A DNA stretch of 64,000 nucleotides, taken from the NCBI GenBank assembly GCA_030057915.1, contig JASGUC010000057.1:48841-112840 (forward strand). Reading direction: 5' to 3'. Origin of the DNA: Pseudomonadota bacterium (GTDB taxonomy: Bacteria > Desulfobacterota > Syntrophia > Syntrophales > UBA8958). Position numbers and translations under genes: made by a program. Positions 1-64,000 of the stretch are shown in pieces (the stretch's first letter is position 1; every line of letters begins with the position of its first letter). Below the pieces are notes generated by a model. The model saw only the letters and a list, made by a program, of their open reading frames with translations. It made no database searches and had not been told where the DNA came from.

Positions 1-1
1 G

Positions 2-493
<492 letters not shown>

Positions 494-565
494 ACCCATA
501 ATTGGTAGTAAGCCGAGCTTTGCCGTGCCTGTCCGCACGGACGGGAAGCGCTTGAGGGAGGAGCT

Positions 566-937
566 ATGCCGACGATAAATCAGTTGGTCCGCAAGGGCAG
601 GATCAAAATGGAGGAAAAAACCAAGTCCCCGGCGCTGGTGGGCTCGCCGCAGCGGCGGGGGGTGTGTGTCCGGGTCTATACATCGACCCCCAAGAAACCC
701 AACTCGGCGTTGCGCAAGGTCGCCCGGGTGCGTCTGACCACCGGCTACGAAGTGACCTCCTATATCCCCGGCGTGGGGCATAATCTTCAGGAACACTCCG
801 TCGTCCTGGTCCGGGGGGGGAGGGTGAAGGATCTGCCGGGGGTCCGTTATCACATCGTGCGGGGCACCCTCGACGCCGTGGGCGTCCAGGGCAGAAAGCA
901 GGGGCGATCGAAATACGGGGCCAAGAAACCGAGCTAA
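566..937 (+). CDS. rpsL: 30S ribosomal protein S12
   Basis: [12 protein letters not shown]...; 123 aa; GGAGG Shine-Dalgarno upstream; canonical position after rpoC. Confidence 0.97.
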
Positions 938-953
938 ACGGGGATAGATCATC

Positions 954-1424
954 ATGCCGAGAAGACGAGAGATTGCAAAAAGAGAGATCATGCCTGATCC
1001 CAAGTACAAAAATAAGATGGTGGCCCAGTTCGTCAACAATCTTTTGAAGCAGGGGAAGAAGAGCACCGCGGAGGCGATCCTATACGGGGCGTTTGACATC
1101 ATAGAGAGACGGGTCAAGGAGCCGCCGGTGGAGGTGTTCGAAAAGGCCCTCGGCAACGTGAAGCCGGTGATCGAGGTCAAGTCGCGCCGGGTGGGCGGCT
1201 CCACCTACCAGGTGCCCACGGAGGTCCAGCCGTCGCGGCGGATGGCGCTGGCGATCCGCTGGTTGATAACCAACGCGAAGGAACGGGCGGAGAAGACCAT
1301 GAAGGAAAAATTAGCGGCGGAACTAATCGACGCCGCCAACAATAGAGGCGCGGCGATCAAAAAGCGGGAGGCCGTGCACAAGATGGCGGAGGCCAACAAG
1401 GCCTTTGCCCATTATCGGTTCTGA
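954..1424 (+). CDS. rpsG: 30S ribosomal protein S7
   Basis: [18 protein letters not shown]...; 156 aa; immediately follows rpsL. Confidence 0.97.
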
Positions 1425-1507
1425 GGACATTCAAAGCAGGAGATTGCGGGAGCAAAGGGTCACAAACATATAAGAGATTTTTCAACAGACGAAGGAGGTA
1501 AGTAGAG

Positions 1508-2701
1508 ATGGCCAAGAAAAAATTTGAAAGGACGAAGCCGCATCTGAACATCGGCACCATCGGTCACGTGGATCACGGGAAGACGACCTTGACGGCGGCG
1601 ATTACCAAGCACTTGTCCAAGAAAGGTTTCGCCGAGTTCAAGCCCTTTGACTCCATCGACAACGCCCCGGAGGAAAAGGAGCGAGGCGTTACGATCAATA
1701 TCACCCACGTGGAGTACGAAACGGCGAAGCGGCACTACGCCCACGTTGACTGCCCCGGCCATGCCGACTACATCAAGAACATGATCTCCGGCGCCGCCCA
1801 CATGGACGGAGCGATCCTCGTCGTCGCGGCCTCCGACGGACCCATGCCCCAGACCCGCGAGCACATCCTCCTGGCCCGCCAGGTCCAGGTGCCTTATATG
1901 GTTGTTTTCATGAACAAGGTAGATCTGGTTGACGATCCGGAACTCCTCGACCTGGTCGAGCTGGAACTACGAGAACTCCTCAAGGAGTATCAGTTCCCCG
2001 GCGATGACATCCCCATCATCCGCGGCTCCGCTCTGAAGGCTCTGGATGCCGACGATCCCGATTCTGAGGATGCCAAGCCCATCTGGGAACTCATGAATGC
2101 GGCGGATTCCTATATCCCGGAGCCGGAGCGCGTTCTGGACAAGCCCTTCCTCATGCCCATCGGGGACGTCTTTAGCATCTCCGGCCGCGGCACCGTGGTC
2201 ACGGGCCGGGTGGACCGGGGGATCATCAAGACCGGCGAGGAAGTGGAGATCGTCGGGATTCGTCCCACCTTCAAGACGGTCTGCACGGGCGTGGAGATGT
2301 TCCGCAAGACCCTGGATGAAGGCCGGGCCGGCGACGACATCGGCGTGCTGCTCCGGGGCACCAAGCGGGAGGAAGTGGAAAGGGGCCAGGTGGTGGCCAA
2401 ACCCGGTTCCATTACCCCTCACACCAAATTCAAGGCCCAGGTCTATGTTCTCACCAAGGAGGAAGGCGGCCGTCATACCCCCTTCTTTACCGGCTACCGT
2501 CCCCAGTTCTATTTCCGGACGACCGACGTGACCGGGGTGGCCATGCTGCCGGAAGGCGTGGAGATGGTCATGCCGGGTGACAATGTGGAATTGGAGATCC
2601 ACTTGATTACCCCCATCGCCATGGAGGAACAGCTTCGCTTCGCCATCCGGGAAGGCGGCCGGACCGTCGGGGCGGGCGTTGTCAGCAAGGTGATCGAATA
2701 A
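1508..2701 (+). CDS. tuf: Elongation factor Tu
   Basis: [11 protein letters not shown]1 motif, DCPGHADY and NKVD motifs; 397 aa; AGGAGG upstream. Confidence 0.97.
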
Positions 2702-2723
2702 CAAAGAGGAAACCGGCGCGACC

Positions 2724-3032
2724 ATGAAAGACCAGAGAATTAGAATTCGCCTCAAGGCGTACGATCACAAGCTGCTGGACAGATCGGTGGAGGACATTGT
2801 CGAAACGGCCAAACGCACCGGGGCGCGTGTCGCCGGACCCGTTCCGCTGCCCACGGAAATCAACAGGTTCTGCGTCAACAGGTCGCCCCATGTGGACAAG
2901 AAGTCCCGGGAACAGCTCGAACTCAGGACGCACAAGCGTTTGATCGACATCATCGAACCCACCCAATCCACGGTGGACGCCCTGATGAAGCTGGACCTGT
3001 CGGCTGGGGTGGATGTGGAGATCAAGCTATAG
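2724..3032 (+). CDS. rpsJ: 30S ribosomal protein S10
   Basis: [19 protein letters not shown]...; 102 aa; first gene of the S10 operon. Confidence 0.96.
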
Positions 3033-3103
3033 GTTGCATATGACAGGGGATGGAGTGGATTTGGGCCTTCCATCTCCTGATTTTTTTTGATTAGAGAACC
3101 GAC

Positions 3104-3748
3104 ATGACAAAGGGACTGATAGGCAGAAAGCTGGGGATGACCCAGATCTTTACCGAAGACGGCAGCGCCGTGCCGGCAACGGTCATCGAGGTCGAACCTT
3201 CGGTGGTCGTTCAACGGAAGACCATGGAAAAGGATGGTTACGAAGCCGTGCAGTTGGGATATGGCCGGATCAAGCAGAAGCGCGTGACGAAGCCCCTCCA
3301 GGGTCATTTCCGCAAGGCGGACAAAGGATTCTTCCGGACGCTCCGGGAATTCCGCTGGGAGGCCGGCGGCTGCGAACCGGGAGAGGAGTTGCGGGCCGAT
3401 ATCTTCAAGGCGGGAGATTTTGTGGACATTTCCGGCACCTCCAAGGGCAAGGGCTTTGCCGGCGCGGTGAAGAGGCATGGCTTCGGCGGCGGTCGGGCCA
3501 CCCACGGCTCCATGTTTCACCGGGCCCCCGGTTCCATCGGCGCGAGCGCCGATCCCTCCCGGGTCTTCAAGGGAAAGAAGCTTCCCGGGCGCATGGGGGG
3601 CGAACGGAACACCGTACAGAACATCGAGGTGCTCCTGGTGCGGCTGGAGGACAACGCCCTGTTGGTGAAGGGGGCCGTTCCCGGCGCCAAGCGGGGGATC
3701 CTGCTGATCCGGCCGGCCGTCAAGAAAACGACCGCGGTCAACAAATAG
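3104..3748 (+). CDS. rplC: 50S ribosomal protein L3
   Basis: [20 protein letters not shown]...; 214 aa; S10 operon order. Confidence 0.96.
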
Positions 3749-3766
3749 CGATACAGGGTGGTCAAG

Positions 3767-4390
3767 ATGCCAATAGCGGCTGTTTACGATATAGAAAACA
3801 ACAAGGTAGGGGAGATCGAGCTGAGCGATCGGGTGTTTGGCGCCGACGTGAACGAGGCCGCCATGTACGAGGTGGTGAGGATGCAACTCCGGGCGCGTCG
3901 TCGGGGCACGGCGGCAACGAAGACGCGACGGGACATAAGCGGCGGCGGGAAAAAGCCCTGGCGCCAGAAAGGAACGGGGCGGGCCAGGGCGGGAACCTCG
4001 CGATCGCCGCTTTGGCGGGGGGGAGGAACGGTATTTGGACCCCATCCCCGGGACTATGCCTACAAGGCGCCGAAGAAGGTTCGCCGGCTGGCCTTGGTGT
4101 CGGCGCTTAGCCAGAAATTCAAGGAAGACCGGATGATCGTCCTGAGCGACTTCCCCCTCGATGAAATCAAGACCAAGAGGTTCAAGGAGGTAGTGGACCG
4201 TTTCGGTTGGAAAAAGGCCTTGGTGGTCATCGACAAAGCCAACCCCATTTTAGAGAAATCCTCGCGAAACCTTCCGGAAATCAAAATGATTCGATCGGAA
4301 GGCATCAACGTTTACGATCTCCTGAATCACGAGCACGTGGTCCTGCTGGCGCCGTCCGTGACAAACATCGAGGGAGCGTTGCAATCATAA
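3767..4390 (+). CDS. rplD: 50S ribosomal protein L4
   Basis: [19 protein letters not shown]...RQKGTGRAR. The track ORF starts at GTG 3758; ATG 3767 has better spacing to GGGTGG. The start is uncertain by 9 nt. Confidence 0.93.
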
Positions 4391-4677
4391 TGGAATTATA
4401 CAAGATTATAAAAAAGGCGCTGCTTACGGAAAAAACCACCAGCGCCAGAGAAGCGGAGAACAAGTATTTTTTTGCCGTGGATCGCCGGGCCAACAAGATC
4501 GAAATCGGCGCCGCCGTGGAGAAGCTCTTCAAAGTGAAGGTGCTGAATGTGGCGGTGATGAACGTGCCGGGAAAGAAGAAGCGGGTCGGTCGGATCGTCG
4601 GCGAGAAACCGGCATGGAAGAAGGCGGTGGTCACCCTGGCGCCAGGAAGCCGCATCGAAATAATCGAGGGCGTTTAA
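4390..4677 (+). CDS. rplW: 50S ribosomal protein L23
   Basis: [16 protein letters not shown]... begins at an internal ATG of track ORF 4207-4677. A TAATG overlap joins it to the rplD stop. Confidence 0.93.
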   Translation: MELYKIIKKALLTEKTTSAREAENKYFFAVDRRANKIEIGAAVEKLFKVKVLNVAVMNVPGKKKRVGRIVGEKPAWKKAVVTLAPGSRIEIIEGV

Positions 4678-4779
4678 TAGGCCCGCGACCAACCCCCGGG
4701 CCTGCGTCAGGCGCGGCGAAAGATGAAAATATCAAGATAATCGCGGATATCTTCTTATAGAGATTCAAGGACACGGATT

Positions 4780-5601
4780 ATGGCAATCAAGACATATAAA
4801 CCAACATCGCCGGGGAGAAGGTTTCAGACCGGTTCCGATTTTGAGGAGATCACCGCCTCCACTCCGGAGAAGAGTCTGTTGCGCCCCCTGCGCAGAACCG
4901 GCGGGCGGAACGTCCACGGAAGGATGACCAGCCGACATATCGGCGGCGGTCACAAGCGGCGGTACCGCATAATCGATTTTCGTCGGGAAAAACTCGACAT
5001 TCCCGCCCGGGTGGCATCCATCGAATACGATCCCAACCGTTCGGCCCGGATCGCCCTGTTGAACTATGTGGATGGGGAGAAGCGCTATATCCTCGCTCCG
5101 GACAAGGTCGCCGTCGGCGACATTCTCGTCAGCGGCGAGCGAGCGGATATCAAGCCGGGGAACTCCCTTCCCTTGAAGAACATCCCCCTGGGCACCCTGA
5201 TCCACAACGTGGAGCTGAAGGTCGGCCGGGGCGGCCAGATCGTCCGCAGCGCCGGATCCTACGGACAACTGATGGCCAAGGAGGGGGGATATGCCCAGGT
5301 GCGCCTTCCCTCCGGGGAGGTAAGAAAGATATTTCTCGAATGTCGGGCCACTATCGGCCAGATCGGCAACATCGAGCATGAAAATGTCAGCATCGGCAAA
5401 GCGGGGAGGTCCCGGTGGCTCGGCAGACGTCCCAAGGTGCGCGGGGTGGCCATGAATCCCATCGACCATCCGATGGGGGGAGGCGAGGGAAAGTCGTCGG
5501 GGGGCCGGCATCCGTGCACCCCTTGGGGGATTCCGACCAAGGGACACAAGACCCGGACGAACAAGGGCACAGACAAATACATTGTAAAGAGAAGAGGTTA
5601 G
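4780..5601 (+). CDS. rplB: 50S ribosomal protein L2
   Basis: [17 protein letters not shown]...; 273 aa. Confidence 0.97.
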
Positions 5602-5604
5602 AAA

Positions 5605-5886
5605 GTGGCAAGGTCGGTTGGGAAGGGCCCGTTTATCGAGCCCAAACTGCTGGACAAGGTGAGAAAGGCAGAGGCGGCGGGGAGCAAGGCGGTAATCAAG
5701 ACATGGTCGCGGCGATCGACGATTACCCCGGATCTCATTGGTCATACCTTCGCCGTTCACAACGGCAAGAAGTTCATCCCCGTTTTTGTGACCGAAAACA
5801 TGGTGGGGCACAAACTCGGCGAATTCGCTCCGACCCGGACATTCTTCAGCCATGCCGGAGACAGAAAATCGAAAGTGAGAAGATAG
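5605..5886 (+). CDS. rpsS: 30S ribosomal protein S19
   Basis: [16 protein letters not shown]...; GTG start; 93 aa. Confidence 0.96.
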
Positions 5887-5925
5887 AACCGGTCGTCCTG
5901 AAGGCGGCGGACGGGGGGTAAGTTT

Positions 5926-6258
5926 ATGGAAGCAAGGGCTGTTGCCAGATACATTCGCATATCGCCGCAGAAGGCGCGCCTCGTGGCGGACCTCATCAGG
6001 GGGAAGAAGGCCGCGGAAGCGGAAAAGATCCTGTCCTACACCAACAGGTACGGGGCCTTTCTGCTGGGCAAGGTGCTGCATTCCGCCCTGGCCAATGCCA
6101 AGGAGAATCCCAATATCGACGAAAGCATCCTCTACGTGAAGGGCGTTTACGTGGATCAGGGGCCGGCGCTGAAGCGCTGGCGGGCCAGGGCCCAGGGCCG
6201 TGCGGCGGCGATCAAGAAACGGATGAGTCATATTACCGTCGTTTTGGACGAGGCATAG
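5926..6258 (+). CDS. rplV: 50S ribosomal protein L22
   Basis: [26 protein letters not shown]...; 110 aa. Confidence 0.96.
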
Positions 6259-6283
6259 AGGAACATCGCGAGGAGGTGAAAGG

Positions 6284-6931
6284 TTGGGGCAGAAGGTAAA
6301 TCCCATCGGCTTGAGGCTGGGCGGCGTAAAGACATGGAAGTCGCTTTGGTTTTCCGAGAAGAACTACAGTGAGCTACTCCACGAGGATCTCCGCATCCGC
6401 CGGTATCTCAAGCAGAAGCTCTTTCATGCCGGCATTTCGAGAATCGAGATTGAAAGGGCCGCCGATAAAGCCAAGGTGAACATCCATGCGGCCCGTCCGG
6501 GGATCATCATCGGCAAGAAGGGTTCCGAAATCGAAAAACTCAAGAAGGAACTGGAAAAGGTCAGCGGCGGCGAGTTGATCATCAACATCCTGGAGGTGCG
6601 GAAACCGGAGATCGACGCCCAGCTTGTGGCCGAAAACGTCGCTCTCCAACTGGAGAGGCGGATCGCCTTCCGTCGGGCCATGAGGAAGGGTGTCACGTCC
6701 GCCATCAAGTTCGGGGCCAAGGGGATTCGCGTCAACTGTTCCGGACGCCTCGGCGGCGCCGAAATGGCCAGGGCCGAATGGTACCGGGAGGGCCGCGTGC
6801 CCCTGCATACGCTCCGGGCCGATATCGACTGGGGTTTTGCCGAGGCGCGGACCGCCTACGGGAAAATCGGGGTGAAGGTATTGATCTTCCTGGGAGAAAT
6901 CCTGGCGACTAAGAGAGAGCGCGAACGATAG
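6284..6931 (+). CDS. rpsC: 30S ribosomal protein S3
   Basis: [13 protein letters not shown]...; TTG start; 215 aa. Confidence 0.96.
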
Positions 6932-6967
6932 CGGCGCTTTGCGGAAGCTATAAGGGGTTTTTGAGAC

Positions 6968-7390
6968 ATGTTGATGCCGAAGAGGGTAAAGTACAGAAAG
7001 CCGCAGCGGGGACGCATGACCGGACCGGCCATGCAGGGCAACGCCATCGGCTTTGGCGAATACGGCCTGCAGGCCACGGAGTGCGGCTGGGTGACGGCCC
7101 GGCAAATAGAATCCGCCCGCGTGGCGATGACCAGGCATGTGAAGCGCGGCGGAAAGATCTGGATACGGGTCTTTCCCCACAAGTCGGTGACGAAAAAGCC
7201 CGCGGAAACACGGATGGGAAAGGGCAAAGGGGCCCCGGAGGAGTGGGTCGCCGTCGTCAAGCCGGGGATGGTCCTCTATGAAATGCGTGGGGTATCCCCG
7301 GACATTGCCAAGGAGGCCTTCCGCCTGGCGGCCCATAAACTCCCCATCGGTGTAAAATTTCTGTCCAGGGAGGCGGTAGATGAAAATTAA
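6968..7390 (+). CDS. rplP: 50S ribosomal protein L16
   Basis: [17 protein letters not shown]...; 140 aa. Confidence 0.96.
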
Positions 7391-7571
7391 GGAGCTAAGG
7401 GATCTCCAGGGCGACGAATTGAAACAGAAGCAGACAGAGCTGAGCGAGGAGTTGTTCCGTCTGAAGATTCGTCATGCCTCCCGGCAGTTGGATTCCACCG
7501 CGACGCTGGGGAAGGTGAGAAGGGACATCGCCCGCATCAAGACGGTCCTGAGACAGAAGGAGGGTCGATAA
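7380..7571 (+). CDS. rpmC: 50S ribosomal protein L29
   Basis: [17 protein letters not shown]...; 63 aa; overlaps the rplP end. Confidence 0.94.
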
Positions 7572-7573
7572 TC

Positions 7574-7831
7574 ATGGAGGTCCGTGGAAACCGGCGCACG
7601 ATCAGTGGCGTCGTGGTGAGCGACAAGATGGACAAGACCATCGTGGTTCGGGTGGAGCGCCTGGTGAAGCATCCGGCGTTTCATAAGTATATTCGACAAT
7701 TCGTTAAATACAAGGCCCACGACGAAGCCAACGAGTGCCGGGTCGGCGACCGGGTGGTCATCGTTGAATCCCGGCCCTTGAGCAAGGATAAACGCTGGCG
7801 CATGCGCTCCATCCTGGAGAGGGCAAAATAG
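7574..7831 (+). CDS. rpsQ: 30S ribosomal protein S17
   Basis: ...[23 protein letters not shown]...; 85 aa. Confidence 0.95.
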
Positions 7832-7862
7832 CCCGGGAAATTAGTGAAGGCGGTACGGTAAG

Positions 7863-8231
7863 ATGATTCAGATGCAGACCATACTTAGTGTTGCGGACAA
7901 CTCGGGTGCGAAAAAGGTTGCCTGCATCAAGGTGCTGGGAGGTTCGAAGCGACGCTATGCCAGCATCGGAGACGTTATCGTGGTCTCCGTCAAGGAGGCC
8001 ATCCCCAATTCCAAGGTGAAGAAGGGCGATGTCATGAAGGCCGTCATTGTTCGCACCGTCAAGGAGGTGCGCCGCCAGGACGGTTCCTATCTCAAGTTTG
8101 ACGATAACTCCGCCGTCCTGATCACCAATCAGATGGAGCCCATCGGGACCCGCATCTTTGGCCCGGTGGCGAGAGAGCTGCGAGCGAAACAGTTCATGAA
8201 AATCATTTCCCTCGCTCCCGAGGTCCTGTGA
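7863..8231 (+). CDS. rplN: 50S ribosomal protein L14
   Basis: [19 protein letters not shown]...; 122 aa. Confidence 0.97.
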
Positions 8232-8266
8232 CGGGACGGCGGGGAAGCGAAGCAAGGATCCAGACG

Positions 8267-8587
8267 ATGCATGGAAAGCGGTTAAAAAAAGGAGATACGG
8301 TGCAGGTCATCGCCGGAAGGGAAGAGGGGAAGACCGGCAAGATAATCAAGATCATGAGGGACAAGGACCGGGTGATCGTGGAAAAACTGAACTTCGTCAA
8401 ACGGCACCAGCGGCCCGACGCCAAGGGCAAGGGCGGCATCGTGGAGAAGGAAGGCCCCATTCATATCACCAACGTCGCCTACTTATGCGGCAAGTGCGAA
8501 AAGGGTGTCCGGCTCGGACAGAAAGTCCTCGAGGAAGGGAAAAAGGTCCGTATCTGTAAGAAATGTCAGGAGATAATAGACGCATAA
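8267..8587 (+). CDS. rplX: 50S ribosomal protein L24
   Basis: [26 protein letters not shown]... (KOW motif). Internal ATG of track ORF 8228-8587. Confidence 0.93.
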
Positions 8588-8591
8588 GGCG

Positions 8592-9137
8592 ATGGCTATG
8601 GCAAGACTCAAAGATTATTACCAGAAAGAAGTAGTGCCCGCGCTGATTGGCAAGTTCGGTTACAAGAATCGCATGGAAGTGCCGAAACTGGAGAAGATCG
8701 TGCTCAACATGGGCCTGGGCGAAGCCATCCAGAACGCCAAGATCCTGGATGCGGCCGCCGCGGAGCTGGCGGCGATTACCGGGCAGAAGCCGGTGATCAC
8801 CAAGGCGAGGAAATCCATCGCCACCTTCAAGCTGCGCCAGGGAATGTCCATCGGTTGCCGGGTCACCCTCCGGAGGGAGAGGATGTATGAATTCCTCGAT
8901 CGCCTGGTCAATGTCAACCTGCCCCGGGTAAGGGACTTCCGCGGCATTGCCCCGAAATCCTTCGACGGCCGGGGGAATTTTGCCCTGGGATTGAAGGAGC
9001 AGATCATCTTTCCCGAGATCGACTATGACAAGATCGACAAGGTCCGAGGGATGAACGTGGTCATCGTCACCACGGCGAGGACGGACGACGAGGCGAGGGA
9101 ATTGTTGAGACTGATGGGCATGCCTTTCAGGAATTGA
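8592..9137 (+). CDS. rplE: 50S ribosomal protein L5
   Basis: [18 protein letters not shown]...; 181 aa. Confidence 0.96.
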
Positions 9138-9165
9138 GCCGGGCAACGGCGGGAGGAAGAGGTAA

Positions 9166-9351
9166 GTGGCGAAGAAATCCCTGATCGCAAAAGCGAAGAG
9201 AGAAATGAAATTTTCGGTCCGACGGTACAACCGCTGTCCGCTGTGCGGCCGTCCGCGCGCTTATTATCGCAAGTTCGATATGTGTAGGATTTGCCTTAGG
9301 AATCTGTCCGCCAAAGGGGAGATACCCGGGGTGATCAAGGCGAGTTGGTAG
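9166..9351 (+). CDS. rpsN: 30S ribosomal protein S14, short zinc-binding type (type Z)
   Basis: 61 aa with CPLCGR...CRIC (two CxxC pairs); GTG start; between rplE and rpsH. Confidence 0.94.
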
Positions 9352-9374
9352 ATAAACATCAAGGAGTTTTAGTC

Positions 9375-9776
9375 ATGGGAATGACCGATCCGATTGCCGA
9401 TATGTTGACCAGAATCCGGAACGCCAACCGCATGCGCTTCAAGACGGTTGATGTCCTGGCCTCCCGGATGAACAGGAATATCGCCGAGGTTCTGAAGAAG
9501 GCCGGATACATCTCCGGCTACGAATTGAAAAGGGACAAGGATAAACATGAAATCTTGCGGATCGATCTGATTTATCCCGACTCCAGAAGCCATGTCCTCA
9601 CGGACATTCAGCGGGTCAGCCGGCCCGGGCGAAGGGTTTACGTCCATAGCGCGGACATCCCCAAGGTGCTCAACGGCTATGGGATTGCCATCATGTCCAC
9701 CTCCAAGGGACTGATGACGGATAGCGAGGCCCGGGACCTCAACGTGGGCGGGGAAATCATCTGTCAGGTGTGGTAA
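9375..9776 (+). CDS. rpsH: 30S ribosomal protein S8
   Basis: MGMTDPIADMLTRIRNA...; AAGGAG lies 8 nt upstream of ATG 9375. The track ORF starts earlier, at 9345. Confidence 0.95.
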   Translation: MGMTDPIADMLTRIRNANRMRFKTVDVLASRMNRNIAEVLKKAGYISGYELKRDKDKHEILRIDLIYPDSRSHVLTDIQRVSRPGRRVYVHSADIPKVLNGYGIAIMSTSKGLMTDSEARDLNVGGEIICQVW

Positions 9777-9818
9777 GCGCCCCTAAGGCGTGTGTCAATA
9801 GGGTCGGGAGATAGCAAT

Positions 9819-10361
9819 ATGTCGAGAATCGGGAAAAAGACCATCGAGCTGCCAGTCGGCGTCAAGGTGGCCCAGGAGGGCAGGCTGGTTAAGGTTGCCG
9901 GTCCGAAGGGCGAGCTGTCCGCGGTATTGCCCCTGGGGGTCGAATTCGTGCAAGGGGAGAGGGCCGTTTCCGTGCGGCGGCTGGAAGAGAACCGGATGGG
10001 AAGGTCGGCCCATGGGCTGGCCAGGACCCTGGTGAACAACATGGTGACCGGGGTTAGCAAGGGCTTTGAAAAGGGCCTGGAAATAGCCGGGGTCGGCTAT
10101 CGAGCGGAACTGAACAACAATGTCCTGAAGCTGGTCGTCGGCTTCTCCACCCCCCGGGAATACGTGGTTCCGCAAGGGGTGGCCATCAAGATCGAAAAGC
10201 AGGTGAATATCCTTGTCTCGGGCATCGACAGGCATCTGGTGGGCAAGGTGGCCGCGGAGATCCGGGACCTCAGAAAGCCGGAGCCATACAAGGGCAAGGG
10301 CATCAGATACGCCGGCGAGAAGGTGCGGCGGAAGGTGGGCAAGTCCGTGGGAACCAAATAA
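9819..10361 (+). CDS. rplF: 50S ribosomal protein L6
   Basis: MSRIGKKTIELPVGVKV...; internal ATG of track ORF 9792-10361, preceded by GGGAG. Confidence 0.95.
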   Translation: MSRIGKKTIELPVGVKVAQEGRLVKVAGPKGELSAVLPLGVEFVQGERAVSVRRLEENRMGRSAHGLARTLVNNMVTGVSKGFEKGLEIAGVGYRAELNNNVLKLVVGFSTPREYVVPQGVAIKIEKQVNILVSGIDRHLVGKVAAEIRDLRKPEPYKGKGIRYAGEKVRRKVGKSVGTK

Positions 10362-10408
10362 ACGGCAACGGTTGCCGGGTATTCTCATATTTTTAAGGGG
10401 TAGGCGAA

Positions 10409-10771
10409 TTGGCAGCGAAGGTGGAGAAGATCAGAGAGAAGAGAAAGGCCCGGGTGCGGGGAAAGGTGTCGGGCACCCAGCAGCGACCGCGCCTGGCGGT
10501 ATTCAGAACGGCGCGCCATATATATGTTCAGGCCATCGCCGATGACTTGGGACGCACCATCGCCGAGGCCTCGACCCTGAGCCCGGAGCTGCGGGGGGAG
10601 TTGGGCGGCAAGAAGAAATCGGAAGCGGCCGGAGAGGTCGGCAGGCTGGTGGCCAGGCGGCTGATCGCCGCCGGGATCGAGGAGGCCGTTTTTGATCGCG
10701 GTCGGTTCCTTTATCACGGTCGGGTCAAGGCCCTTGCCGATGCGGCCCGGGCAGGCGGTTTGAAATTCTGA
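10409..10771 (+). CDS. rplR: 50S ribosomal protein L18
   Basis: ...[30 protein letters not shown]...; TTG start; 120 aa. Confidence 0.94.
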
Positions 10772-10802
10772 CGACCATAAAAGAGGGGCGATGAGATAAA
10801 TT

Positions 10803-11285
10803 ATGATGGAAGAGCTTGAGCTGATAGACAGGGTCATTACGATCAACAGGACCGCCAAGGTCGTCAAGGGGGGCCGGAGATTTCGTTTCAGCGCCATTGT
10901 GGTGGTGGGGGACGGACAGGGTTCCGTGGGCGCCGGGTTGGGCAAGGCCCATGAGGTCCCCGAGGCTATCCGCAAGGGGATGGAACAGGCAAAGAAAAAC
11001 ATGAGGAAGGTCGCCATTGTCGGCCATACCATTCCCTATGAGGTGATCGGCTGCTACGGAGCGGGCCGGGTCCTGCTGAAGCCCGCCTCGGAAGGCACGG
11101 GGCTGATTGCCGGAGGGGCCGTGCGCGCCGTTTTGGAGGCGGCGGGGGTGAGCAACATACTGACGAAGTGTTTAGGCTCTCACAATCCCCACAACCTCGT
11201 CAAGGCGACCATCGAAGGTCTGACCCGTCTGAAGGAACCGGCGGAAATCGCCCGGCTCCGCGGCCAGGCCTCCTTGGCTCAGTAA
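10803..11285 (+). CDS. rpsE: 30S ribosomal protein S5
   Basis: ...[28 protein letters not shown]...; 160 aa. Confidence 0.96.
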
Positions 11286-11294
11286 ACTATAGCA

Positions 11295-11498
11295 GTGAGG
11301 TTGACTCTCGTGGGACGTAAATTGAAAATCACCCTGATTCGGAGTTACATCGGCAGACCGGAAAGGCATCGCCAGGTGCTGCGGGGCCTAGGGCTCATGA
11401 AGCTGAACAAGACGGTCATCCTGGCCGATACGCCGGAGATTCGCGGCATGGTCAACAAGGTATGTCATCTGGTTTCCATGGAAGAAATGGAGGCATAG
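11295..11498 (+). CDS. rpmD: 50S ribosomal protein L30
   Basis: ...[26 protein letters not shown]... The start is uncertain (GTG 11295, TTG 11301 or GTG 11313). Confidence 0.9.
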
Positions 11499-11504
11499 CG
11501 ATAT

Positions 11505-11925
11505 ATGGATTTGAAAACACTCAAGCCGCCGGCGGGTTCCAGAAAGAAGCGCAAGCGGATAGGGCGTGGCGGCGTCCACGGCGGCACGTCCGGCAAGGGT
11601 CACAAGGGCCAGAAGTCGCGTTCCGGCGGCGGCGTGAAGCCGGGTTTCGAAGGCGGTCAGATGCCCATGGCGCGGCGGCTGCCCAAGCGCGGTTTCCGCA
11701 ACCCCTTCCGAAGGGAGATAATCACGGTCAACCTGGGACAGCTCAATGTATTCCCGGAGCGCAGCGTCGTGGACGTCGAGGCCTTGCTGTCCAAGGGCCT
11801 GATCAAGAAGCGGGGCGATGGAGTGAAGCTGCTGGGCAAGGGGGAGATTCAATACCCGCTGTCCGTGAAACTGGATGGGCTAAGCAAGGGGGCGAGAACC
11901 AAGATCGAAGCCGCCGGCGGTTCCA

Positions 11926-11942
<17 letters not shown>
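11505..11942 (+). CDS. rplO: 50S ribosomal protein L15
   Basis: [22 protein letters not shown]...; 145 aa. Confidence 0.96.
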
Positions 11943-13251
<1,309 letters not shown>

Positions 13252-13286
13252 AAAGGCCGTCACGGCAAACGGGTAGGCTCTTTTCC

Positions 13287-14036
13287 ATGATCGTTCTAAA
13301 GCAGCAAAGCGAGATAGACAAGATCAGGGCCAGCAACGTCATCGTCGCGGAGGTGCTGGCGGCTCTGAGGGAAGAGGTAAGGGAAGGCGTGACCACCCGA
13401 CAGTTGGATTGCCTCTCCGAGGAGCTGGTGCTGAAGAAGGGCGCCAAGCCGGCCTTCAAGGGCTACCGGGGCTATCCCTTTTCCCTGTGCGCCTCCGTGA
13501 ACGACGAGATCATTCACGGTCTTCCCTCGGAAAGGGCGCTGGTTGACGGCGACATCGTCGGTCTCGATTTCGGGGCCTTTTATATGGGATATTATGGCGA
13601 CGCCGCCATTACGGTTCCGGTGGGCAGGATCTCACAAGAGGCCGTGCGGCTTCTCCAGACGACGGAGGAAGCCTTGGCCCTGGCCATTGACGAGGCCCGG
13701 GTCGGCAACCGGCTGGGAGACATCTCCGCGGCGGTCCAGGGCCACGTCGAGGCGGCCGGCTTTTCGGTGGTAAGGGATTTTGTGGGACACGGTATCGGCC
13801 GGAACCTGCATGAAGATCCCCAGATCCCCAATTACGGCGTCCGGGGCAGGGGGATAAAGCTGAAGGCGGGGATGGTGCTGGCGATCGAACCCATGGTCAA
13901 CGCCGGATCGCACCGGATCAAGATGCGACCCGACGGCTGGACCGCGGTGACGGCGGACGGCAGGCTGTCGGCCCACTTTGAGCATACCGTGGCCATTACG
14001 GAAAACGGTCCGGAAATCTTGAGCCGGCGCCAGTGA
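13287..14036 (+). CDS. map: Type I methionine aminopeptidase
   Basis: MIVLKQQSEIDKIRASNVIVAEVL...; internal ATG of track ORF 12906-14036, whose upstream part overlaps secY in another frame. HGIGRNLHE metal-site motif. Confidence 0.94.
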   Translation: MIVLKQQSEIDKIRASNVIVAEVLAALREEVREGVTTRQLDCLSEELVLKKGAKPAFKGYRGYPFSLCASVNDEIIHGLPSERALVDGDIVGLDFGAFYMGYYGDAAITVPVGRISQEAVRLLQTTEEALALAIDEARVGNRLGDISAAVQGHVEAAGFSVVRDFVGHGIGRNLHEDPQIPNYGVRGRGIKLKAGMVLAIEPMVNAGSHRIKMRPDGWTAVTADGRLSAHFEHTVAITENGPEILSRRQ

Positions 14037-14046
14037 TCGAAAAAGG

Positions 14047-14179
14047 GAGGCCTCTGAAAAACGACCCGTCCTGTCATGTCGGGCTTGAGGCGGCATCCAG
14101 AAGATGCTTGAAAGCGCTGGATGCCCGCTTTCGCGGGAAGGGCAAAAGGAGGTTTGCGAAGCGCTTGCGCAAAGGTCTC
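14047..14179. mobile_element. 133-bp TIR-bounded mosaic element (chimeric C-left/B-right arms) in the map-infA spacer
   Basis: The termini are GAGGCCTCTGAAAA and TTGCGCAAAGGTCTC. The interior modules CCCGTCCTGTCATGTCGGGC and CTGGATGCCCGCTTTCGCGGGAAGGGC match arms of copies at 47568 and 54819. Confidence 0.65.
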
Positions 14180-14240
14180 GAAGGATTATGGGCCTGATGG
14201 CGAATATTAATCGGATCCTCTGATTTCAGGAATCGTTTTT

Positions 14241-14459
14241 ATGGTAAAAGAAGAGGCAATCGAGGTTGAAGGAAAGGTGATCGAGCCCCTGCCCAACGCC
14301 ATGTTTCGGGTGGAGCTGGAAAACGGCCACCGGGTTCTGGCCCACATCTCCGGGAAGATGAGGATGCACTTCATCAAGATCCTTCCGGGCGACAAGGTTA
14401 CCGTGGAGTTGTCCCCCTACGACTTGACCAGGGGGCGGATCATCTACCGGACGAAATAG
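14241..14459 (+). CDS. infA: Translation initiation factor IF-1
   Basis: [41 protein letters not shown]...; 72 aa. Confidence 0.97.
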
Positions 14460-14506
14460 CCGGCGGGCGGCGAAACGTCCGACCGGACGAGATAGGAGTG
14501 GAGATC

Positions 14507-14620
14507 GTGAAAGTAAGGGCTTCCGTGAAAAGGATCTGCGACAAGTGCAAGATCGTCAAGAGAAAGGGCATTCTGCGGGTGATCTGCGAGAATCCCAAAC
14601 ATAAGCAGCGACAGGGATGA
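14507..14620 (+). CDS. rpmJ: 50S ribosomal protein L36 (zinc-binding form)
   Basis: Not in the ORF track (37 aa). GTG start with GGAGTGGAG upstream. [37 protein letters not shown]; lies between infA and rpsM. Confidence 0.92.
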
Positions 14621-14651
14621 AGTCCGTCGCTTAGGTCAGGAGGGCAGGCGC

Positions 14652-15020
14652 GTGGCAAGAATTGCAGGGGTGGATCTACCGAAGAACAAAAGGATGGAAA
14701 TAGCCTTGACCTATATTTACGGCATCGGCAGAACGACCGCACAGAAGATTCTCCAGAAGGCAGGGGTGGACCTGAATGTAAAGACGGATAATCTCGTGGA
14801 TGCGGAGATAACGGCCATCCGGAATGTCATCGACAAGGACCACAAGGTGGAGGGCGATCTACGACGGGAGGTGTCCATGGACCTGAAGCGATTGATGGAT
14901 CTGGGCGCCTATCGGGGACTGAGGCACCGCAAGGGACTCCCCGTGCGGGGGCAGAGGAGCCATACCAACGCCCGGACGCGGAAAGGCCCGAGACGAGCGA
15001 TAGCAGGAAAGAAGAAGTAA
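14652..15020 (+). CDS. rpsM: 30S ribosomal protein S13
   Basis: [26 protein letters not shown]...; GTG start. Confidence 0.96.
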
Positions 15021-15032
15021 CGGGGAGGAACA

Positions 15033-15425
15033 ATGGCGAGGCCGGCGAGAAAAACAGGCAAGAAAAAGGAAAAGAAGAATATTCCCGAGGGGATTGCCCA
15101 CATTCAGTCCACGTTCAACAACACCATCGTGACCATTACGGATCTCAGCGGCAATGTTGTGTCCTGGTCTTCTTCGGGCATCCAGGGATTCAAGGGTTCC
15201 CGAAAAAGCACGCCCTTCGCCGCCCAGATGGCGGCGGAGGATGCGGTGAAGAAGGCGAAAGAGCACGGGATGAGGAGCGTTCAGGTTTATGTCAAGGGAC
15301 CCGGTTCGGGTCGGGAATCGGCCCTGCGGGCCTTGCAGGTTGCGGGAATCAACATCACGTTGATCCGCGACGTCACCCCGATTCCTCATAACGGCTGTCG
15401 GCCGCCGAAGCGGAGAAGGGTTTAG
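15033..15425 (+). CDS. rpsK: 30S ribosomal protein S11
   Basis: ...[28 protein letters not shown]...; 130 aa. Confidence 0.96.
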
Positions 15426-15473
15426 AATCGAGTTTTGTCTTTATTGAAGAGCGTGATTTGACAGGGAGGAACT

Positions 15474-16100
15474 TTGGCAAGGTATAGAGAATCCGTATGC
15501 AGGTTGTGCCGTCGGGAAGGCCTGAAGCTGTTTTTGAAGGGCGATCGCTGCTACAGCGAAAAATGCGCCTTTGAACGCCGGGAATACGCCCCGGGGGATC
15601 ACGGCCAAATGAGGAGAAAGCCCACCGATTATTGCGTGCAGTTGCGGGCCAAGCAGAAATTGCGCAGGATGTACGGCCTTTTGGAAAAGCAGTTCCACGG
15701 TTATTATGAAAAGGCCGACCGGATCAAGGGGATCACGGGAACCAATCTGCTGATTCTTCTGGAGCGAAGACTGGACAACATGGTCTTCCGCATGGGTTTC
15801 GCCAATTCCCGCACCGAGGCGCGCCAGTTGGTCCGGCATAACCATTTTTCCGTCAACGGTAAAAAGGTCAATATCCCCTCTTACCTGGTCAAGGTGGGGG
15901 ACGAGATCGCGGTTCGGGAGGGTAGCAGAAAGATAGCCCGGATAGCCGAGGCCCTGGAGTCGGTCGCCCGACGGGGAGTGCCGCAGTGGCTGGTCCTGGA
16001 CAAGGACAATTTCAAGGGCGCCGTAAGATTGCTCCCCACCCGCGACGAATTGACGATGCCGGTTCAGGAACAGCTAGTCGTTGAGCTTTATTCAAAATGA
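15474..16100 (+). CDS. rpsD: 30S ribosomal protein S4
   Basis: [26 protein letters not shown]...; TTG start; 208 aa. Confidence 0.96.
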
Positions 16101-16152
16101 ACATAACCTTCCGGCGCTCGGAACGAAGCCGGGGACGATAAGGACAAGGACA

Positions 16153-17175
16153 ATGCAGCGAAACTGGCGCGGCCTAATACGACCGAGACGGATAGAAATC
16201 GACGCGAATACAAAGACTGATTATTATGGAGAGTTCACCTGTCAACCCCTGGAAAGGGGCATGGGCGTCACGCTGGGCAATGCCCTCCGGAGGACCCTGC
16301 TGTCTTCCATACAGGGGGCGGCCATCGTATCGGTCCGTTTTGAAGGCGTTCTTCACGAATTTTCCACCATCCCCGGGGTAAAGGAGGATGTGACGGATAT
16401 CATCCTCAACCTCAAGGGCGTCCGGGTGAAGCTCCATCAGGACGGCCCGCGGACGTTGAGTCTGGACCTCTCCCGGGAGGGAATCGTCACGGCGGGCGAC
16501 ATCGCCCATGACAGCACCGTCGAGATCCTCAATCCCGACCACTACGTGGCCACCCTTTCCGGAAAGGCGAACCTGAAGGCGGAAATGGTCGCCCAACTGG
16601 GACGTGGGTATGCGCAGGCGAAAAAGGAGAAGGATTTCGACCAGCCGGAAGGGACCATCAACATCGACGCCATCTTTTCGCCCATCAAGAAGGTGAATTA
16701 CACCATCACACATGCCCGGGTGGGCCAGATCGCCGACTACGATCGCCTCGTTCTCGAGGTCTGGACGGACGGGAGCGTCAAGCCCGAGGATGCCGTGGCC
16801 TTTGCCTCGAAGATCCTCAAGGAACAGTTGGATGTCTTCATCAATTTCAGCGAACCGGAGGAAGAGTCCGAGGCGCCGGAGATCGAGGAAGAGGGCATCA
16901 TCAACGAGAAGCTGCTCCGTCACGTGGACGATCTGGAATTGTCGGTACGTTCGGCGAACTGTCTGAAAAACGCCGGCATCAACCTCATCGGCGAACTGGT
17001 CCAGAAAACGGAAGCGGAGATGTTGAAAACCAAGAACTTTGGGAGAAAATCGCTCAATGAAATCAAGGAGATTCTTGCCGAGCAGGGATTGGGCTTCGGC
17101 ATGAAGCTGGATTTTCACCCCTGGAACTCCACGGAGGACAACCGGGAAAGAACCGGCCCCGGGCAGGCGGGATAG
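16153..17175 (+). CDS. rpoA: DNA-directed RNA polymerase subunit alpha
   Basis: [15 protein letters not shown]...[20 protein letters not shown]...; internal ATG of track ORF 16081-17175. Confidence 0.95.
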
Positions 17176-17208
17176 CCTGGGGGGAGCAGATAGAGAGGAC
17201 AAGGAACT

Positions 17209-17613
17209 ATGCGTCACGGAAAGGCGGATTGTAAACTCGGCAGAACAACCAGCCACAGAAAGGCCATGTTGCGGAACATGGTAACATCCTTCATCGATTA
17301 TGAAGCGATACAGACCACGGATGTCAAGGCGAAGGAACTGAAAAGGGCGGCGGAAAAGATGGTGACCTTGGGAAAGAGAGGGACTCTGCATGCCCGCCGT
17401 CAGGCCCTGGGGTATATCCGCAGCGAGAAGACGGTGAAAAAGCTCTTCGAGGAGTTGTCGGTGAGGTACCGGGAACGGGCGGGGGGTTATACCCGCATCG
17501 TCAAGCTTGGTTTCCGAATTGGCGATAACGCCCCGATATCCCTGGTGGAATTCGTCAAAGACGAAGACAAGGTGAAAGGCAGGAAAAAGGCCGGCGCGGC
17601 CAAAAAGACCTGA
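17209..17613 (+). CDS. rplQ: 50S ribosomal protein L17
   Basis: [24 protein letters not shown]...; 134 aa. Confidence 0.96.
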
Positions 17614-17638
17614 GCGGCGGCATCGCGATGAACCCGAG

Positions 17639-17666
17639 GGGCCGGTCCCATCCCGGCCCTTTTTTA
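17639..17666 (+). terminator. Rho-independent terminator after the alpha operon
   Basis: GGGCCGG-tcccatc-CCGGCCC stem-loop followed by TTTTTT, 25 nt after the rplQ stop. Confidence 0.8.
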
Positions 17667-17750
17667 TTTGTTCTTGTCTTTTTCAAGGAAAAAGGATAGA
17701 GTTTCGCCGGTTCTCAATCCCCGCAACACACGACGAAAGGAGGTCTGATT

Positions 17751-18011
17751 ATGGCGGAAGAAAAAATCGGCGAAGTGGTCAAGTTTTTTGCGAAACCCTC
17801 GGTAGCGGCGGTGAAGATCGTCAGCGGCGAGCTTAAGATCGGCGACACGATCAAGATTACCGGTCATACCACCGACATCACCGATACCATAGATTCCATG
17901 GAGGTCAATAACCAGAAAGTGGAAAAGGCCGTTCCGGGAGATTATATCGGGGTGAAGGTTTCCGACCGCGTCCGTCCCGGAGACGAGGTATTCCGCGTTC
18001 TTCCGGATTGA
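17751..18011 (+). CDS. Small EF-Tu domain-2-like beta-barrel protein (translation elongation factor-like)
   Basis: 86 aa with an AGGAGG SD. The pattern IGEVVKFF..V....V..GELKIGD.I.I.G....... resembles the GTP_EFTU_D2 barrel. The assignment rests on recalled similarity only. Confidence 0.5.
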   Translation: MAEEKIGEVVKFFAKPSVAAVKIVSGELKIGDTIKITGHTTDITDTIDSMEVNNQKVEKAVPGDYIGVKVSDRVRPGDEVFRVLPD

Positions 18012-18118
18012 TCGGCGCCTGAATCGCCTCTCGTGGGAGGTCGATGGCCGGCAGCCGGCGGCGATTGAAGCCATGGATTGACCTTTCCTGTTCTTCCATG
18101 GCTTTTCCTTTATTTTCC

Positions 18119-19408
18119 ATGAACTCTTCCCTCGATCCCCATTCCTATCTTCAACGTTTGACCGCTCTAGGCGTCCGCATGGATCTCGGCGCCGTCCGGT
18201 CGGCCCTGGAGGCCCTGGGCCATCCGGAGTCGTCATATCCGGCGATCATTATCGCCGGAACCAACGGCAAGGGTTCCGTGGCGGCCATGGCGGCCGCGAT
18301 CCTCGCGGCGGCCGGATATGTCGTCGGTCTTTACACCTCTCCGCACCTGGTGGATGTCCGGGAGAGGATCCGGGTCAACGGGGCGATGATCACCCGGCGG
18401 GAGCTGGCGGCGGCGATCGGGGCCATCGACCGCCGACTCGAAGAACCGCTGACCTATTTTGAATTTCTCACGGTCTTGGCGAGCCTTCATTTCCGAAGGA
18501 AAGGGATCGACATCGCCGTGATCGAGGTGGGCATGGGCGGCCGACTCGACGCGACAAGGGTCTTTGAGGCGTCGGTGGCGGTCATCACCAATGTGGCCCG
18601 GGACCATCAGGAGTATCTGGGAAAGCGCCTTCGGGATATCGCCGCCGAAAAGGCGGCGGTTATGCCGGCCGGCGGGATCTGTGTGACCGCCGTCCGTCCC
18701 GCCGCCGTCCGGCAGGCAATCGAACGCCTGGCGAGGGAGCGGGGGACGGCCCTGTGGCGGCTGGGCGGAGAAATAATGATCCGCCGCCGCCGGGACGGAA
18801 CCTTTTCCTATCGCCGTGAGGACCGCACCCGCCGCGCCCTGCCCTGCGGTTTGCAGGGGGGTCATCAACGTCAAAATGCCGCGCTGGCCGTGGCGGCGGT
18901 GGAGGCCATGGCGGAGCGGGGCATCGTCGCAGCGGATGAGGACATCCGCCGGGGGTTGGCGGGGGTGCGCTGGGAGGGGCGGATGGAGGTCCTGCGCCGC
19001 GATCCGATCCTGGTCCTCGACGGCGCCCATAACCCGGCGGGGATACGGGCCCTGTGCCGGGCCCTGCGGGAGGAATTCTCCTTTCGACGTCTCATTGTGG
19101 TGTTCGGCGTTCTTGGAGACAAGCCTTACCGCGAGATGGCGGAGAGAGTGGCCGCGAGCGCGTCCGTGATGATCCTTACCCGTCCGGGAAGCGACCGTTC
19201 CCTGCCGCCGACGGTCCTCCTCCCTTTCGTCGGGGGGCCGACCCGGGAGGTCGCGATGATCGCGTCGCCGCCGGCGGCCCTCCGGCATGCCTTGGCCGTC
19301 GCCCACGCGGAGGATCTGATCCTGGTGACCGGTTCCCTGTACCTGGTGGGGGAGATAAAAAAGGCTTTCCCTTCCCCGCGAACCATGATAGCTCCCAAGG
19401 GGAAATGA
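18119..19408 (+). CDS. folC: Bifunctional folylpolyglutamate synthase / dihydrofolate synthase
   Basis: IIIAGTNGKGSV P-loop-like Mur-ligase motif and overall FolC architecture. The start at ATG 18119 (MNSSLDPHSYLQRL) is uncertain. Confidence 0.85.
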   Translation: MNSSLDPHSYLQRLTALGVRMDLGAVRSALEALGHPESSYPAIIIAGTNGKGSVAAMAAAILAAAGYVVGLYTSPHLVDVRERIRVNGAMITRRELAAAIGAIDRRLEEPLTYFEFLTVLASLHFRRKGIDIAVIEVGMGGRLDATRVFEASVAVITNVARDHQEYLGKRLRDIAAEKAAVMPAGGICVTAVRPAAVRQAIERLARERGTALWRLGGEIMIRRRRDGTFSYRREDRTRRALPCGLQGGHQRQNAALAVAAVEAMAERGIVAADEDIRRGLAGVRWEGRMEVLRRDPILVLDGAHNPAGIRALCRALREEFSFRRLIVVFGVLGDKPYREMAERVAASASVMILTRPGSDRSLPPTVLLPFVGGPTREVAMIASPPAALRHALAVAHAEDLILVTGSLYLVGEIKKAFPSPRTMIAPKGK

Positions 19409-21894
19409 TCCCCGTCTTGCATAGGATGATAATGCTGCGGCTTCCGGCCGGGATCGGGAAGGCGGGCCCCCGCCGGTTCTTCCTGGCGGCCTTGCTGTTG
19501 GCTGTTTTGTCCTTTCCCGGTTTGACCCGAGGCGAGGAGGCGGCCCTCTTGCAGGGATCGGTGCGCGACGAGGAGGGAAGGCCCGTCTCCGGGGCCCTTG
19601 TGGAGAGCCGTGAAGACCCCCACGGCGGGACGACGACCGATTCCGACGGAAGGTTTTCCCTGATGGTTCCCCCCGGGCAGCGCCGGATTTTCCTCTCCGT
19701 GAACCGGGATGGTTTCTTTCCCCATTATGAAGACTGCGCCGCCGACAAGTGGGGCAAGGATGGGCGGGTGATTCTCCTAACCCCCCTGCCGTCCCCGCAG
19801 GACCCCATGGCGCCCACACCGGGCGGCAAGAAGCCGGCCGTTCCCGTGGAGATCGAGGCCGACGCCATGAGTTATTTCCAGAACAGCGATTCCTACCAGG
19901 CCGTGGGCGACGTCATCGTCCGTTATGAGGAAAAGACCCTGAGCGCCGCTGTCGTCACCCTCGACAGAAGGACGGAGGAAGCCTTCGCCGAAGGGGCGGT
20001 AGTGCTCAGGAGCAGGGATGATGTCCTGGCGGGGGAGCGGGTAAAGATCCACTTCCCCTCCCAGACCGGCGAGGCGCGGGAAGGGAGGATGTTCATCGCC
20101 CAGACCCATCTGTACATCCGCGGCGACCGGATCGAAAAGAAGGGGGAGGCGACCTATGCGGTGGAAAACGCCCAGGCGACTACCTGCGACGGCGAGAACC
20201 CCGACTGGCGTCTGGCGGGCAAGACCCTCGATGTCACCATCGACGGCTATGGGACGCTCACCCACGGCAAGCTCTATGCGGGCAAACTTCCCGTGATCTA
20301 TGCCCCCTACCTGCTTTTCCCCGCCAAGACCACCCGGCAGTCGGGATTCCTCTTCCCCCATCGGCTGTCTTATTCCCAGGATAAATTAGGTTGGGACATC
20401 GGCGTCCCGTTTTACTGGGCCATCTCCAAGGATGCGGATGCCACCTTTTATCAGCGCTACATGAGCCAGCGGGGATTTCAGGAGGGCATGGAACTGCGCT
20501 ATGCCTTTGGCGACGCCACCACGGGAACCATTTACGGGGACTTTCTCAACGACGGCAAGGAAGTGACGGAAACCAGCGGCAACATCAGCAGAAACTGGCA
20601 ATCGAACCAGAAGCGCTGGGCCTTCTACTGGAATCAAGAGACACGCTTCGATCCCAGTTTCTATCTTCGCGCCGACGTCGCCAAGGTATCGGACAGTTGG
20701 TATTTCAAGGACTTCTCCTCGCAAAACTACTTCCTGGACAATTATGCCTCCGACCGGGCGCAGCCATTCAAGAGGGTTGCCTTTGTGGGCAACGAGGCGC
20801 TCACCGCTCTGGACTCCACGGTGCGCCTCGTCAAGAACTGGAAATTATTCAACCTTACCGCCCTGGCGAAAAACACTGACGACTACGCCGTGGCGACCAA
20901 TGACGGCACGCTGCAAAAATATCCCGAGGTGACCCTGACCGGCGCCAAGGCCCCGCTCTTCGGCTCCCCGGTCAATTACGAGTTTACCTCGAACTACGAT
21001 TATTTCTACCGGGATGCGGGTCAGCGGGGCCACTATCTGGATTTCAACCCCACCCTGTCTCTGCCGTGGAATGGGGGCGATTATTTCCAGTTGACCCCTT
21101 TCGCGGGCGTCCAGGGGACCTTCTGGTGGCGGGACGACAAGGAGGAAGACGGCCTGGCCAAACGGGGCGACCGTGAGGTTTACAAAGTGGGCGCCAGCCT
21201 GGCTTCGGAGCTGCAGCGGATCTTTCCCGTGGGGGGCCCTAGGGTGGATAAGATCCGCCACGCCCTACGCCCCGAAGTGACCTATACCTACATCCCCAAT
21301 CCCAATCAGGACGGCCTGCCCAACTATGGCGCGAAGGTGAGCGAACAGCACACCGTCGCCTACTCCCTGACCAACACCCTTATCAGCCGGATACTGGAAA
21401 AGGGGGGCAAGGCAAGATATCTGGAATTGCTGCGCTTCAAACTCGCCCAGACCTACGATCTCAAGGCGGCGGCCGCCGACGGCGTTCCCCCCGGGGCGAG
21501 CCGTCGGCCCTTCAGCGATGTGGAGATGGAGATCGATTTCAAGCCGTTCTCCTATCTGAACCTCATGGCCCGGAACAAATACAACGTTTACGACACGAAC
21601 TGGACCCAGGCGAACTACGATCTCGGCCTCAACGATAAACGGGGCGATACCGCCACGGTGACCTACCGCTATACCCGGGATTCCCTGGAGGAGATAAATC
21701 TCCTCCTGAAGGCCGTCATCACCAAGGAACTCAATCTCAACTTCACCTTCAAACGGGACCTGCTCACGGAAAAGAACATCGAACAAACCTACGGCTTCGA
21801 TTTCCGGCGCCAATGCTGGCATATCGGTTTCAGTTACGGCGACCGGGACAACGACAAGATCTATGAATTCCGATTCGGAATCTACGGAATGTAA
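19405..21894 (+). CDS. lptD: LPS-assembly outer-membrane protein LptD with an N-terminal carboxypeptidase-regulatory-like domain
   Basis: ATG 19405 overlaps the folC stop (ATGA). Signal peptide [16 protein letters not shown]...[14 protein letters not shown]. OstA-like segment and a long beta-barrel rich in Y/F/W-terminated strands. Confidence 0.8.
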
Positions 21895-21913
21895 TCCCGG
21901 CGGATGTTTTTCC

Positions 21914-21942
21914 TTGACAAGGAAGGAGAAATTGCGTAGGTT
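21914..21942 (+). promoter_or_regulatory. Candidate sigma-70 promoter for rplM-rpsI
   Basis: TTGACA-N17-TAGGTT, 35 nt upstream of the rplM ATG. This is a motif match only. Confidence 0.35.
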
Positions 21943-21976
21943 TCCAGCTTCATTTTACGAATTTGGTGATGCGGAC

Positions 21977-22405
21977 ATGAAAACCTTCAATATCAAAAAG
22001 GAAGAGATCAACAAGGACTGGTATGTGGTGGACGGCCAGGGGAAGATCTTGGGCCGACTGGCCAGCGAGATCGCCCGGCGGCTTCGGGGCAAGCACAAAC
22101 CCGTTTACACCCCCCATCTCGACACGGGGGACTTCGTTATCGTTGTCAACGCCGCCAAGATCCGCCTGACGGGCAAGAAGCTTACGGACAAGATTTACTA
22201 TCGCCACTCGGGCTATCCCGGCGGATTGAAGCAGATCACGGCGGGGAAACTCCTTGCGGAAAAACCGGAAGAGGCGCTGAAGATGGCCGTGCGGGGGATG
22301 TTGCCGAAAAACACCCTGGGGCGGGCGATGCTGAAGAAACTGAAGGTTTACCAGGGGCCCGAACATCCCCACGATGCTCAGTGCCCGCGTGTGCTCGATA
22401 TCTAA
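21977..22405 (+). CDS. rplM: 50S ribosomal protein L13
   Basis: [30 protein letters not shown]...; internal ATG of track ORF 21863-22405. Confidence 0.96.
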
Positions 22406-22433
22406 ATAATCACTGGAGGAACGGAAGACGAAG

Positions 22434-22832
22434 ATGGGCGCCACCGACAAGCGATTTTATGCCACGGGGAAGAGGAAGACGGCCGTAGCCAGGGTTTACA
22501 TGAAGCCGGGAACGGGGATCATGGTCGTCAACAAACGGAATTTTGACGACTATTTCACCCGGGACAGCCTGAAGATGATCATCCGGCAGCCCCTGGAGAT
22601 TGTGGGCAAGAAAGACCAGTTCGATTTTTATATCAATGTCCGGGGAGGGGGCAGCTCCGGTCAGGCCGGAGCGATCAAGCACGGCATTTCGAAGGCCCTG
22701 ACCGAGTATGACCTGGAATTACGCCCCCTGCTGAAAAGGGCCGGCTTCCTGACCCGGGACGCCCGCATCAAGGAACGTAAGAAATACGGACAGCCCGGGG
22801 CCAGAAAGAGGTTCCAATTCTCTAAACGCTGA
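22434..22832 (+). CDS. rpsI: 30S ribosomal protein S9
   Basis: ...[20 protein letters not shown]...[18 protein letters not shown]; 132 aa. Confidence 0.96.
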
Positions 22833-22837
22833 TTGCT

Positions 22838-22864
22838 GGGGGGCCTCGGGCCTCCCTTTTTTTT
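22838..22864 (+). terminator. Rho-independent terminator after rpsI
   Basis: GGGGGGCC-tcg-GGCCTCCC stem (one G-U pair) followed by T8. The argC SD follows immediately. Confidence 0.7.
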
Positions 22865-22874
22865 GGGAGGGAAG

Positions 22875-23915
22875 ATGATCAAGATCGGAATTTACGGCGC
22901 CAGCGGCTATACAGGCCAGGAGTTGCTGCGCCTGCTCCTGCGCCATCCGGAGGCGGAGATCGTGGCGGTTACCTCCCGTCGTTACGCCGGACGTCCCGTC
23001 TCGGCCGTTTACCCCGCCTTTACCGATTTGACGGGACTCGTCTTCATGGACGCCTCGCCGGCGGAGGTGGCCGACGAATGCGAACAGGTTTTCCTGGCCC
23101 TGCCCCATGCCGTTTCCATGAGCGTCGCCCCGGCGTTCCTCCGGAAGCCGGGCCTGAAGGTCATCGACCTGAGCGCCGATTTCCGCCTTCGGGATCCGGA
23201 GGTCTATGCCGCCTGGTACGGCCGTCACACCGCCGCCGCTTACCTCCCCGAGGCCGTTTACGGCCTGCCGGAGCTTTATCGGGAGACGATCCGGCCGGCG
23301 CGTCTCATCGCCAATCCGGGCTGTTATCCCACCAGCGTCATCCTGGGCCTGGCCCCGCTGCTGAAGGCGGGCTGGATCGACCCCGCTTCCATCATCGCCG
23401 ATTCCAAATCCGGCGTTAGCGGCGCCGGCCGGGAGCCCCTGGTTTCGTCGCTGTACTGTGAAGTCGCCGAGGCCTTCAAGGCCTACAAGGTCGCCCAACA
23501 CCGCCATACCCCGGAGATGGAACAGGAATTGGGCATCCTGGCCGGCCGGGACCTCCGGATTTCCTTCACCCCCCACCTGCTGCCCATAACCCGGGGCATC
23601 CTCAGCACCCTTTATGCGACCCTGACCTCGCCGCGGACCGTCAAGGACGTCCATGAACTCTACGCGAACTTCTATGGCCGGGAACGATTCGTCCGGGTTT
23701 ACCGGCCCGGGGATTATCCCAACGTTTCCGCGGTGCGGGGGACCAATTACTGCGATCTGGGCGTCGCCGTGGACGAGCGGACGGGGCGGGTCCTGGTGAT
23801 CTCGGCCATCGACAACCTGGTCAAGGGGGCGGCGGGGCAGGCCGTCCAGAACATGAACATCCTGTGGGGATGGAGGGAAGATCTAGGCTTGGAAATGATT
23901 TCCCTGTATCCCTGA
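22875..23915 (+). CDS. argC: N-acetyl-gamma-glutamyl-phosphate reductase
   Basis: MIKIGIYGASGYTGQELLRLL...; active-site region GCYPTS; GGGAGGG SD. Confidence 0.93.
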   Translation: MIKIGIYGASGYTGQELLRLLLRHPEAEIVAVTSRRYAGRPVSAVYPAFTDLTGLVFMDASPAEVADECEQVFLALPHAVSMSVAPAFLRKPGLKVIDLSADFRLRDPEVYAAWYGRHTAAAYLPEAVYGLPELYRETIRPARLIANPGCYPTSVILGLAPLLKAGWIDPASIIADSKSGVSGAGREPLVSSLYCEVAEAFKAYKVAQHRHTPEMEQELGILAGRDLRISFTPHLLPITRGILSTLYATLTSPRTVKDVHELYANFYGRERFVRVYRPGDYPNVSAVRGTNYCDLGVAVDERTGRVLVISAIDNLVKGAAGQAVQNMNILWGWREDLGLEMISLYP

Positions 23916-23943
23916 GGGCAGCGTAATTTAACGAGGAGTCGCC

Positions 23944-25431
23944 ATGGCACTGAGATTCTACAATACCATGACCCGTAGGAAAGAGGAGTTTCAGCCCCTT
24001 GTCCCCGGCAAGGCCGGGATCTATGCCTGCGGCATCACCGCCTATGACCTCTGCCACATCGGCCATGCCCGTTCGGCCATCGTATTCGACGTCATCGTCA
24101 GGTACATGCGCTACCGGGGTCTGGATGTCACCTTCGTCAAGAATTTCACCGATGTGGACGACAAGATCATCGAGCGCGCCCGGGCGGAAGGATGCGCCAT
24201 CGCCGCCATCTCCGAAAAATACATCGGCAGCCACGATCGGGACATGGATGCCCTGGGGGTGGAGAGGCCGACCATCGCCCCCCGGGCCACGGAGAATATC
24301 GACGGCATGATTCGGATGATCGCCCGCCTCCTCGAGCGGGGACTGGCCTATGCCGTCCCGGACGGCGATGTGTATTTTGCCGTGGATAAGTTTCCCGATT
24401 ACGGGAAGCTGTCGGGACGGAATCTCGAAGACATGCAGGCCGGGGCCCGCATCGACGTCAATGAAAGGAAGCGCCATCCCATGGATTTCGCCCTTTGGAA
24501 GGCGAGCAAGGAGGGGGAGCCCGCCTGGGACAGTCCCTGGGGCCCGGGTCGTCCGGGATGGCACATCGAGTGCTCCGTCATGAGCCAGCGCTATCTTGGC
24601 GACACCTTTGACATCCACGGCGGGGGCGAAGACTTGATCTTTCCCCACCACGAAAACGAGATCGCCCAATCCGAGGGGGCCACGGGTAAGACCTTCGCCC
24701 GCTACTGGATCCACAACGGCTTTGTCCGGGTAAACAGTGAGAAGATGTCGAAGTCGCTGGGGAATTTCTCCACCATCCAGGACATGCTCCAGGTATGCCA
24801 TCCCGAAGTCCTGCGGCTCTTCGTACTCCAGAGTCACTATCGGAGTCCGGTGGACTTTTCGGAGGAATCGTTACGGGAGGCCCGAGCGGGCATGGATCGC
24901 TTCTATTCCACGCTGCGGCATCTGGAGGAAACCCGGCATCGATACGGCGACGCCGCAACGGAACTGGGGGAGGAGGCGCTGCCGGAGCGGGATCGCCTAG
25001 CGCTGGAGAGAATCCGCGCCCTGCCCGGGCGTTTTATCGAAGCCATGGATGATGATTTCAATACCGCCCGGGCGCTGGGGCATCTGTTTGACGCCGTCCG
25101 GGTTCTCAACGGCTATCTGGCCCAGGGACAGCATACGCCCGGCGCCGCCGCCGTCCGCGTCCTTGCCGACTCCCGGGAGATCCTGCGACAGACCGCCGCC
25201 GTTCTGGGGCTGTTGCGGGAAGAACCGGAGCGGTATTTCGAGGCGGACCGGGATCGGGAAGCCCGGAAGCTGGGACTGGATGTTGCGGAGATCGAGAGCC
25301 TGGTGGCGGAGCGTCTCCGGGCCCGGGAACGGCGGGACTGGCCCCGGGCGGATGAGATCCGAAGACTGCTGCTGGACAAAAACATCGTCCTCAAGGATCG
25401 CCCGGACGGGACCGCCTGGAAGATCGCTTAG
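23944..25431 (+). CDS. cysS: Cysteine--tRNA ligase
   Basis: [16 protein letters not shown]...; HIGH-type CHIGHARS and KMSKS motifs. Confidence 0.96.
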
Positions 25432-25552
25432 CCGCCGCCGGATAATTATTGACCGGATGTGGCGCCGCTCGGATAATAATTATCCATATTATCTCGACTC
25501 ACCGTTTTTTTCTTTCATCTCCGCATGGCCCTCCCGGGGATCGATGAGATCC

Positions 25553-25604
25553 CCTGGATTCCCGTCGGGAGAATGCGGGGATGACGGAAGGGGGTTTTCG
25601 AGGC
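25553..25604. repeat. Half-unit of the mosaic repeat family (right-arm type, GGGGATGACGG...TTTTCGAGGC)
   Basis: Matches the right arms at 47650-47699 and 54953-55002. It abuts the next full element. Confidence 0.5.
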
Positions 25605-25736
25605 GAGGCCTTTGGAAAACGCCGTTTCCGAGTTCCCGCTGCCATGCCGGCGGAAGGCGGAATGCTATGTTTTCACGGTATTTTCGACCCCGGATAATGC
25701 CGGGGCGGCGGGAAATTGAAGATTTTCAAATGTAGC
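25605..25736. mobile_element. 132-bp TIR-bounded mosaic element, subfamily A
   Basis: GAGGCCTTTGGAAA...GATTTTCAAATGTAGC; collinear with the 35410-35541 copy over its whole length. Confidence 0.65.
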
Positions 25737-26158
25737 GAAGCGATTATGCAAAGGTCACATAATACGCCGGATGGCGCAATCTTTGCTATAGTCATGCCGG
25801 GGTAGATTTGTTCTTCCGGCAAGCGCCTGATTTCATCTGAGAAGCGCCTCTATGTCATTGCAAGAATTGCCAGAGGAAAAATCTATGGGAGATCATATAT
25901 TTTCATCCCGCCTTGTGTCGGGCGCCGTCAGGAAGGTTTCATCTGACCGCAGGGCATGGGGAGACCGCTATTTTCGGCTTATCGGGAAGAGAGCCAATCT
26001 GCCCTGATATTCATGCCCCATGGCCCCGGGATGGGGACGACGGGCAGGCGGACGGGCGTCGTCGCAGCCGCGGGAGCATCCGTTATGGCCGGCGGTTGCC
26101 GAAGACGAGAGGGCCCGCCTTGGGGCAAAAACGAACTGTCCTGTCTAAAGAGGGCTAC

Positions 26159-27523
26159 ATGGCCATGATGCCGTGGCGCATAAATGACTTTCTCCCGCCC
26201 CGGGACGGCCTTTCCCCTTGGGGAATGACGGCGGCGCTGGGAGGGGTTTTGCTGGGCTGCCTGCTTCTTGCCCTGCCGGCGTGGGGGCGGGAGGAGACAA
26301 TCGCCAGGGGCGAAACCCTGGATCTGCAACGCTGTGTCCGGATCGCCCTGGCCAGGCATCCGGCGGTCCTATCCGCGGCCGGCGCCGTCAAGGTCAACGA
26401 AAGCCGTATCGGCCAGGCCCGGGCCAATTACTTTCCCCAGGTGAGCGCCTCGTCCAGTTATTCCCGGATCGATCCCTATGCCACGCCCGTCGGCGACGCG
26501 GCCTCGCAGGCCGGCAATGTTTATAATCAATACGGAAGCAGCGTTTCCCTGAATCAGACCCTCTATGATTTCGGGAAGACGGCGGCCCAGGTGGACGTCC
26601 AGACCCTCAACGCCGGTTATGCCCGCCAGGATTTCAACGACGCCCGCCGTCAGATCGTCTTCGGTGTGAAACACGCCTATTACAGTTATCTCAAGGCCAA
26701 AAGAAACAGGGACGTCGCCGCCGACACGGTCCGGCAGTTCCAGCATCACCTCCTCCAGGCCCAGGGCTTTTTCGAGGTCGGCGTCAAACCCAAGTTTGAC
26801 GTCACCAAGGCGGAGGTGGATCTGAGCAACGCCCGGCTTGGCATGATCAAGGCGGAAAACGAATTCCGGATCGCCCGGGTCAATCTGAACAATGCCCTAG
26901 GTTATCCCGACGCCCCGGATTATGAGGCGGCGGATGTGGGACTCAAGCTGCAAGGTCGGGACCTGGATTTTGACGCCGCCTTGAAACGGGCCTACGACGA
27001 GCGGCCGGATCTCCGGTCGGCGGCGACGAAGCGGGAAGCGGCGGAGAAATCCATCGCAGCGGCGAAGAAGGGCTATTGCCCCAATCTCACGGGTTCGGCG
27101 GGATACGGATGGGGGGGGCGGGAGTTTCCCTGGGACAAGGGCTGGAATGTAGGCGCCACTTTGAGCATCCCCATCTTTACCGGCCTTTCCACGAAATATC
27201 AGGTCGATGAGGCCCGGGCGAGCCTGGAAGTCGCCAAGGCCAACGAGATGACCATCCGCCAGATGATCTACCTGGAATTGAAGCAGGCCTATTCCAACTT
27301 TCAGGAGGCATCGGAGCGGGTCATCGCGGCGGAGACCCAGGTGCGGCAGGCCGTGGAGAACCTGGAGCTTGCCGAGGGCCGCTACGCCTCCGGGGTGGGA
27401 AATGCCATCGAGGTGACCGACGCCCTGGTCTCCCTGAACAACGCCCGGACTTCCCATGCGTCGGCGGTTTACGACTATATGATCGCCGATGCCGGTATCG
27501 AGAAGGCGATGGGGACACTATGA
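26159..27523 (+). CDS. TolC-family outer-membrane efflux protein
   Basis: Signal-peptide-like N-terminus from ATG 26159. Two repeated alpha-helical/beta-barrel halves typical of the OEP family. First gene of the efflux set. The track ORF extends upstream to 25913. Confidence 0.85.
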   Translation: MAMMPWRINDFLPPRDGLSPWGMTAALGGVLLGCLLLALPAWGREETIARGETLDLQRCVRIALARHPAVLSAAGAVKVNESRIGQARANYFPQVSASSSYSRIDPYATPVGDAASQAGNVYNQYGSSVSLNQTLYDFGKTAAQVDVQTLNAGYARQDFNDARRQIVFGVKHAYYSYLKAKRNRDVAADTVRQFQHHLLQAQGFFEVGVKPKFDVTKAEVDLSNARLGMIKAENEFRIARVNLNNALGYPDAPDYEAADVGLKLQGRDLDFDAALKRAYDERPDLRSAATKREAAEKSIAAAKKGYCPNLTGSAGYGWGGREFPWDKGWNVGATLSIPIFTGLSTKYQVDEARASLEVAKANEMTIRQMIYLELKQAYSNFQEASERVIAAETQVRQAVENLELAEGRYASGVGNAIEVTDALVSLNNARTSHASAVYDYMIADAGIEKAMGTL

Positions 27524-28704
27524 AGAAGAACTATCTGCGGACCGCCCTGGGGCTGTTGGCGGTCGTGCTCGCGGCGGCTGTGACGTATGCCCTCCTGCGC
27601 GATGGCGGCAAGGGGCTGAAATACAGAACGGAAAAGGCCACCGCCGGCGACATCCGGGCGACGGTAATGGCCACGGGCAAGATCGACGCCGTCACCACCG
27701 TCATAGTCGGCGCCCAGACCTCCGGGATGATCAAGGCCATCCATGTGGATTACAACTCCCCGGTCAAAAGGGGGCAGGTGCTGGCCCAGATCGATCCGGC
27801 CACCTTTGCCGCCCGGGTCGAGCAGGCCCGCGCCAACCTCATGCTGGCCCGCGCCAATCTCGAGAAGGCGGAGGCGACTCTCCAGGATGCCCAAAGAACC
27901 CGAAATAGATACGAGACCCTCTTTGCCCGCAACCTGGTTGCCCGGAGCGATCTCGATACGGCGCTCACCAGCATGGAGACGGCCCAGGCCCAGGTCAGCG
28001 CCTCCCGGGCCCAGGTCGAGCAGGCCCGCGCCAACCTCAAACAGACGGAAATCGATCTGGCCTACACCACGATCCGCTCCCCCGTGGACGGTATGGTCAT
28101 CTCCCGGAATGTCGATATCGGTCAGACCGTGGCGGCCAGCTTCCAGACCCCCACCCTGTTCAACATCGCCCAGGATCTCACGAAGATGCAGGTGAAGACC
28201 AGTGTGGACGAGGCGGACATCGGCCGCATCCGGGAGGGTCAGCCCGTGGAGTTTACCGTGGACGCCTTTCCCGAGATGGTGTTTCGCGGCGACGTTTCGG
28301 AGGTGAGAAACGCCCCCACGACGGTTTCCAATGTGGTGACCTACGAGGTCATCGTCCGGGTGGACAATCCGGAAATGAAACTCAAGCCGGGCATGACGGC
28401 CAACGTATCCATTATCATCGATCACCGGCAGGGGGTCCTGCGGGTTCCCAGCGCGGCCCTGCGCTTCCGGATGCCCAGTCAGGGGGGGAAGCGGGAGCAG
28501 GGCGGAACCAAGGAGATGCAACTCTGGGTTCTTGCCGGGGAGAAACCACGACGCCTTTCCGTTCGGACGGGGATCACCGACGGCAGTTATACCGAAATCA
28601 CCGACGGCGGCCTGCGGGTCGGCCAGGAGGTGATCGTCGAGGCCTTGGAGGCGAACAAGAAGCAGCCAAACACCGGCGCCCAACCGCCGCGCTTCCTCCG
28701 TTAG
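27520..28704 (+). CDS. HlyD/MacA-type periplasmic adaptor (membrane-fusion protein)
   Basis: N-terminal TM anchor and coiled-coil hairpin (ARVEQARANL... repeated). Conserved IRSPVDGMV and KPGMTANV motifs. ATGA overlap with the upstream gene. Confidence 0.88.
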   Translation: MKKNYLRTALGLLAVVLAAAVTYALLRDGGKGLKYRTEKATAGDIRATVMATGKIDAVTTVIVGAQTSGMIKAIHVDYNSPVKRGQVLAQIDPATFAARVEQARANLMLARANLEKAEATLQDAQRTRNRYETLFARNLVARSDLDTALTSMETAQAQVSASRAQVEQARANLKQTEIDLAYTTIRSPVDGMVISRNVDIGQTVAASFQTPTLFNIAQDLTKMQVKTSVDEADIGRIREGQPVEFTVDAFPEMVFRGDVSEVRNAPTTVSNVVTYEVIVRVDNPEMKLKPGMTANVSIIIDHRQGVLRVPSAALRFRMPSQGGKREQGGTKEMQLWVLAGEKPRRLSVRTGITDGSYTEITDGGLRVGQEVIVEALEANKKQPNTGAQPPRFLR

Positions 28705-28751
28705 CCGTGTCCCCGCCGTCGGTTAGGGCGTGGTTATAACCGGAGGCCTTC

Positions 28752-29501
28752 TTGGCGGTGGCGGCGACGGGCCGCGACCTCGCAGCGTCCTTGCAAACCG
28801 GATCGGGGGAGACCGTGATCGAAGTTCAGGAGCTTACCAAGATCTACCAGGTCGGCGATTTAACCGTGCCGGCCCTCTCCGGCGTCACCCTGACGATCCA
28901 CGGGGGAGAGTTTGTGGCCGTCATGGGGCCTTCCGGATCGGGTAAATCCACCTTCATGAATATCCTGGGTTGCCTCGATCAGCTCACGTCGGGCCGCTAT
29001 CTGCTGGATGGCCTCGATGTCGGCCGCTTCTCCAAGGATGAACTGGCGGAGATCAGGAATCGGAAAATGGGCTTTGTGTTTCAGGGTTTCAATCTTCTGC
29101 CCCGGGCTTCGGCCCAGGAGAACGTGGAACTGCCCCTGCTCTACAGCGGCGTTCCCGCCGGGGAACGGCGTCGCCGCGCCCGGGAGGCATTGATCAGGCT
29201 CGGACTGGAAGGGCGGGAGCACCACCTTCCCAGTCAACTTTCCGGGGGCCAGCAGCAGCGGGTGGCCATCGCCCGGGCCCTGGTCAACGCGGCCCCCCTC
29301 CTGTTTGCCGATGAGCCGACGGGCAATCTGGACACGAAAACCAGCCTGGAGATCATGGAGCTTTTGACCCATCTCAACCGCGAGGGCGGCATTACCCTGA
29401 TCCTGGTGACCCACGAGCCGGATATCGCGGCGTTCAGCCGGCGGGTCATCCGTTTCGTTGACGGCCGGGTGGTGAGCGACCGACGACAGGAAGGGGCGTA
29501 G
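28752..29501 (+). CDS. ABC transporter ATP-binding protein (MacB/LolD-like)
   Basis: Walker A GPSGSGKST, signature LSGGQQQR, Walker B LLFADEPT. The start is uncertain (TTG 28752 or GTG 28815). Confidence 0.9.
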   Translation: MAVAATGRDLAASLQTGSGETVIEVQELTKIYQVGDLTVPALSGVTLTIHGGEFVAVMGPSGSGKSTFMNILGCLDQLTSGRYLLDGLDVGRFSKDELAEIRNRKMGFVFQGFNLLPRASAQENVELPLLYSGVPAGERRRRAREALIRLGLEGREHHLPSQLSGGQQQRVAIARALVNAAPLLFADEPTGNLDTKTSLEIMELLTHLNREGGITLILVTHEPDIAAFSRRVIRFVDGRVVSDRRQEGA

Positions 29502-29504
29502 GGT

Positions 29505-30734
29505 ATGACCGGCCTCCTTGCCACGGTCAGGATCGCCCTCCGGGCCCTATGGGTCAACAAGATGCGCTCCGCCCTCACAATGCTGGGGATCATCATCGGC
29601 GTCGGCGCCGTGATCGCCATGCTCGCCGTCGGGCAGGGGGCCAGTCGGAAGATTTCCGAACAGGTGGCCTCCATGGGGAGCAATCTCCTCATCGTCATGC
29701 CCGGCAGCCTCACCTCCGGCGGCCTTCGCATGGGCAGCGGCGCCCAGATGACCCTCACCCTGGACGACGCCTATGCCATCGAGCGGGAGTGCCCCGCCGT
29801 GGCCGCCGTGGCCCCCATGGTCACCGGGGTCGCCCAGATCGTCCACGGCAACCAGAACTGGTCCACGGCGATCCAGGGCACCACCCCGGGCATCATCCCG
29901 GCCCGGGACATCGCCCTGGTCTCCGGGCGTCCCTTTACGGAGCAGGATGTCCGTGCGGCCGGCAAGGTCGTTATGCTGGGGCAGACAGTGGTGGAAAATC
30001 TCTTCGGGGCGCGCGATCCCGTCGGGCAGATCGTTCGGATCCAGAAGGCGCCCTTCACCGTGATCGGCGTGATGGAAAAAAAAGGGCAATCCCTCATGGG
30101 GCACGATCAGGACGACCTGGCCTATGTCCCCGTGACGACGGCCCAGAAGCGTCTCTTCGGTGCCCACTTTGCCGGTTCCGTCCGCTTCATCCTCGTCAAG
30201 GCCGGCTTGGCGGCGGATATGGAGCAGGCGGAACGGCAGGTAACGGAACTTCTCAAACAACGGCACCGGATCAGCCCGAAAGGGGAGTTGGATTTCACTA
30301 TCCGCAATCTCACCCAGATGCTCCAAGCGGCGGAGCAATCCACCCGGGTCATGTCGCTGTTGCTCGGGGCCATCGCCTCCGTCTCCCTCCTGGTGGGGGG
30401 CATCGGGATCATGAATATCATGCTGGTATCCGTTACGGAAAGGACGCGGGAAATCGGCATCCGCATGGCCGTCGGCGCCAAGGTCTGGGCGATCCGCATG
30501 CAGTTTCTCGTGGAGGCCCTGACCCTCTCTCTGAGCGGGGGGCTGATCGGGATCATCCTGGGCGTGGTCAGCTCGGAGATCCTCTCTCGCCTGGCGGGCT
30601 GGACGACGATCGTCTCTCCCCTCTCCGTCGTGCTGGCCTTCGGTTTTTCAGGTTTAGTCGGCGTTTTTTTCGGCTTCTATCCCGCCTACAAGGCATCGTT
30701 GCTCAATCCCATCGAGGCATTGCGGTATGACTGA
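29505..30734 (+). CDS. ABC transporter permease, MacB periplasmic-core/FtsX type
   Basis: 409 aa with an N-terminal TM, a large periplasmic domain and a C-terminal FtsX-like 3-TM bundle (GGIGIMNIMLVSVTERTREIG). Confidence 0.9.
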   Translation: MTGLLATVRIALRALWVNKMRSALTMLGIIIGVGAVIAMLAVGQGASRKISEQVASMGSNLLIVMPGSLTSGGLRMGSGAQMTLTLDDAYAIERECPAVAAVAPMVTGVAQIVHGNQNWSTAIQGTTPGIIPARDIALVSGRPFTEQDVRAAGKVVMLGQTVVENLFGARDPVGQIVRIQKAPFTVIGVMEKKGQSLMGHDQDDLAYVPVTTAQKRLFGAHFAGSVRFILVKAGLAADMEQAERQVTELLKQRHRISPKGELDFTIRNLTQMLQAAEQSTRVMSLLLGAIASVSLLVGGIGIMNIMLVSVTERTREIGIRMAVGAKVWAIRMQFLVEALTLSLSGGLIGIILGVVSSEILSRLAGWTTIVSPLSVVLAFGFSGLVGVFFGFYPAYKASLLNPIEALRYD

Positions 30735-30997
30735 GGAAACGACGCGGGGAGGCGCTGCCGCATCCTCCTCACCCCCGTCGTCGGAATCGACGACCTCCAG
30801 GAGAGGCGGGGCGGGCCCGCCCATCCACCGGCGCCGCCGGGCGGGGCGTCGCCGCCGCCCGGGTCCGCCGCAAGGGGAGACCTGTGCTTCCCGAAGACGC
30901 TCGATTTCGCTCCTTTCGGGATCTTTCGAGCGGAACGAGGTTGCCCTGGGACCGCCGCAAGGCGAAGGTCGGCAAGGAAACGGCCCGCCGGGTCGGT

Positions 30998-31858
30998 TCA
31001 GTCGTTCCTGATGCCCAGGATTTCCCGGGCCTCCACCGGGGTTGCCGGCGGGCGGTTAAGGGAGGCGGCGACCCGAACGGCCCATTCCACCTGCTCGTAG
31101 CTCCCTTTCGCCAGGTCCCCGTTGGGCATGCGGGTATTGTCCTCCATCCCCACCCGCATATGTCCGCCTAAAAGGCAGGACAGGACATTGGCGGGAAACT
31201 GTTCCGGACCCACCGCGCAGGTCGTGAAGGTCGCCTTCGGGGGCAGGGCGTTTTTCATGGCGATCATTACCTCGGGACGGAATCGCTGTCCGCCCGCCAC
31301 CCCCCAAACGAAATTGAAGTTCATGGGGTGGGAGAAAAAACCCTGGCGGCCGATCAGCAGGGCGTTGTCCAGGCCGCCGATGTCGTAGCATTCGATTTCC
31401 GGCTTGATCCCGCCGGCTTCCATGGCCTTGCCGAAATCCTGGAGCATCGTGAAGGTGTTTTCGAAAACATAGTCGAAAAAGATTTGCCCGGAATTCCGGT
31501 CGATGATGCTGAAGTTCATCGTATTGGTGTTCAGTGAGGCCATCTCCGGACGGACGGCGACGATCTGGGCCAGGCGCTGCTCCGGGGTCTTGAAGGCCCC
31601 CACCGCCGAAGACAGGCAAATTATGATGTCCGGGCACCTTTCCCTGATGGCGTCGTGCACGGCCCGGACCCGGTCGATCTCATGGGTGGAATCGCCATCG
31701 TCGGTCCGGGCGTGGACGTGCACCATGGCCGCTCCGGCCTGGCGGCATTTCTCCGCTTCGTCGGCGAATTCTTCCAGGGTGTAGGGCGTCGAGGGGTTGT
31801 TCTGTTTGAAGGTGGCCGCGCCGGAAAGGGCGGCGCAGATGACGACGGGCTCCGACAT
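30998..31858 (-). CDS. BKACE-family enzyme (3-keto-5-aminohexanoate cleavage enzyme-like)
   Basis: 286 aa. The N-terminus ...VVICAALSGAATFKQNNPSTPYTLEEFADEA...GAAMVHVHAR is characteristic of the BKACE (former DUF849) TIM-barrel family. Confidence 0.8.
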   Translation of the reverse strand: MSEPVVICAALSGAATFKQNNPSTPYTLEEFADEAEKCRQAGAAMVHVHARTDDGDSTHEIDRVRAVHDAIRERCPDIIICLSSAVGAFKTPEQRLAQIVAVRPEMASLNTNTMNFSIIDRNSGQIFFDYVFENTFTMLQDFGKAMEAGGIKPEIECYDIGGLDNALLIGRQGFFSHPMNFNFVWGVAGGQRFRPEVMIAMKNALPPKATFTTCAVGPEQFPANVLSCLLGGHMRVGMEDNTRMPNGDLAKGSYEQVEWAVRVAASLNRPPATPVEAREILGIRND

Positions 31859-31915
31859 AGGTGTTCCCTCCTCTATGTTGTTTCTATAAAAACCTGTTGC
31901 TGGCTACGCGTGGGG

Positions 31916-32077
31916 TCAGCGCATGACCCTCTTTATGAGGCACAGGCCGACGACAATGCCCACGACCACGAAAAGACCGAACAGCGTGAAGAACTGCTGC
32001 ACATAGGTGAGACCGTCGTACCAAACGAGCGCCTGATAATAATAGCTCAGGACGAAACCCTTTATCGTGTCGATCAT
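31916..32077 (-). CDS. Possible 53-aa single-pass membrane protein
   Basis: Not in the track. ATG..TGA ORF MIDTIKGFVLSYYYQALVWYDGLTYVQQFFTLFGLFVVVGIVVGLCLIKRVMR with one hydrophobic helix. It lies just upstream of the BKACE gene on the same strand. No homology is recognised. Confidence 0.35.
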   Translation of the reverse strand: MIDTIKGFVLSYYYQALVWYDGLTYVQQFFTLFGLFVVVGIVVGLCLIKRVMR

Positions 32078-32345
32078 CTCTGTCTCCATCCTTCCACGGT
32101 TATGCGGTTATGCAAAGCTCTCACTCCATGGCCTGCATGGTATCAGGAAACAGGGAAGATTGCCACCGGGATCTTGGTTCCCCGGCGGATCGGAAGCCAC
32201 CCCGCCGGGTCGGTGTCCGCTTGCCGCAACGTCCCTTCATATGCCTTTTTGCGGCGAAACTCGTTGCAATTAACGGGGGGATGACATAAAGACAGGCGCA
32301 ACAGGCTTCCGTGCCTCGACGCCTGATCACTTGGGGAGGAATCGG

Positions 32346-33953
32346 ATGAAGATAAAATTTATGGGGGCGGCCCGAACGGTGACGGGTTCCTGCTTCATCG
32401 TCGAGGCGGGCGCCCGTCGTTTCGCCGTTGATTGCGGCATGCATCAGGGCAACAGGGAGATCGAGAAACGAAACTGGGATACCTCCGGCTACGACGCGGC
32501 GGGCCTGGAGTTCATCCTGATCACCCATGCCCATATCGACCACGCCGGCCTCCTGCCCCTGATAGTCAGGGACGGCTTCCGGGGCCCCATTTACGCCACC
32601 CCGCCGACGCTGGAACTCATGAGGATCCTCCTGCTGGATAGCGCCTATATCCAGGAGATGGAGGCGCAGTGGAAGACGCGCAAATGCCTCCGGCACGGAG
32701 AGGCGAAGGTCGAGGCCCTCTATACCCAGCGGGACGCCGAGGAGACGACGCGTCAATTCCGGGGGGTGGACTACGATCAGACGGTTTCTCTCGGCGCCGG
32801 GGTGACGGTCGCCTTCCGGGATGCCGGCCACATTCTCGGCGCCGCCATCCTGGAACTTGACGTCACGGAAGACGGCAAGACCTCCCGGCTGGTCTTTTCC
32901 GGCGACCTGGGCCGTCCGGCGCAGCTCATCGTCAACGATCCCACGGTTATCGAAACGGCGGACTATCTCTTCATGGAATCGACCTACGGCAATCGGGATC
33001 ACAAGGGCGAGGACGAAAGCCTGGACGAGCTGGCGGAGGCCATCGCCTTCAGCTACCGCCAGGGGGAAAAGACGATCATCCCGTCCTTTGCCGTGGAGCG
33101 GACCCAGGAGTTGCTCTATTGCTTCCATCTCCTCGACAGGGACGGCCGACTGCCCAAGGACATGCCGGTTTATGTGGACAGCCCCCTGGCTGTCCAGGCT
33201 ACGGAGATTTTTCGTAAATACACAAAATATTTCGACGAGGAATCCAAGGCGCTGCTCAAAAAGGGGCGGGATCCGCTGTGCTTCCCCCAGCTCCGCTTCA
33301 CCCGCTCCACCGAGGAGTCGATGAGGATCAACACCTCCGAGGGCCCCGCCGTCGTCATTTCGGCCAGCGGCATGGCCCATGCCGGGCGAATCCGTCATCA
33401 TCTCCGCCACAATCTCTGGCGTCCGGGCGCCGCCGTGGTGTTCGTCGGCTTTCAAGCCCAGGGGACTACGGGCCGTCGCATCGTGGACGGGGCGAAAAGC
33501 GTGCGGATATTCAACGAGGACGTGGCGGTCAAGGCCCGTCTCTTCACCATCAACGGGTTTTCGGCCCATGCCGGCCAGAGCCAGCTTCTGGAGTGGCTGG
33601 GGGGATTCCGGAATCCGAATCTGCGGGTGTTTCTCGTCCACGGGGAGCACTCCGTCCAGGAGGCGTTGGCCGAAAAGATCGCGGCCCGCTTCGGCTATCG
33701 GGTGGAGATCCCCGACTACCTGGAACAGGTGACGCTGACGCCGGGTGGAGAGATCGAGCGGGAGATGCATCCCGTGCCGGCCAAGCCGACGATCGATTGG
33801 GAATTCCTCCTTGGCGGAATGGAGCAGCGCCTCGGTCAACTCCGGGAACGGCAGGCCCGCCTGGAGGGCAAGGGCTGGGTGGAGCAGACGGACATGCGGG
33901 AACGACTCCTGGAATTGGACCAGCGGCTGGCCTCCCTGATCTCGGAACTCTGA
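32346..33953 (+). CDS. Beta-CASP family metallo-beta-lactamase-fold ribonuclease (CPSF/RNase J-like)
   Basis: MKIKFMGAARTVTGSC...ITHAHIDHAG (HxHxDH motif). GGAGG SD before ATG 32346. About 85 aa of extra coiled-coil-like C-terminus. Confidence 0.85.
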   Translation: MKIKFMGAARTVTGSCFIVEAGARRFAVDCGMHQGNREIEKRNWDTSGYDAAGLEFILITHAHIDHAGLLPLIVRDGFRGPIYATPPTLELMRILLLDSAYIQEMEAQWKTRKCLRHGEAKVEALYTQRDAEETTRQFRGVDYDQTVSLGAGVTVAFRDAGHILGAAILELDVTEDGKTSRLVFSGDLGRPAQLIVNDPTVIETADYLFMESTYGNRDHKGEDESLDELAEAIAFSYRQGEKTIIPSFAVERTQELLYCFHLLDRDGRLPKDMPVYVDSPLAVQATEIFRKYTKYFDEESKALLKKGRDPLCFPQLRFTRSTEESMRINTSEGPAVVISASGMAHAGRIRHHLRHNLWRPGAAVVFVGFQAQGTTGRRIVDGAKSVRIFNEDVAVKARLFTINGFSAHAGQSQLLEWLGGFRNPNLRVFLVHGEHSVQEALAEKIAARFGYRVEIPDYLEQVTLTPGGEIEREMHPVPAKPTIDWEFLLGGMEQRLGQLRERQARLEGKGWVEQTDMRERLLELDQRLASLISEL

Positions 33954-33966
33954 CGGACAAGCCCCG

Positions 33967-34500
33967 CTATGGCTTCAGCCGGTAATGGAAGGAGGCGACT
34001 ATATGGAGCCGGGCGAGGCGCAACTCCTCCGGCAACCGATCGTAGGGGGCGGCGGTGTGAATGACCGTGAGGGAATGCCTGTCGAGGGTGTCCGACCCGG
34101 AAGAGGTCAGGATGGTCTGCCCGGATAGAACGCCCCGATTCTCGATGGTGAATCTTACCGTGGCGACCCCTTCTTCCCGGCGTTTCAATGCCGTTTCCGG
34201 GTACGACCACCGGCTCTCGATCCGCTGGCGGACCTTCATGAGATAGGAACGGTAACGGTGGTCCGGACTCTCCAGATTGACGGTATGTTCCTCCGCGGCC
34301 GTCGGGCTGCCCGTTCCCCCGGTCTCCGCCGACTTCCCCTGGACTTCCGGTTCGGGCGGAATCGGTTCGGTCAGCTTGACGGTCATTGGGCGCTCCGGAT
34401 GCGGCGACGGCATGAGCCGGTCGCCCGTGACGGACATGGAGAGGACCAGGGCATGGGAGGCGAGGGAAACCAGCAGGGCGATCAGGAACGACCTTTTCAT
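33967..34500 (-). CDS. TonB-family C-terminal-domain protein
   Basis: MKRSFLIALLVSLASHALVL anchor, Pro-rich linker (EPIPPEPE) and a C-terminal TonB-like fold (GVATVRFTIENRGVLSGQTILTSSG). The start is uncertain; the track ORF runs to 34590. Confidence 0.7.
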   Translation of the reverse strand: MKRSFLIALLVSLASHALVLSMSVTGDRLMPSPHPERPMTVKLTEPIPPEPEVQGKSAETGGTGSPTAAEEHTVNLESPDHRYRSYLMKVRQRIESRWSYPETALKRREEGVATVRFTIENRGVLSGQTILTSSGSDTLDRHSLTVIHTAAPYDRLPEELRLARLHIVASFHYRLKP

Positions 34501-34588
34501 GGCTGTCTTTTCCAGGGGGTGGCGGGTTTTCATCGCGAGATCATAGCCGTAAGAACCCAAAAAAGCAATAAGAGGGCGAAATCCAATC

Positions 34589-35092
34589 ATGAAGAACGAT
34601 CATGACACGCTGCCCGCCGAAGGGGTCGCCGGTGTCCATGCCCGGGACGATGCCCTGTTCATGGATCTGGCCCTGGCGGAGGCCGCCCAGGCGGCCGTCG
34701 CCGGTGAAGTCCCTGTGGGAGCGGTGGTTGTCCTGGACGGACGGGTCATCGCCCGGGCGGGAAACCGCCCCATCGGCCTGAAGGACCCCACCGCCCACGC
34801 TGAGATCCTCGCCATCCGGGAGGCGGCCAGGATAATGGGCAATTATCGCCTCCCCGGCGCTACCCTCTACACGACCCTGGAGCCCTGTCCGATGTGCGCC
34901 GGCGCCATGATTCATGCCCGGGTGCGCCGGCTCGTCTTCGGGGCCCGGGACCCCAAGGGCGGGGCCGTGGTATCCGCCGCCCGAATCTTCGACGAGTATC
35001 CCGGCAACCATGCGGTGGAATATCTCGGGGGCGTGCGGGAGGAGCGCTGCGCCGAAATTTTGAGTAGCTTTTTTATGCAAAAGAGGTTATGA
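34589..35092 (+). CDS. tadA: tRNA-specific adenosine deaminase
   Basis: CDA motifs HAEILAIREA and PCPMCAGA; 167 aa. The start may be the internal ATG at 34661. Confidence 0.92.
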   Translation: MKNDHDTLPAEGVAGVHARDDALFMDLALAEAAQAAVAGEVPVGAVVVLDGRVIARAGNRPIGLKDPTAHAEILAIREAARIMGNYRLPGATLYTTLEPCPMCAGAMIHARVRRLVFGARDPKGGAVVSAARIFDEYPGNHAVEYLGGVREERCAEILSSFFMQKRL

Positions 35093-35126
35093 TCCCGCCG
35101 CTTTCGCACCGGGTCATGGGGATCGC

Positions 35127-35220
35127 GGAGAGATACCGAAGTGGTCGTAACGGGATCGACTCGAAATCGATTTGGGGGCCAAAAGCTCCCACGGGGGTTC
35201 GAATCCCCCTCTCTCCGCCA
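35127..35220 (+). tRNA. tRNA-Ser (anticodon CGA)
   Basis: Manual cloverleaf. Acceptor GGAGAGA/TCTCTCC. Anticodon stem ATCGA/TCGAT with loop CTCGAAA. Long variable arm. T arm GGGGG-TTCGAAT-CCCCC. Encoded CCA. Confidence 0.9.
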
Positions 35221-35409
35221 AATATTCGCGGTCCGAGGCGAGGCTCGCCGTCGTGATGCGGTCATCCCCGTCCGTCGTTGTTCCGCCCGGGGCGCCGAGG
35301 GCGCTTGGGAACGGCGCCCGGGGCCGCGATGCCGTCCGGGGGAGGGGAGTGGGGCCGACAAGCAGGGGACGGACCGCGGGAGGCCGGCGCGCCGGCCTGT
35401 GGACATAGC

Positions 35410-35541
35410 GAGACCTTTGAAAACCGTCGTTCCCAAGTCCCTGTCGTCATCCCAGTGGACGCCGGAATGCTGTGTTTTCAAGTAATTCCCGACTGCGGAT
35501 TTAACCGGGGCGCAAGGAGAACGTAGATTTTCAAAGGTCTC
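35410..35541. mobile_element. 132-bp TIR-bounded mosaic element, subfamily A (best-preserved termini)
   Basis: GAGACCTTTGAAAA at 35410 and its exact reverse complement TTTTCAAAGGTCTC at 35528-35541. It ends 17 bp before tRNA-Ser(GGA). Confidence 0.75.
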
Positions 35542-35558
35542 ATATTATTTATATATCG

Positions 35559-35652
<94 letters not shown>

Positions 35653-35847
35653 GACCATCAGGCGGGACGGACGGCGCCGCCGTCTGCCCCGCCTCTTTAG
35701 TCTTCGGGATGTAAGGGGGAATGGACAATCGACATGACGACTCGGCGCCGTCTGTCCCGTCTCCTTCGTTATCCCGCTGAGCCGCCGTCGGCGGCGCATG
35801 TTTCCCTGCCGGGGGCCATCGAACAATCGCTTTGAAAACCGGCTTTC

Positions 35848-36039
35848 GAGACCTTTGAAAACCGTCGTTTCCAAGTTCTCATCGCCCGGCGGGCCCTGGC
35901 GGATGAGGCCGAAGCCCGGGAGAATCGCCGCGCCTGAGCGAAGGAACCCCGAACCCTCAAGCTTTTCTCATCTCTTTCAAGGTTTCCCGAGCCCGGATTA
36001 TGCCGGGACGGCAGGAAATGGTAGATTTTCAAAACCCTC
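35848..36039. repeat. 192-bp long variant of subfamily A element
   Basis: The left end is identical to 35410 (GAGACCTTTGAAAACCGTCGTT). The right arm CCCGGATTATGCCGGGACGGCAGGAAATGGTAGATTTTCAAAA matches 25690-25730. The centre is diverged and expanded. Confidence 0.55.
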
Positions 36040-36216
36040 CCTTCGTCATGCCCGGGAAAGCGGGCAACCGCCTTTTGTCATGCCCGAGAAGGCGGCAATC
36101 CCGGACATCCTTTCGTCATTCCCGCAATCGCCTGGCGGGAATCCCGTGTTTGCAAGCATCTTCCGGATGCCGTCTTCAGCCCGGCATGACGAGACAGGTC
36201 GTTTTACAAAGGTCTT
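36040..36216. repeat. Array of three GTCAT[GT]CCCG..CGGG hairpin units plus a B-type right arm ending in TTTTACAAAGGTCTT
   Basis: Units at 36043-36068, 36075-36101 and 36113-36144, then TTCCGGATGCCGTCTTCAGCCCGGCATGACG and a TIR-like end. Confidence 0.55.
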
Positions 36217-36231
36217 GCCGGGACGACGGGA

Positions 36232-36612
36232 TCAGGCGTAGCCCAGGGCGGCCAGTTCCTCATCCGTCATGCCGAGGAAGTGGGCGATCTCGTGGACGAC
36301 GGTGATCTCGATTTCCTCTTCCAACTCCGCGATGCTGTGGCAGGCCTCTTCCAGGGGCGCCTGGAAGATGAAGATGGTATCGGGGTACAAAGGCGGGCCG
36401 AATTCAGAGCGCTCGGCCAGGGATACCCCGGTATAGATCCCGAAGGGAGGGTCGTCCGGGTCCAGTCCCCAGTCCGCGTTCATCTGCCGGGTGGGGCGGC
36501 GCTGCACGGCAATCAGGACATTGTCCAGGCGGTCCATTATCTCCGCGGGGATTCTGCCGATCGCCCGCTCCACCACCCGGTCAAATTCCCTGCTGCCGAG
36601 CCTCACCGCCAT
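36232..36612 (-). CDS. Small zinc metallopeptidase-family protein (HExxH)
   Basis: VVHEIAHFLG zincin motif near the C-terminus. About 126 aa from ATG 36612; the track ORF extends to 36660. Confidence 0.7.
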   Translation of the reverse strand: MAVRLGSREFDRVVERAIGRIPAEIMDRLDNVLIAVQRRPTRQMNADWGLDPDDPPFGIYTGVSLAERSEFGPPLYPDTIFIFQAPLEEACHSIAELEEEIEITVVHEIAHFLGMTDEELAALGYA

Positions 36613-36660
36613 GCCTGCCCTCCTCCCCCACCTTATACACCGCGGCCACCCGGACCGCAA

Positions 36661-36755
36661 GAGAGCTTTGAGAAACGCCGCATCCTACTCCCCATCGCCC
36701 CATAGGCGTCCCAGCCGAAGCGGAAATACGGCGTTTCCCGGCGTTCAAAGCGCCC
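36661..36755. repeat. Short (95-bp) degenerate member of the TIR repeat family
   Basis: GAGAGCTTTGAGAAAC ... GCGTTCAAAGCGCCC termini, in the divergent promoter region. Confidence 0.4.
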
Positions 36756-36916
36756 TTGACTTCTTTGGCAATCTCCTTTAATAGCAAGGGCCGCGATGGT
36801 GATATTTCGACAACATGCCGAATATTTATGGTATTTTGATGCGCCTGCGGGCGCGGCCGCTAAGTGGCGGCGGCCATGTGCGCGCTGGCGGGGACAAAGG
36901 CGAGGATGATACAGCG

Positions 36917-38389
36917 ATGACAGGAACGAGAAGAACGGCGGCCATGGCGACCTTTTGGGCGGTGGCGATCCTTCTTGCCGCGGTGGCCCTCCCCGGGGAG
37001 GCATGCCTTGCCGCCAGTGAGGCGGGCGGCCACGACATCGGCCGGGAGCTTCCGGTCTGGACAGCGACCCCCTTTGCGGGCATCCTGCTCTCCATCGCCC
37101 TCTTTCCCCTTCTGGCGCCTCGTTTCTGGCATCGTCACTACGGCAAGGTATCCGCCTTCTGGGCCCTGGCCTTCGCCCTGCCGTTTCTGTTTTTCTTCCG
37201 GGAAACGGCGCTCCACGAGATCCTCCACATCGTCCTCATCGATTACATCCCCTTCATCATCCTCCTGTGGGGCCTGTTTACCATCGCCGGCGGCATCGCC
37301 GTGAGCGGGGCCCTGCGGGGGACCCCCCTGACGAACTCCCTGCTGCTCCTCGTCGGCACGGTCCTGGCCTCCTGGGTGGGGACCACCGGCGCCGCCATGG
37401 TCATGATCCGCCCCATCCTCCGGGCCAACAAAGACCGGGTGAAAAAGGCCCACATCATCTGTTTCTTCATCTTTCTGGTGGCCAATATCGGCGGCTCCCT
37501 GACGCCCCTGGGGGACCCGCCTCTCTTTCTCGGCTTCCTGCACAACGTCCCCTTTTTCTGGGTGACCACGAGCATCCTGCCCCATATGCTCCTGTCCGCC
37601 CTCATCCTCCTCGCGGTCTTTTATGTCTTCGATCTTTACCACTACCGCCGGGAATCGCCGGCGCCGCCGGAAACGGAGGACCGGACGCCGATTGGCATCG
37701 AGGGCCTCTACAATCTGCCCCTGCTCGCCGGGGTGATCGGCGTCATCCTGCTGAGCGGCTACTGGAGGCCGGGGCATCTGTCCGTTTTCGGCATCGAGGT
37801 CCATTTTCAGAATCTCCTCCGGGATGGGAGCATCGTGGCCCTGGGCCTGATTTCCCTGTTCATCACCCCCCGGCGGCTCCGGGATGCCAACGACTTCAGT
37901 TGGGGGCCCATCCTCGAGGTGGCGAAGCTCTTCGCCGGGATCTTCATCACCATCATTCCCGCCCTGGCCATCCTCAAGGCAGGTTCCCAGGGGGGGCTGG
38001 CCTGGCTGGTGGACGCGGTCAAGACCCCGGCCCATTACTTCTGGGCGGCAGGGGGGCTCTCGTCGTTTCTGGACAACGCCCCGACCTATCTGACCTTCTT
38101 CAACATGGCCCTGGGGCGCCTAGATCTGACGGAGGCCGCGATCCCCGCGGCCCTGGCCGCCGGGACGACGACTGCCAACCCCCAGTTCATCGCCTATCTC
38201 CAGGCGATATCTGCGGGAGCGGTGTTCATGGGGGCCAATACCTATATCGGCAACGCCCCGAACTTCATGGTCAAGTCCATCGCCGAGGAGGCGGGGGTCG
38301 ACATGCCGAGCTTCTTCGGCTATATGTTCAAGTATTCCATCCCGATTCTGATTCCGATTTTCATCGCCGTCACTTTCGTATTCTTTTGA
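36917..38389 (+). CDS. NhaD/ArsB-superfamily ion transporter (putative Na+/H+ antiporter)
   Basis: More than 10 predicted TM helices. Conserved GGSLTPLGDPPLFLGF and FLDNAPTYLTF motifs typical of the NhaD/citrate-transporter-like family. The start is uncertain (ATG 36917 or 36944). Confidence 0.75.
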   Translation: MTGTRRTAAMATFWAVAILLAAVALPGEACLAASEAGGHDIGRELPVWTATPFAGILLSIALFPLLAPRFWHRHYGKVSAFWALAFALPFLFFFRETALHEILHIVLIDYIPFIILLWGLFTIAGGIAVSGALRGTPLTNSLLLLVGTVLASWVGTTGAAMVMIRPILRANKDRVKKAHIICFFIFLVANIGGSLTPLGDPPLFLGFLHNVPFFWVTTSILPHMLLSALILLAVFYVFDLYHYRRESPAPPETEDRTPIGIEGLYNLPLLAGVIGVILLSGYWRPGHLSVFGIEVHFQNLLRDGSIVALGLISLFITPRRLRDANDFSWGPILEVAKLFAGIFITIIPALAILKAGSQGGLAWLVDAVKTPAHYFWAAGGLSSFLDNAPTYLTFFNMALGRLDLTEAAIPAALAAGTTTANPQFIAYLQAISAGAVFMGANTYIGNAPNFMVKSIAEEAGVDMPSFFGYMFKYSIPILIPIFIAVTFVFF

Positions 38390-38404
38390 GCAGGAGGCGG
38401 GTCC

Positions 38405-38989
38405 ATGGGCAACAATTACTATGAAGTGGTTCTCGAGGGTCGCCGGGACTACATCGACGGATTTGTCCACGGCTTGATCGCCGGCCGGGGAGGGGAGGGG
38501 GACGTCTTTTTCGGTAAGGATCTGAGGATCGACGAAGAACGCCCGCTGGAAATCCTGGGACGCTTGGCGGGCCTTCGGGGAGAGCATACGACGCTCGTGG
38601 TGGAGAAGGTCGTCCTGGACATGCTGGAAGAGGCGCTCGGCATGGGCCGCCGGGAAGGGCCGATGCGGCTGGTCTCCGCACGGAGGATCCGGGAGGCGTC
38701 GTTTACTTATGCCTTCGTCACCTTTTCCCGGGAAACCGGGGCCGCCCTCGATGCGATCCTGTCCGCGCTCCCTCCCGGGGTTTTCGCCGCGCCGCCCTAC
38801 GCCCCGGCATACAGAGAAACGCCGGAAGGTCAGGGGGTAGAGGCCTACGCCCCCCTGCACGACTACGAAATGAAGGCGGCGGGACGCATCCGGGGGGAAT
38901 GCGGAGGGGTCTGCCGCTGCCACGAACTCCTGAGTCGCCACGAGGTGGTGGAACTCGGGCCGATGGAGCTTGGCCGCACGGAGGCGTAG
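38405..38989 (+). CDS. Hypothetical protein, 194 aa, no family recognised
   Basis: AGGAGG lies 8 nt upstream, and the gene starts 15 nt after the transporter gene. Codon usage is like its neighbours. C-terminal CGGVCRCH motif. Confidence 0.6.
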   Translation: MGNNYYEVVLEGRRDYIDGFVHGLIAGRGGEGDVFFGKDLRIDEERPLEILGRLAGLRGEHTTLVVEKVVLDMLEEALGMGRREGPMRLVSARRIREASFTYAFVTFSRETGAALDAILSALPPGVFAAPPYAPAYRETPEGQGVEAYAPLHDYEMKAAGRIRGECGGVCRCHELLSRHEVVELGPMELGRTEA

Positions 38990-39056
38990 CGAAACGGTTG
39001 CCCGCCGCCATGGCACCGTCGGGGGCTTGTCGGGACCAAGTGCTTGGGGGGCTTTC

Positions 39057-40400
39057 ATGAATGGAGACGCCGATCCTTGCCGCGAGGGCTTTCTCTCGTC
39101 GTTGCGGGACGAATTCCTGGTCAGCCGGGACGATGCCCGAGGGATGATCGCCGATTTTCATGAGGAGATGCGCCGGGGCCTCGCCGGGCGACCCAGCTCG
39201 CTGTCCATGCTTCCCACCTTTGCGGGCCGGCCCCGGGGAACGGAGCGGGGGCGCTCGCTCTTCCTCGACCTGGGCGGCACGAACGTCCGGGTCGGGCAGG
39301 CGGCCCTGGACGGCCAGGGGCGGGTCGAACTGGCGGCAGTAGAAAGAACCGTCCTTCCCCGGACAATCATGAGCGCCTCGGCCACGGAATTGTTCGATTT
39401 TCTCGCCGGTTGCGTGGATCGTTTCCTCCTGGAGCGGGGTCTTGACGACCGGCGGCCCCACGATCTCGCCTTTGCCTTTTCCTTTCCCCTGGAGCAGTCG
39501 TCCCTCCTTTCCGGACGGCTGGTAAACTGGACCAAGGGCTTTACGGTCCCCGGCGTGACGGGTGAAGATGTGGTGGCGCTGCTCCGGGCGGCCCTGGCGC
39601 GTCGGGGTCGGGAGGGGATTCGGATCGCCGCCCTGGCGAACGATGCGGTGGGAACGCTGGCCGCGGGAAGCTACGCCGATCCAGCCTGCGATCTTGGCGT
39701 GATCCTCGGCACGGGAACCAACGCCTGCTATTACGAGAGGACGGAACGGATCGAGAGATGCCGGGGCGACGTTGCCGTCGGGGAGATGATCGTCAATGTG
39801 GAATGGGGCAACTTCGACCGGCTCCGGGCCAATCCCTGGGATGAACTCCTGGATCGGTCCACCCATAACGCCGGCCGGCAGCGATTGGAAAAGATGATCT
39901 CCGGCATGTATCTGGGGGAGCTGGCCCGGCTGGTCATCGTGAAGGCCGCGGCGGCGGGCTTGCTCCTCCGGGGGGCGAACCATGCCGCCGTTGCGACCCC
40001 CCATGCCTTGACGGCGGAGCGTCTGGCGGTGGCGGTTCGGTCCGCCGACCCCGCCGGCGCGGTGGGTATTGAAGGTGCGGCCCCGGCGGACGGAGCGGTG
40101 GTGGCATGGATATGCCGCCTGGTCGCCGTCCGGGCGGCCCGCCTGGCCGGAGCGGCGATCGCCGCCGTGATTTCCTGGCGGGATGCGAATCTCGAAAGGG
40201 GGCATGTCGTGGCGATCGACGGGTCCCTGTTCGAGAGATTTCCCGGCTTCCGGGAAAACATGCGGGAGATGTTGCGGGAATTGTTCGGCCCCCGGGCGGC
40301 GGGGATCGAATTTCGGCGCGTCAGGGACGGTTCGGGCATGGGGGCCGCCGTCGTCGCCGTCGTGGGCCCCCGGACCGGAGGGGGTGCCGGGGCATGCTGA
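39057..40400 (+). CDS. Hexokinase-family sugar kinase (eukaryotic-type hexokinase fold)
   Basis: LFLDLGGTNVRV, FAFSFPLEQ...LVNWTKGFTVPGVTGEDVV, ALANDAVGTL, ILGTGTNACYYE and VNVEWGNF match the hexokinase signature blocks. Internal ATG of track ORF 38970-40400. Confidence 0.85.
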   Translation: MNGDADPCREGFLSSLRDEFLVSRDDARGMIADFHEEMRRGLAGRPSSLSMLPTFAGRPRGTERGRSLFLDLGGTNVRVGQAALDGQGRVELAAVERTVLPRTIMSASATELFDFLAGCVDRFLLERGLDDRRPHDLAFAFSFPLEQSSLLSGRLVNWTKGFTVPGVTGEDVVALLRAALARRGREGIRIAALANDAVGTLAAGSYADPACDLGVILGTGTNACYYERTERIERCRGDVAVGEMIVNVEWGNFDRLRANPWDELLDRSTHNAGRQRLEKMISGMYLGELARLVIVKAAAAGLLLRGANHAAVATPHALTAERLAVAVRSADPAGAVGIEGAAPADGAVVAWICRLVAVRAARLAGAAIAAVISWRDANLERGHVVAIDGSLFERFPGFRENMREMLRELFGPRAAGIEFRRVRDGSGMGAAVVAVVGPRTGGGAGAC

Positions 40401-41602
40401 CCAGAAGGGACCTGTTGGCGAACCTTGTCCGGGTGGCGGCGACGGCCGGAATGGCGGCCGTGGCGCCTCCCACCCTCAACCGCGCCCTGGCGGCCTCCCC
40501 CGACGAGGAGTTCATCCGGAAGGCCCCCCGGGCCCGATTCTGGGCCTCCGTGGAATCGGCGGGCGGCGACTGCCGGATATGCCATCCCGGCCTGACGAGG
40601 GGCGGGGGACGGGGGCATCGTCACGAGGCCAACCTGGTCCAGTGTCTCCTGTGTGCCCAAAACTGCGCCATCCGGGAAGGCCAGCGGGGACGGTGCCGCG
40701 TCCGCATCAATATCCGCGGGGAGCTTCGGAGTCTGGTTTACGGCCGCCCCGTTGCCGTCCATGTCGATCCCATCGAGAAGAAGCCCTTCTACCACTTCCT
40801 CCCCGGGGCCGCCGCCTATTCCTTGGCCACCGCCGGCTGCCCCTTGAGCTGCAAGTTCTGCCAGAACTGGGAACTGTCCCAGGCCTGGCCGGAGGACCTT
40901 CGGGCCGTTTACACCCCGCCCGCCCTCGTCGTCCGATCCGCCCACGCCCGTCAGGCCCCGGTAATCGCCTTCACCTACAACGAACCGACGGTCTTTGCGG
41001 AGTATCTCATCGACATCTCCCGGGAGGCGAAAAAGCGCGGACTTCGCCCGGTGCTCGTCAGTTGCGGCTTCATGAACCGGGAACCCCTGGCGGAGATGTG
41101 CCGACTCCTGGATGCGGTGAAGATAGATCTCAAGGGATTCAGCGCCTCCTTTTACCGGAGCGTCTGCGGGGCGGAACTCACCCCCGTCCTTACGACCATC
41201 AAGGAGGTCGCCCGGCGGAAGGTACACCTGGAGATCGTCAATCTCGTGGTCCCGACGCTGAACGATTCGGAGCGGATGCTCCGGGAACTCATCGCCTGGA
41301 TCGCCGGCGAGGTCGGTTTCGACGTGCCGCTGCACTTCTCCCGCTTTCATCCCGATTACCAACTCCTGAATCTCCCCCCCACCCCCGTGGCCACCCTGGA
41401 GCGGGCCCGGGAAATGGCCATGGATGCGGGGCTCCGCTATGTCTTCGTGGGCAATGTCCCCGACCACCCGGGCAATCACACCTATTGCCCGAATTGTAAA
41501 AAGGTGGTAATTGGACGGACAGGTTTTTTCCTCACGGAGATGCGCCTCAAAGACGGGCGTTGCGCCTTCTGCGGGCAAAGGATAGCCGGCGTTTGGATAT
41601 AG
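40394..41602 (+). CDS. amrS: AmmeMemoRadiSam system radical SAM enzyme with N-terminal twin-arginine signal
   Basis: CPLSCKFCQNW (CX3CX2C) and upstream CLLCAQNCAIREGQRGRC. N-terminus MLTRRDLLANLVRVAATAGMAAVAPPTLNRALA. ATG 40394 overlaps the hexokinase stop (ATGCTGA). Confidence 0.85.
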   Translation: MLTRRDLLANLVRVAATAGMAAVAPPTLNRALAASPDEEFIRKAPRARFWASVESAGGDCRICHPGLTRGGGRGHRHEANLVQCLLCAQNCAIREGQRGRCRVRINIRGELRSLVYGRPVAVHVDPIEKKPFYHFLPGAAAYSLATAGCPLSCKFCQNWELSQAWPEDLRAVYTPPALVVRSAHARQAPVIAFTYNEPTVFAEYLIDISREAKKRGLRPVLVSCGFMNREPLAEMCRLLDAVKIDLKGFSASFYRSVCGAELTPVLTTIKEVARRKVHLEIVNLVVPTLNDSERMLRELIAWIAGEVGFDVPLHFSRFHPDYQLLNLPPTPVATLERAREMAMDAGLRYVFVGNVPDHPGNHTYCPNCKKVVIGRTGFFLTEMRLKDGRCAFCGQRIAGVWI

Positions 41603-41614
41603 AGGCGACGGGCC

Positions 41615-43147
41615 ATGAAAAAGAGACACCTCTACCTTGCTGCGGCGATTGCGCTCGTCCTGGTTTTTGCCGCGGTCATTCAGGCCAGAAAGGAGCCGGA
41701 GATGGATGCCGTTCGTCCCGCCGCCGTGGCGGGGAAATTCTATTCGAATTCGCCGACAACGCTTCGGGCCGCCATTGCCGGCTTTCTCGAGGACGCGACG
41801 CCGGTGACGGTTTCCCGGCCTCTGGCCCTCGTCCTGCCCCATGCGGGCTACATCTATTCGGGGCAGATCGCCGCCGACGGCTACAACCAGGCCCGGGGCC
41901 ATCGTTATGACACGGTGGTGATTCTGGGGACCAACCATACGACCCCCGGTTTCCACCGCATCGGCCTTTACCCTGGCGACGGTTTTGCCACCCCCCTGGG
42001 GGTGGCCCGGGTGGACAAAAGGGTTGTGGAAGAACTCCTGGCGGCATCTCCGGACTGCGTCCGGAATGCCTCGGTCCATGAGCGGGAGCACTCCGTGGAA
42101 GTGCAGGTCCCCTTCATCCAGACCCTCTTCCCGGATGCGAAGATCGTCCCGGCGATCGTCGGCAGTCCGGAGGCCGATCTGTGCCGGCGTTTCGGTCGGG
42201 CCCTGGGGGATGTCCTGAAAGACAGGAAGGCCCTTGTCGTGGCCAGTTCCGACCTGTCTCATTATCCCGCCCACGCGGAGGCCCGGAGCGTGGACATCCC
42301 CATACTGGAGGCGATCCCCACCCTGGATACGGAGCGGGTGCGGCAGGCCGTCCGGGAGGCGATGGGCAGGGGGATACGCAATCTCCACACCGCCGCCTGC
42401 GGCGAAGGCCCCATCCTTGTCGCCATGAGCGCCGCGCAAGCCATGGGTGCCAAAGGCGGAAAGGCGATCAGCTATGCCAATTCCGGCGACGTCGCCATTG
42501 GCGACCTTTCCCGGGTGGTGGGCTACGGCGCCGCGGCCCTGACCGCCGATGTCCCGGCGACGGCGGGACTGCCGCCACCGCCCGCGGGGCCCGCGGGGGA
42601 GTTGTCGTCGGCGGATAAAAGAGCCCTGCTTGGCCTGGCCAGAAAGTCCATCGCCCGTTATCTCGCCACGGAGACCGTGCCGCTGGCCAGGGGATTCTCC
42701 CCGGCTGCCCAGGAATATCGCGGCGTATTCGTCACCCTGAAGAAACGCGGGCAGCTCCGGGGCTGCATCGGGCGTCTCGTCCCCGAGGCGCCGCTCTGCC
42801 GCCTCGTCGGGGCGATGGCCATCGAGTCCGCCTTCAACGACCATCGCTTCCGTCCGGTCACCGCCGCCGAGCTGAAGGAAATCGAAATCGAATTGTCGGT
42901 CCTGACGCCGATGAAAAGGGTCCCCCGGGCGGAGGACATCGTGGTGGGTCGGGACGGCGTTCTCCTTCAGAAGGGGCGGGCCGGGGCCGTCTTTCTCCCC
43001 CAGGTGGCCACGGAGCAGGGCTGGGGCCGGGAGGAGATGCTCGACCAGCTTTGCCTCAAGGCGGGGCTCCCCGTGGGGAGCTGGCGCGCCGGCGCTGAGT
43101 TTCAGACCTTCCAGGCCATGGTCTTTCACGAGTCCGACTTCCGGTGA
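41615..43147 (+). CDS. Fused AmmeMemoRadiSam system protein B (Memo-like) and protein A (AMMECR1) with a Sec-type signal peptide
   Basis: MKKRHLYLAAAIALVLVFAAVIQA signal. Memo motifs AGKFY, LPHAGYIYSG, VILGTNH and SSDLSHY. C-terminal AMMECR1 motif GQLRGCIG. Single 510-aa ORF. Confidence 0.85.
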   Translation: MKKRHLYLAAAIALVLVFAAVIQARKEPEMDAVRPAAVAGKFYSNSPTTLRAAIAGFLEDATPVTVSRPLALVLPHAGYIYSGQIAADGYNQARGHRYDTVVILGTNHTTPGFHRIGLYPGDGFATPLGVARVDKRVVEELLAASPDCVRNASVHEREHSVEVQVPFIQTLFPDAKIVPAIVGSPEADLCRRFGRALGDVLKDRKALVVASSDLSHYPAHAEARSVDIPILEAIPTLDTERVRQAVREAMGRGIRNLHTAACGEGPILVAMSAAQAMGAKGGKAISYANSGDVAIGDLSRVVGYGAAALTADVPATAGLPPPPAGPAGELSSADKRALLGLARKSIARYLATETVPLARGFSPAAQEYRGVFVTLKKRGQLRGCIGRLVPEAPLCRLVGAMAIESAFNDHRFRPVTAAELKEIEIELSVLTPMKRVPRAEDIVVGRDGVLLQKGRAGAVFLPQVATEQGWGREEMLDQLCLKAGLPVGSWRAGAEFQTFQAMVFHESDFR

Positions 43148-43261
43148 AAAGCGGATCAGGGAAGGCTTGCCAGTAGGGGTGCGTGAATCCTTGACGACCA
43201 TAAGCCCGGGCCGCATGTCGCTTTCGCCAGGGGCGAAGCGAGCCGCCGGCATCGCCGGATA

Positions 43262-43391
43262 GAGGTCTCCGAGAATCCACGCCATCCTGTCGCCCCGGCA
43301 AAGACCGCGCCAGAACACCTTGAAAACTCTGTATTCCCGATTTCGCCGGCATGACGGCGGGGGGTCTGAAGCGGCGCTTTTCAAAGGCCCC
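43262..43391. mobile_element. 130-bp TIR-bounded mosaic element, subfamily C
   Basis: GAGGTCTCCGAGAATCCACGCCATCCTGTCGCCCCGGCAAAG... aligns with 47568-47699. The right end is TTTTCAAAGGCCCC. Confidence 0.6.
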
Positions 43392-43492
43392 GGGGCATCC
43401 ACTCCGATTCATCGCCCTTGCGGTCAACCGTAAATGAGCGGTCGCCCGCCGCCTGGCTGCTCATGGGGTAGGAAGGGAGATATGCATCGATA

Positions 43493-45154
43493 ATGCAGGG
43501 CATACTTTCGGAAATCGGCGTCTCTATCCTCGCCGCTACCGTCCTGGGGTTTGTCTTCCAGTTCTTTCGCCAGCCGGTCATCCTGGGCTACCTGGTAGCC
43601 GGGGCGCTGATCGGGCCCGGCATCGGTTTCGAATTCGTCTCCGATCCCGCAAACATCGAGGTCATTTCGGAAATCGGCCTGATCCTCCTGCTCTTCATCA
43701 TCGGCCTGGAACTCAACCCCCGGAAGCTCCTCTCTTCGGGACGTCAGCTCTTCCATGCCGGAATCGGCCAGTTCATCCTCTGCGTCCTCCTCGGCGTGGG
43801 ATTCTTCATGGCCCTGGGATACGGGCTGGGAGACGGCCGCATCGACGCCCTCTATCTCGCCCTGTTCTGCGCGTTGAGCAGCACGGCAATCGTGGTCAAG
43901 CTCCTCTACGACAAATTCGAGCTGGACACCCTCCCCGGGCGGATCACCCTGGGGATCCTCATCTTCCAGGACCTCTGGGCGATCCTGATCCTGGCCTTTC
44001 AGCCCCATTTCACCAATCCCCGGGCCCTCCTGGTCGTTATGGCCTTGAGCAAGAGCCTGGCGCTTCTGGCCAGCGGCTACCTCCTGAGCAAATACCTCCT
44101 CCGTTGGGTCTTCGAGCAGATCGCGAAGACGCCGGAGATGGTGGTGGCCATGTCCATCTCCTGGTGCGCCTTTATGGCGGGGGTGGGCTCATGGATCGGC
44201 TTGTCCATGGAGATGGGGGCGCTCATCGCCGGTGTGGCGATTTCCACCTTTCCCTACAGCGTCCACGTGACGGCGAAGGTGCTTCCCCTGCGCGACTTTT
44301 TCCTCACCCTCTTCTTTCTCTCCATCGGCATGAAAATCCCCGTTCCCGATGCCTCCCTGCTCGTCATGGCGGTGGTGATCGTCCTGTTCGTCATCGTTTC
44401 TCGCTTCCTCTCCGTTTACCCACTGCTCTCCTGGGCGGGCAGCGGTCGGCGCACCGCTTTCATCGCCAGCCTCAACCTCTCCCAGATCAGCGAGTTCTCC
44501 CTGGTGGTGGCGGCCCTCGGGGTCGGCTTCGGCCATATCGACCAGCGGATGATGTCCCTGATCATCTACGCCATGGCCATAACCTCGGTGCTTTCCTCTT
44601 ATTTCGTCAAGGGGAATCATGCCGCCTATCTCCTTTTCGACCGCTTTATGGAAAGGATCGGCTTCCCGTCCCCGGCCAAGGAGAAGGAGGAGGAAACCGG
44701 CGCGGATCACTATCCGGTGGTCCTCCTGGGATTCCACCGGGGGGCCCGCGCCTTCTTGGATCGGCTGGAGGAGCTGGCCCCGGAACTGTTGAAGAAGATC
44801 CTCGTCATCGATTTCAATCTCGAAGTCCTCAGGGAACTGGGACATCGGGGCGTCAGAGGGGTCTTCGGCGACATCGGCAGCCTGGACACTCTGGAGCACA
44901 CCCACGTCGCGGAGGCCCACATCATCCTGTCCACCATCCCGGACATGCTCCTCAAGGGGACGAACAACCGCTCCATAGTTACGACCTGCCGGGCCGTGGC
45001 GCCCAACGCCGTCATTGTCGCCACCGCCGATTCCGCGGACCAGATCGACGCCCTGATGAGCTGCGGGGCCAACGAAGCGCTCCTGCCCTACGCCCTGATC
45101 GGGGACCATCTGGCCCGGTTCGTCGTCTCCAGCTTCCGGTCCGAGGCTGCCTGA
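43493..45154 (+). CDS. Kef-type (CPA2) cation:proton antiporter with C-terminal RCK/TrkA-N domain
   Basis: About 12 TM helices (…ISEIGLILLLFIIGLE…) followed by a soluble Rossmann-like domain (VVLLGFHRGARAF). Confidence 0.85.
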   Translation: MQGILSEIGVSILAATVLGFVFQFFRQPVILGYLVAGALIGPGIGFEFVSDPANIEVISEIGLILLLFIIGLELNPRKLLSSGRQLFHAGIGQFILCVLLGVGFFMALGYGLGDGRIDALYLALFCALSSTAIVVKLLYDKFELDTLPGRITLGILIFQDLWAILILAFQPHFTNPRALLVVMALSKSLALLASGYLLSKYLLRWVFEQIAKTPEMVVAMSISWCAFMAGVGSWIGLSMEMGALIAGVAISTFPYSVHVTAKVLPLRDFFLTLFFLSIGMKIPVPDASLLVMAVVIVLFVIVSRFLSVYPLLSWAGSGRRTAFIASLNLSQISEFSLVVAALGVGFGHIDQRMMSLIIYAMAITSVLSSYFVKGNHAAYLLFDRFMERIGFPSPAKEKEEETGADHYPVVLLGFHRGARAFLDRLEELAPELLKKILVIDFNLEVLRELGHRGVRGVFGDIGSLDTLEHTHVAEAHIILSTIPDMLLKGTNNRSIVTTCRAVAPNAVIVATADSADQIDALMSCGANEALLPYALIGDHLARFVVSSFRSEAA

Positions 45155-45207
45155 CCGGTTAATGAGCCCCCGGAGATCGGCGTCCCCGGGGCGCGGCGCA
45201 TGGCGTC

Positions 45208-47442
45208 ATGCAACTAATCCTGTTCAATATCGGCTTGATCTCCCTGCTGGGGCAGGTCATCCTCCTCCGGGAGTTGGCCGTCGCCGCCTATGGCGTGGAG
45301 CTGATCTATCTGTATGCCCTGGGCGTCTGGCTCCTGTGCGCCGCCGCCGGGGCCCTCATGGGCCGCCGCCGCTTCGTCGCCGCCGGGTCCATCGCGGTGG
45401 CGCTCATCGCCCTGGCGATCCTCCTGCCCGCCGCCGTGACGTTCGTCCGGGCGAGCCGCCTGCTTTTCGTCGGGGCGCCGGGGGCCTACCTTCCCTTTTC
45501 CCAACAGCTCCTCATCCCCGTCTTGGCCCTCGGCCCGATCGGGTTGCTGAGCGGTTTCCTCTTCCCCCCCGCGGCGACGCTTTATATCGAGGCCCGGCCC
45601 GGCGCGACCCGGACCCTGGCCGGGGCCTACGGCATCGAAAGTCTCGGCGCCCTGGCGGGGGGGCTCCTCGCCGTCCTGTCTTTGCAATTCAATCTCTCCA
45701 TGGCGGCGGTCACTCTTCTGACCAGCGCCTTTATCGCCATGAACGGCCTGGCGACCCCGCGAGGGAAGGGAGGGGGATCGGCATGGCTGGCCGGGGCATT
45801 GGCCGCCGCCGCCCTCATCGCCCTTCCCGGAGCGTCCCGGATCGACCGCATGACCAGCGCCTGGAACCATTCCGACCTGGTGGTGGTGGGGGAGACCGCC
45901 TACGGGCGGATCGTCGTGACCGGTCGTTCCGGACAGGCGGCGGTCTTTGAAAACGACGTGCTTGCCTTGGAAACGGAGGGGATCGAGGGAGAGACCTTCG
46001 CCCATCTCGTCGCCCTCCAGCACCCCCGGCCCCGACGGGTCCTCCTCTTGGGCGGGGGAACGGAGGGTATTGTGGCGGCCCTCCGCCGCCACGGCCCGGA
46101 GCGAATCGATGTGGTGGAGCTGAACGAACGGATGGTCGGGATGGTTCTGCCCCAGTTGCCCCCGGAGCACCGGCAGGCCCTGACGACCCCGCCGGCGCGT
46201 CTCGTCTTCGCCGATCCCCGGGCCTTCCTCCGGGGCGGCGATCCCGGCGGCCGTCTCTCCCCCCCCGACAACTACGACCTGATCCTGGTGGCCATGCCGG
46301 GGCCCGCCTCCGGGCAGGGCAACCGCTTCTACACCCGGGAGTTCTTCCGGATCTGCGCGACCCGGCTGCGGCCGGGGGGGATCCTCGGGCTCCGCCTCCG
46401 GGCGGCGGAGAATATCTGGCCCCCGCCATTGGCCCGCCGCATGGCGGCCATCCATCGGGCGTTGCAGGGGGAGTTCCCCCGCGTCCTCTTTCTCCCCGGG
46501 ACCACGAACATCGTTACCGCCTCCGTCGCCCCCCTGCCGGAAGACGCGGCGTCGCTCAGCGCCCGCTGGGTCGCCCGGGGGATCGAGGCGCGACTAGTAA
46601 GGCCGGCGTATATCGAATATCTGTTCGCCAACGACCGCTTCGAGGAGATCCGCCGGCGCCTGACGGAGACGGAAACCGCCGCCAACAGCGATCTCCAGCC
46701 GGTATGTTACCGCTTAGCCCTGCAGCTCTGGCTATCCAAGTTCTTTCCCCGGGCGTCTCTCCTGGATTTTTCCCTCTCCCGCCCTGTCCTGTCTAGGCCC
46801 CTGGCCGCTGTCTCCCTCCTGGCCGTCGTCGGGCTTCTGTTCCTTGTCCGGACCTCCCCGGCGGGTCGGCGGATCGTCCTGGCGGCGGTGGCCGGTTTTG
46901 CCGGGATGATCCTCCAGAACGTGCTGCTGCTGTACTATCAAGTCAAAAACGGCGCTCTCTACCAGGATATCGGGCTGCTCATGGCGTCCTTCATGGCCGG
47001 CCTGGCCCTGGGGGCGCTGCTGACGCACCGCCGTCTCCCCGCCGGTAAGCTCCGACGGGTCGGCGTTCCGGCCTGTTTTTTCACCCTGGCGGCGCTGATC
47101 CATCTCATCCTGTTCCGACAGGGCGGTCTTGGGCTGCCATCCATAGCGGCCCTCCTGGCCCTCTCCGGCTTCTTTTCCGGGGCCCTCTTCGCCCAGGCCG
47201 CAGTGGCGGCTGATCCTGACTGTCCCGACGGCGCCGAACGCCACGGTTTCCCCGCTGATCCCGCTTGCCCCGACGACCCCGGGCGCAACCGGGGCCTCGC
47301 CGCCCCCCTCTACGCCGCCGATCTTCTGGGGGGTGCCGCCGGCGCCGTCCTCGGCGGCCTGATCCTCATCCCGGCGGCGGGCCTCACCCTCCCCGTGGCG
47401 ATCGCCGCCGTGTCGATCCTCCTGACCCTGCTCGTCGTCTGA
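45208..47442 (+). CDS. Membrane-fused spermidine-synthase-like protein (polytopic N- and C-terminal membrane domains flanking an aminopropyltransferase/methyltransferase fold)
   Basis: 744 aa. The central RVLLLGGGTEGIVAALRRHGPERIDVVELNERMV resembles the SpeE nucleotide-binding region. Hydrophobic helices lie on both sides. Confidence 0.7.
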   Translation: MQLILFNIGLISLLGQVILLRELAVAAYGVELIYLYALGVWLLCAAAGALMGRRRFVAAGSIAVALIALAILLPAAVTFVRASRLLFVGAPGAYLPFSQQLLIPVLALGPIGLLSGFLFPPAATLYIEARPGATRTLAGAYGIESLGALAGGLLAVLSLQFNLSMAAVTLLTSAFIAMNGLATPRGKGGGSAWLAGALAAAALIALPGASRIDRMTSAWNHSDLVVVGETAYGRIVVTGRSGQAAVFENDVLALETEGIEGETFAHLVALQHPRPRRVLLLGGGTEGIVAALRRHGPERIDVVELNERMVGMVLPQLPPEHRQALTTPPARLVFADPRAFLRGGDPGGRLSPPDNYDLILVAMPGPASGQGNRFYTREFFRICATRLRPGGILGLRLRAAENIWPPPLARRMAAIHRALQGEFPRVLFLPGTTNIVTASVAPLPEDAASLSARWVARGIEARLVRPAYIEYLFANDRFEEIRRRLTETETAANSDLQPVCYRLALQLWLSKFFPRASLLDFSLSRPVLSRPLAAVSLLAVVGLLFLVRTSPAGRRIVLAAVAGFAGMILQNVLLLYYQVKNGALYQDIGLLMASFMAGLALGALLTHRRLPAGKLRRVGVPACFFTLAALIHLILFRQGGLGLPSIAALLALSGFFSGALFAQAAVAADPDCPDGAERHGFPADPACPDDPGRNRGLAAPLYAADLLGGAAGAVLGGLILIPAAGLTLPVAIAAVSILLTLLVV

Positions 47443-47567
47443 ACGCCCCGCCGGCAAGAACGAGTCTTCCCTGGCGAACCAGCGGGTTACTTATCCAGAA
47501 GAGGGGCGGCTGCGATGGAGTGGGTCCCGGATGTAAACAGAACGGACTCCGATCCAAACCTTTACGC

Positions 47568-47699
47568 GAGACCTTTGAAAATCCACCCATTCCTGTCGCT
47601 CCGGCAAAAGTCGGACTCCAGGACGCCTTGCCAACGCCTTATTCCAGCTTCCACGGGGATGACGACAGGGAGTCGGATAAGGATTTTTTCGAAGGTCTC
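47568..47699. mobile_element. 132-bp TIR-bounded mosaic element, subfamily C
   Basis: GAGACCTTTGAAAA ... TTTTTTCGAAGGTCTC. The interior is CCTGTCGCTCCGGCAAAAGTCGG plus CCACGGGGATGACGACAGGGAGTCGG. Confidence 0.7.
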
Positions 47700-47715
47700 A
47701 TTGCGATCATCGGCA

Positions 47716-47862
47716 AATCAAAGGCCTCGATTTTTTTATTGACCCTGAAAACCCATCCATAGTAATTGCCAAGCGCGATGGAGAAAGCGCAACCTTTGAA
47801 GAATGGATTACCCGCGGCGCCCGAAATCCCTTGCGCGTCGTCATGGGCAATGAATGATTCTC
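47716..47862. repeat. Degenerate fragments of the same repeat family
   Basis: A lone right terminus ATCAAAGGCCTC (47716-47728). A left-arm-like segment CAACCTTTGAAGAATGG...GCGTCGTCATGGGCAATGAATG (about 47789-47862). Confidence 0.35.
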
Positions 47863-47998
47863 GTTCCTTGCCCGGCGTCAAGTTGAATCAAAAACGGCGG
47901 GAAACATTCGCTTCGCCGCTTGCCAACCATTTATTCGCGGCTACGCAAGGCCCTTGCCGCGCCTTCCCGACCCACGGCTACAGGAGGACGAAGACACT

Positions 47999-48472
47999 GT
48001 GAACCCAAGAAGTCGATTTCGCCTCCCCGCCATTACGGTTCTGGGGATGGGTATTATTATCGGCGCGGTTCTCACGGTGCTAACGGTTGGTGGGTATAAA
48101 GCCTCGGGAAATCCCCGTTTCTGCGCCTCTTGCCACAGCATGGAGCATGTCCAGAATCGCTGGCAGCAATCGAACCATAAGCAATTCGGCTGCATCGAAT
48201 GCCATCTGCCGGACGCCAACATCGCCGCGCAGGCATCCTACAAGGTCCAGGCCGGTCTCAACGATCTTTTTCACGAGACCCTAAGGGACTATCCCGCGGC
48301 GATCCGCATCTCGGCGAAGGGGAGGGATATCCTACGCGGCAACTGCCTCAGATGTCATCAGACGACGATTGAAAACACGGCGATGGTCAAAGGCGAGGCC
48401 GATTGCCTCAAGTGTCATCGCTTTCTGGTTCACGGCCGGGGAATGGAGAGGGGAGGGATGAGAGTTGAATAA
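47999..48472 (+). CDS. nrfH: Cytochrome c nitrite reductase small subunit NrfH (tetrahaem NapC/NirT family)
   Basis: Four CxxCH motifs (CASCH, CIECH, CLRCH, CLKCH) and an N-terminal TM helix. GTG 47999 lies 10 nt after AGGAGG; the track ORF starts at 47954. Confidence 0.88.
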   Translation: MNPRSRFRLPAITVLGMGIIIGAVLTVLTVGGYKASGNPRFCASCHSMEHVQNRWQQSNHKQFGCIECHLPDANIAAQASYKVQAGLNDLFHETLRDYPAAIRISAKGRDILRGNCLRCHQTTIENTAMVKGEADCLKCHRFLVHGRGMERGGMRVE

Positions 48473-49748
48473 GAAAAGAACGACGATACTTGTTTCGCTT
48501 CTGTTGGCGGTCGCCCTGATCGGTGTCGCGATTGTCATTCAGGCCTTCGTCCGCAAGCCCGACTCGCGGTTCAAACTGGCAGTCATTCCCGCCGGCGAAT
48601 ATGATCCGGCGGTCTGGGGGAGGCATTACCCCCTGCAATATGAGAGCTACCGCAAGAATCTGGAAATGTCGCCTTCCCCCACCGGTTTCGGCGGCAGCAT
48701 GAAGGTGCAGAAATCCATCAAAGAACCGGAGATCCTTATCAATTTCAAGGGTATGGCCTTTAGTAAGGACTACACGGAAGAACGGGGACACCCCTATGCC
48801 CTTCAGGATCTGAAAGAGACGAAGCGGGTGACGCCGGCCAGCCCCGGGGCCTGCATGACCTGCAAGACGGCGAATCTGATCGATATTTTTAAAAGCAAGG
48901 GGTGGCAATACGCGAATACGCCCCTTCCGGAGCTTTATCCCCTGATGAAACATCCCATTGTTTGCGCCAACTGTCATGACTCGGCGACAATGAATCTCCG
49001 GGTGGTCAATCCGGCGTTTGTGGAGGCCATGGAGCGACGCGGCATCGACGTGAAGAAGGCGTCCCGGGAGGAGATGCGGAGCTATGTGTGCGGACAGTGT
49101 CATGTGGAATACTATTTCGAACCGGAGTCCAACAAGGTCGTCTTTCCCTGGGACAGGGGTTTGCTGCCGGAGCAGATGTATGCCTATTATCAAGAGAAAC
49201 CCGCCGGTTTCGTTCAGGATTGGCAACATCCCGATTCTGGGGCCAAGATGCTCAAGGCCCAGCATCCGGATTTCGAAACCTGGCAAAACGGCGTGCATGG
49301 CAAATCCGGCGTGTCCTGCGCCGACTGCCATATGCCCTATGTCCGCAAGAACGGGAGGAAATACACCTCCCACTGGATGACGAGCCCCATGCGGACAACA
49401 AGGGAATCCTGCATGACCTGTCATACCCAGAGCGCGGAATGGCTCCTCCAGCGCGTCAAGACGATCCAAGGCAACGTCTGGCAATTGCAGAGAGCGGCGG
49501 GACAGGCGGTGTCCCGGGCGCACGAGGTCGTCGGGAAGGCGGGCAAGACGACGGGAGTCAAGCAGGCGGAGCTTGCCAAGGCGCGGGAACTGCTCCGAAA
49601 GGCCCAATGGTTCTGGGATATTGTGGCGGCGGAGAACAGTATGGGATTCCACAATCCCGATCAGGTCCTCAATACCCTGGGACAGTCCATCGACATGGCC
49701 CATCAGGCCGTCGCGACGGCCGAGAAAGCGGCGAACCGACCTTTCTGA
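48465..49748 (+). CDS. nrfA: Pentahaem cytochrome c nitrite reductase NrfA
   Basis: The diagnostic CxxCK active-site motif (CMTCK) plus four CxxCH motifs (CANCH, CGQCH, CADCH, CMTCH). Signal peptide. TTG start overlapping the nrfH end. Confidence 0.92.
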   Translation: MNKKRTTILVSLLLAVALIGVAIVIQAFVRKPDSRFKLAVIPAGEYDPAVWGRHYPLQYESYRKNLEMSPSPTGFGGSMKVQKSIKEPEILINFKGMAFSKDYTEERGHPYALQDLKETKRVTPASPGACMTCKTANLIDIFKSKGWQYANTPLPELYPLMKHPIVCANCHDSATMNLRVVNPAFVEAMERRGIDVKKASREEMRSYVCGQCHVEYYFEPESNKVVFPWDRGLLPEQMYAYYQEKPAGFVQDWQHPDSGAKMLKAQHPDFETWQNGVHGKSGVSCADCHMPYVRKNGRKYTSHWMTSPMRTTRESCMTCHTQSAEWLLQRVKTIQGNVWQLQRAAGQAVSRAHEVVGKAGKTTGVKQAELAKARELLRKAQWFWDIVAAENSMGFHNPDQVLNTLGQSIDMAHQAVATAEKAANRPF

Positions 49749-49823
49749 CTCGCCCGGATAACCGTCGGCGGGCTAAAGGGACGACACATCGAACAGCAAT
49801 CAAGAAGGAGGAGGAGGATAACC

Positions 49824-50159
49824 ATGAGCGAAACGCCCATCCATGAAGATCTGATCGCCCGACCGCTGAAACTCGCCGGGCTGGCATCGTATCGGGAGCA
49901 TTCCATCGTCAGTCGGGAGATCGTCAAGAAGGCGACGGGAACCGTGACGGTCTTTGCCTTCGATGCGGGCGAGGGGCTGAGCGAACACACCGCGCCTTTC
50001 GATGCCCTGGTTTACGCCCTGGAAGGCCAGGGGGAGATCATGATCTCCAAGGTCTGGCACACCGTCAAGGAAGGGGAGATGATCGTCATGCCGGCCAACC
50101 ATCCCCATGCGGTAAACGCCGACAAACGCTTCAAAATGCTTTTGGTTCTCGTAAAATAG
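49824..50159 (+). CDS. Cupin-domain protein
   Basis: 111 aa with a strong GGAGGAGGAGG SD. Cupin_2-like G..SEHTAPFDALVYALEG...MPANHPHAV. Confidence 0.75.
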   Translation: MSETPIHEDLIARPLKLAGLASYREHSIVSREIVKKATGTVTVFAFDAGEGLSEHTAPFDALVYALEGQGEIMISKVWHTVKEGEMIVMPANHPHAVNADKRFKMLLVLVK

Positions 50160-50284
50160 GCGCGAGAATCCGGCGCGGACCCCGCGAGCCGCCATGGTCC
50201 TCCCGCCGCCCACGGCCTGGCGCGTCCGTTCGTATTCATGGCCGGCAAGCGCGGCGACGCGGCAAGGCGGGACGGGGAAATGCG

Positions 50285-50416
50285 CCGGCCGCTCAAAACC
50301 CCGGGGGAAGAAACCGCGAGTCGCCCGAGGTGTCAACCGTTCGTTGAAAACCCGGCCTTCCGGCTTCGGCCGGGGCGACGGCAGGGCGTCGGTAACAGCG
50401 TTTTTCCAAGGGCGAG
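50285..50416. repeat. Degenerate subfamily C element, inverted orientation
   Basis: CTTCGGCCGGGGCGACGGCAGGGCG is the reverse complement of the CCTGTCGCCCCGGCAAAAG module. It ends in TTTTTCCAAGGGCGAG and shares GAG with the next element. Confidence 0.45.
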
Positions 50417-50695
50417 ACCTTTGAAAAACTGCCGCCCATGCCCTGTCGGGCCTGACCCGGGATCCAGAAGATAGTTGAAGACACGAGAGCCTTGAAAATC
50501 TACGCTTTCCCGTGGCCCCGACCAAAACCGGCTTCCAGAACATCTTGGGAACACGGTATTGGTCTTCCACGGGGATGACGACAGGGAGTCGGATACGGAA
50601 TTTTTCAACGGCGTTTTCCCAAGGTCTCGACACCGGATTCCCACCTTGCCGGGAGGGGCCACGGGGAGGACACAACGGGGTTTTGCAAAGGCCTC
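50414..50695. mobile_element. Subfamily B element (inverted orientation) split by a nested insertion; reconstitutes to 133 bp
   Basis: 50414-50484 and 50634-50695 align end to end with the reverse complement of 54819-54952. GACAC is duplicated at 50480-50484 and 50629-50633. Confidence 0.75.
50485..50628. mobile_element. 144-bp subfamily C element nested inside the subfamily B copy, flanked by the 5-bp duplication GACAC
   Basis: GAGAGCCTTGAAAA ... TTTTCCCAAGGTCTC. The interior aligns with 47568-47699. Confidence 0.75.
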
Positions 50696-51728
50696 AAGGC
50701 TCGATAAGGGGTTGGCCCGCCGTCTCTTCCCGGTCCTTCCGGATGAACTCCAGAAGTTCCCTGGCAAAATCGCTCCAGAGAACGATCCGGTCGAAATCCG
50801 GGGGACAGTCCAGTTTCTGCATGAGCAGTCCGTCGCCGTCGAACCACCGGGGCAGCGCGGCGCCGAAAAAATAGCCCCGCCGTCGCAAAATGTCCACGCT
50901 CCCGCCGACCCACGGCTGGGTCAAGTTCAGAAACGCCTGGAAAACCACGGCATTCCTTTCCTTTGCCCGTCCTTCCAATTCCTCGATCCGGGCGGAAAAA
51001 TCTCTTCCGGAGCTGGAAAAAGTCATCCGCGCCACCCCGGCGGACTCATAGATCTGCAGCTCCGCCTCGGTCGTCGCGTCCGACGGCGCGGTTTCCTCCG
51101 GCAAGGCCGAGAGGCGGAGTTCCCGGCGATCATCCAGTCGGGCGTATATGCGCCGCAAGATATCCTCGTATTCCCGGGGCAGGAAGATTCGATGCGCCTT
51201 GGGAATGAAGCAGCGAAATACACACAGGGTTGCCACACGCCCCGGGTCGTCTGCCTCGTTGGCGTAGGCCTCCGCGGGCATGAGGGCCGCCTCGATCCCG
51301 GTTTCGAGGTAGCGACTGGCGTCGCAGGCCTTCTGCAGATGGACGTGATTGCAGATGGCTTCGCCGAAGAGCTCCTCGATATGCCGTTTGTCGGGGATGA
51401 ACCGACGGTGAAGGAAGTCGGTCAGATATTGATTGACCCCGGCATTTCGCCATTCCTTCAAAACGAGACCGGCGCCCCACTCATACAGGTTTTTTGCGGA
51501 GGCATGGCGAAACAGATGGGTCGCGCCGATGATTTTGCCCTCCGGACCGCGGGCAACGATGGAATAGATGCGGCCCTCCCCGACGGCCGCCGCCAGTTCT
51601 TCAGGTTCGTAGAAGGTTCGGACGGGATAGCCCTCGCCATAAACGCTCCGAAAAAGAGCGGCGATCCCTTCTCCGTCCCCCGGGCGAAATTCTCCCACGG
51701 AATAGTTGGTCGGTCCATTTGACGCCAT
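50694..51728 (-). CDS. GNAT-family N-acetyltransferase with an uncharacterised C-terminal domain
   Basis: 344 aa. The N-terminal about 130 aa has the GNAT pattern (FRPGDGEGIAALFRSVYG...IIGATHL...GAGLVLKEWRNAGV). The stop codon overlaps the repeat terminus by 2 nt. Confidence 0.6.
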   Translation of the reverse strand: MASNGPTNYSVGEFRPGDGEGIAALFRSVYGEGYPVRTFYEPEELAAAVGEGRIYSIVARGPEGKIIGATHLFRHASAKNLYEWGAGLVLKEWRNAGVNQYLTDFLHRRFIPDKRHIEELFGEAICNHVHLQKACDASRYLETGIEAALMPAEAYANEADDPGRVATLCVFRCFIPKAHRIFLPREYEDILRRIYARLDDRRELRLSALPEETAPSDATTEAELQIYESAGVARMTFSSSGRDFSARIEELEGRAKERNAVVFQAFLNLTQPWVGGSVDILRRRGYFFGAALPRWFDGDGLLMQKLDCPPDFDRIVLWSDFARELLEFIRKDREETAGQPLIEP

Positions 51729-51735
51729 ATCTTTT

Positions 51736-52911
51736 CTACCTCCTCAATAGTGTTAGGGCGAGCAAAACGAATCCCGCGGCCCCATAAAACAAAAGGTCAA
51801 AACCGCCGCCGCCGGCAATGAAGGCGCCGCCCAGATAGGGCGTGAGGAAATAGGCCCCATCGAGGACAAATAGCGTCATATTGACGTTCATCCCCCGCAG
51901 GTTCGGCGCGGAGGCGGAAAAGAGCAGGGCGTTGAGCACGGGCAGGGCCACGCCCATGGCGACGCCGTAAAGGACGGCCAGGAAATGCCAGACAACGGGG
52001 AAGGCGGCATGGGGAAGGATGGCCAGGCACAGGATCAGGGCGACCAGGGTCAACCGTAGCAGCGCCCGCTTGTCGAGGCGGTCCAGGATCAGGGCGCCGC
52101 AGAGCCGGACGGCGATCATGGCCGCCATGGAAACGCCGAAGAAGGCCCCGGCGTCGCCGACGCCCGTTTCGATGACGAGATTCTTGATAAAGTAGAAGAC
52201 GGTGGCGTGGGCCACGTAAACAAAAAGAATCGCCCCCAGCAGGAGCGCCACGGCGCGTTGACGGAAGTTGTCCCGCAGCTCTCCCCAGGGCAAACGCTGC
52301 ATCAGCGTTCTGTCCATCCGGGCGATGGCGGTCTGGATGCGTCGGCGCTGGACCAGCATAAGCCCGATGCCAAGGAACGAAAAGACAGAGACGCCGGCAT
52401 AGATCCCCGCGGCATTGTCCAGATGGGGCAGGATCGTTTCGGTCAGCGGCGGGATGACGGCAAAGGGAATCATGGTGGCGACGGTCAAGATGCTGAATCC
52501 CTGGCCGCTTTTTTCCGGGGGGATGAAGATCACCAGGATGGATATCGTGGCGGAGGTGAGCAGAACAAAAACCGCCCCGTGAGCAATGCGCAGCAAGATC
52601 AAACCGGGAAGCGCGGTTATCCAGAGGTAGGAACATGAAACGGCGATAAGCAGCGCCAGGGAAACCATGGCGACGCCGTAAGCGTTCCGAAGATGGAGCC
52701 AGGGCAGGACAAAAAGGCGCAGCGCAAAGGCGGCCATCGGTTCCAGCCCGACCAGGACGCCCCGCCAGGCGACCGGGATTTTAATGCCCTCCAGATAGTG
52801 ATAGAAGGTGTAAAAAACGCTGATATTGCAAAAGGCGGCAACGACGATCAGGCAAAGGCCCAGGAACTCTCTATTAAACGGATGCCCCGCGGAAGCGTTT
52901 TCGCTGTTCAT
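51736..52911 (-). CDS. MFS transporter
   Basis: 391 aa with about 12 TM helices in two 6-helix halves. It starts 7 nt upstream of the GNAT gene, so the pair probably forms an operon. Confidence 0.8.
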   Translation of the reverse strand: MNSENASAGHPFNREFLGLCLIVVAAFCNISVFYTFYHYLEGIKIPVAWRGVLVGLEPMAAFALRLFVLPWLHLRNAYGVAMVSLALLIAVSCSYLWITALPGLILLRIAHGAVFVLLTSATISILVIFIPPEKSGQGFSILTVATMIPFAVIPPLTETILPHLDNAAGIYAGVSVFSFLGIGLMLVQRRRIQTAIARMDRTLMQRLPWGELRDNFRQRAVALLLGAILFVYVAHATVFYFIKNLVIETGVGDAGAFFGVSMAAMIAVRLCGALILDRLDKRALLRLTLVALILCLAILPHAAFPVVWHFLAVLYGVAMGVALPVLNALLFSASAPNLRGMNVNMTLFVLDGAYFLTPYLGGAFIAGGGGFDLLFYGAAGFVLLALTLLRR

Positions 52912-52916
52912 GCTTT

Positions 52917-53040
52917 GAGGCCTTTGAAAAATGCCGCCTCCGAGTTCCCGTCGTCATGCCGGCGGAAGCCGGAATGCTTTGTTTCCAAGGTATTCCCGTT
53001 AAGGCGGCGTTGGAAAGCACGGGACTTTGTTCAAGAATCA
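52917..53040. mobile_element. 124-bp subfamily A element with a degenerate right terminus
   Basis: GAGGCCTTTGAAAAATGCCGCCTCCGAGTTCCCGTCGTCATGCCGGCGGAAGCCGGAATGC is collinear with 25605 and 35410. It begins 6 nt from the MFS start codon. Confidence 0.6.
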
Positions 53041-53138
53041 CGCCCATGGCCCTGTTTGTCAACCCCGGAAGCCGCTGAACAAGTCCCGGGTCCAGGGCGG
53101 TGGAATTGCCCGGGCTGCCCTTTCGAAAACGGTCTTGA
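53041..53138. repeat. Degenerate B-like repeat remnant
   Basis: GCCCATGGCCCTGTTTGTCAACCCCGG resembles the B arm GCCCATGCCCTGTCGGGCCTGACCCGG. It ends in TTTCGAAAACGGTCTTGAC. Confidence 0.3.
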
Positions 53139-53163
53139 CAAATGAACCCAGCTTCTGTAAGTC
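53135..53163 (+). promoter_or_regulatory. Candidate sigma-70 promoter (TTGACA-N17-TAAGTC) facing a roughly 410-nt leader
   Basis: Motif match only. The -35 box is partly contributed by the repeat remnant. Confidence 0.3.
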
Positions 53164-53474
53164 TGGATACACAATTGTAAATCTGCCTTCCAACCAAATC
53201 GACCGCCGGGGGGCATCGGGCGTTTCGCATCCCGATTGTATTCCCGCCGGCGGTTATTGCCGTTCCCTCGACGATAGGCGTCGGCGCTTCATCGTCGAAG
53301 GATTGGATCCGTCAAGATCTTCAAGGCCCCGAAATCGGGGAATCATCCCGGGGGAGATCCCAAGCCCCGGAGGAAACGGGTGATCCGATGCGGCCCGACA
53401 AGGGGACAATGACCCGGCGCCAGACCGTGTCCCTGGGGCGCAAAAACAAGGAGGGAGGCCGTGCCGGACGCGGA

Positions 53475-53543
53475 GAGACCCGGGGTGTTCCGGATCCCGG
53501 TTTTGGCCGGGGTTGCGGGGCTTTATGGTTTTTCAAAGGTCAC
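53475..53543. repeat. Half-length (69-bp) B-type element
   Basis: GAGACC joined directly to the right arm GTTCCGGATCCCGGTTTTGGCCGGGG...GGTTTTTCAAAGGTCAC. Confidence 0.5.
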
Positions 53544-53573
53544 ACAGCATGTTTCATGAAAGGAGAGAGCGTC

Positions 53574-53786
53574 ATGGGAGAGGAAAAAAAGGCATGCCCC
53601 TTCTGTGGGAAAGAGGTTATCACCCTCTACACCTGCTCCGGTTGCAGCGGCGAGGTCTGCGAGGCCTGCCACCACCTCGAACTTGTCGGGTCGGGCTGCG
53701 GCACCGTCATCCCCCTTTATTACTGCCCGAAATGCGCCTTCGATGAGAAGGTGAATCCCAACGCCGGCCTCAAGGACGAATGGTAG
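53574..53786 (+). CDS. 70-aa cysteine-rich protein with four CxxC pairs (double zinc-ribbon-like)
   Basis: MGEEKKACPFCGKEVITLYTCSGCSGEVCEACHH...YYCPKCAFDEK. AGGAGA SD 8 nt upstream. Internal ATG of track ORF 53388-53786. Confidence 0.6.
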   Translation: MGEEKKACPFCGKEVITLYTCSGCSGEVCEACHHLELVGSGCGTVIPLYYCPKCAFDEKVNPNAGLKDEW

Positions 53787-53813
53787 GAATGGGCACGCCG
53801 TCCCCGCCCCGGC

Positions 53814-53852
53814 GGCCCGGCGTGGGAAGCGAATCTCCCGGGTCGCCGGGCC
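53814..53852. terminator. GC-rich hairpin between convergent genes (possible bidirectional terminator, no U tract)
   Basis: GGCCCGGCG ... CGCCGGGCC perfect 9-bp stem with an inner GGGA/TCCC pairing. Confidence 0.4.
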
Positions 53853-53886
53853 GCCGACGGCCTGGCGGCCCGGCTGACGTAGCTTC

Positions 53887-54198
53887 TCAGTAACGAGATC
53901 GGCCGCCGGGCCTGCCGCGGCCGCCGCCTCTGTCGCCGCCGCCGCTCCGGCGGTCCGCCCGGGGACGGGCCTCGTTCACGTTCAGGGCCCGGTCATGCAT
54001 CGTCTTGCCGTTCAAGCCGGCGATAGCGGCCAGGGCCTCTTCTTTTACGGGCATTTCCACGAAGCCGAATCCCTTCGACCGGCCGCTGAACTGGTCCGTG
54101 ATGATTGCCGCGGAGGCAACCTGCCCGAAGGCCGCGAAGGCCTGCTGCAGATCTTCCTCGGTGATGTTGTACGACAGATTCCCTACATAGATGTTCAT
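53887..54198 (-). CDS. RRM-type RNA-binding protein with Arg/Gly-rich tail
   Basis: MNIYVGNLSYNITEEDL (RNP-2) and KGFGFVEM (RNP-1). The C-terminus is RRSGGGDRGGGRGRPGGRSRY. Confidence 0.9.
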   Translation of the reverse strand: MNIYVGNLSYNITEEDLQQAFAAFGQVASAAIITDQFSGRSKGFGFVEMPVKEEALAAIAGLNGKTMHDRALNVNEARPRADRRSGGGDRGGGRGRPGGRSRY

Positions 54199-54262
54199 GA
54201 CGGCTCCTTCTCGAGGTTTGTATTATTGTGGCGCCAATGTTTCTTCCCGCCATCGCCGTGGC

Positions 54263-54395
54263 GAGTCCATTTCGATACCCAGTTGTGTCCTCCCCATGGT
54301 TCTTCCCGGGAAAGGGGGGAGCCAGTGTATTCAACTATTTTCCGGATGCCGGGTCAGGCCCGGCAAGGCATGGACGGCGGTTTTTCAAAGGTCTC
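54263..54395. mobile_element. 133-bp TIR-bounded mosaic element, subfamily B
   Basis: GAGTCCATTTCGATACCC...CCAGTGTATTCAACTATTTTCCGGATGCCGGGTCAGGCCCGGCAAGGCATGG...TTTTTCAAAGGTCTC. Confidence 0.7.
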
Positions 54396-54678
54396 ATGGC
54401 TGGCCTGACCGGTCTTCCCCTTCCCGGTCGGGAGGGAATCCCTCCGGGTCCGGGGCGTTCCCGGCGATGTCCCGCGGGTCCGCCGCCGGAGGATGGCCGT
54501 CGGTCGGCGGCGGTAGCTCCGTCGAAGAGGCCGGCCGGTGGCGGTCTGTTTCCTCCTGGTCACCTTCCGTGGCTCGGAGGCGCTTCTGATGACGCCGGGC
54601 CATCTTTTCATCGGCCTTGCGCTTACGTTCGATTTCCCGCTGCCGCTTGGCGAATTTTTCCTGACTCCTTCTTGCCAT
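54394..54678 (-). CDS. 94-aa protein with a basic helical N-terminus and an acidic/Pro-rich tail; unknown function
   Basis: MARRSQEKFAKRQREIERKRKADEK...; AGGAGGGGG SD directly upstream of ATG 54678. The stop codon overlaps the repeat terminus by 2 nt. The track ORF extends to 54831. Confidence 0.5.
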   Translation of the reverse strand: MARRSQEKFAKRQREIERKRKADEKMARRHQKRLRATEGDQEETDRHRPASSTELPPPTDGHPPAADPRDIAGNAPDPEGFPPDREGEDRSGQP

Positions 54679-54818
54679 GCCCCCTCCTGTCAAGGAACGG
54701 TCCGAAAAAAAACCCAGCAGCCTTTTTATGGGCTCTGGGTGATGCGGCCAAAACCGAAACAAAAAAACTGAAAGACCTATAAGCCCTTGCGCCGCTCGTG
54801 TCAAGTCATATCTTTTGT

Positions 54819-54952
54819 GAGGCCTTTGCAAAACCCCGTTGCGTCCTCCCCCTGGGCCTTCCCGAAAAAGTGGGGAAACCAGTGTCTTCGACTATTTTCT
54901 GGATGCCGGGTCCAGCCAGGGAGGGCATGGGCGGCAGTTTTTCAAAGGTCTC
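54819..54952. mobile_element. 134-bp TIR-bounded mosaic element, subfamily B (reference intact copy)
   Basis: GAGGCCTTTGCAAAAC ... GTTTTTCAAAGGTCTC; central GTGTC-TTCGA at 54882-54891. Confidence 0.75.
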
Positions 54953-55002
54953 TTCCCGGGGATGACGGAAGGGGGTTGGTGAGGCAATTGTTCAAGGGTC
55001 TC
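54953..55002. repeat. Half-unit (right-arm type)
   Basis: TTCCCGGGGATGACGGAAGGGGG...TTGTTCAAGGGTCTC; near-identical core to 25570-25604. Confidence 0.5.
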
Positions 55003-55035
55003 GCCCTATCGATATTTCCACGGAATGTCAAGGGG

Positions 55036-56286
55036 ATGCGCGTAAGAGGACTTCCCGGGGTGCCGGAGGGTGAGCCGTCCCCGGCGGCGGGGCGGTCCTG
55101 GCGTCGGGTACTCCGGATGGCCCTGCCCCTTTTGCTCTTAGGCCTGTCCGGATGCGTGGCCCTCCCGGCCGTCTCGGACGTCGGCAGCCGGCCCGGCGAC
55201 CGGCAACCGGAGGCATGGCAGTGTCGTCCTGCCTTTCCCGACCGGGACGGATGGTATGGCGGGGATGGGGCCTATTCCATCCGGTTGGACGACCGGCGGA
55301 CGCTGTGGCTTTTCGGCGACAGTTTTGCGTCCGAGGAGGAGGGCCGGCGGGACCGCATTGGCATGACGGTGGTCCTGGGCACGACGGTGGCCGTCTCGAC
55401 CTGTGTGGCGGAGGATTTCCGGATCCGCTACCGGTTGAAGAAGAAGGACGGCCGGTTCGTCTCCTCCTTCGGGGCCGACGGGGAATGGCTCTGGCCCCAG
55501 GATCCCTTCCTGGCGGAGGGGAGGCTCTATATCCCCCTCGTCGCCGTCCGGGCCGCGCCGGAGCGGGAAGGGCCCTTCAAGTTCGCTGTCGTCGGGCACA
55601 AGCTGGCCCGAATCGACGACTTTACCGCGGAGGACCCGAACCGCTGGGTTGTGGAATACCTGGACCTGACTCCGGACATCCCGCGGGAGATCCAGGCGTT
55701 CGCCACGACTTCCGTCGTGCACTGGGGGCACGTTTACTTCTACCCCCTCTACAGCGCGATCGGAGCGGAAGGGGCGGTCCTGGGTAACATCCTGGCGCGG
55801 ATTCCCCTGGATCGCCTCGCCGCCCCGGCCCGGTCCATCCAGTACCTCCACCGCGACGGCCGGTGGGACGCCGAGCCGGATCGTCGGCGGTTGAAGGTGG
55901 TTCTGGATGCCGCGGTTTCGGAACTGAGCGTGCGCTACCACCCCGAGCGGGGGGAGTGGGTAGCCGTGCACATGTCTCTGGAGAACAATGGCGACCGGCT
56001 GTTGTATCGTACGGCGCCTGCCCTGGAGGGTCCATGGTCGGCGGCGAGGGCGCTGGTCGGAACCATCCCGGAGGTTGCCCGACACAGTACCCGTTACGAC
56101 GAAAACAACTTCTGCTATGCCGGCAAGGAACATCGGGAGTTTTCCCGGGGCAAGGATATGGTTGTCACTTATGTGTGCAATTCATACGAGGATTTTGAAA
56201 AGGAGAGGAGTTTCATCCGCCGCAATCTCTTCCTCTACCGTCCGGTGGTGGTCGTCGTTCCCGCCCTGCCGTCGTCTCCGCCATAA
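55036..56286 (+). CDS. Putative lipoprotein, DUF4185-like beta-propeller domain
   Basis: Lipobox LLLGLSGC. The GGDGAYSIRLDDRRTLWLFGDSF motif resembles the DUF4185 / sialidase-like family (recalled similarity). The start is ATG 55036 or 55117; the track ORF upstream part runs through repeats. Confidence 0.55.
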   Translation: MRVRGLPGVPEGEPSPAAGRSWRRVLRMALPLLLLGLSGCVALPAVSDVGSRPGDRQPEAWQCRPAFPDRDGWYGGDGAYSIRLDDRRTLWLFGDSFASEEEGRRDRIGMTVVLGTTVAVSTCVAEDFRIRYRLKKKDGRFVSSFGADGEWLWPQDPFLAEGRLYIPLVAVRAAPEREGPFKFAVVGHKLARIDDFTAEDPNRWVVEYLDLTPDIPREIQAFATTSVVHWGHVYFYPLYSAIGAEGAVLGNILARIPLDRLAAPARSIQYLHRDGRWDAEPDRRRLKVVLDAAVSELSVRYHPERGEWVAVHMSLENNGDRLLYRTAPALEGPWSAARALVGTIPEVARHSTRYDENNFCYAGKEHREFSRGKDMVVTYVCNSYEDFEKERSFIRRNLFLYRPVVVVVPALPSSPP

Positions 56287-56333
56287 ATCCCGGCCTTCTC
56301 TCCCGGCCGCCCATCCCTCGGCAGGTCTCCCCC

Positions 56334-56744
56334 TCACTCCCCGTCCGGATCCATCCTGCTCCGGGCCGCCTTTTTTTCCGCCTGGCGGCGCTTGTCCTGG
56401 AGGATCTTTTCCTTGGCCCGTCGGGAGCGTTTGCGTTTCTGGCGGCGGATCTTTTCTCGACGGGCCTTTTCCGCCGCCGCCAGCCCTTTCCGGAGGCGCT
56501 CGATCCGGTCTAGAAGGAGGCGCCGGGCCAGGAAACGATTCAGGGCCTGGGACCTCTCCTGCTGGCATTTGACGGCGAGGCCCGTGGGCACATGGACGAG
56601 GTGGACGCAGGTGGCGGTCTTGTTGACCTTCTGGCCGCCGGGTCCCGAGGAGCGGACGAAGGTCTCCCGCAAGTCGTCCTCCGCGATCCCCAGGGCCGCC
56701 ATGCGGGCGGCCAGGGCCGCTTCCTTTTCCGGGGAAACGCTCAT
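56334..56744 (-). CDS. Peptidyl-tRNA hydrolase of the RF-1 domain family (ArfB/ICT1-like ribosome rescue factor)
   Basis: GGQ motif in SSGPGGQKVNKTATCVHL. Long Lys/Arg-rich C-terminal tail. 136 aa. Confidence 0.8.
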   Translation of the reverse strand: MSVSPEKEAALAARMAALGIAEDDLRETFVRSSGPGGQKVNKTATCVHLVHVPTGLAVKCQQERSQALNRFLARRLLLDRIERLRKGLAAAEKARREKIRRQKRKRSRRAKEKILQDKRRQAEKKAARSRMDPDGE

Positions 56745-56905
56745 ATGGGCCGGTTTACGAGTCAGTCTGGGGCATTGCCTGCGTGCCTATCGCATTTACG
56801 TCATCCCGCCCGGCGGCGCGGAAGGGGGAATCGCCGCCGTCGTTTCTTCCCATGAAAAATCCCGTGACCATTTGGGTGTTGTCATCCTTCGCCCGCGCCT
56901 GTCCC

Positions 56906-57253
56906 GAGGCCTTTGCGAAACCCCGTCGCGTCCTCCCCATGGCCCTTCCCGGGTAAGTGGGAAACCAGTGTCTTCAACCCAAATTTTCCATCAGGAGGTT
57001 TCCGCCCTCTCTAGGCGACGCCGCAGATGGCGGCGGCAAGGATTTCCGGATGCTGTCTCAAGGAAACCATCAGAAATTCTTTATCGATTTCATTATGTCT
57101 CCTTCGCCATGCGACCCGTTGGCCCATGACCCAGGGGCGTCGCGCCATGAATCATGGACCCGTGAACCATCCAATAGAAAATTTGGGTTCAAATATTCTC
57201 TGGATGCCGGGTCATGCCCGAGAGGGCATGGGCGGCGGTTTTTCAAGGGCCTC
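56906..57253. mobile_element. Subfamily B element split by a 210-bp insertion of a different TIR family; reconstitutes to 133 bp
   Basis: 56906-56977 and 57193-57253 align with 54819-54952. TTCAA is duplicated at 56973-56977 and 57188-57192. Confidence 0.75.
56978..57187. mobile_element. 210-bp MITE-like element, second family (TIR CCCAAATTTTC / GAAAATTTGGG), 5-bp duplication TTCAA
   Basis: Perfect 11-bp terminal inverted repeat that extends imperfectly to about 25 bp. Lower GC than its surroundings. No long ORF. Confidence 0.75.
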
Positions 57254-57306
57254 GCCCCAGGCACGGGGGTTGGTTGCAAAAGATGTCCGGGAGGGGCCAG
57301 ACGCGA

Positions 57307-57756
57307 TCAGAGGGAGTATATCTCGTCACCGACGAAGTTTACCCAGTGCTGGCTCAGGATCTCCACGGCCCGTTCGATGCGGTCGCAGCCGATGATTATG
57401 ATCGTTTCCTTGCCGAGGCGTTCGATGGTGGTATAGATGTAGTGGATGTTCACGTCGCCTTCCGCCAGGGGCTTGACGATGGCGTTCATGCCCCCGGGAT
57501 GGCAGGGCGCCTCCACGGCGATGACGGGATCCACCTGAATATTGAAATTGAAGCTCTCCAGGATGGTGACGGCCTTCTGGGGATCGTTGACCACGACGCG
57601 GACGGTGGAATGTTCCTCGGTGCTGGCCGCGGATATGGCCTTGACCTTGATGTCCTCCTTGTCCAGGATGTCCACCAGTTTGGTCAAGGCCCCCGGAACG
57701 TTGTCCAGCCTTACGGAAACCTGTTGAATAGCCATGGCTTGAAGCGTCTCCTTCAT
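57307..57756 (-). CDS. ACT-domain protein
   Basis: 149 aa with two ACT-like beta-alpha-beta-beta-alpha-beta repeats (VSVRLDNVPGALTKLVDIL; ...VEAPCHPGGMNAIVKPL). Last gene of the oxidoreductase operon. Confidence 0.75.
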   Translation of the reverse strand: MKETLQAMAIQQVSVRLDNVPGALTKLVDILDKEDIKVKAISAASTEEHSTVRVVVNDPQKAVTILESFNFNIQVDPVIAVEAPCHPGGMNAIVKPLAEGDVNIHYIYTTIERLGKETIIIIGCDRIERAVEILSQHWVNFVGDEIYSL

Positions 57757-58289
57757 GTCTGCAATTCGTAGCCTGCGGCGAAGGCCTTGCGATTGATCTC
57801 CATGGCCGCCTTTTTTCTCTCCCCCAGGATGTGCTTGAGACCCTTGAGAAACGCCTCAGGGGGGAGGAGGCCCGTTTTCCTGATGAAGGCCCCCATCATG
57901 ACGATGTTGAGCACCTGGGGATTGCCCAGTCGCTCCGCCAGGTCCCCCACGGGAACGGCATGGATCTGGACGTCCTTCCGGGTCGGCCGGGCGTCGATGA
58001 TGGAGGAGTTGAGAAAGATGTCCCCGCCCGGGGCGACGCGGTTCTGGAAGGTGAAAAGGGACGGCTTGTTCATTACCACCAGGTGATCCGGTTCCGAGGC
58101 GATAGGGGAGGCGATCTCTTCGTCCGACACGGCCACGGTGCAGTTGGCCGTGCCGCCCCGCACCTCGACGCCGTAGGAAGGCAGGTAGGTTACGTGGAAG
58201 CCCTCGTTCATTGCCGCATGGGCGTAAATGTAGCCCATCATCAGAACTCCCTGGCCTCCGAAACCGGCGAAGATGGTCTTCTTGATCAT
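57753..58289 (-). CDS. 2-oxoacid:ferredoxin oxidoreductase, gamma subunit
   Basis: MIKKTIFAGFGGQGVLMMG... typical POR/KOR gamma N-terminus. ATGA overlap with the beta subunit. The track ORF extends to 58454. Confidence 0.88.
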   Translation of the reverse strand: MIKKTIFAGFGGQGVLMMGYIYAHAAMNEGFHVTYLPSYGVEVRGGTANCTVAVSDEEIASPIASEPDHLVVMNKPSLFTFQNRVAPGGDIFLNSSIIDARPTRKDVQIHAVPVGDLAERLGNPQVLNIVMMGAFIRKTGLLPPEAFLKGLKHILGERKKAAMEINRKAFAAGYELQT

Positions 58290-59041
58290 GATGTCGGCGC
58301 CTGCGCTTTCAAGTCCTTGATGACCCCTAAGGGGAACTCCTTCGCCATCGTTTCCGTAACCCACCGACAGGCGTTCACGGGGGTCATCTTCCAGTTGGTC
58401 GGGCACTGGGAGAGGATCTCGACGAGAGAGAACCCGGCGCCGTCCATCTGGCACTTAAAGGCCTTCTTGATCGCCCTTTTGGCCCTTGTGATATTGGCCG
58501 GGCTGTTGACGGCGCAGCGCTCGATATATCGGGTTCCGGGGAGCTGGCCAAGGATCTCACTCAAATGGATCGGATGTCCGTCCAGGAGGGCCGAGCGGCC
58601 CGGCGGCGTGGTGGTGGAGACCTGCCCCAGGAGGGTCGTGGGGGCCATTTGGCCGCCCGTCATGCCGTAAACGGCATTGTTGATGAAGATCACGGTGATG
58701 TTTTCGCCGCGGTTGGCGGCGTGCATGGTTTCCGCCGTGCCGATGGCCGCCAGATCGCCGTCGCCCTGATAGGAGAAGATGATCCGGTCGGGAAGGACGC
58801 GCTTCATCCCCGTGGCGACGGCGCAGCCCCGGCCGTGGGGGGCCTCGAGCATATCGACGTCGAAGTAGTTGTAAGCGATGACGGCACAGCCCGCCGGGGG
58901 GATGCCGATGGCCCGGTCCTGGATGCCCAATTCGTCGATGGCCTCGGCGATGAGGCGGTGGGTGATGCTGTGGCCGCAGCCGGCGCAGTAGTGAAATGCG
59001 GCTTTCTTCAGAGATTTCGGGCGGCTGAATATATTCTTCAT
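58286..59041 (-). CDS. 2-oxoacid:ferredoxin oxidoreductase, beta subunit (TPP-binding)
   Basis: CAGCGHS..., GDGD...GTAE and NNAVYGMTGGQ thiamine-diphosphate motifs; 251 aa. Confidence 0.9.
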   Translation of the reverse strand: MKNIFSRPKSLKKAAFHYCAGCGHSITHRLIAEAIDELGIQDRAIGIPPAGCAVIAYNYFDVDMLEAPHGRGCAVATGMKRVLPDRIIFSYQGDGDLAAIGTAETMHAANRGENITVIFINNAVYGMTGGQMAPTTLLGQVSTTTPPGRSALLDGHPIHLSEILGQLPGTRYIERCAVNSPANITRAKRAIKKAFKCQMDGAGFSLVEILSQCPTNWKMTPVNACRWVTETMAKEFPLGVIKDLKAQAPTS

Positions 59042-59042
59042 G

Positions 59043-60090
<1,048 letters not shown>

Positions 60091-60098
<8 letters not shown>

Positions 60099-60300
60099 GG
60101 TACACCTCTATGGCGACTTCGGGACATACCACGGCACAGAGGGCGCAGCCGTTGCAGTCGGCGTCTTCCTTCAACTCGATGGGATGGAAACCCTTGGAAT
60201 TCAGTTCCGCGGCGGGGCGGAGGTTTTGATTTTTACAGACCGTCGTGCACAGGAGGCATTCCTTGCAGAATTCCCCGTCGATTTTTATCGTTCCCTTCAA
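60091..60300 (-). CDS. 2-oxoacid:ferredoxin oxidoreductase, delta subunit (2x[4Fe-4S] ferredoxin)
   Basis: 69 aa with CKECLLCTTVC and CNGCALCAVVCP cluster motifs. Confidence 0.88.
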
Positions 60301-60393
60301 GGGCCATTGTCTCGCTTGTCGATTGATTTTGGACGATACGGCCCAAGCTTCTTACCCAAATCCCGACCAATGTCAAGCTTAAATTTGCGGAAA

Positions 60394-60897
60394 TCAAAGC
60401 CTGGCCACGCGAAACCCCTCCAATTTGATCGCCACGGAGCGCTGCATCAGTTCGATGGTGACGACAAACAGCTCCTTTTCCATGTCGGCCTCCACCACGA
60501 GCCCCTCGATCCCCTGGAAGGGGCCATCGATGATCTTGGCGTACTCTCCCACCTTGGGGTACTGAAACTGCTGGACCTCCACCCGGGAAGCGACGATGCG
60601 CATGATGGCGTCGATCTTGGCGTCGGGGATCGGGATGGGCTCCGACCCGTAGGGCTTTCCCAGGATGCGCACCACGCCGAAGGTCTTGAGGATTTCCACC
60701 TTCGTTTCATTGTCGATGTCCTCCACGGCCACGAAGAGGTAGCCTGGAAACATGGGTACCATGATCTTTTTGCGGCGGTCCTTCCGTTTGCTCCAGACCT
60801 CGATCTTGGGGAGGAAGGTCTGGAAGGACTTCTGCGTCAGTCCCAAATATGCCCGGTCTTCGTGACGACTTCTCGTATGGATGGCATACCACGCCAT
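60394..60897 (-). CDS. Specialised NusG paralog (NGN + KOW; UpxY/LoaP/RfaH-like transcription antiterminator)
   Basis: MAWYAIHTRSRHEDRA...MVPMFPGYLFV (NGN) and KVGEYAKIIDGPFQGIEGLV (KOW). GAGGGTG SD before ATG 60897. It is not the housekeeping nusG, which sits with secE-rplK elsewhere. Confidence 0.85.
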   Translation of the reverse strand: MAWYAIHTRSRHEDRAYLGLTQKSFQTFLPKIEVWSKRKDRRKKIMVPMFPGYLFVAVEDIDNETKVEILKTFGVVRILGKPYGSEPIPIPDAKIDAIMRIVASRVEVQQFQYPKVGEYAKIIDGPFQGIEGLVVEADMEKELFVVTIELMQRSVAIKLEGFRVARL

Positions 60898-60914
60898 AAA
60901 CCGCACCCTCTTTC

Positions 60915-61121
60915 AAGACTTTTGAAAAACTACCCTTTCCTGTCGCCCCGGCAAAAGGCCGGGGTCCGGGACATCGGGCAGGCACAGGGGCCTGCTATAC
61001 ATCGGGCAGGCACAGGGGCCTGCTATACATCGGGCAGGCACAGGGGCCTGCCCCTACACAATCTTCCGGCTTCGGTCGGAGCGACGACGGAGAGTGCCAA
61101 GCGGCGTTTTTCAAAGCTCTC
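60915..61121. mobile_element. 207-bp subfamily D element carrying three tandem 28-bp hairpin units
   Basis: AAGACTTTTGAAAA ... TTTTTCAAAGCTCTC. The interior has CCCCGGC-AAAAG-GCCGGGG, then 3 copies of CATCGGGCAGGCACAGGGGCCTGCTATA. Confidence 0.7.
60972..61055. repeat. Tandem array, 3 x 28 bp, each unit a GGGCAGGC-ACAGGG-GCCTGCYC hairpin
   Basis: Units at 60972, 61000 and 61028. The first two are identical; the third differs at its end. Confidence 0.85.
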
Positions 61122-61178
61122 CTCAATTGGGGTCGTCGCCTCCCCGTCGCGGCGGCTCTGCCGCGGCGGCGGGACGGC

Positions 61179-62195
61179 TCAGTAACAGTAGGGCGAGGGA
61201 AGGTCCTTCACCGTGATCAGCCCCGGCTTGGCGTCCAGCACCGCCGGAATGGAGTTTACCAGCACCGCCGCCGTGGCCTGATCGCCGGCGACGCCGCCCT
61301 CGATCGTCAAGCTGATGTCCGGAGTGCCCACGATCCTAATCGCGTCGTGAGGGTCGGGGGCCCCCACATACATCCGGAGTTCCAGGGTCAGGAACTCCTT
61401 TCCGTCCTTGATCCCCTTGGCGAGGTGTTCGATCCCCGCCACGTCACCCGGCTTGATCTCGAAATAGTCCGTCCGGATGGGATGCGTGGCGATTACCGGG
61501 GCCACCGATTCCTCCACGAGGTCCACGGACCGGCCGAGTTTGTCGATGATCAGGTGGAGGGATTCCCGGAGCCCCACATGGCCCAGGGCCTTTTTGTCTA
61601 TCTCCCGCTGGAACCCCTCCACGGTCATGCCCGCGCCGATCTTCCTCTGTAGGGCGTAGCGCCGGGTGGCGGCGTCCACGACGCGACGGACGTGGATCTC
61701 CCGCACTTCCTGGCAGACGCCAGTGAGAAACAGCGGCAGGGCGTCCATGACGAAGCCCGGGTTGACCCCCGTCCCCAGGACGGTGACCCGTTTTTCCGTA
61801 GCCAGGAGATGGATCCGCTCCGCCAGGATCGCGTTTTCCGCCGAGGGGAAGAGCAGCTCTTCACTGGCGGAGACGATATTGATCCGGTTTTCGAGGATAT
61901 CCTCGAACTGCTGGTAGATGGATGGAATCCGTGAACTGGTGGTGTGAATCGCCACGTCGGCCTTGATATCGGCCAGGAGTTCCCGGGGCCGGTCGCTGAC
62001 CTTCACCCCTAGCGGCGCCGGCAGCTTCAGCAACTCCCCCAGATCCTTTCCCGCCAGACGCGGGTTGGTATCCACGGCGCCGACGATGGCCAGCGTCTCC
62101 TTCTTGAGAATGGCCCGGACCGTTTCCAGGCCGATATATCCCAAACCGTACTGAACGACCCGAATCTTTCTCTTCTTCGTAAAAGCCTTCTGCAT
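61179..62195 (-). CDS. NAD(P)-dependent amine dehydrogenase family protein (DapB-like N-terminus; 2,4-diaminopentanoate dehydrogenase-like)
   Basis: KIRVVQYGLGYIGLETVR Rossmann start and ...VTVLGTGVNPGF. 338 aa from ATG 62195. The track ORF's upstream 68 codons run through a repeat. Confidence 0.7.
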   Translation of the reverse strand: MQKAFTKKRKIRVVQYGLGYIGLETVRAILKKETLAIVGAVDTNPRLAGKDLGELLKLPAPLGVKVSDRPRELLADIKADVAIHTTSSRIPSIYQQFEDILENRINIVSASEELLFPSAENAILAERIHLLATEKRVTVLGTGVNPGFVMDALPLFLTGVCQEVREIHVRRVVDAATRRYALQRKIGAGMTVEGFQREIDKKALGHVGLRESLHLIIDKLGRSVDLVEESVAPVIATHPIRTDYFEIKPGDVAGIEHLAKGIKDGKEFLTLELRMYVGAPDPHDAIRIVGTPDISLTIEGGVAGDQATAAVLVNSIPAVLDAKPGLITVKDLPSPYCY

Positions 62196-62300
62196 ATTCC
62201 CATCATCCCCTGTTTTCCGAAAAAAGCGCATCCCCGGCGCCCTGAAGGCCGCGAGTTCCTCTCTCATCGGCGCGGTGGAATGTCTTGGCGCCCCTGCCTC

Positions 62301-62479
62301 GAGACCCTTGAAGATATGCCCTTTCCTGTCGCCCCGGCAAAAGGCCGGGGTCCGGGACATCGGGCAGGCACAGGGGCCTGCCATACATCGGGCAGGCACA
62401 GGGGCCTGCCCCTACACAATCTTCCGGCTTCCGCCGGCATGGCGATGGGACGCCTGAGGCGGCGGCTTTCAGAGGTCTC
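62301..62479. mobile_element. 179-bp subfamily D element with two 28-bp hairpin units; overlaps the ribD 3' end
   Basis: GAGACCCTTGAAGA ... GCTTTCAGAGGTCTC. About 110 bp are near-identical to 60931-61070 except for unit number. Confidence 0.7.
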
Positions 62480-63584
62480 GCCCTGGCGCTTCCGCCGGGG
62501 CGATCACCCCGGTGCAGAGGATGTCCGGACCGAGGCGGCGCCATTGCGTCGCCGTGAGTTGCAGGGCCTGGTCCATGACGGCGAGCCCCAAGTCGCCCAC
62601 GGCCTCCACGCCCTGGCCGATGATCTTCGGCGCCACGACGACGGCGAGGCGGTCCGCCAGTCTCTCCCGGAGCACCGAGGTGATGGTGGCGCCGCCCCCC
62701 TCGACCAGGACGGAGGTGACGCCCCGCCGACCCAGTTCCCGGAACAGCTCCGGCAGGTCGATCCCCCCCGGCGCGGCGGCGACCTGGAGCGTTTCCACGC
62801 CCCGGCCGGCCAGGGCCCGCAATCTCTCCTCCGGGGCCCCCACGGTGGCCACGACCAGGGTCGGCGCCTGGTTCTGGTTCCGGAAGACGCCGGCTTCAAG
62901 CGGGACTTCCAGACGGCTGTCCAGGACGATCCGCAGGGGATTCCTTCCCCGGACCAGACGAACCGTCAGTTCGGGATTGTCAAGGCGCGCCGTGCCGGCC
63001 CCGACGAGCACCGCATCGTGGACGCTCCGCAGGCGGTGGGCGTAGCGCCGGGCCGGAAGCGAGCTTATCCACCGGGAATGGCCTCCCGCCGTCGCGATGC
63101 GGCCATCGAGGGTCTGGGCGTATTTCAGGGTGACGAAGGGCAGGCCGGTGGTCATGTATTTGAAGAACTTTTCGTTGAGCCGGCGGCATTCCTCCTCCCG
63201 GATGCCGACGATGGTTTCGATGCCCTGGGCCCGCAGGGCCGCCACCCCCCGGCCGGCGACCGCGGGATTAGGGTCGATGACGCCGATCACCACCCGGGCC
63301 GGTCGCTCCCCGATCAAGGCCTGGACGCAAGGGGGCGTCCGTCCCTGGTGGGCGCATGGCTCCAGGGTGATGTAGAACGTGGCGCCGGGTATGGGTTCCC
63401 GGGCATTGCGGATGGCGTTGATCTCCGCATGGTTCTCCCCGCAGCAGGCATGATAGCCTTCTCCGATGATCCGGCCGTCCTTGACGATGACGGCGCCGAC
63501 CATGGGATTGGGGCTTGCCCGCCCCTCGCCCTTTCGGGCCAGCCGTAGCGCCCGGTCCATGAAACGTTCGTGATCTTCCCGCAT
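62469..63584 (-). CDS. ribD: Bifunctional riboflavin biosynthesis protein RibD (pyrimidine deaminase / uracil reductase)
   Basis: MREDHERFMDRALRLARKGEGRASPNPMVGAVIV...HAEINAI...TLEPCAHQGRTPPC; 371 aa. Confidence 0.93.
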   Translation of the reverse strand: MREDHERFMDRALRLARKGEGRASPNPMVGAVIVKDGRIIGEGYHACCGENHAEINAIRNAREPIPGATFYITLEPCAHQGRTPPCVQALIGERPARVVIGVIDPNPAVAGRGVAALRAQGIETIVGIREEECRRLNEKFFKYMTTGLPFVTLKYAQTLDGRIATAGGHSRWISSLPARRYAHRLRSVHDAVLVGAGTARLDNPELTVRLVRGRNPLRIVLDSRLEVPLEAGVFRNQNQAPTLVVATVGAPEERLRALAGRGVETLQVAAAPGGIDLPELFRELGRRGVTSVLVEGGGATITSVLRERLADRLAVVVAPKIIGQGVEAVGDLGLAVMDQALQLTATQWRRLGPDILCTGVIAPAEAPGRDL

Positions 63585-63673
63585 CGACTAAACCCCTTGG
63601 ATGCCTCCCGTTGGTACCGATCCGTCCCTATAACACTTCCGAAGAAGGATTTACACCCCCAAGTCCAGGGCGG

Positions 63674-63777
63674 CAGGGTAAATTTCTTCTCAATGTAAGT
63701 AGTTGATCTTGAATGAGCTACTAAAAGTGAGGCACGTCCTGTTTTCAGCCACTTAGAGATAGAACAAATTTACCGTG
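63674..63777. mobile_element. 104-bp AT-rich TIR element, third family, flanked by the 10-bp direct repeat TCCAGGGCGG
   Basis: CAGGGTAAATTT at 63674-63685 pairs with AAATTTACCGTG at 63766-63777 (11/12 as an inverted repeat). TCCAGGGCGG occurs at 63664-63673 and 63778-63787. Confidence 0.6.
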
Positions 63778-63841
63778 TCCAGGGCGGGTCCGCTCTTCCC
63801 GCCGGCCCTCGATATCCTGTGATTGCAAAAGATAAGGAAAC

Positions 63842-63889
63842 CCGCGTCTATTGCAAGACTCGTCCGATTGGCCGCGTCTATTGCAAGAC
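63842..63889. repeat. Two identical 18-bp direct repeats with 30-bp period (possible tandem protein-binding sites)
   Basis: CCGCGTCTATTGCAAGAC at 63842-63859 and 63872-63889. Confidence 0.6.
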
Positions 63890-63903
63890 GGGATCGAGAA
63901 AGA

Positions 63904-64000
63904 GAGGCCTCAAAAGCGATTTCCGGTGGCGTTGCCATTGGCTCGCCCGTCATAGTTCGGCTTATTTTGTGCGTAACCAATCCGCCCTGCCCCCAAAAGT
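63904..64000. repeat. Probable further member of the mosaic family, truncated by the window edge
   Basis: GAGGCCTCAAAAGCGATTTCCGG...CGCCCGTCATAG resembles a subfamily A left arm. The right end is not visible. Confidence 0.3.

Follow-up and report, generated by a model that had tools for sequence, protein, structure and literature searches.

A MITE family of ~132 bp with IS5-type ends, present in about twenty old copies in a 64-kb bacterial genome window

What are the short GC-rich repeats that fill so many of the spacers between genes in the 64-kb stretch of bacterial DNA analysed here (hereafter the window, with positions counted from its first nucleotide)? The initial annotation had read them as mosaic elements in at least 20 copies or fragments, combining features of MITEs and of BIME/REP sequences. 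We conclude that a single MITE family of ~132 bp accounts for them, in about twenty old copies; this is bacterial mobile DNA of an ordinary kind.

The family is bounded by mutually reverse complementary 14-nt terminal inverted repeats (TIRs), GAGRCCTTTGAAAA...TTTTCAAAGGYCTC. The terminus GAGRCCTTTGAAAA was matched 17 times on both strands of the window (≤1 mismatch) versus 0.00 expected from 100 shuffles. An nhmmer profile built from the window's own copies detected 15 full, nested or split copies, 130-144 bp in length, and six fragments, in agreement with the number first proposed, and all seven copies originally listed as intact were found in place at 130-134 bp. The abundance of repeats after position 25.4 kb was also borne out, at a measured 2,353 bp (6.1% of the last 38.6 kb) instead of roughly 3 kb. 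On a rough gene map, elements occupied 11 of the 17 intergenic gaps that exceed 80 bp, and two further copies overlapped rough ORF calls. Short-read contigs of the same organism end within copies. For annotation, the copies account for break points in short-read assemblies of this Syntrophales-like organism, and also for spurious ORFs overlapping intergenic repeats.

Full copies were located at 14047-14179 (plus strand, 133 bp, E=4e-29), which lies between map and infA in the ribosomal-protein superoperon and has flanks AAAGG/GAAGG; at 25605-25736 (minus, 132 bp, flanks GAGGC/GAAGC, E=1e-31); at 35410-35541 (minus, 132 bp, E=3e-33), between two tRNA-Ser genes and with both 14-nt termini perfect; at 43262-43391 (plus, 130 bp, E=1e-28); at 47568-47699 (plus, 132 bp, E=7e-33), which served as the orientation reference; at 54263-54395 (minus, 133 bp, flanks GTGGC/ATGGC, E=1e-29); and at 54819-54952 (minus, 134 bp, E=9e-33). 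Ends were degenerate (≥3 mismatches) on the left of the copies at 43262 and 54263, and on the right of the copy ending at 25736. Two of these copies are adjoined by partial ones: a weak fragment at 25552-25597 (plus, model positions 68-108, E=1.7, also repeat family D11) lies beside the copy at 25605, and a half copy at 54953-55002 (plus, model 83-132, E=1e-4) beside that at 54819.

One cluster begins with a 192-bp copy with ~60 bp of extra interior (35848-36039, minus, model 2-132, flanks CTTTC/CCTTC, E=4e-14), followed by a tandem pair of hairpin-2 fragments (36036-36102, minus, model 71-106) and a copy without its distal end (36102-36216, minus, model 2-109, E=7e-18); a half copy (minus, model 63-131, E=8e-9) lies at 36661-36738. 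In another, a half copy at 50342-50411 (plus, model 59-128, E=9e-10) directly adjoins an outer copy at 50414-50695 (plus, 133 bp minus its insert, flanks AGGGC/AAGGC). This outer copy is interrupted at its centre (50414-50484 corresponds to model positions 1-70, 50629-50695 to 66-132) and shares 82-87% identity with those at 54263 and 54819. Its insert is a nested 144-bp copy at 50485-50628 (plus) with a partly duplicated right terminus. A split copy consists of a distal part at 52917-52998 (minus, model 51-132, E=1e-17) and a proximal part at 53485-53543 (minus, model 1-59, E=2e-7), held apart by ~480 bp of unrelated DNA. The copy at 56906-57253 (minus, model 53-132 and 1-65, outer flanks GTCCC/GCCCC) holds a different TIR element of 210 bp (56978-57187) in its middle, which splits it in two. 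Finally, nhmmer matched two sister copies with 84-91% identity and a shared 28-bp minisatellite, central in the first: 60915-61121 (plus, ×2.9) and 62301-62479 (plus, ×1.9, families D3/D8). The first ends 9 bp from the longest-ORF start of a NusG-like gene (GTG at 60906), which is the first in-frame start of that ORF, so the real start may be downstream.

Once co-oriented, the copies align end to end at 60-87% identity and have a single common architecture: TIR, spacer, hairpin 1, a CCAGAA..CTTGAAAAC centre, hairpin 2, spacer and TIR. Being colinear, they form one diverged family seen in both orientations, not subfamilies A-D. The GC-rich hairpins that had been described as interchangeable modules are present, but at homologous positions in different copies and unshuffled; the seemingly different modules are the same two hairpins, diverged and read on opposite strands. 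The presumed chimera is the nested insertion of 50485-50628 into 50414-50695. The near-constant length follows from common descent.

The elements are mobile DNA that makes a 5-bp target-site duplication. The comparison of filled and empty orthologous sites proposed in the initial annotation was possible at one site, the map-infA spacer, where seven relatives with identical InfA have a 65-bp spacer with no element and the window has the same spacer plus a 133-bp element and the duplicated AAAGG/GAAGG. The empty site of the relatives reads ...TCGAAAAGG followed by ATCAA..., and the filled site of the window reads ...TCGAAAAAGG, the 133-bp element, GAAGG and then ATTAT.... Further empty sites were sought with the RRM and ACT-domain proteins, and sequence beyond the window ends with RibD and S12; in each case only short contigs from this same organism came back. 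Within the window, only the nested copy at 50485-50628 has a perfect 5-bp duplication (GACAC/GACAC). Over the window flanks, 41/60 positions match as a 5-bp repeat, versus 15/60 in a shifted control. Among 100 copies in other genomes, a perfect 5-bp direct repeat was found in 35, and one with ≤1 mismatch in 62, compared with 2/100 in both controls. Because of their 60-87% identity, decayed ends and decayed duplications, we judge most window copies to be old, and these may be immobile.

These observations bear on whether the repeats could be of REP/BIME type, spread by a REP-associated tyrosine transposase (RAYT). Like such repeats they are intergenic, GC-rich, palindromic and clustered (35848-36216 and 50342-50695). 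However, 132-bp units with 14-nt TIRs and 5-bp duplications are alien to REP/RAYT transposition, the copies are colinear rather than mosaics of short units, and none of the window ORFs scanned by Pfam proved to be a Y1 transposase (RAYT). We regard this origin as scarcely credible. The MITE half of the architecture originally proposed is thus upheld by duplications, nesting and the filled/empty site, while its BIME/REP mosaic half is not supported, the copies being colinear.

The MITE family extends well beyond the window. A genome scan found the same paired termini at more than 112 further loci, nearly all in Desulfobacterales, Syntrophales or 'delta' MAGs, and the family is widespread in MAGs of Desulfobacterota. 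Copies in the LacPavin, UBA6112, bin_41 and GWC2 MAGs (loci L078, L116, L060 and L086) matched the window profile with E=4e-28 to 3e-11.

We consider it probable that the repeats are non-autonomous ~132-bp MITEs of one family moved by an IS5-type (ISNme1/ISPg1) transposase encoded elsewhere. An IS5-family DDE transposase of the ISNme1/ISPg1 branch (DUF772 + DDE_Tnp_1) would recognise the 14-nt ends, excise or copy the element and insert it at a staggered 5-bp cut, giving the 5-bp target-site duplication. Insertions in genes would be lost by selection, and therefore copies would pile up in intergenic spacers and within one another. The repeats, their TIRs, the 5-bp duplications, the nesting, the one empty orthologous site and the wide distribution in Desulfobacterota were observed directly, and so were IS5-family elements that share both the terminus and the length of the duplication; for the mobilising transposase in this organism, and for current activity of any copy, we infer from sequence.

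The published termini of IS5-family elements include GAGACCTTTGCAAAA for ISNme1 and GAGACCATTGCA/TTCAAAGGTCTC for ISPg1 (PMC4596501, Table 2). A metagenome scan recovered 1325-bp ISPg1-like elements with the left end GAGACCTTTGCACAAT and the right end ...ATTTTTCAAAGGTCTC. These elements end in exactly TTTTCAAAGGTCTC, and their right end equals the MITE 14-mer, with similarity reaching ~17 nt. They encode a 360-aa transposase (DUF772/DDE_Tnp_1) with 96% identity to 'transposase ISPg1' and are bordered by perfect 5-bp repeats (tgttc, aggat, ataat and aaaaa). Perfect 5-bp repeats border the elements at loci L133, L137, L138, L150 and L127, the last being a second IS5-group element with flanks ACTCC/ACTCC. 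At locus L149, a degenerate IS5-type transposase gene terminates in exactly TTTTCAAAGGTCTC beside a GTCATTCC hairpin repeat. The left end of full-length Bacteroidota matches differs (GCACAAT), and the likeness to the MITE ends is lost after ~17 nt. The only matching ends came from ISPg1-like elements of other phyla and from degenerate L149. The repeats had at first been left without a named family; their termini can now be placed as IS5-family, of ISNme1/ISPg1 type, and the family itself is undescribed. A full-text search of a paper library, which included the exact terminus strings, found no earlier description, and we regard a MITE family of this type in Desulfobacterota as newly described.

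The search for a parent in the host lineage was negative. As first noted, the window has no transposase: none was seen in the 38 ORFs with Pfam results (19.0-63.6 kb), and tblastn with an IS5 transposase gave no match in the window or in ~770 kb of MITE-bearing Desulfobacterota loci. The lineage yielded no autonomous element bearing these ends. No pair of termini 700-3000 bp apart was present in 112 MITE-bearing loci, where orphan termini adjoin ordinary genes and no parent element. Viral contigs had no match to the DNA pattern or to the L149 transposase fragment. An IS1106 transposase query was 95% identical to Neisseria proteins, and its homologues, all from Neisseria, were uninformative. 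Three environmental IS5 clades were rejected as parent; they end in AAGACCGATGCA, AAGACCGCTGCA or AAGACCTTTGCA and are therefore related only. Three further low-GC IS5-type elements, ending in AAGACCGTTGCA, were rejected as well. Their contigs carry no taxonomy, and they are probably Bacteroidota, to judge from their GC content (~33-36%), the genes beside them and related transposases that bear Bacteroidota names.

Could the repeats instead be a structured cis-acting RNA, perhaps one that stabilises transcripts, serves as an RNase III site or ends transcription, and that simply occurs in many copies? By pairing of their TIRs the elements fold over their whole length, and some ends look like a hairpin with a T-run behind it. 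A sister family of 142 nt, which the window lacks and which is 85% identical across ~60 MAGs, has 97% paired cells, compensatory changes in 25/51 pairs and U·G wobbles confined to one strand. This very strong, strand-specific covariation counts in favour of an RNA, and the 142-nt branch appears to be selected as a folded single strand, which would make it a domesticated structured element, either RNA or ssDNA. Against an RNA, the folding of window copies relative to shuffles is modest (z = -0.6 to -4.3) with no consistent strand asymmetry, and copies are found in either orientation. Nor has the 142-nt family any orientation bias with respect to neighbouring genes (15 same, 11 opposite, 40 cases unclear). 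Searches of the window, its densest region and related loci with Rfam 15 gave no relevant match at gathering score or E≤1, the only hits at gathering score being two tRNA-Ser, and a promoter/terminator scan found terminator-like sites in the window unenriched (19 versus 17.6 expected). One copy lies within a ribosomal-protein operon and is therefore not a strong terminator. An RNA function would also leave the target duplications and the empty site unexplained, and we think it quite unlikely for the family.

Separately, length is held at 130-134 or 142 nt. A plain 'junk MITE' model leaves this constancy unexplained, together with the kept hairpin stems and the strand-specific covariation of the 142-nt sister family.

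Both internal hairpins are preserved across genomes with compensatory stem changes, the stem centres covarying as CCGGC/GCCGG, CCTGC/GCAGG and CCCGC/GCGGG. The element interior is an inverted pair of hairpins of the type GTCAT-stem-loop-stem-AAT(C). By sequence these resemble most closely the Neisseria NTS/dRS3 'Ssn-related motif' (SRM) rather than REP/BIME units, with a REP-like flavour kept. In Neisseria the NTS reads CGTCATTCCCGCGMAVGCGGGAATCYRG; SRMs are reported to be widespread and linked to ssnA, with the strict expression HGTCWYN(0-2)YYVSBRHN(0-5)WNVSBRGN(0-2)RNCYNB (PMC11893778).

The hairpins might then be the functional units, as SRM-type targets of a small GIY-YIG ssDNA nuclease encoded elsewhere, with the IS5-type ends only their vehicle. 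It would then be this nuclease system that maintains or disperses the elements. The reported spread of SRMs and their link to ssnA would fit, as would the covarying stem centres. A relaxed NTS-like pattern, GTCATNCCSGNGRAAGCNGGAAT with ≤3 mismatches, matched the window nine times versus 0.1 expected, always within copies, and the copies at L078 and L086 hold hairpins meeting the strict expression (e.g., CGTCATTCCGGCGAAGGCCGGAATCCAG). In the window, one of the tandem hairpin-2 fragments is a strict match (36044-36071) and the copy at 36102-36216 has a strict SRM/NTS-like hairpin, CGTCATTCCCGCAATCGCCTGGCGGGAATCCCG. Against this function, the strict expression matched the window only twice versus 0.78 expected, and most window hairpins have degenerated, their stems broken, and fail it. 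A crude motif scan found no GIY-YIG-like ORF in the window, and a small GIY-YIG ORF in the related locus L038 has no flanking hairpins. We hold a nuclease-target function to be doubtful, and it may apply in addition to the MITE explanation.

A combined reading, which we offer as a tentative possibility, is that the family is a TIR-bounded carrier dispersing Ssn-type (NTS/dRS3-like) hairpin pairs among Desulfobacterota by DDE transposition, at least the 142-nt sister branch being selected as a folded single strand. If true, it would supply a mechanism by which SRM repeats multiply. The likeness of the interior hairpins to the Ssn nuclease target is the most useful lead: if it holds, transposition of MITEs would give such motifs a concrete way to spread, and if it fails, the repeats would be ordinary decayed mobile DNA.

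Several known repeats invite comparison with the MITE family. REP/BIME sequences are likewise intergenic palindromic repeats, but consist of short (20-40 nt) units in mosaic arrays, are spread by RAYT and lack a TIR-bounded unit or duplication. Correia elements (CREE), ERIC/IRU and RUP share a size of ~100-150 bp, TIRs, intergenic location, nesting or clustering and folding into a long hairpin, and differ in termini, duplication length (TA for Correia) and presumed transposase families. The SRMs of NTS/dRS3 have the same hairpin type (GTCAT-TCCsss-loop-sssGGA-ATCCAG), whereas the window family has two such hairpins, inverted, in a TIR-bounded unit flanked by duplications. SRM systems are associated with ssnA (cd10448 GIY-YIG), a gene absent from the window by the crude motif scan, and the paper describing SRMs makes no mention of MITEs (PMC11893778).

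In Neisseria, ISNme1/ATR has a terminus, GAGACCTTTGCAAAA, almost identical to GAGACCTTTGAAAA of the window family (PMC4596501). ATR, a type II MITE with the proposed parent ISNme1/IS1106, is like the window copies short, non-coding, intergenic and multi-copy, and the ISNme1/IS1106 transposase is of the DUF772 + DDE_Tnp_1 type presumed for the window family. The two differ in host phylum, interior and length, ATR being ~180 bp and AT-rich and the window copies 132 bp and GC-rich with two hairpins. BrickBuilt/MITEPgRS of Porphyromonas gingivalis, with ISPg1 (IS1126), has TIRs (GAGACCTTTGCA...TGCAAAGGTCTC) close to those of the window family and an internal minisatellite, as in the copies at 60915 and 62301. 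However, the minisatellite defines BrickBuilt and is present in only two of ~15 window copies, the similarity is limited to the termini and the host is a member of Bacteroidota. As the terminal 14-mer is essentially that of the Neisseria and Porphyromonas elements, the pairing of transposase and ends is apparently ancient and shared widely.

We assessed the repeats in the window both by matching of the terminus and by profile search. Allowing up to one mismatch, GAGRCCTTTGAAAA had 17 matches in the window, counting both strands, and none in 100 dinucleotide-preserving shuffles, which excludes a chance origin. An nhmmer profile built from nine window copies and run on the window yielded 15 copies that are full, nested or split, along with six fragments, one copy lying at 14047 and all others within 25.5-62.5 kb. 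The seven copies that the initial annotation called intact were present where it had placed them (130-134 bp); its estimate of about 3 kb covered after 25.4 kb was somewhat high, the measured value being 2,353 bp (6.1%). Elements occupied 11 of the 17 intergenic gaps that exceed 80 bp in a rough gene map of the window, and two more overlapped rough ORF calls.

The window represents ordinary core chromosome and carries the S10-spc-alpha ribosomal operons, cysS, a MacAB-TolC-like pump, nrfHA-like cytochromes, a 2-oxoacid:ferredoxin oxidoreductase and two tRNA-Ser genes, and, as had been stated before, no transposase domain was present in any ORF returning Pfam results. The ORF at 38970-40400 has both hexokinase domains (PF00349 and PF03727, E ~1e-54 to 1e-61); the two-domain hexokinase family is eukaryote-type and uncommon in bacteria. 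Several Syntrophales MAGs share an identical InfA with the window organism. Short-read contigs from the latter stop within copies at 52955, 54848 and 62391-62402, an effect that a genome-wide repeat has on an assembler.

When oriented to 47568-47699, all copies aligned colinearly over their full length with 60-87% identity. Each consists, in order, of a 14-nt TIR, a spacer of ~15 nt, hairpin 1, a centre CCAGAA..CTTGAAAAC, hairpin 2, a spacer and the second TIR, and this arrangement was unchanged once copies from four other MAGs had been added to the alignment. The copies are thus not assembled from interchangeable modules, as had been proposed: CCCCGGC-AAAAG-GCCGGGG and GGATGCCGGGTCAGGCCCGGCAAGGCAT each represent hairpin 1, GTCATGCCGGCGGAAGCCGGAATGC represents hairpin 2 on the opposite strand, and the modules appeared to differ because copies in opposite orientations had been compared. 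Subgroups do exist, with the 54263, 54819 and outer 50414 copies 81-87% identical and the other copies 60-72%, but they represent diverged lineages rather than recombinants. Copies are constant in length because they share a common descent with few indels; the majority of those in the window are old and decayed.

That the elements have moved is supported by four lines of evidence. First, copy 50485-50628 lies in the centre of copy 50414-50695, bracketed by two perfect GACAC pentamers; once the nested copy and one pentamer are taken out, what is left is a 133-bp element with 87% identity to 54819-54952. Second, the 5-nt flanks of 12 window copies matched at 41 of 60 positions, compared to 15 of 60 in a register-shifted control. 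Third, among 100 copies from other genomes, 35 had a perfect 5-bp direct repeat and 62 had one with no more than one mismatch, compared to 2/100 in both controls. Fourth, the map-infA spacer gives a clean contrast between a filled and an empty site, including a 5-bp duplication. In all seven contigs from other Syntrophales-like populations with identical InfA, this spacer measures 65 bp, with ...TCGAAAAGG followed directly by ATCAA..., whereas in the window ...TCGAAAAAGG is followed by the 133-bp element, GAAGG and then ATTAT.... The copy at this site (14047-14179), lying within the ribosomal-protein superoperon, is probably transcribed through. The core of the original MITE reading was therefore right, being backed by the duplications, the nested insertion and the empty site.

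The other component of that reading, an origin as REP/BIME units mobilized with a RAYT, was excluded because the unit of 132 bp is bounded by TIRs and accompanied by duplications. It is also unlikely that the window family is a repeated regulatory RNA: it has no Rfam match, folding z-scores are modest, copies occur in both orientations, terminator-like sites are not in excess and one copy sits within a ribosomal-protein operon.

Several of the transposed copies are interrupted. Copy 56906-57253 holds centrally an unrelated second TIR element of 210 bp (56978-57187), which has perfect 11-bp TIRs (CCCAAATTTTC/GAAAATTTGGG) and a perfect 5-bp duplication (TTCAA/TTCAA). This element is present once in the window, and four of four short-read contigs from the same organism end inside it, at ~57138. 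Copy 52917..53543 is split by a non-coding insert of ~480 bp (52999-53484), which has an imperfect 9-bp direct repeat (GTATTCCCG/GTGTTCCGG) at its borders and lacks terminal inverted repeats. A small Cys-rich ORF begins downstream of the insert, at 53575. Two sister copies (60915 and 62301), in direct orientation around the gene at 61179-62399, carry centrally a 28-bp minisatellite, ACATCGGGCAGGCACAGGGGCCTGCTAT, with 100% matches (60971-61051, 2.9 units; 62357-62410, 1.9 units). All four interruptions, namely the nested copy (50484/50485), the second MITE (56977/56978), the 480-bp insert (52998/52999) and the minisatellite (60987-61055), fall within the central CCAGAA..TTGAAAAC segment (positions ~50-72 of the nhmmer model), which suggests that this segment is a hotspot of insertion or instability. 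The longest-ORF start of a NusG-like gene on the minus strand (60394-60906) lies 9 bp from the end of copy 60915-61121. If 60906 is the real start, the promoter and leader of this gene lie in or beyond the copy; the true start may be further downstream.

The distribution of the family was assessed with one scan of a genome collection for paired termini. Among the matches listed, more than 112 loci had paired termini, nearly all of them in MAGs of Desulfobacterales, Syntrophaceae or 'Deltaproteobacteria' with a GC content of 38-60%. Element lengths peaked at 142 nt (75/100) and at 131-133 nt. Copies from four of the loci (L078, L116, L060 and L086) matched the window profile with E=4e-28 to 3e-11. 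A few elements (L020, L033, L035, L048, L065) lie on contigs assigned to archaeal (Bathyarchaeota, 'archaeon SMAG_U14205') or Calditrichaceae MAGs, which could be mis-binning or genuine cross-phylum spread.

Elements of 142 nt form a sister family that has no member in the window (88 copies from ~60 MAGs, L005-L115, e.g., L054:772-913; mean identity 85%). Each folds into a single long hairpin, with an RNA consensus (RNAalifold) of -50.9 kcal/mol for one strand versus -22.1 for the other. In all 88 copies the same strand folds better, a consequence of conserved U·G pairs at several arm positions. In the alignment, 97% of cells are paired and compensatory double changes affect 25 of 51 pairs (165 cells); column shuffles gave 33.5 such cells and slid controls 19-35. 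Neither an orientation bias to neighbouring genes (15 vs 11) nor an Rfam match was found for this family. These data point to selection on a folded single strand, RNA or DNA, which a plain MITE model does not predict.

Based on its ends, the window family can be placed among derivatives of IS5 elements of the ISNme1/ISPg1 type. The reported termini are GAGACCTTTGCAAAA/TTTTGCAAAGGTCTC for ISNme1 (Neisseria, IS5 family) and GAGACCATTGCA/TTCAAAGGTCTC for ISPg1 (PMC4596501, Table 2). In three of three environmental IS5 elements, the distance from the conserved DKGY codons to the right end was 407-408 nt, and from this spacing we searched a metagenome collection for autonomous elements as GAGACCTTTGAAAA-N(393-423)-rc(DKGY). 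Of 21 matches, 14 were complete elements of 1320-1327 bp with IRL GAGACCTTTGCACAAT and IRR ...CCATTTTTCAAAGGTCTC. A 360-aa DUF772/DDE_Tnp_1 transposase was intact in nine of them, the other five having shortened or disrupted ORFs, and L133, L137, L138 and L150 were flanked by perfect 5-bp duplications. This transposase shares 96% identity with 'transposase ISPg1 [Tannerella]' and 72% with an IS5-family transposase of P. gingivalis. Hence, there is an IS5-family branch with the exact 14-mer at one end and the same duplication length. As these elements are Bacteroidota, they were rejected as the parent in the window's lineage, for which the GAGACCTTTGAAAA/DKGY scan of the metagenome collection returned no autonomous element; the missing parent is the main gap in the MITE explanation. 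Its best candidate local relative is L149 (Ga0302245_1038243, a 1.3-kb contig), a degenerate IS5-type transposase gene with an exact TTTTCAAAGGTCTC end. This gene has an internal deletion and a frameshift, is 35-45% identical to the other collected IS5 transposases, and directly adjoins a GTCATTCC...GGAATGAC hairpin repeat.

In better-preserved copies from other MAGs, the hairpin pair consists of CGTCATTCCGGCGAAGGCCGGAATCCAG and an inverted partner. This type of hairpin corresponds to the Neisseria NTS, CGTCATTCCCGCGMAVGCGGGAATCYRG, with dRS3 inside. The NTS was generalized in 2025 to 'Ssn-related motifs' (SRMs), which small GIY-YIG nucleases cut in single-stranded form and whose association with the nuclease genes extends across phyla; MITEs are not mentioned in that paper (PMC11893778). 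In the window, a relaxed NTS-like motif occurred nine times compared to 0.1 expected, each time within a copy; the strict published SRM expression matched only twice (0.78 expected). Many window hairpin stems are broken, and a crude motif scan of the window revealed no GIY-YIG ORF. The NTS-like inverted pair was also found without GAGACC/IS5-type TIRs, adjoining TTTTTACGAGNCCATCAAAG-like sequences (L010:90-290; L057:4560-4760 and 6520-6680; L100:6760-7000), and therefore may use carriers of more than one type. The Ssn link is a lead, possibly to a second layer of function for the family; it is rather unlikely that the resemblance reflects function.

The repeat family belongs to a well-known type of element, raised slightly above routine by its breadth across Desulfobacterota and by the resemblance of its hairpins to Ssn target motifs. 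The BrickBuilt MITEs of P. gingivalis have the same type of TIR and, like window copies 60915 and 62301, a minisatellite too.

Follow-up and report, generated by a model that had tools for sequence, protein, structure and literature searches.

Did a small mobile element transpose into another at the intergenic locus 50356-50702, and if so, which kind of transposase could have been responsible? The window, i.e., the whole stretch of 64 kb of DNA that was analysed here, belongs to a metagenome-assembled genome (MAG) of a probably Syntrophales-like bacterium, and the initial annotation had described within it a C-type element lying inside a B-type element, with the pentamer GACAC on both sides. 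At NCBI the MAG carries the label "Pseudomonadota bacterium" (locus tags QM278_, contig of 146 kb), and one of its enzymes has a cluster mate, at 90% identity or more, whose name is Syntrophales or Syntrophobacterales. This arrangement is confirmed, and all the coordinates and sequences given for it hold. In our reading, a C-type MITE very probably transposed into a B-type MITE with a 5-bp target-site duplication (TSD), an IS5-family DDE transposase acting in trans.

The nested anatomy can be followed base by base. The outer B element is divided into a left arm (50414-50484, plus strand, 71 nt), which starts with the terminal inverted repeat GAGACCTTTGAAAA, an exact match to the family consensus, and a right arm (50634-50695, plus strand, 62 nt) ending in TTTGCAAAGGCCTC; 63 of the 71 and 53 of the 62 positions, respectively, are identical to the reverse complement of the intact B copy at 54819-54952, which served as reference. 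As had been claimed, the two arms align end to end with this reference (116/133 identical) without any indel at the junction, the sole gap being 1 nt in a C-run located 6 nt downstream of it. Between the arms sits a complete 144-nt C-type MITE (50485-50628, plus strand), bearing the family terminal inverted repeats at both ends (GAGAGCCTTGAAAA at the start and TTTCCCAAGGTCTC at the end), each with 2 mismatches out of 14 relative to the consensus. The first GACAC constitutes the last 5 nt of the outer left arm (50480-50484) and the other directly follows the insert (50629-50633); the pentamer is single in intact B copies. Removal of the insert together with one GACAC restores a B element of the canonical 133 nt, whose reconstructed centre reads ...GTTGAAGACAC and then directly CGGATTCCC. 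When both pentamers are kept, the element measures 138 nt and the alignment takes 139 columns, with 5 unaligned bases. Furthermore, the GACAC repeat cannot be extended by one base on either side, and thus the duplication is exactly 5 bp; in the window, flanking 5-mers match perfectly at a background frequency of 0.0015.

The insert itself is a canonical 132-nt element lengthened by 12 nt through tandem duplication of the right terminal motif (...TTTTTCAACGG followed by CGTTTTCCCAAGGTCTC). It displays about 70% identity to other copies in the window, such as 47568-47699 and the reverse complement of 35410-35541, and therefore did not arise recently from any of them; over its right 48 nt, identity to 47648-47695 (family D2) is 92%, and its predicted single-strand DNA fold has a z-score of -3.5. 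Regarding coding or regulatory content, there is no annotated CDS between MDI9571293 and MDI9571294, the interval that holds the nest, and no ORF of the nest region has a family match. Rfam searches, both at gathering thresholds and at E up to 1, gave no match in the region and only two tRNAs elsewhere, and the promoter and terminator scan of the nest yielded terminators in numbers not above the shuffled expectation.

The outer B element is flanked in turn by AGGGC (50409-50413) and AAGGC (50696-50700), a 4/5 match. Next to it, at 50356-50413 (plus strand), lies the right-hand portion of a C-type element that is older and degenerate, and whose last two bases (TC) are now found at 50701-50702: the segment 50300-50413 joined to 50701-50702 aligns with the right ~60 nt of both 60915-61121 and 47568-47699, as far as the terminal ...AAGGGCTC, and the left end of this older element is degenerate. 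Judging from this alignment, the outer B element is itself an insertion, located 2 bp inside the right end of the older C-type element, and the locus thus has three layers. The sequence establishes the order of events: the old C-type element was there at the beginning, the B-type element then entered 2 bp from its right end (AGGGC/AAGGC, with one base mutated since), and finally a C-type element entered the AT-rich centre of B, leaving the GACAC repeat that is still perfect. Joint copying of B with a neighbouring half-unit (50364-50413 versus 54953-55002) was considered and rejected, since the two fragments stand in opposite relative orientation. On the right side of the locus, the TGA stop of the minus-strand ORF 50697-51728 consists, as read from the sequence, of the last T of the duplicated pentamer and the GA of the B terminus; without B, this frame would extend ~43 codons through the older element.

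Besides the outer element, three B-type copies occur in the window, namely the reference copy (54819-54952, minus strand, 134 nt), a second uninterrupted copy (54263-54395, minus strand, 133 nt) with a degenerate left terminus and flanks GTGGC / ATGGC (4/5), and a fourth, interrupted copy (56906-57253, plus strand) split by a 210-nt element at 56978-57187. The reconstructed outer B is identical to 54263-54395 in 109/133 positions and to the reconstructed 56906-57253 in 114/133, and pairwise identity among the four copies is 81-87% (13-19% differences). Where the junction falls in the outer element, the other three copies carry a single GACAC or TACAC each, so the pentamer is target sequence, and the suggestion that it might belong to an internal module was not upheld. 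The fourth copy was interrupted in a similar manner, as removal of its insert and of one TTCAA yields a B copy of 133 nt: TTCAA flanks the 210-nt element on both sides (56973-56977 and 57188-57192) as a perfect 5-bp duplication, 5 bp away from the position homologous to the GACAC site. This 210-nt element, which has an 11-nt terminal inverted repeat (CCCAAATTTTC), is unrelated to the GAGACC-type elements, is single-copy in the window, recurs in none of the fetched loci and has no Rfam match.

All these B and C copies belong to one family, whose consensus consists of 14-bp terminal inverted repeats, GAGRCCTTTGAAAA, at both ends. With up to 3 mismatches allowed, 45 occurrences of its terminus were counted in the window, versus 8.7 expected, and none of 100 shuffles reached 45; by pairing the termini, at least 14 full-length elements were recognised in the 64 kb, in addition to solo ends and fragments. 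The full-length elements measure 132-144 nt, except for two of 179 and 207 nt that are longer due to an internal 28-bp tandem repeat; the closest full-length relative of the insert in the window is the C-type copy at 47568-47699 (plus strand, 132 nt), with perfect or near-perfect termini. Overall, window copies are 60-87% identical to each other. Both elements with the 28-bp repeat (CATCGGGCAGGCACAGGGGCCTGCTATA) are C-type, with 3 units at 60915-61121 versus 2 at 62301-62479. At 36040-36216, a solo right end follows three tandem hairpin modules of ~30-40 bp (CCTTYGTCATKCCCG...GCGGGMAAYC), and similar modules of the form GTCAT-CCCG...CGGG-AAT are found inside many window elements; modules of the GTCATTGCGAG type are also present within elements of 128-133 bp in other genomes (L043, L058, L089 and L118). 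All the elements have ordinary chromosomal genes on both sides, such as nrfA, ribD, vorB-like genes and those for a cupin and an MFS transporter. Elsewhere in the window (566-2701), a str/S10 ribosomal-protein operon has S12 and S7 directly followed by EF-Tu, with no EF-G gene between, and the same S12-S7-EF-Tu order is found in Logan contigs from other runs (L246/L247). Short (MITEs measure about 50-500 bp), devoid of a transposase gene, sharing common termini and a fixed 5-bp TSD, and dispersed in multiple copies, the window family has the features by which MITEs are recognised. The GACAC repeat is perfect, yet the insertions are old and the event is not recent, because the insert termini are diverged from the consensus at 2 of 14 positions, a 12-nt duplication has accrued, identity to other copies is ~70%, and B copies differ by the percentages given above.

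Duplication of 5 bp was found to be a property of the family. The initial annotation had stated that the family transposes, or did, with a 5-bp TSD, and this is supported by flanks in the window, in other genomes and around autonomous relatives. It had also held that a lack of duplications at other copies would speak against the claim; upon inspection, such duplications are present and the refutation failed. Within the window, one of the 14 elements, the insert, has a 5/5 flank match and six have 4/5, including the outer B and two other B copies, which gives 7/14 at 4/5 or better versus a background of 0.02 (binomial P about 5e-9); five of the 14 match at 2/5 or fewer. Other genomes were scanned for GAGACCTTTGAAAA...TTTNCRAAGGYCTC, one genome per species and with perfect termini required, giving at least 117 loci. 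Among the matches listed, 58 of 118 elements are flanked by perfect 5-bp repeats and 31 more by repeats matching at 4/5 (~90 genomes); repeat lengths of 2-4 and 6-9 bp were not enriched among these 118 listed elements, and none of the 118 had a repeat in the control with flanks shifted by 10 bp. The 58 perfect targets in this listed set share a palindromic preference, with A at -2 (35/58), a purine at position 1 of the duplication (43/58), a pyrimidine at position 5 (45/58), and then a purine (48/58) and T (33/58), a symmetry such as a dimeric transposase should leave. With its first purine and last pyrimidine, GACAC conforms to the R...Y pattern of these targets.

The listed loci are mostly from MAGs of Desulfobacterales and other deltaproteobacteria, with a few Neisseria/Kingella genomes and two archaeal-labelled MAGs. 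The latter (L038 and L079, labelled 'archaeon' and Bathyarchaeota) have elements bearing these bacterial-type termini, which could reflect either mis-binning or real cross-domain presence. Among them is a 142-bp MITE with identical 14-bp termini, with ~100 listed copies (L005-L121) in at least ~90 species-level genomes of Desulfobacterales and other deltaproteobacteria. It is unusually uniform across species, averaging 91% identity to one consensus and 85% pairwise, values for which the requirement of perfect termini favours young copies. It resembles the window elements in termini, 5-bp duplication, similar size and intergenic location; in contrast, its interior is AT-rich and unrelated, and it is far more uniform than the window copies. 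A literature search found no description of the 142-bp element or of such elements in sulfate reducers or syntrophs, and a plasmid collection searched with the 142-bp consensus gave no match.

The termini also lead to autonomous elements. The terminus of ISNme1, an IS5-family element of N. meningitidis, is GAGACCTTTGCAAAA, which is also that of the MITEs derived from it, and termini related to GAGACCTTTGCAAAA are given for ISPg1 and several MITEs (PMC4596501, Table 2). Among the sequences retrieved here, full-length IS1106-like elements from viral contigs measure 1219-1235 bp, have the same termini and encode transposases of 335-336 aa. The elements of L265, L262 and L267 have the termini GAGACCTTTGCAAAA, and that of L266 has the variants GAGACCTTTGCAATA on the left and GAGACTTTTGCATAA on the right. 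Of four full-length elements whose flanks were compared, including the interrupted 1372-bp element of L267, two have perfect duplications (GGCCT in L265 and AAGTT in L266), L267 has 4/5 and one has none. The two transposases that were scanned score 224 bits (L265) and 261 bits (L262) against the IS5-family model NF033581 of NCBIfam, for which the cut-off is 140. Likewise, an N. gonorrhoeae chromosome carries 660-bp elements with these termini and an internally deleted transposase matching NF033581 and DUF772, whose homologues are named IS1106 or IS5-family transposase; one of these deletion derivatives is flanked on both sides by ATGCC, and two 181-bp N. gonorrhoeae MITEs with the same termini have perfect 5-bp duplications. 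The 181-bp MITE, we assume, may be the published ATR element. This chromosome, one source of the IS1106-type elements described here, is NZ_CP119140.1 (L256-L260), a 2.17-Mb N. gonorrhoeae sequence with only 12 annotated features that is mislabelled in PLSDB as plasmid p2022NG-0076_1; NZ_CP119142.1 is likewise a chromosome entered there as a plasmid.

Termini and the 5-bp TSD of the window elements thus match those of full-length IS1106-like elements; the window elements are MITEs, and the enzyme that mobilised them in trans was most likely an IS5-family DDE transposase. The 64-kb window holds no transposase gene or full-length element with these termini; terminus pairs 0.4-5 kb apart with matching flanks were absent from the window, the 117 genome loci and the 120 viral loci, and no ORF recurs across the fetched loci. 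Distant relatives of the IS1106 transposase were examined as a possible parent and set aside, since their termini are related but different (GAGACTGTTGCA and AAGACCTCTGCACAAC) and none could be assigned to the MAG or to any named genome of Desulfobacterota. Beyond the 14-15 nt of the termini, no similarity was found between the window elements and Neisseria-type elements or other loci, so that the true parent, if there is one, has to be a different member of the IS1106/ISNme1-type clade.

Comparison with known systems places the window family within a recognisable kind of element. The terminal inverted repeat of the IS1106/ISNme1-type elements of Neisseria is identical to that of the window in 14/15 positions (GAGACCTTTGAAAA versus GAGACCTTTGCAAAA), and one end of the B elements bears the C variant GAGGCCTTTGCAAA, as in the Neisseria type. 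These elements and their derivatives also share the 5-bp duplication, measured on L265, L266, L258 and L187, and the derivatives are small and non-coding, as those of the window are. On the other hand, the interiors are unrelated, and the window elements are GC-rich, 132-144 nt long, and hosted by a Syntrophales-like MAG instead of a betaproteobacterium. IS1126/ISPg1 makes 5-bp duplications, a piece of background that is not used as evidence here. In P. gingivalis, MITEPgRS/MITE464 and BrickBuilt have ISPg1-type termini with the core GAGACC(T/A)TTG, are attributed to an IS5-family parent and nest in mobile elements; in addition, MITEPgRS and BrickBuilt contain internal tandem repeats of variable copy number, like 60915-61121 and 62301-62479 in the window (PMC2575886, PMC4596501). 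The P. gingivalis MITEs differ from those of the window in host phylum, length and internal sequence, and the irregular flank duplications of BrickBuilt, of 2, 4 and 5 bp (PMC4596501), are unlike the uniform 5 bp of the window family. The Correia elements of Neisseria (NEMIS) and the enterobacterial REP/BIME sequences resemble the window family in being abundant, short, intergenic and palindromic. Correia elements differ, however, in their 26-bp termini and in duplicating TA; neither terminal inverted repeats of this kind nor target duplication is found in REP elements. Nested MITE insertions are themselves well known. The closest relatives in kind are the MITEs of Neisseria and Porphyromonas with attributed IS5-family parents, and the interior and host of the window family are new.

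Alternative explanations for the nest were weighed against the same evidence. Because the sequence is that of a MAG, the assembler could have linked reads of distinct repeat copies, in which case the nest would be absent in the cell. Short-read Logan contigs from at least 8 sequencing runs end at window positions 50440 or 50666, 27-30 nt inside B on each side, reaching 30 nt into the outer right arm from the neighbouring gene; L001-L004 are 100% identical to the window where compared. Both inner junctions, and with them the interior of the nest, are thus seen in one MAG assembly only. Chimeric joins, however, need common k-mers, and the B centre (…GTTGAAGACAC) and the insert ends (GAGAGCC…, …GGTCTC) share none; moreover, a chimera would not give a clean 5-bp host duplication or a host that reconstitutes to exactly 133 nt, and a second nested case with the same geometry is found 6 kb away, all of which makes an artefact very unlikely. 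As for the empty site, a 24-mer over the reconstructed B centre had 0 matches in JGI metagenome contigs; a 24-mer from the unique flank likewise had 0, and hence the organism is absent from that collection and the empty-site zero is uninformative. We find it extremely improbable that GACAC...GACAC with its 144 nt is a variable internal module of a longer B variant, arisen by recombination and spread by copying: the family is indeed mosaic, with half-units common to several elements (14047-14179 is B-like on the left only) and with solo ends and internal tandem modules at 36040-36216, 54953-55002 and 60915-61121, but the segment is a complete element with both termini, C-type over its full length, that is absent from the other three B copies, in each of which the pentamer is single host sequence, and 5 bp is exactly the duplication length of the family.

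Entry independent of a transposase, by template switching or by microhomology-mediated repair with GACAC as the microhomology, could be entertained for a single event in a window without a transposase. Nevertheless, the insert is bounded exactly by the family termini, which microhomology-mediated capture would not respect, and the 5-bp repeat recurs at differing sequences, with a palindromic target preference, in the 58 of 118 listed relatives, leaving this route with a minimal probability. Finally, the GC-rich, imperfectly palindromic sequences, their internal hairpin modules (e.g., CGTCATGCCCGGGAAAGCGGGCA) and their intergenic clustering are reminiscent of REP/BIME-like units handled by a RAYT (IS200/IS605-type) or of structural RNA genes. 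Transposition of the RAYT type, which is single-stranded, leaves no target duplication, in contrast to the fixed 5-bp duplication observed here, and the termini match a DDE-type IS5-family element; there are also no Rfam matches, and the fold z-scores of B are weak (-0.7 and -1.5). Both versions of this proposal are scarcely credible.

Transposition of the C-type MITE into the B-type MITE, as the process behind the GACAC event, and the identity of the acting transposase are what we infer from these comparisons. The proposed mechanism involves an IS5-family DDE transposase (IS1106/ISNme1-like, of the NCBIfam IS5_4 type) encoded elsewhere in the genome, which would bind the 14-bp termini, cut the target with a 5-bp stagger and insert the element there; gap repair would then produce the 5-bp target-site duplication.

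Of the window's four B copies, two have been interrupted, at homologous positions 5 bp apart, by unrelated elements and both with 5-bp duplications; the chance of two insertions falling within 5 bp in a 133-bp element is ~0.08 under uniformity. The site lies in the AT-richest part of B, in a genome of 61% GC, and in predicted B folds, with weak z-scores, it falls in or beside the largely unpaired middle of a long imperfect hairpin. The B centre might accordingly be a preferred landing site, with MITEs serving as safe-haven targets, defined by structure or composition, that collect insertions; we consider this rather unlikely. If true, safe-haven targeting would explain the three-layer nest at this locus.

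Taken together, the locus provides direct sequence evidence that an abundant and undescribed repeat family of an uncultured Syntrophales-like bacterium consists of transposon-derived MITEs, and fixes both its termini and its 5-bp TSD. Termini and duplication length link this family to the IS1106/ISNme1-type elements of the IS5 family known from Neisseria, and MAGs of deltaproteobacteria widely carry MITEs with such termini. These MITEs have consequences for genomes and for their assembly, given that they alter gene ends, as in ORF 50697-51728 with its stop formed at the B junction, and break short-read assemblies, all Logan contigs at the locus ending within them. The event is ordinary for such elements and the general understanding of transposition is unchanged; the known anatomy of the family will aid annotation and the finishing of MAGs.
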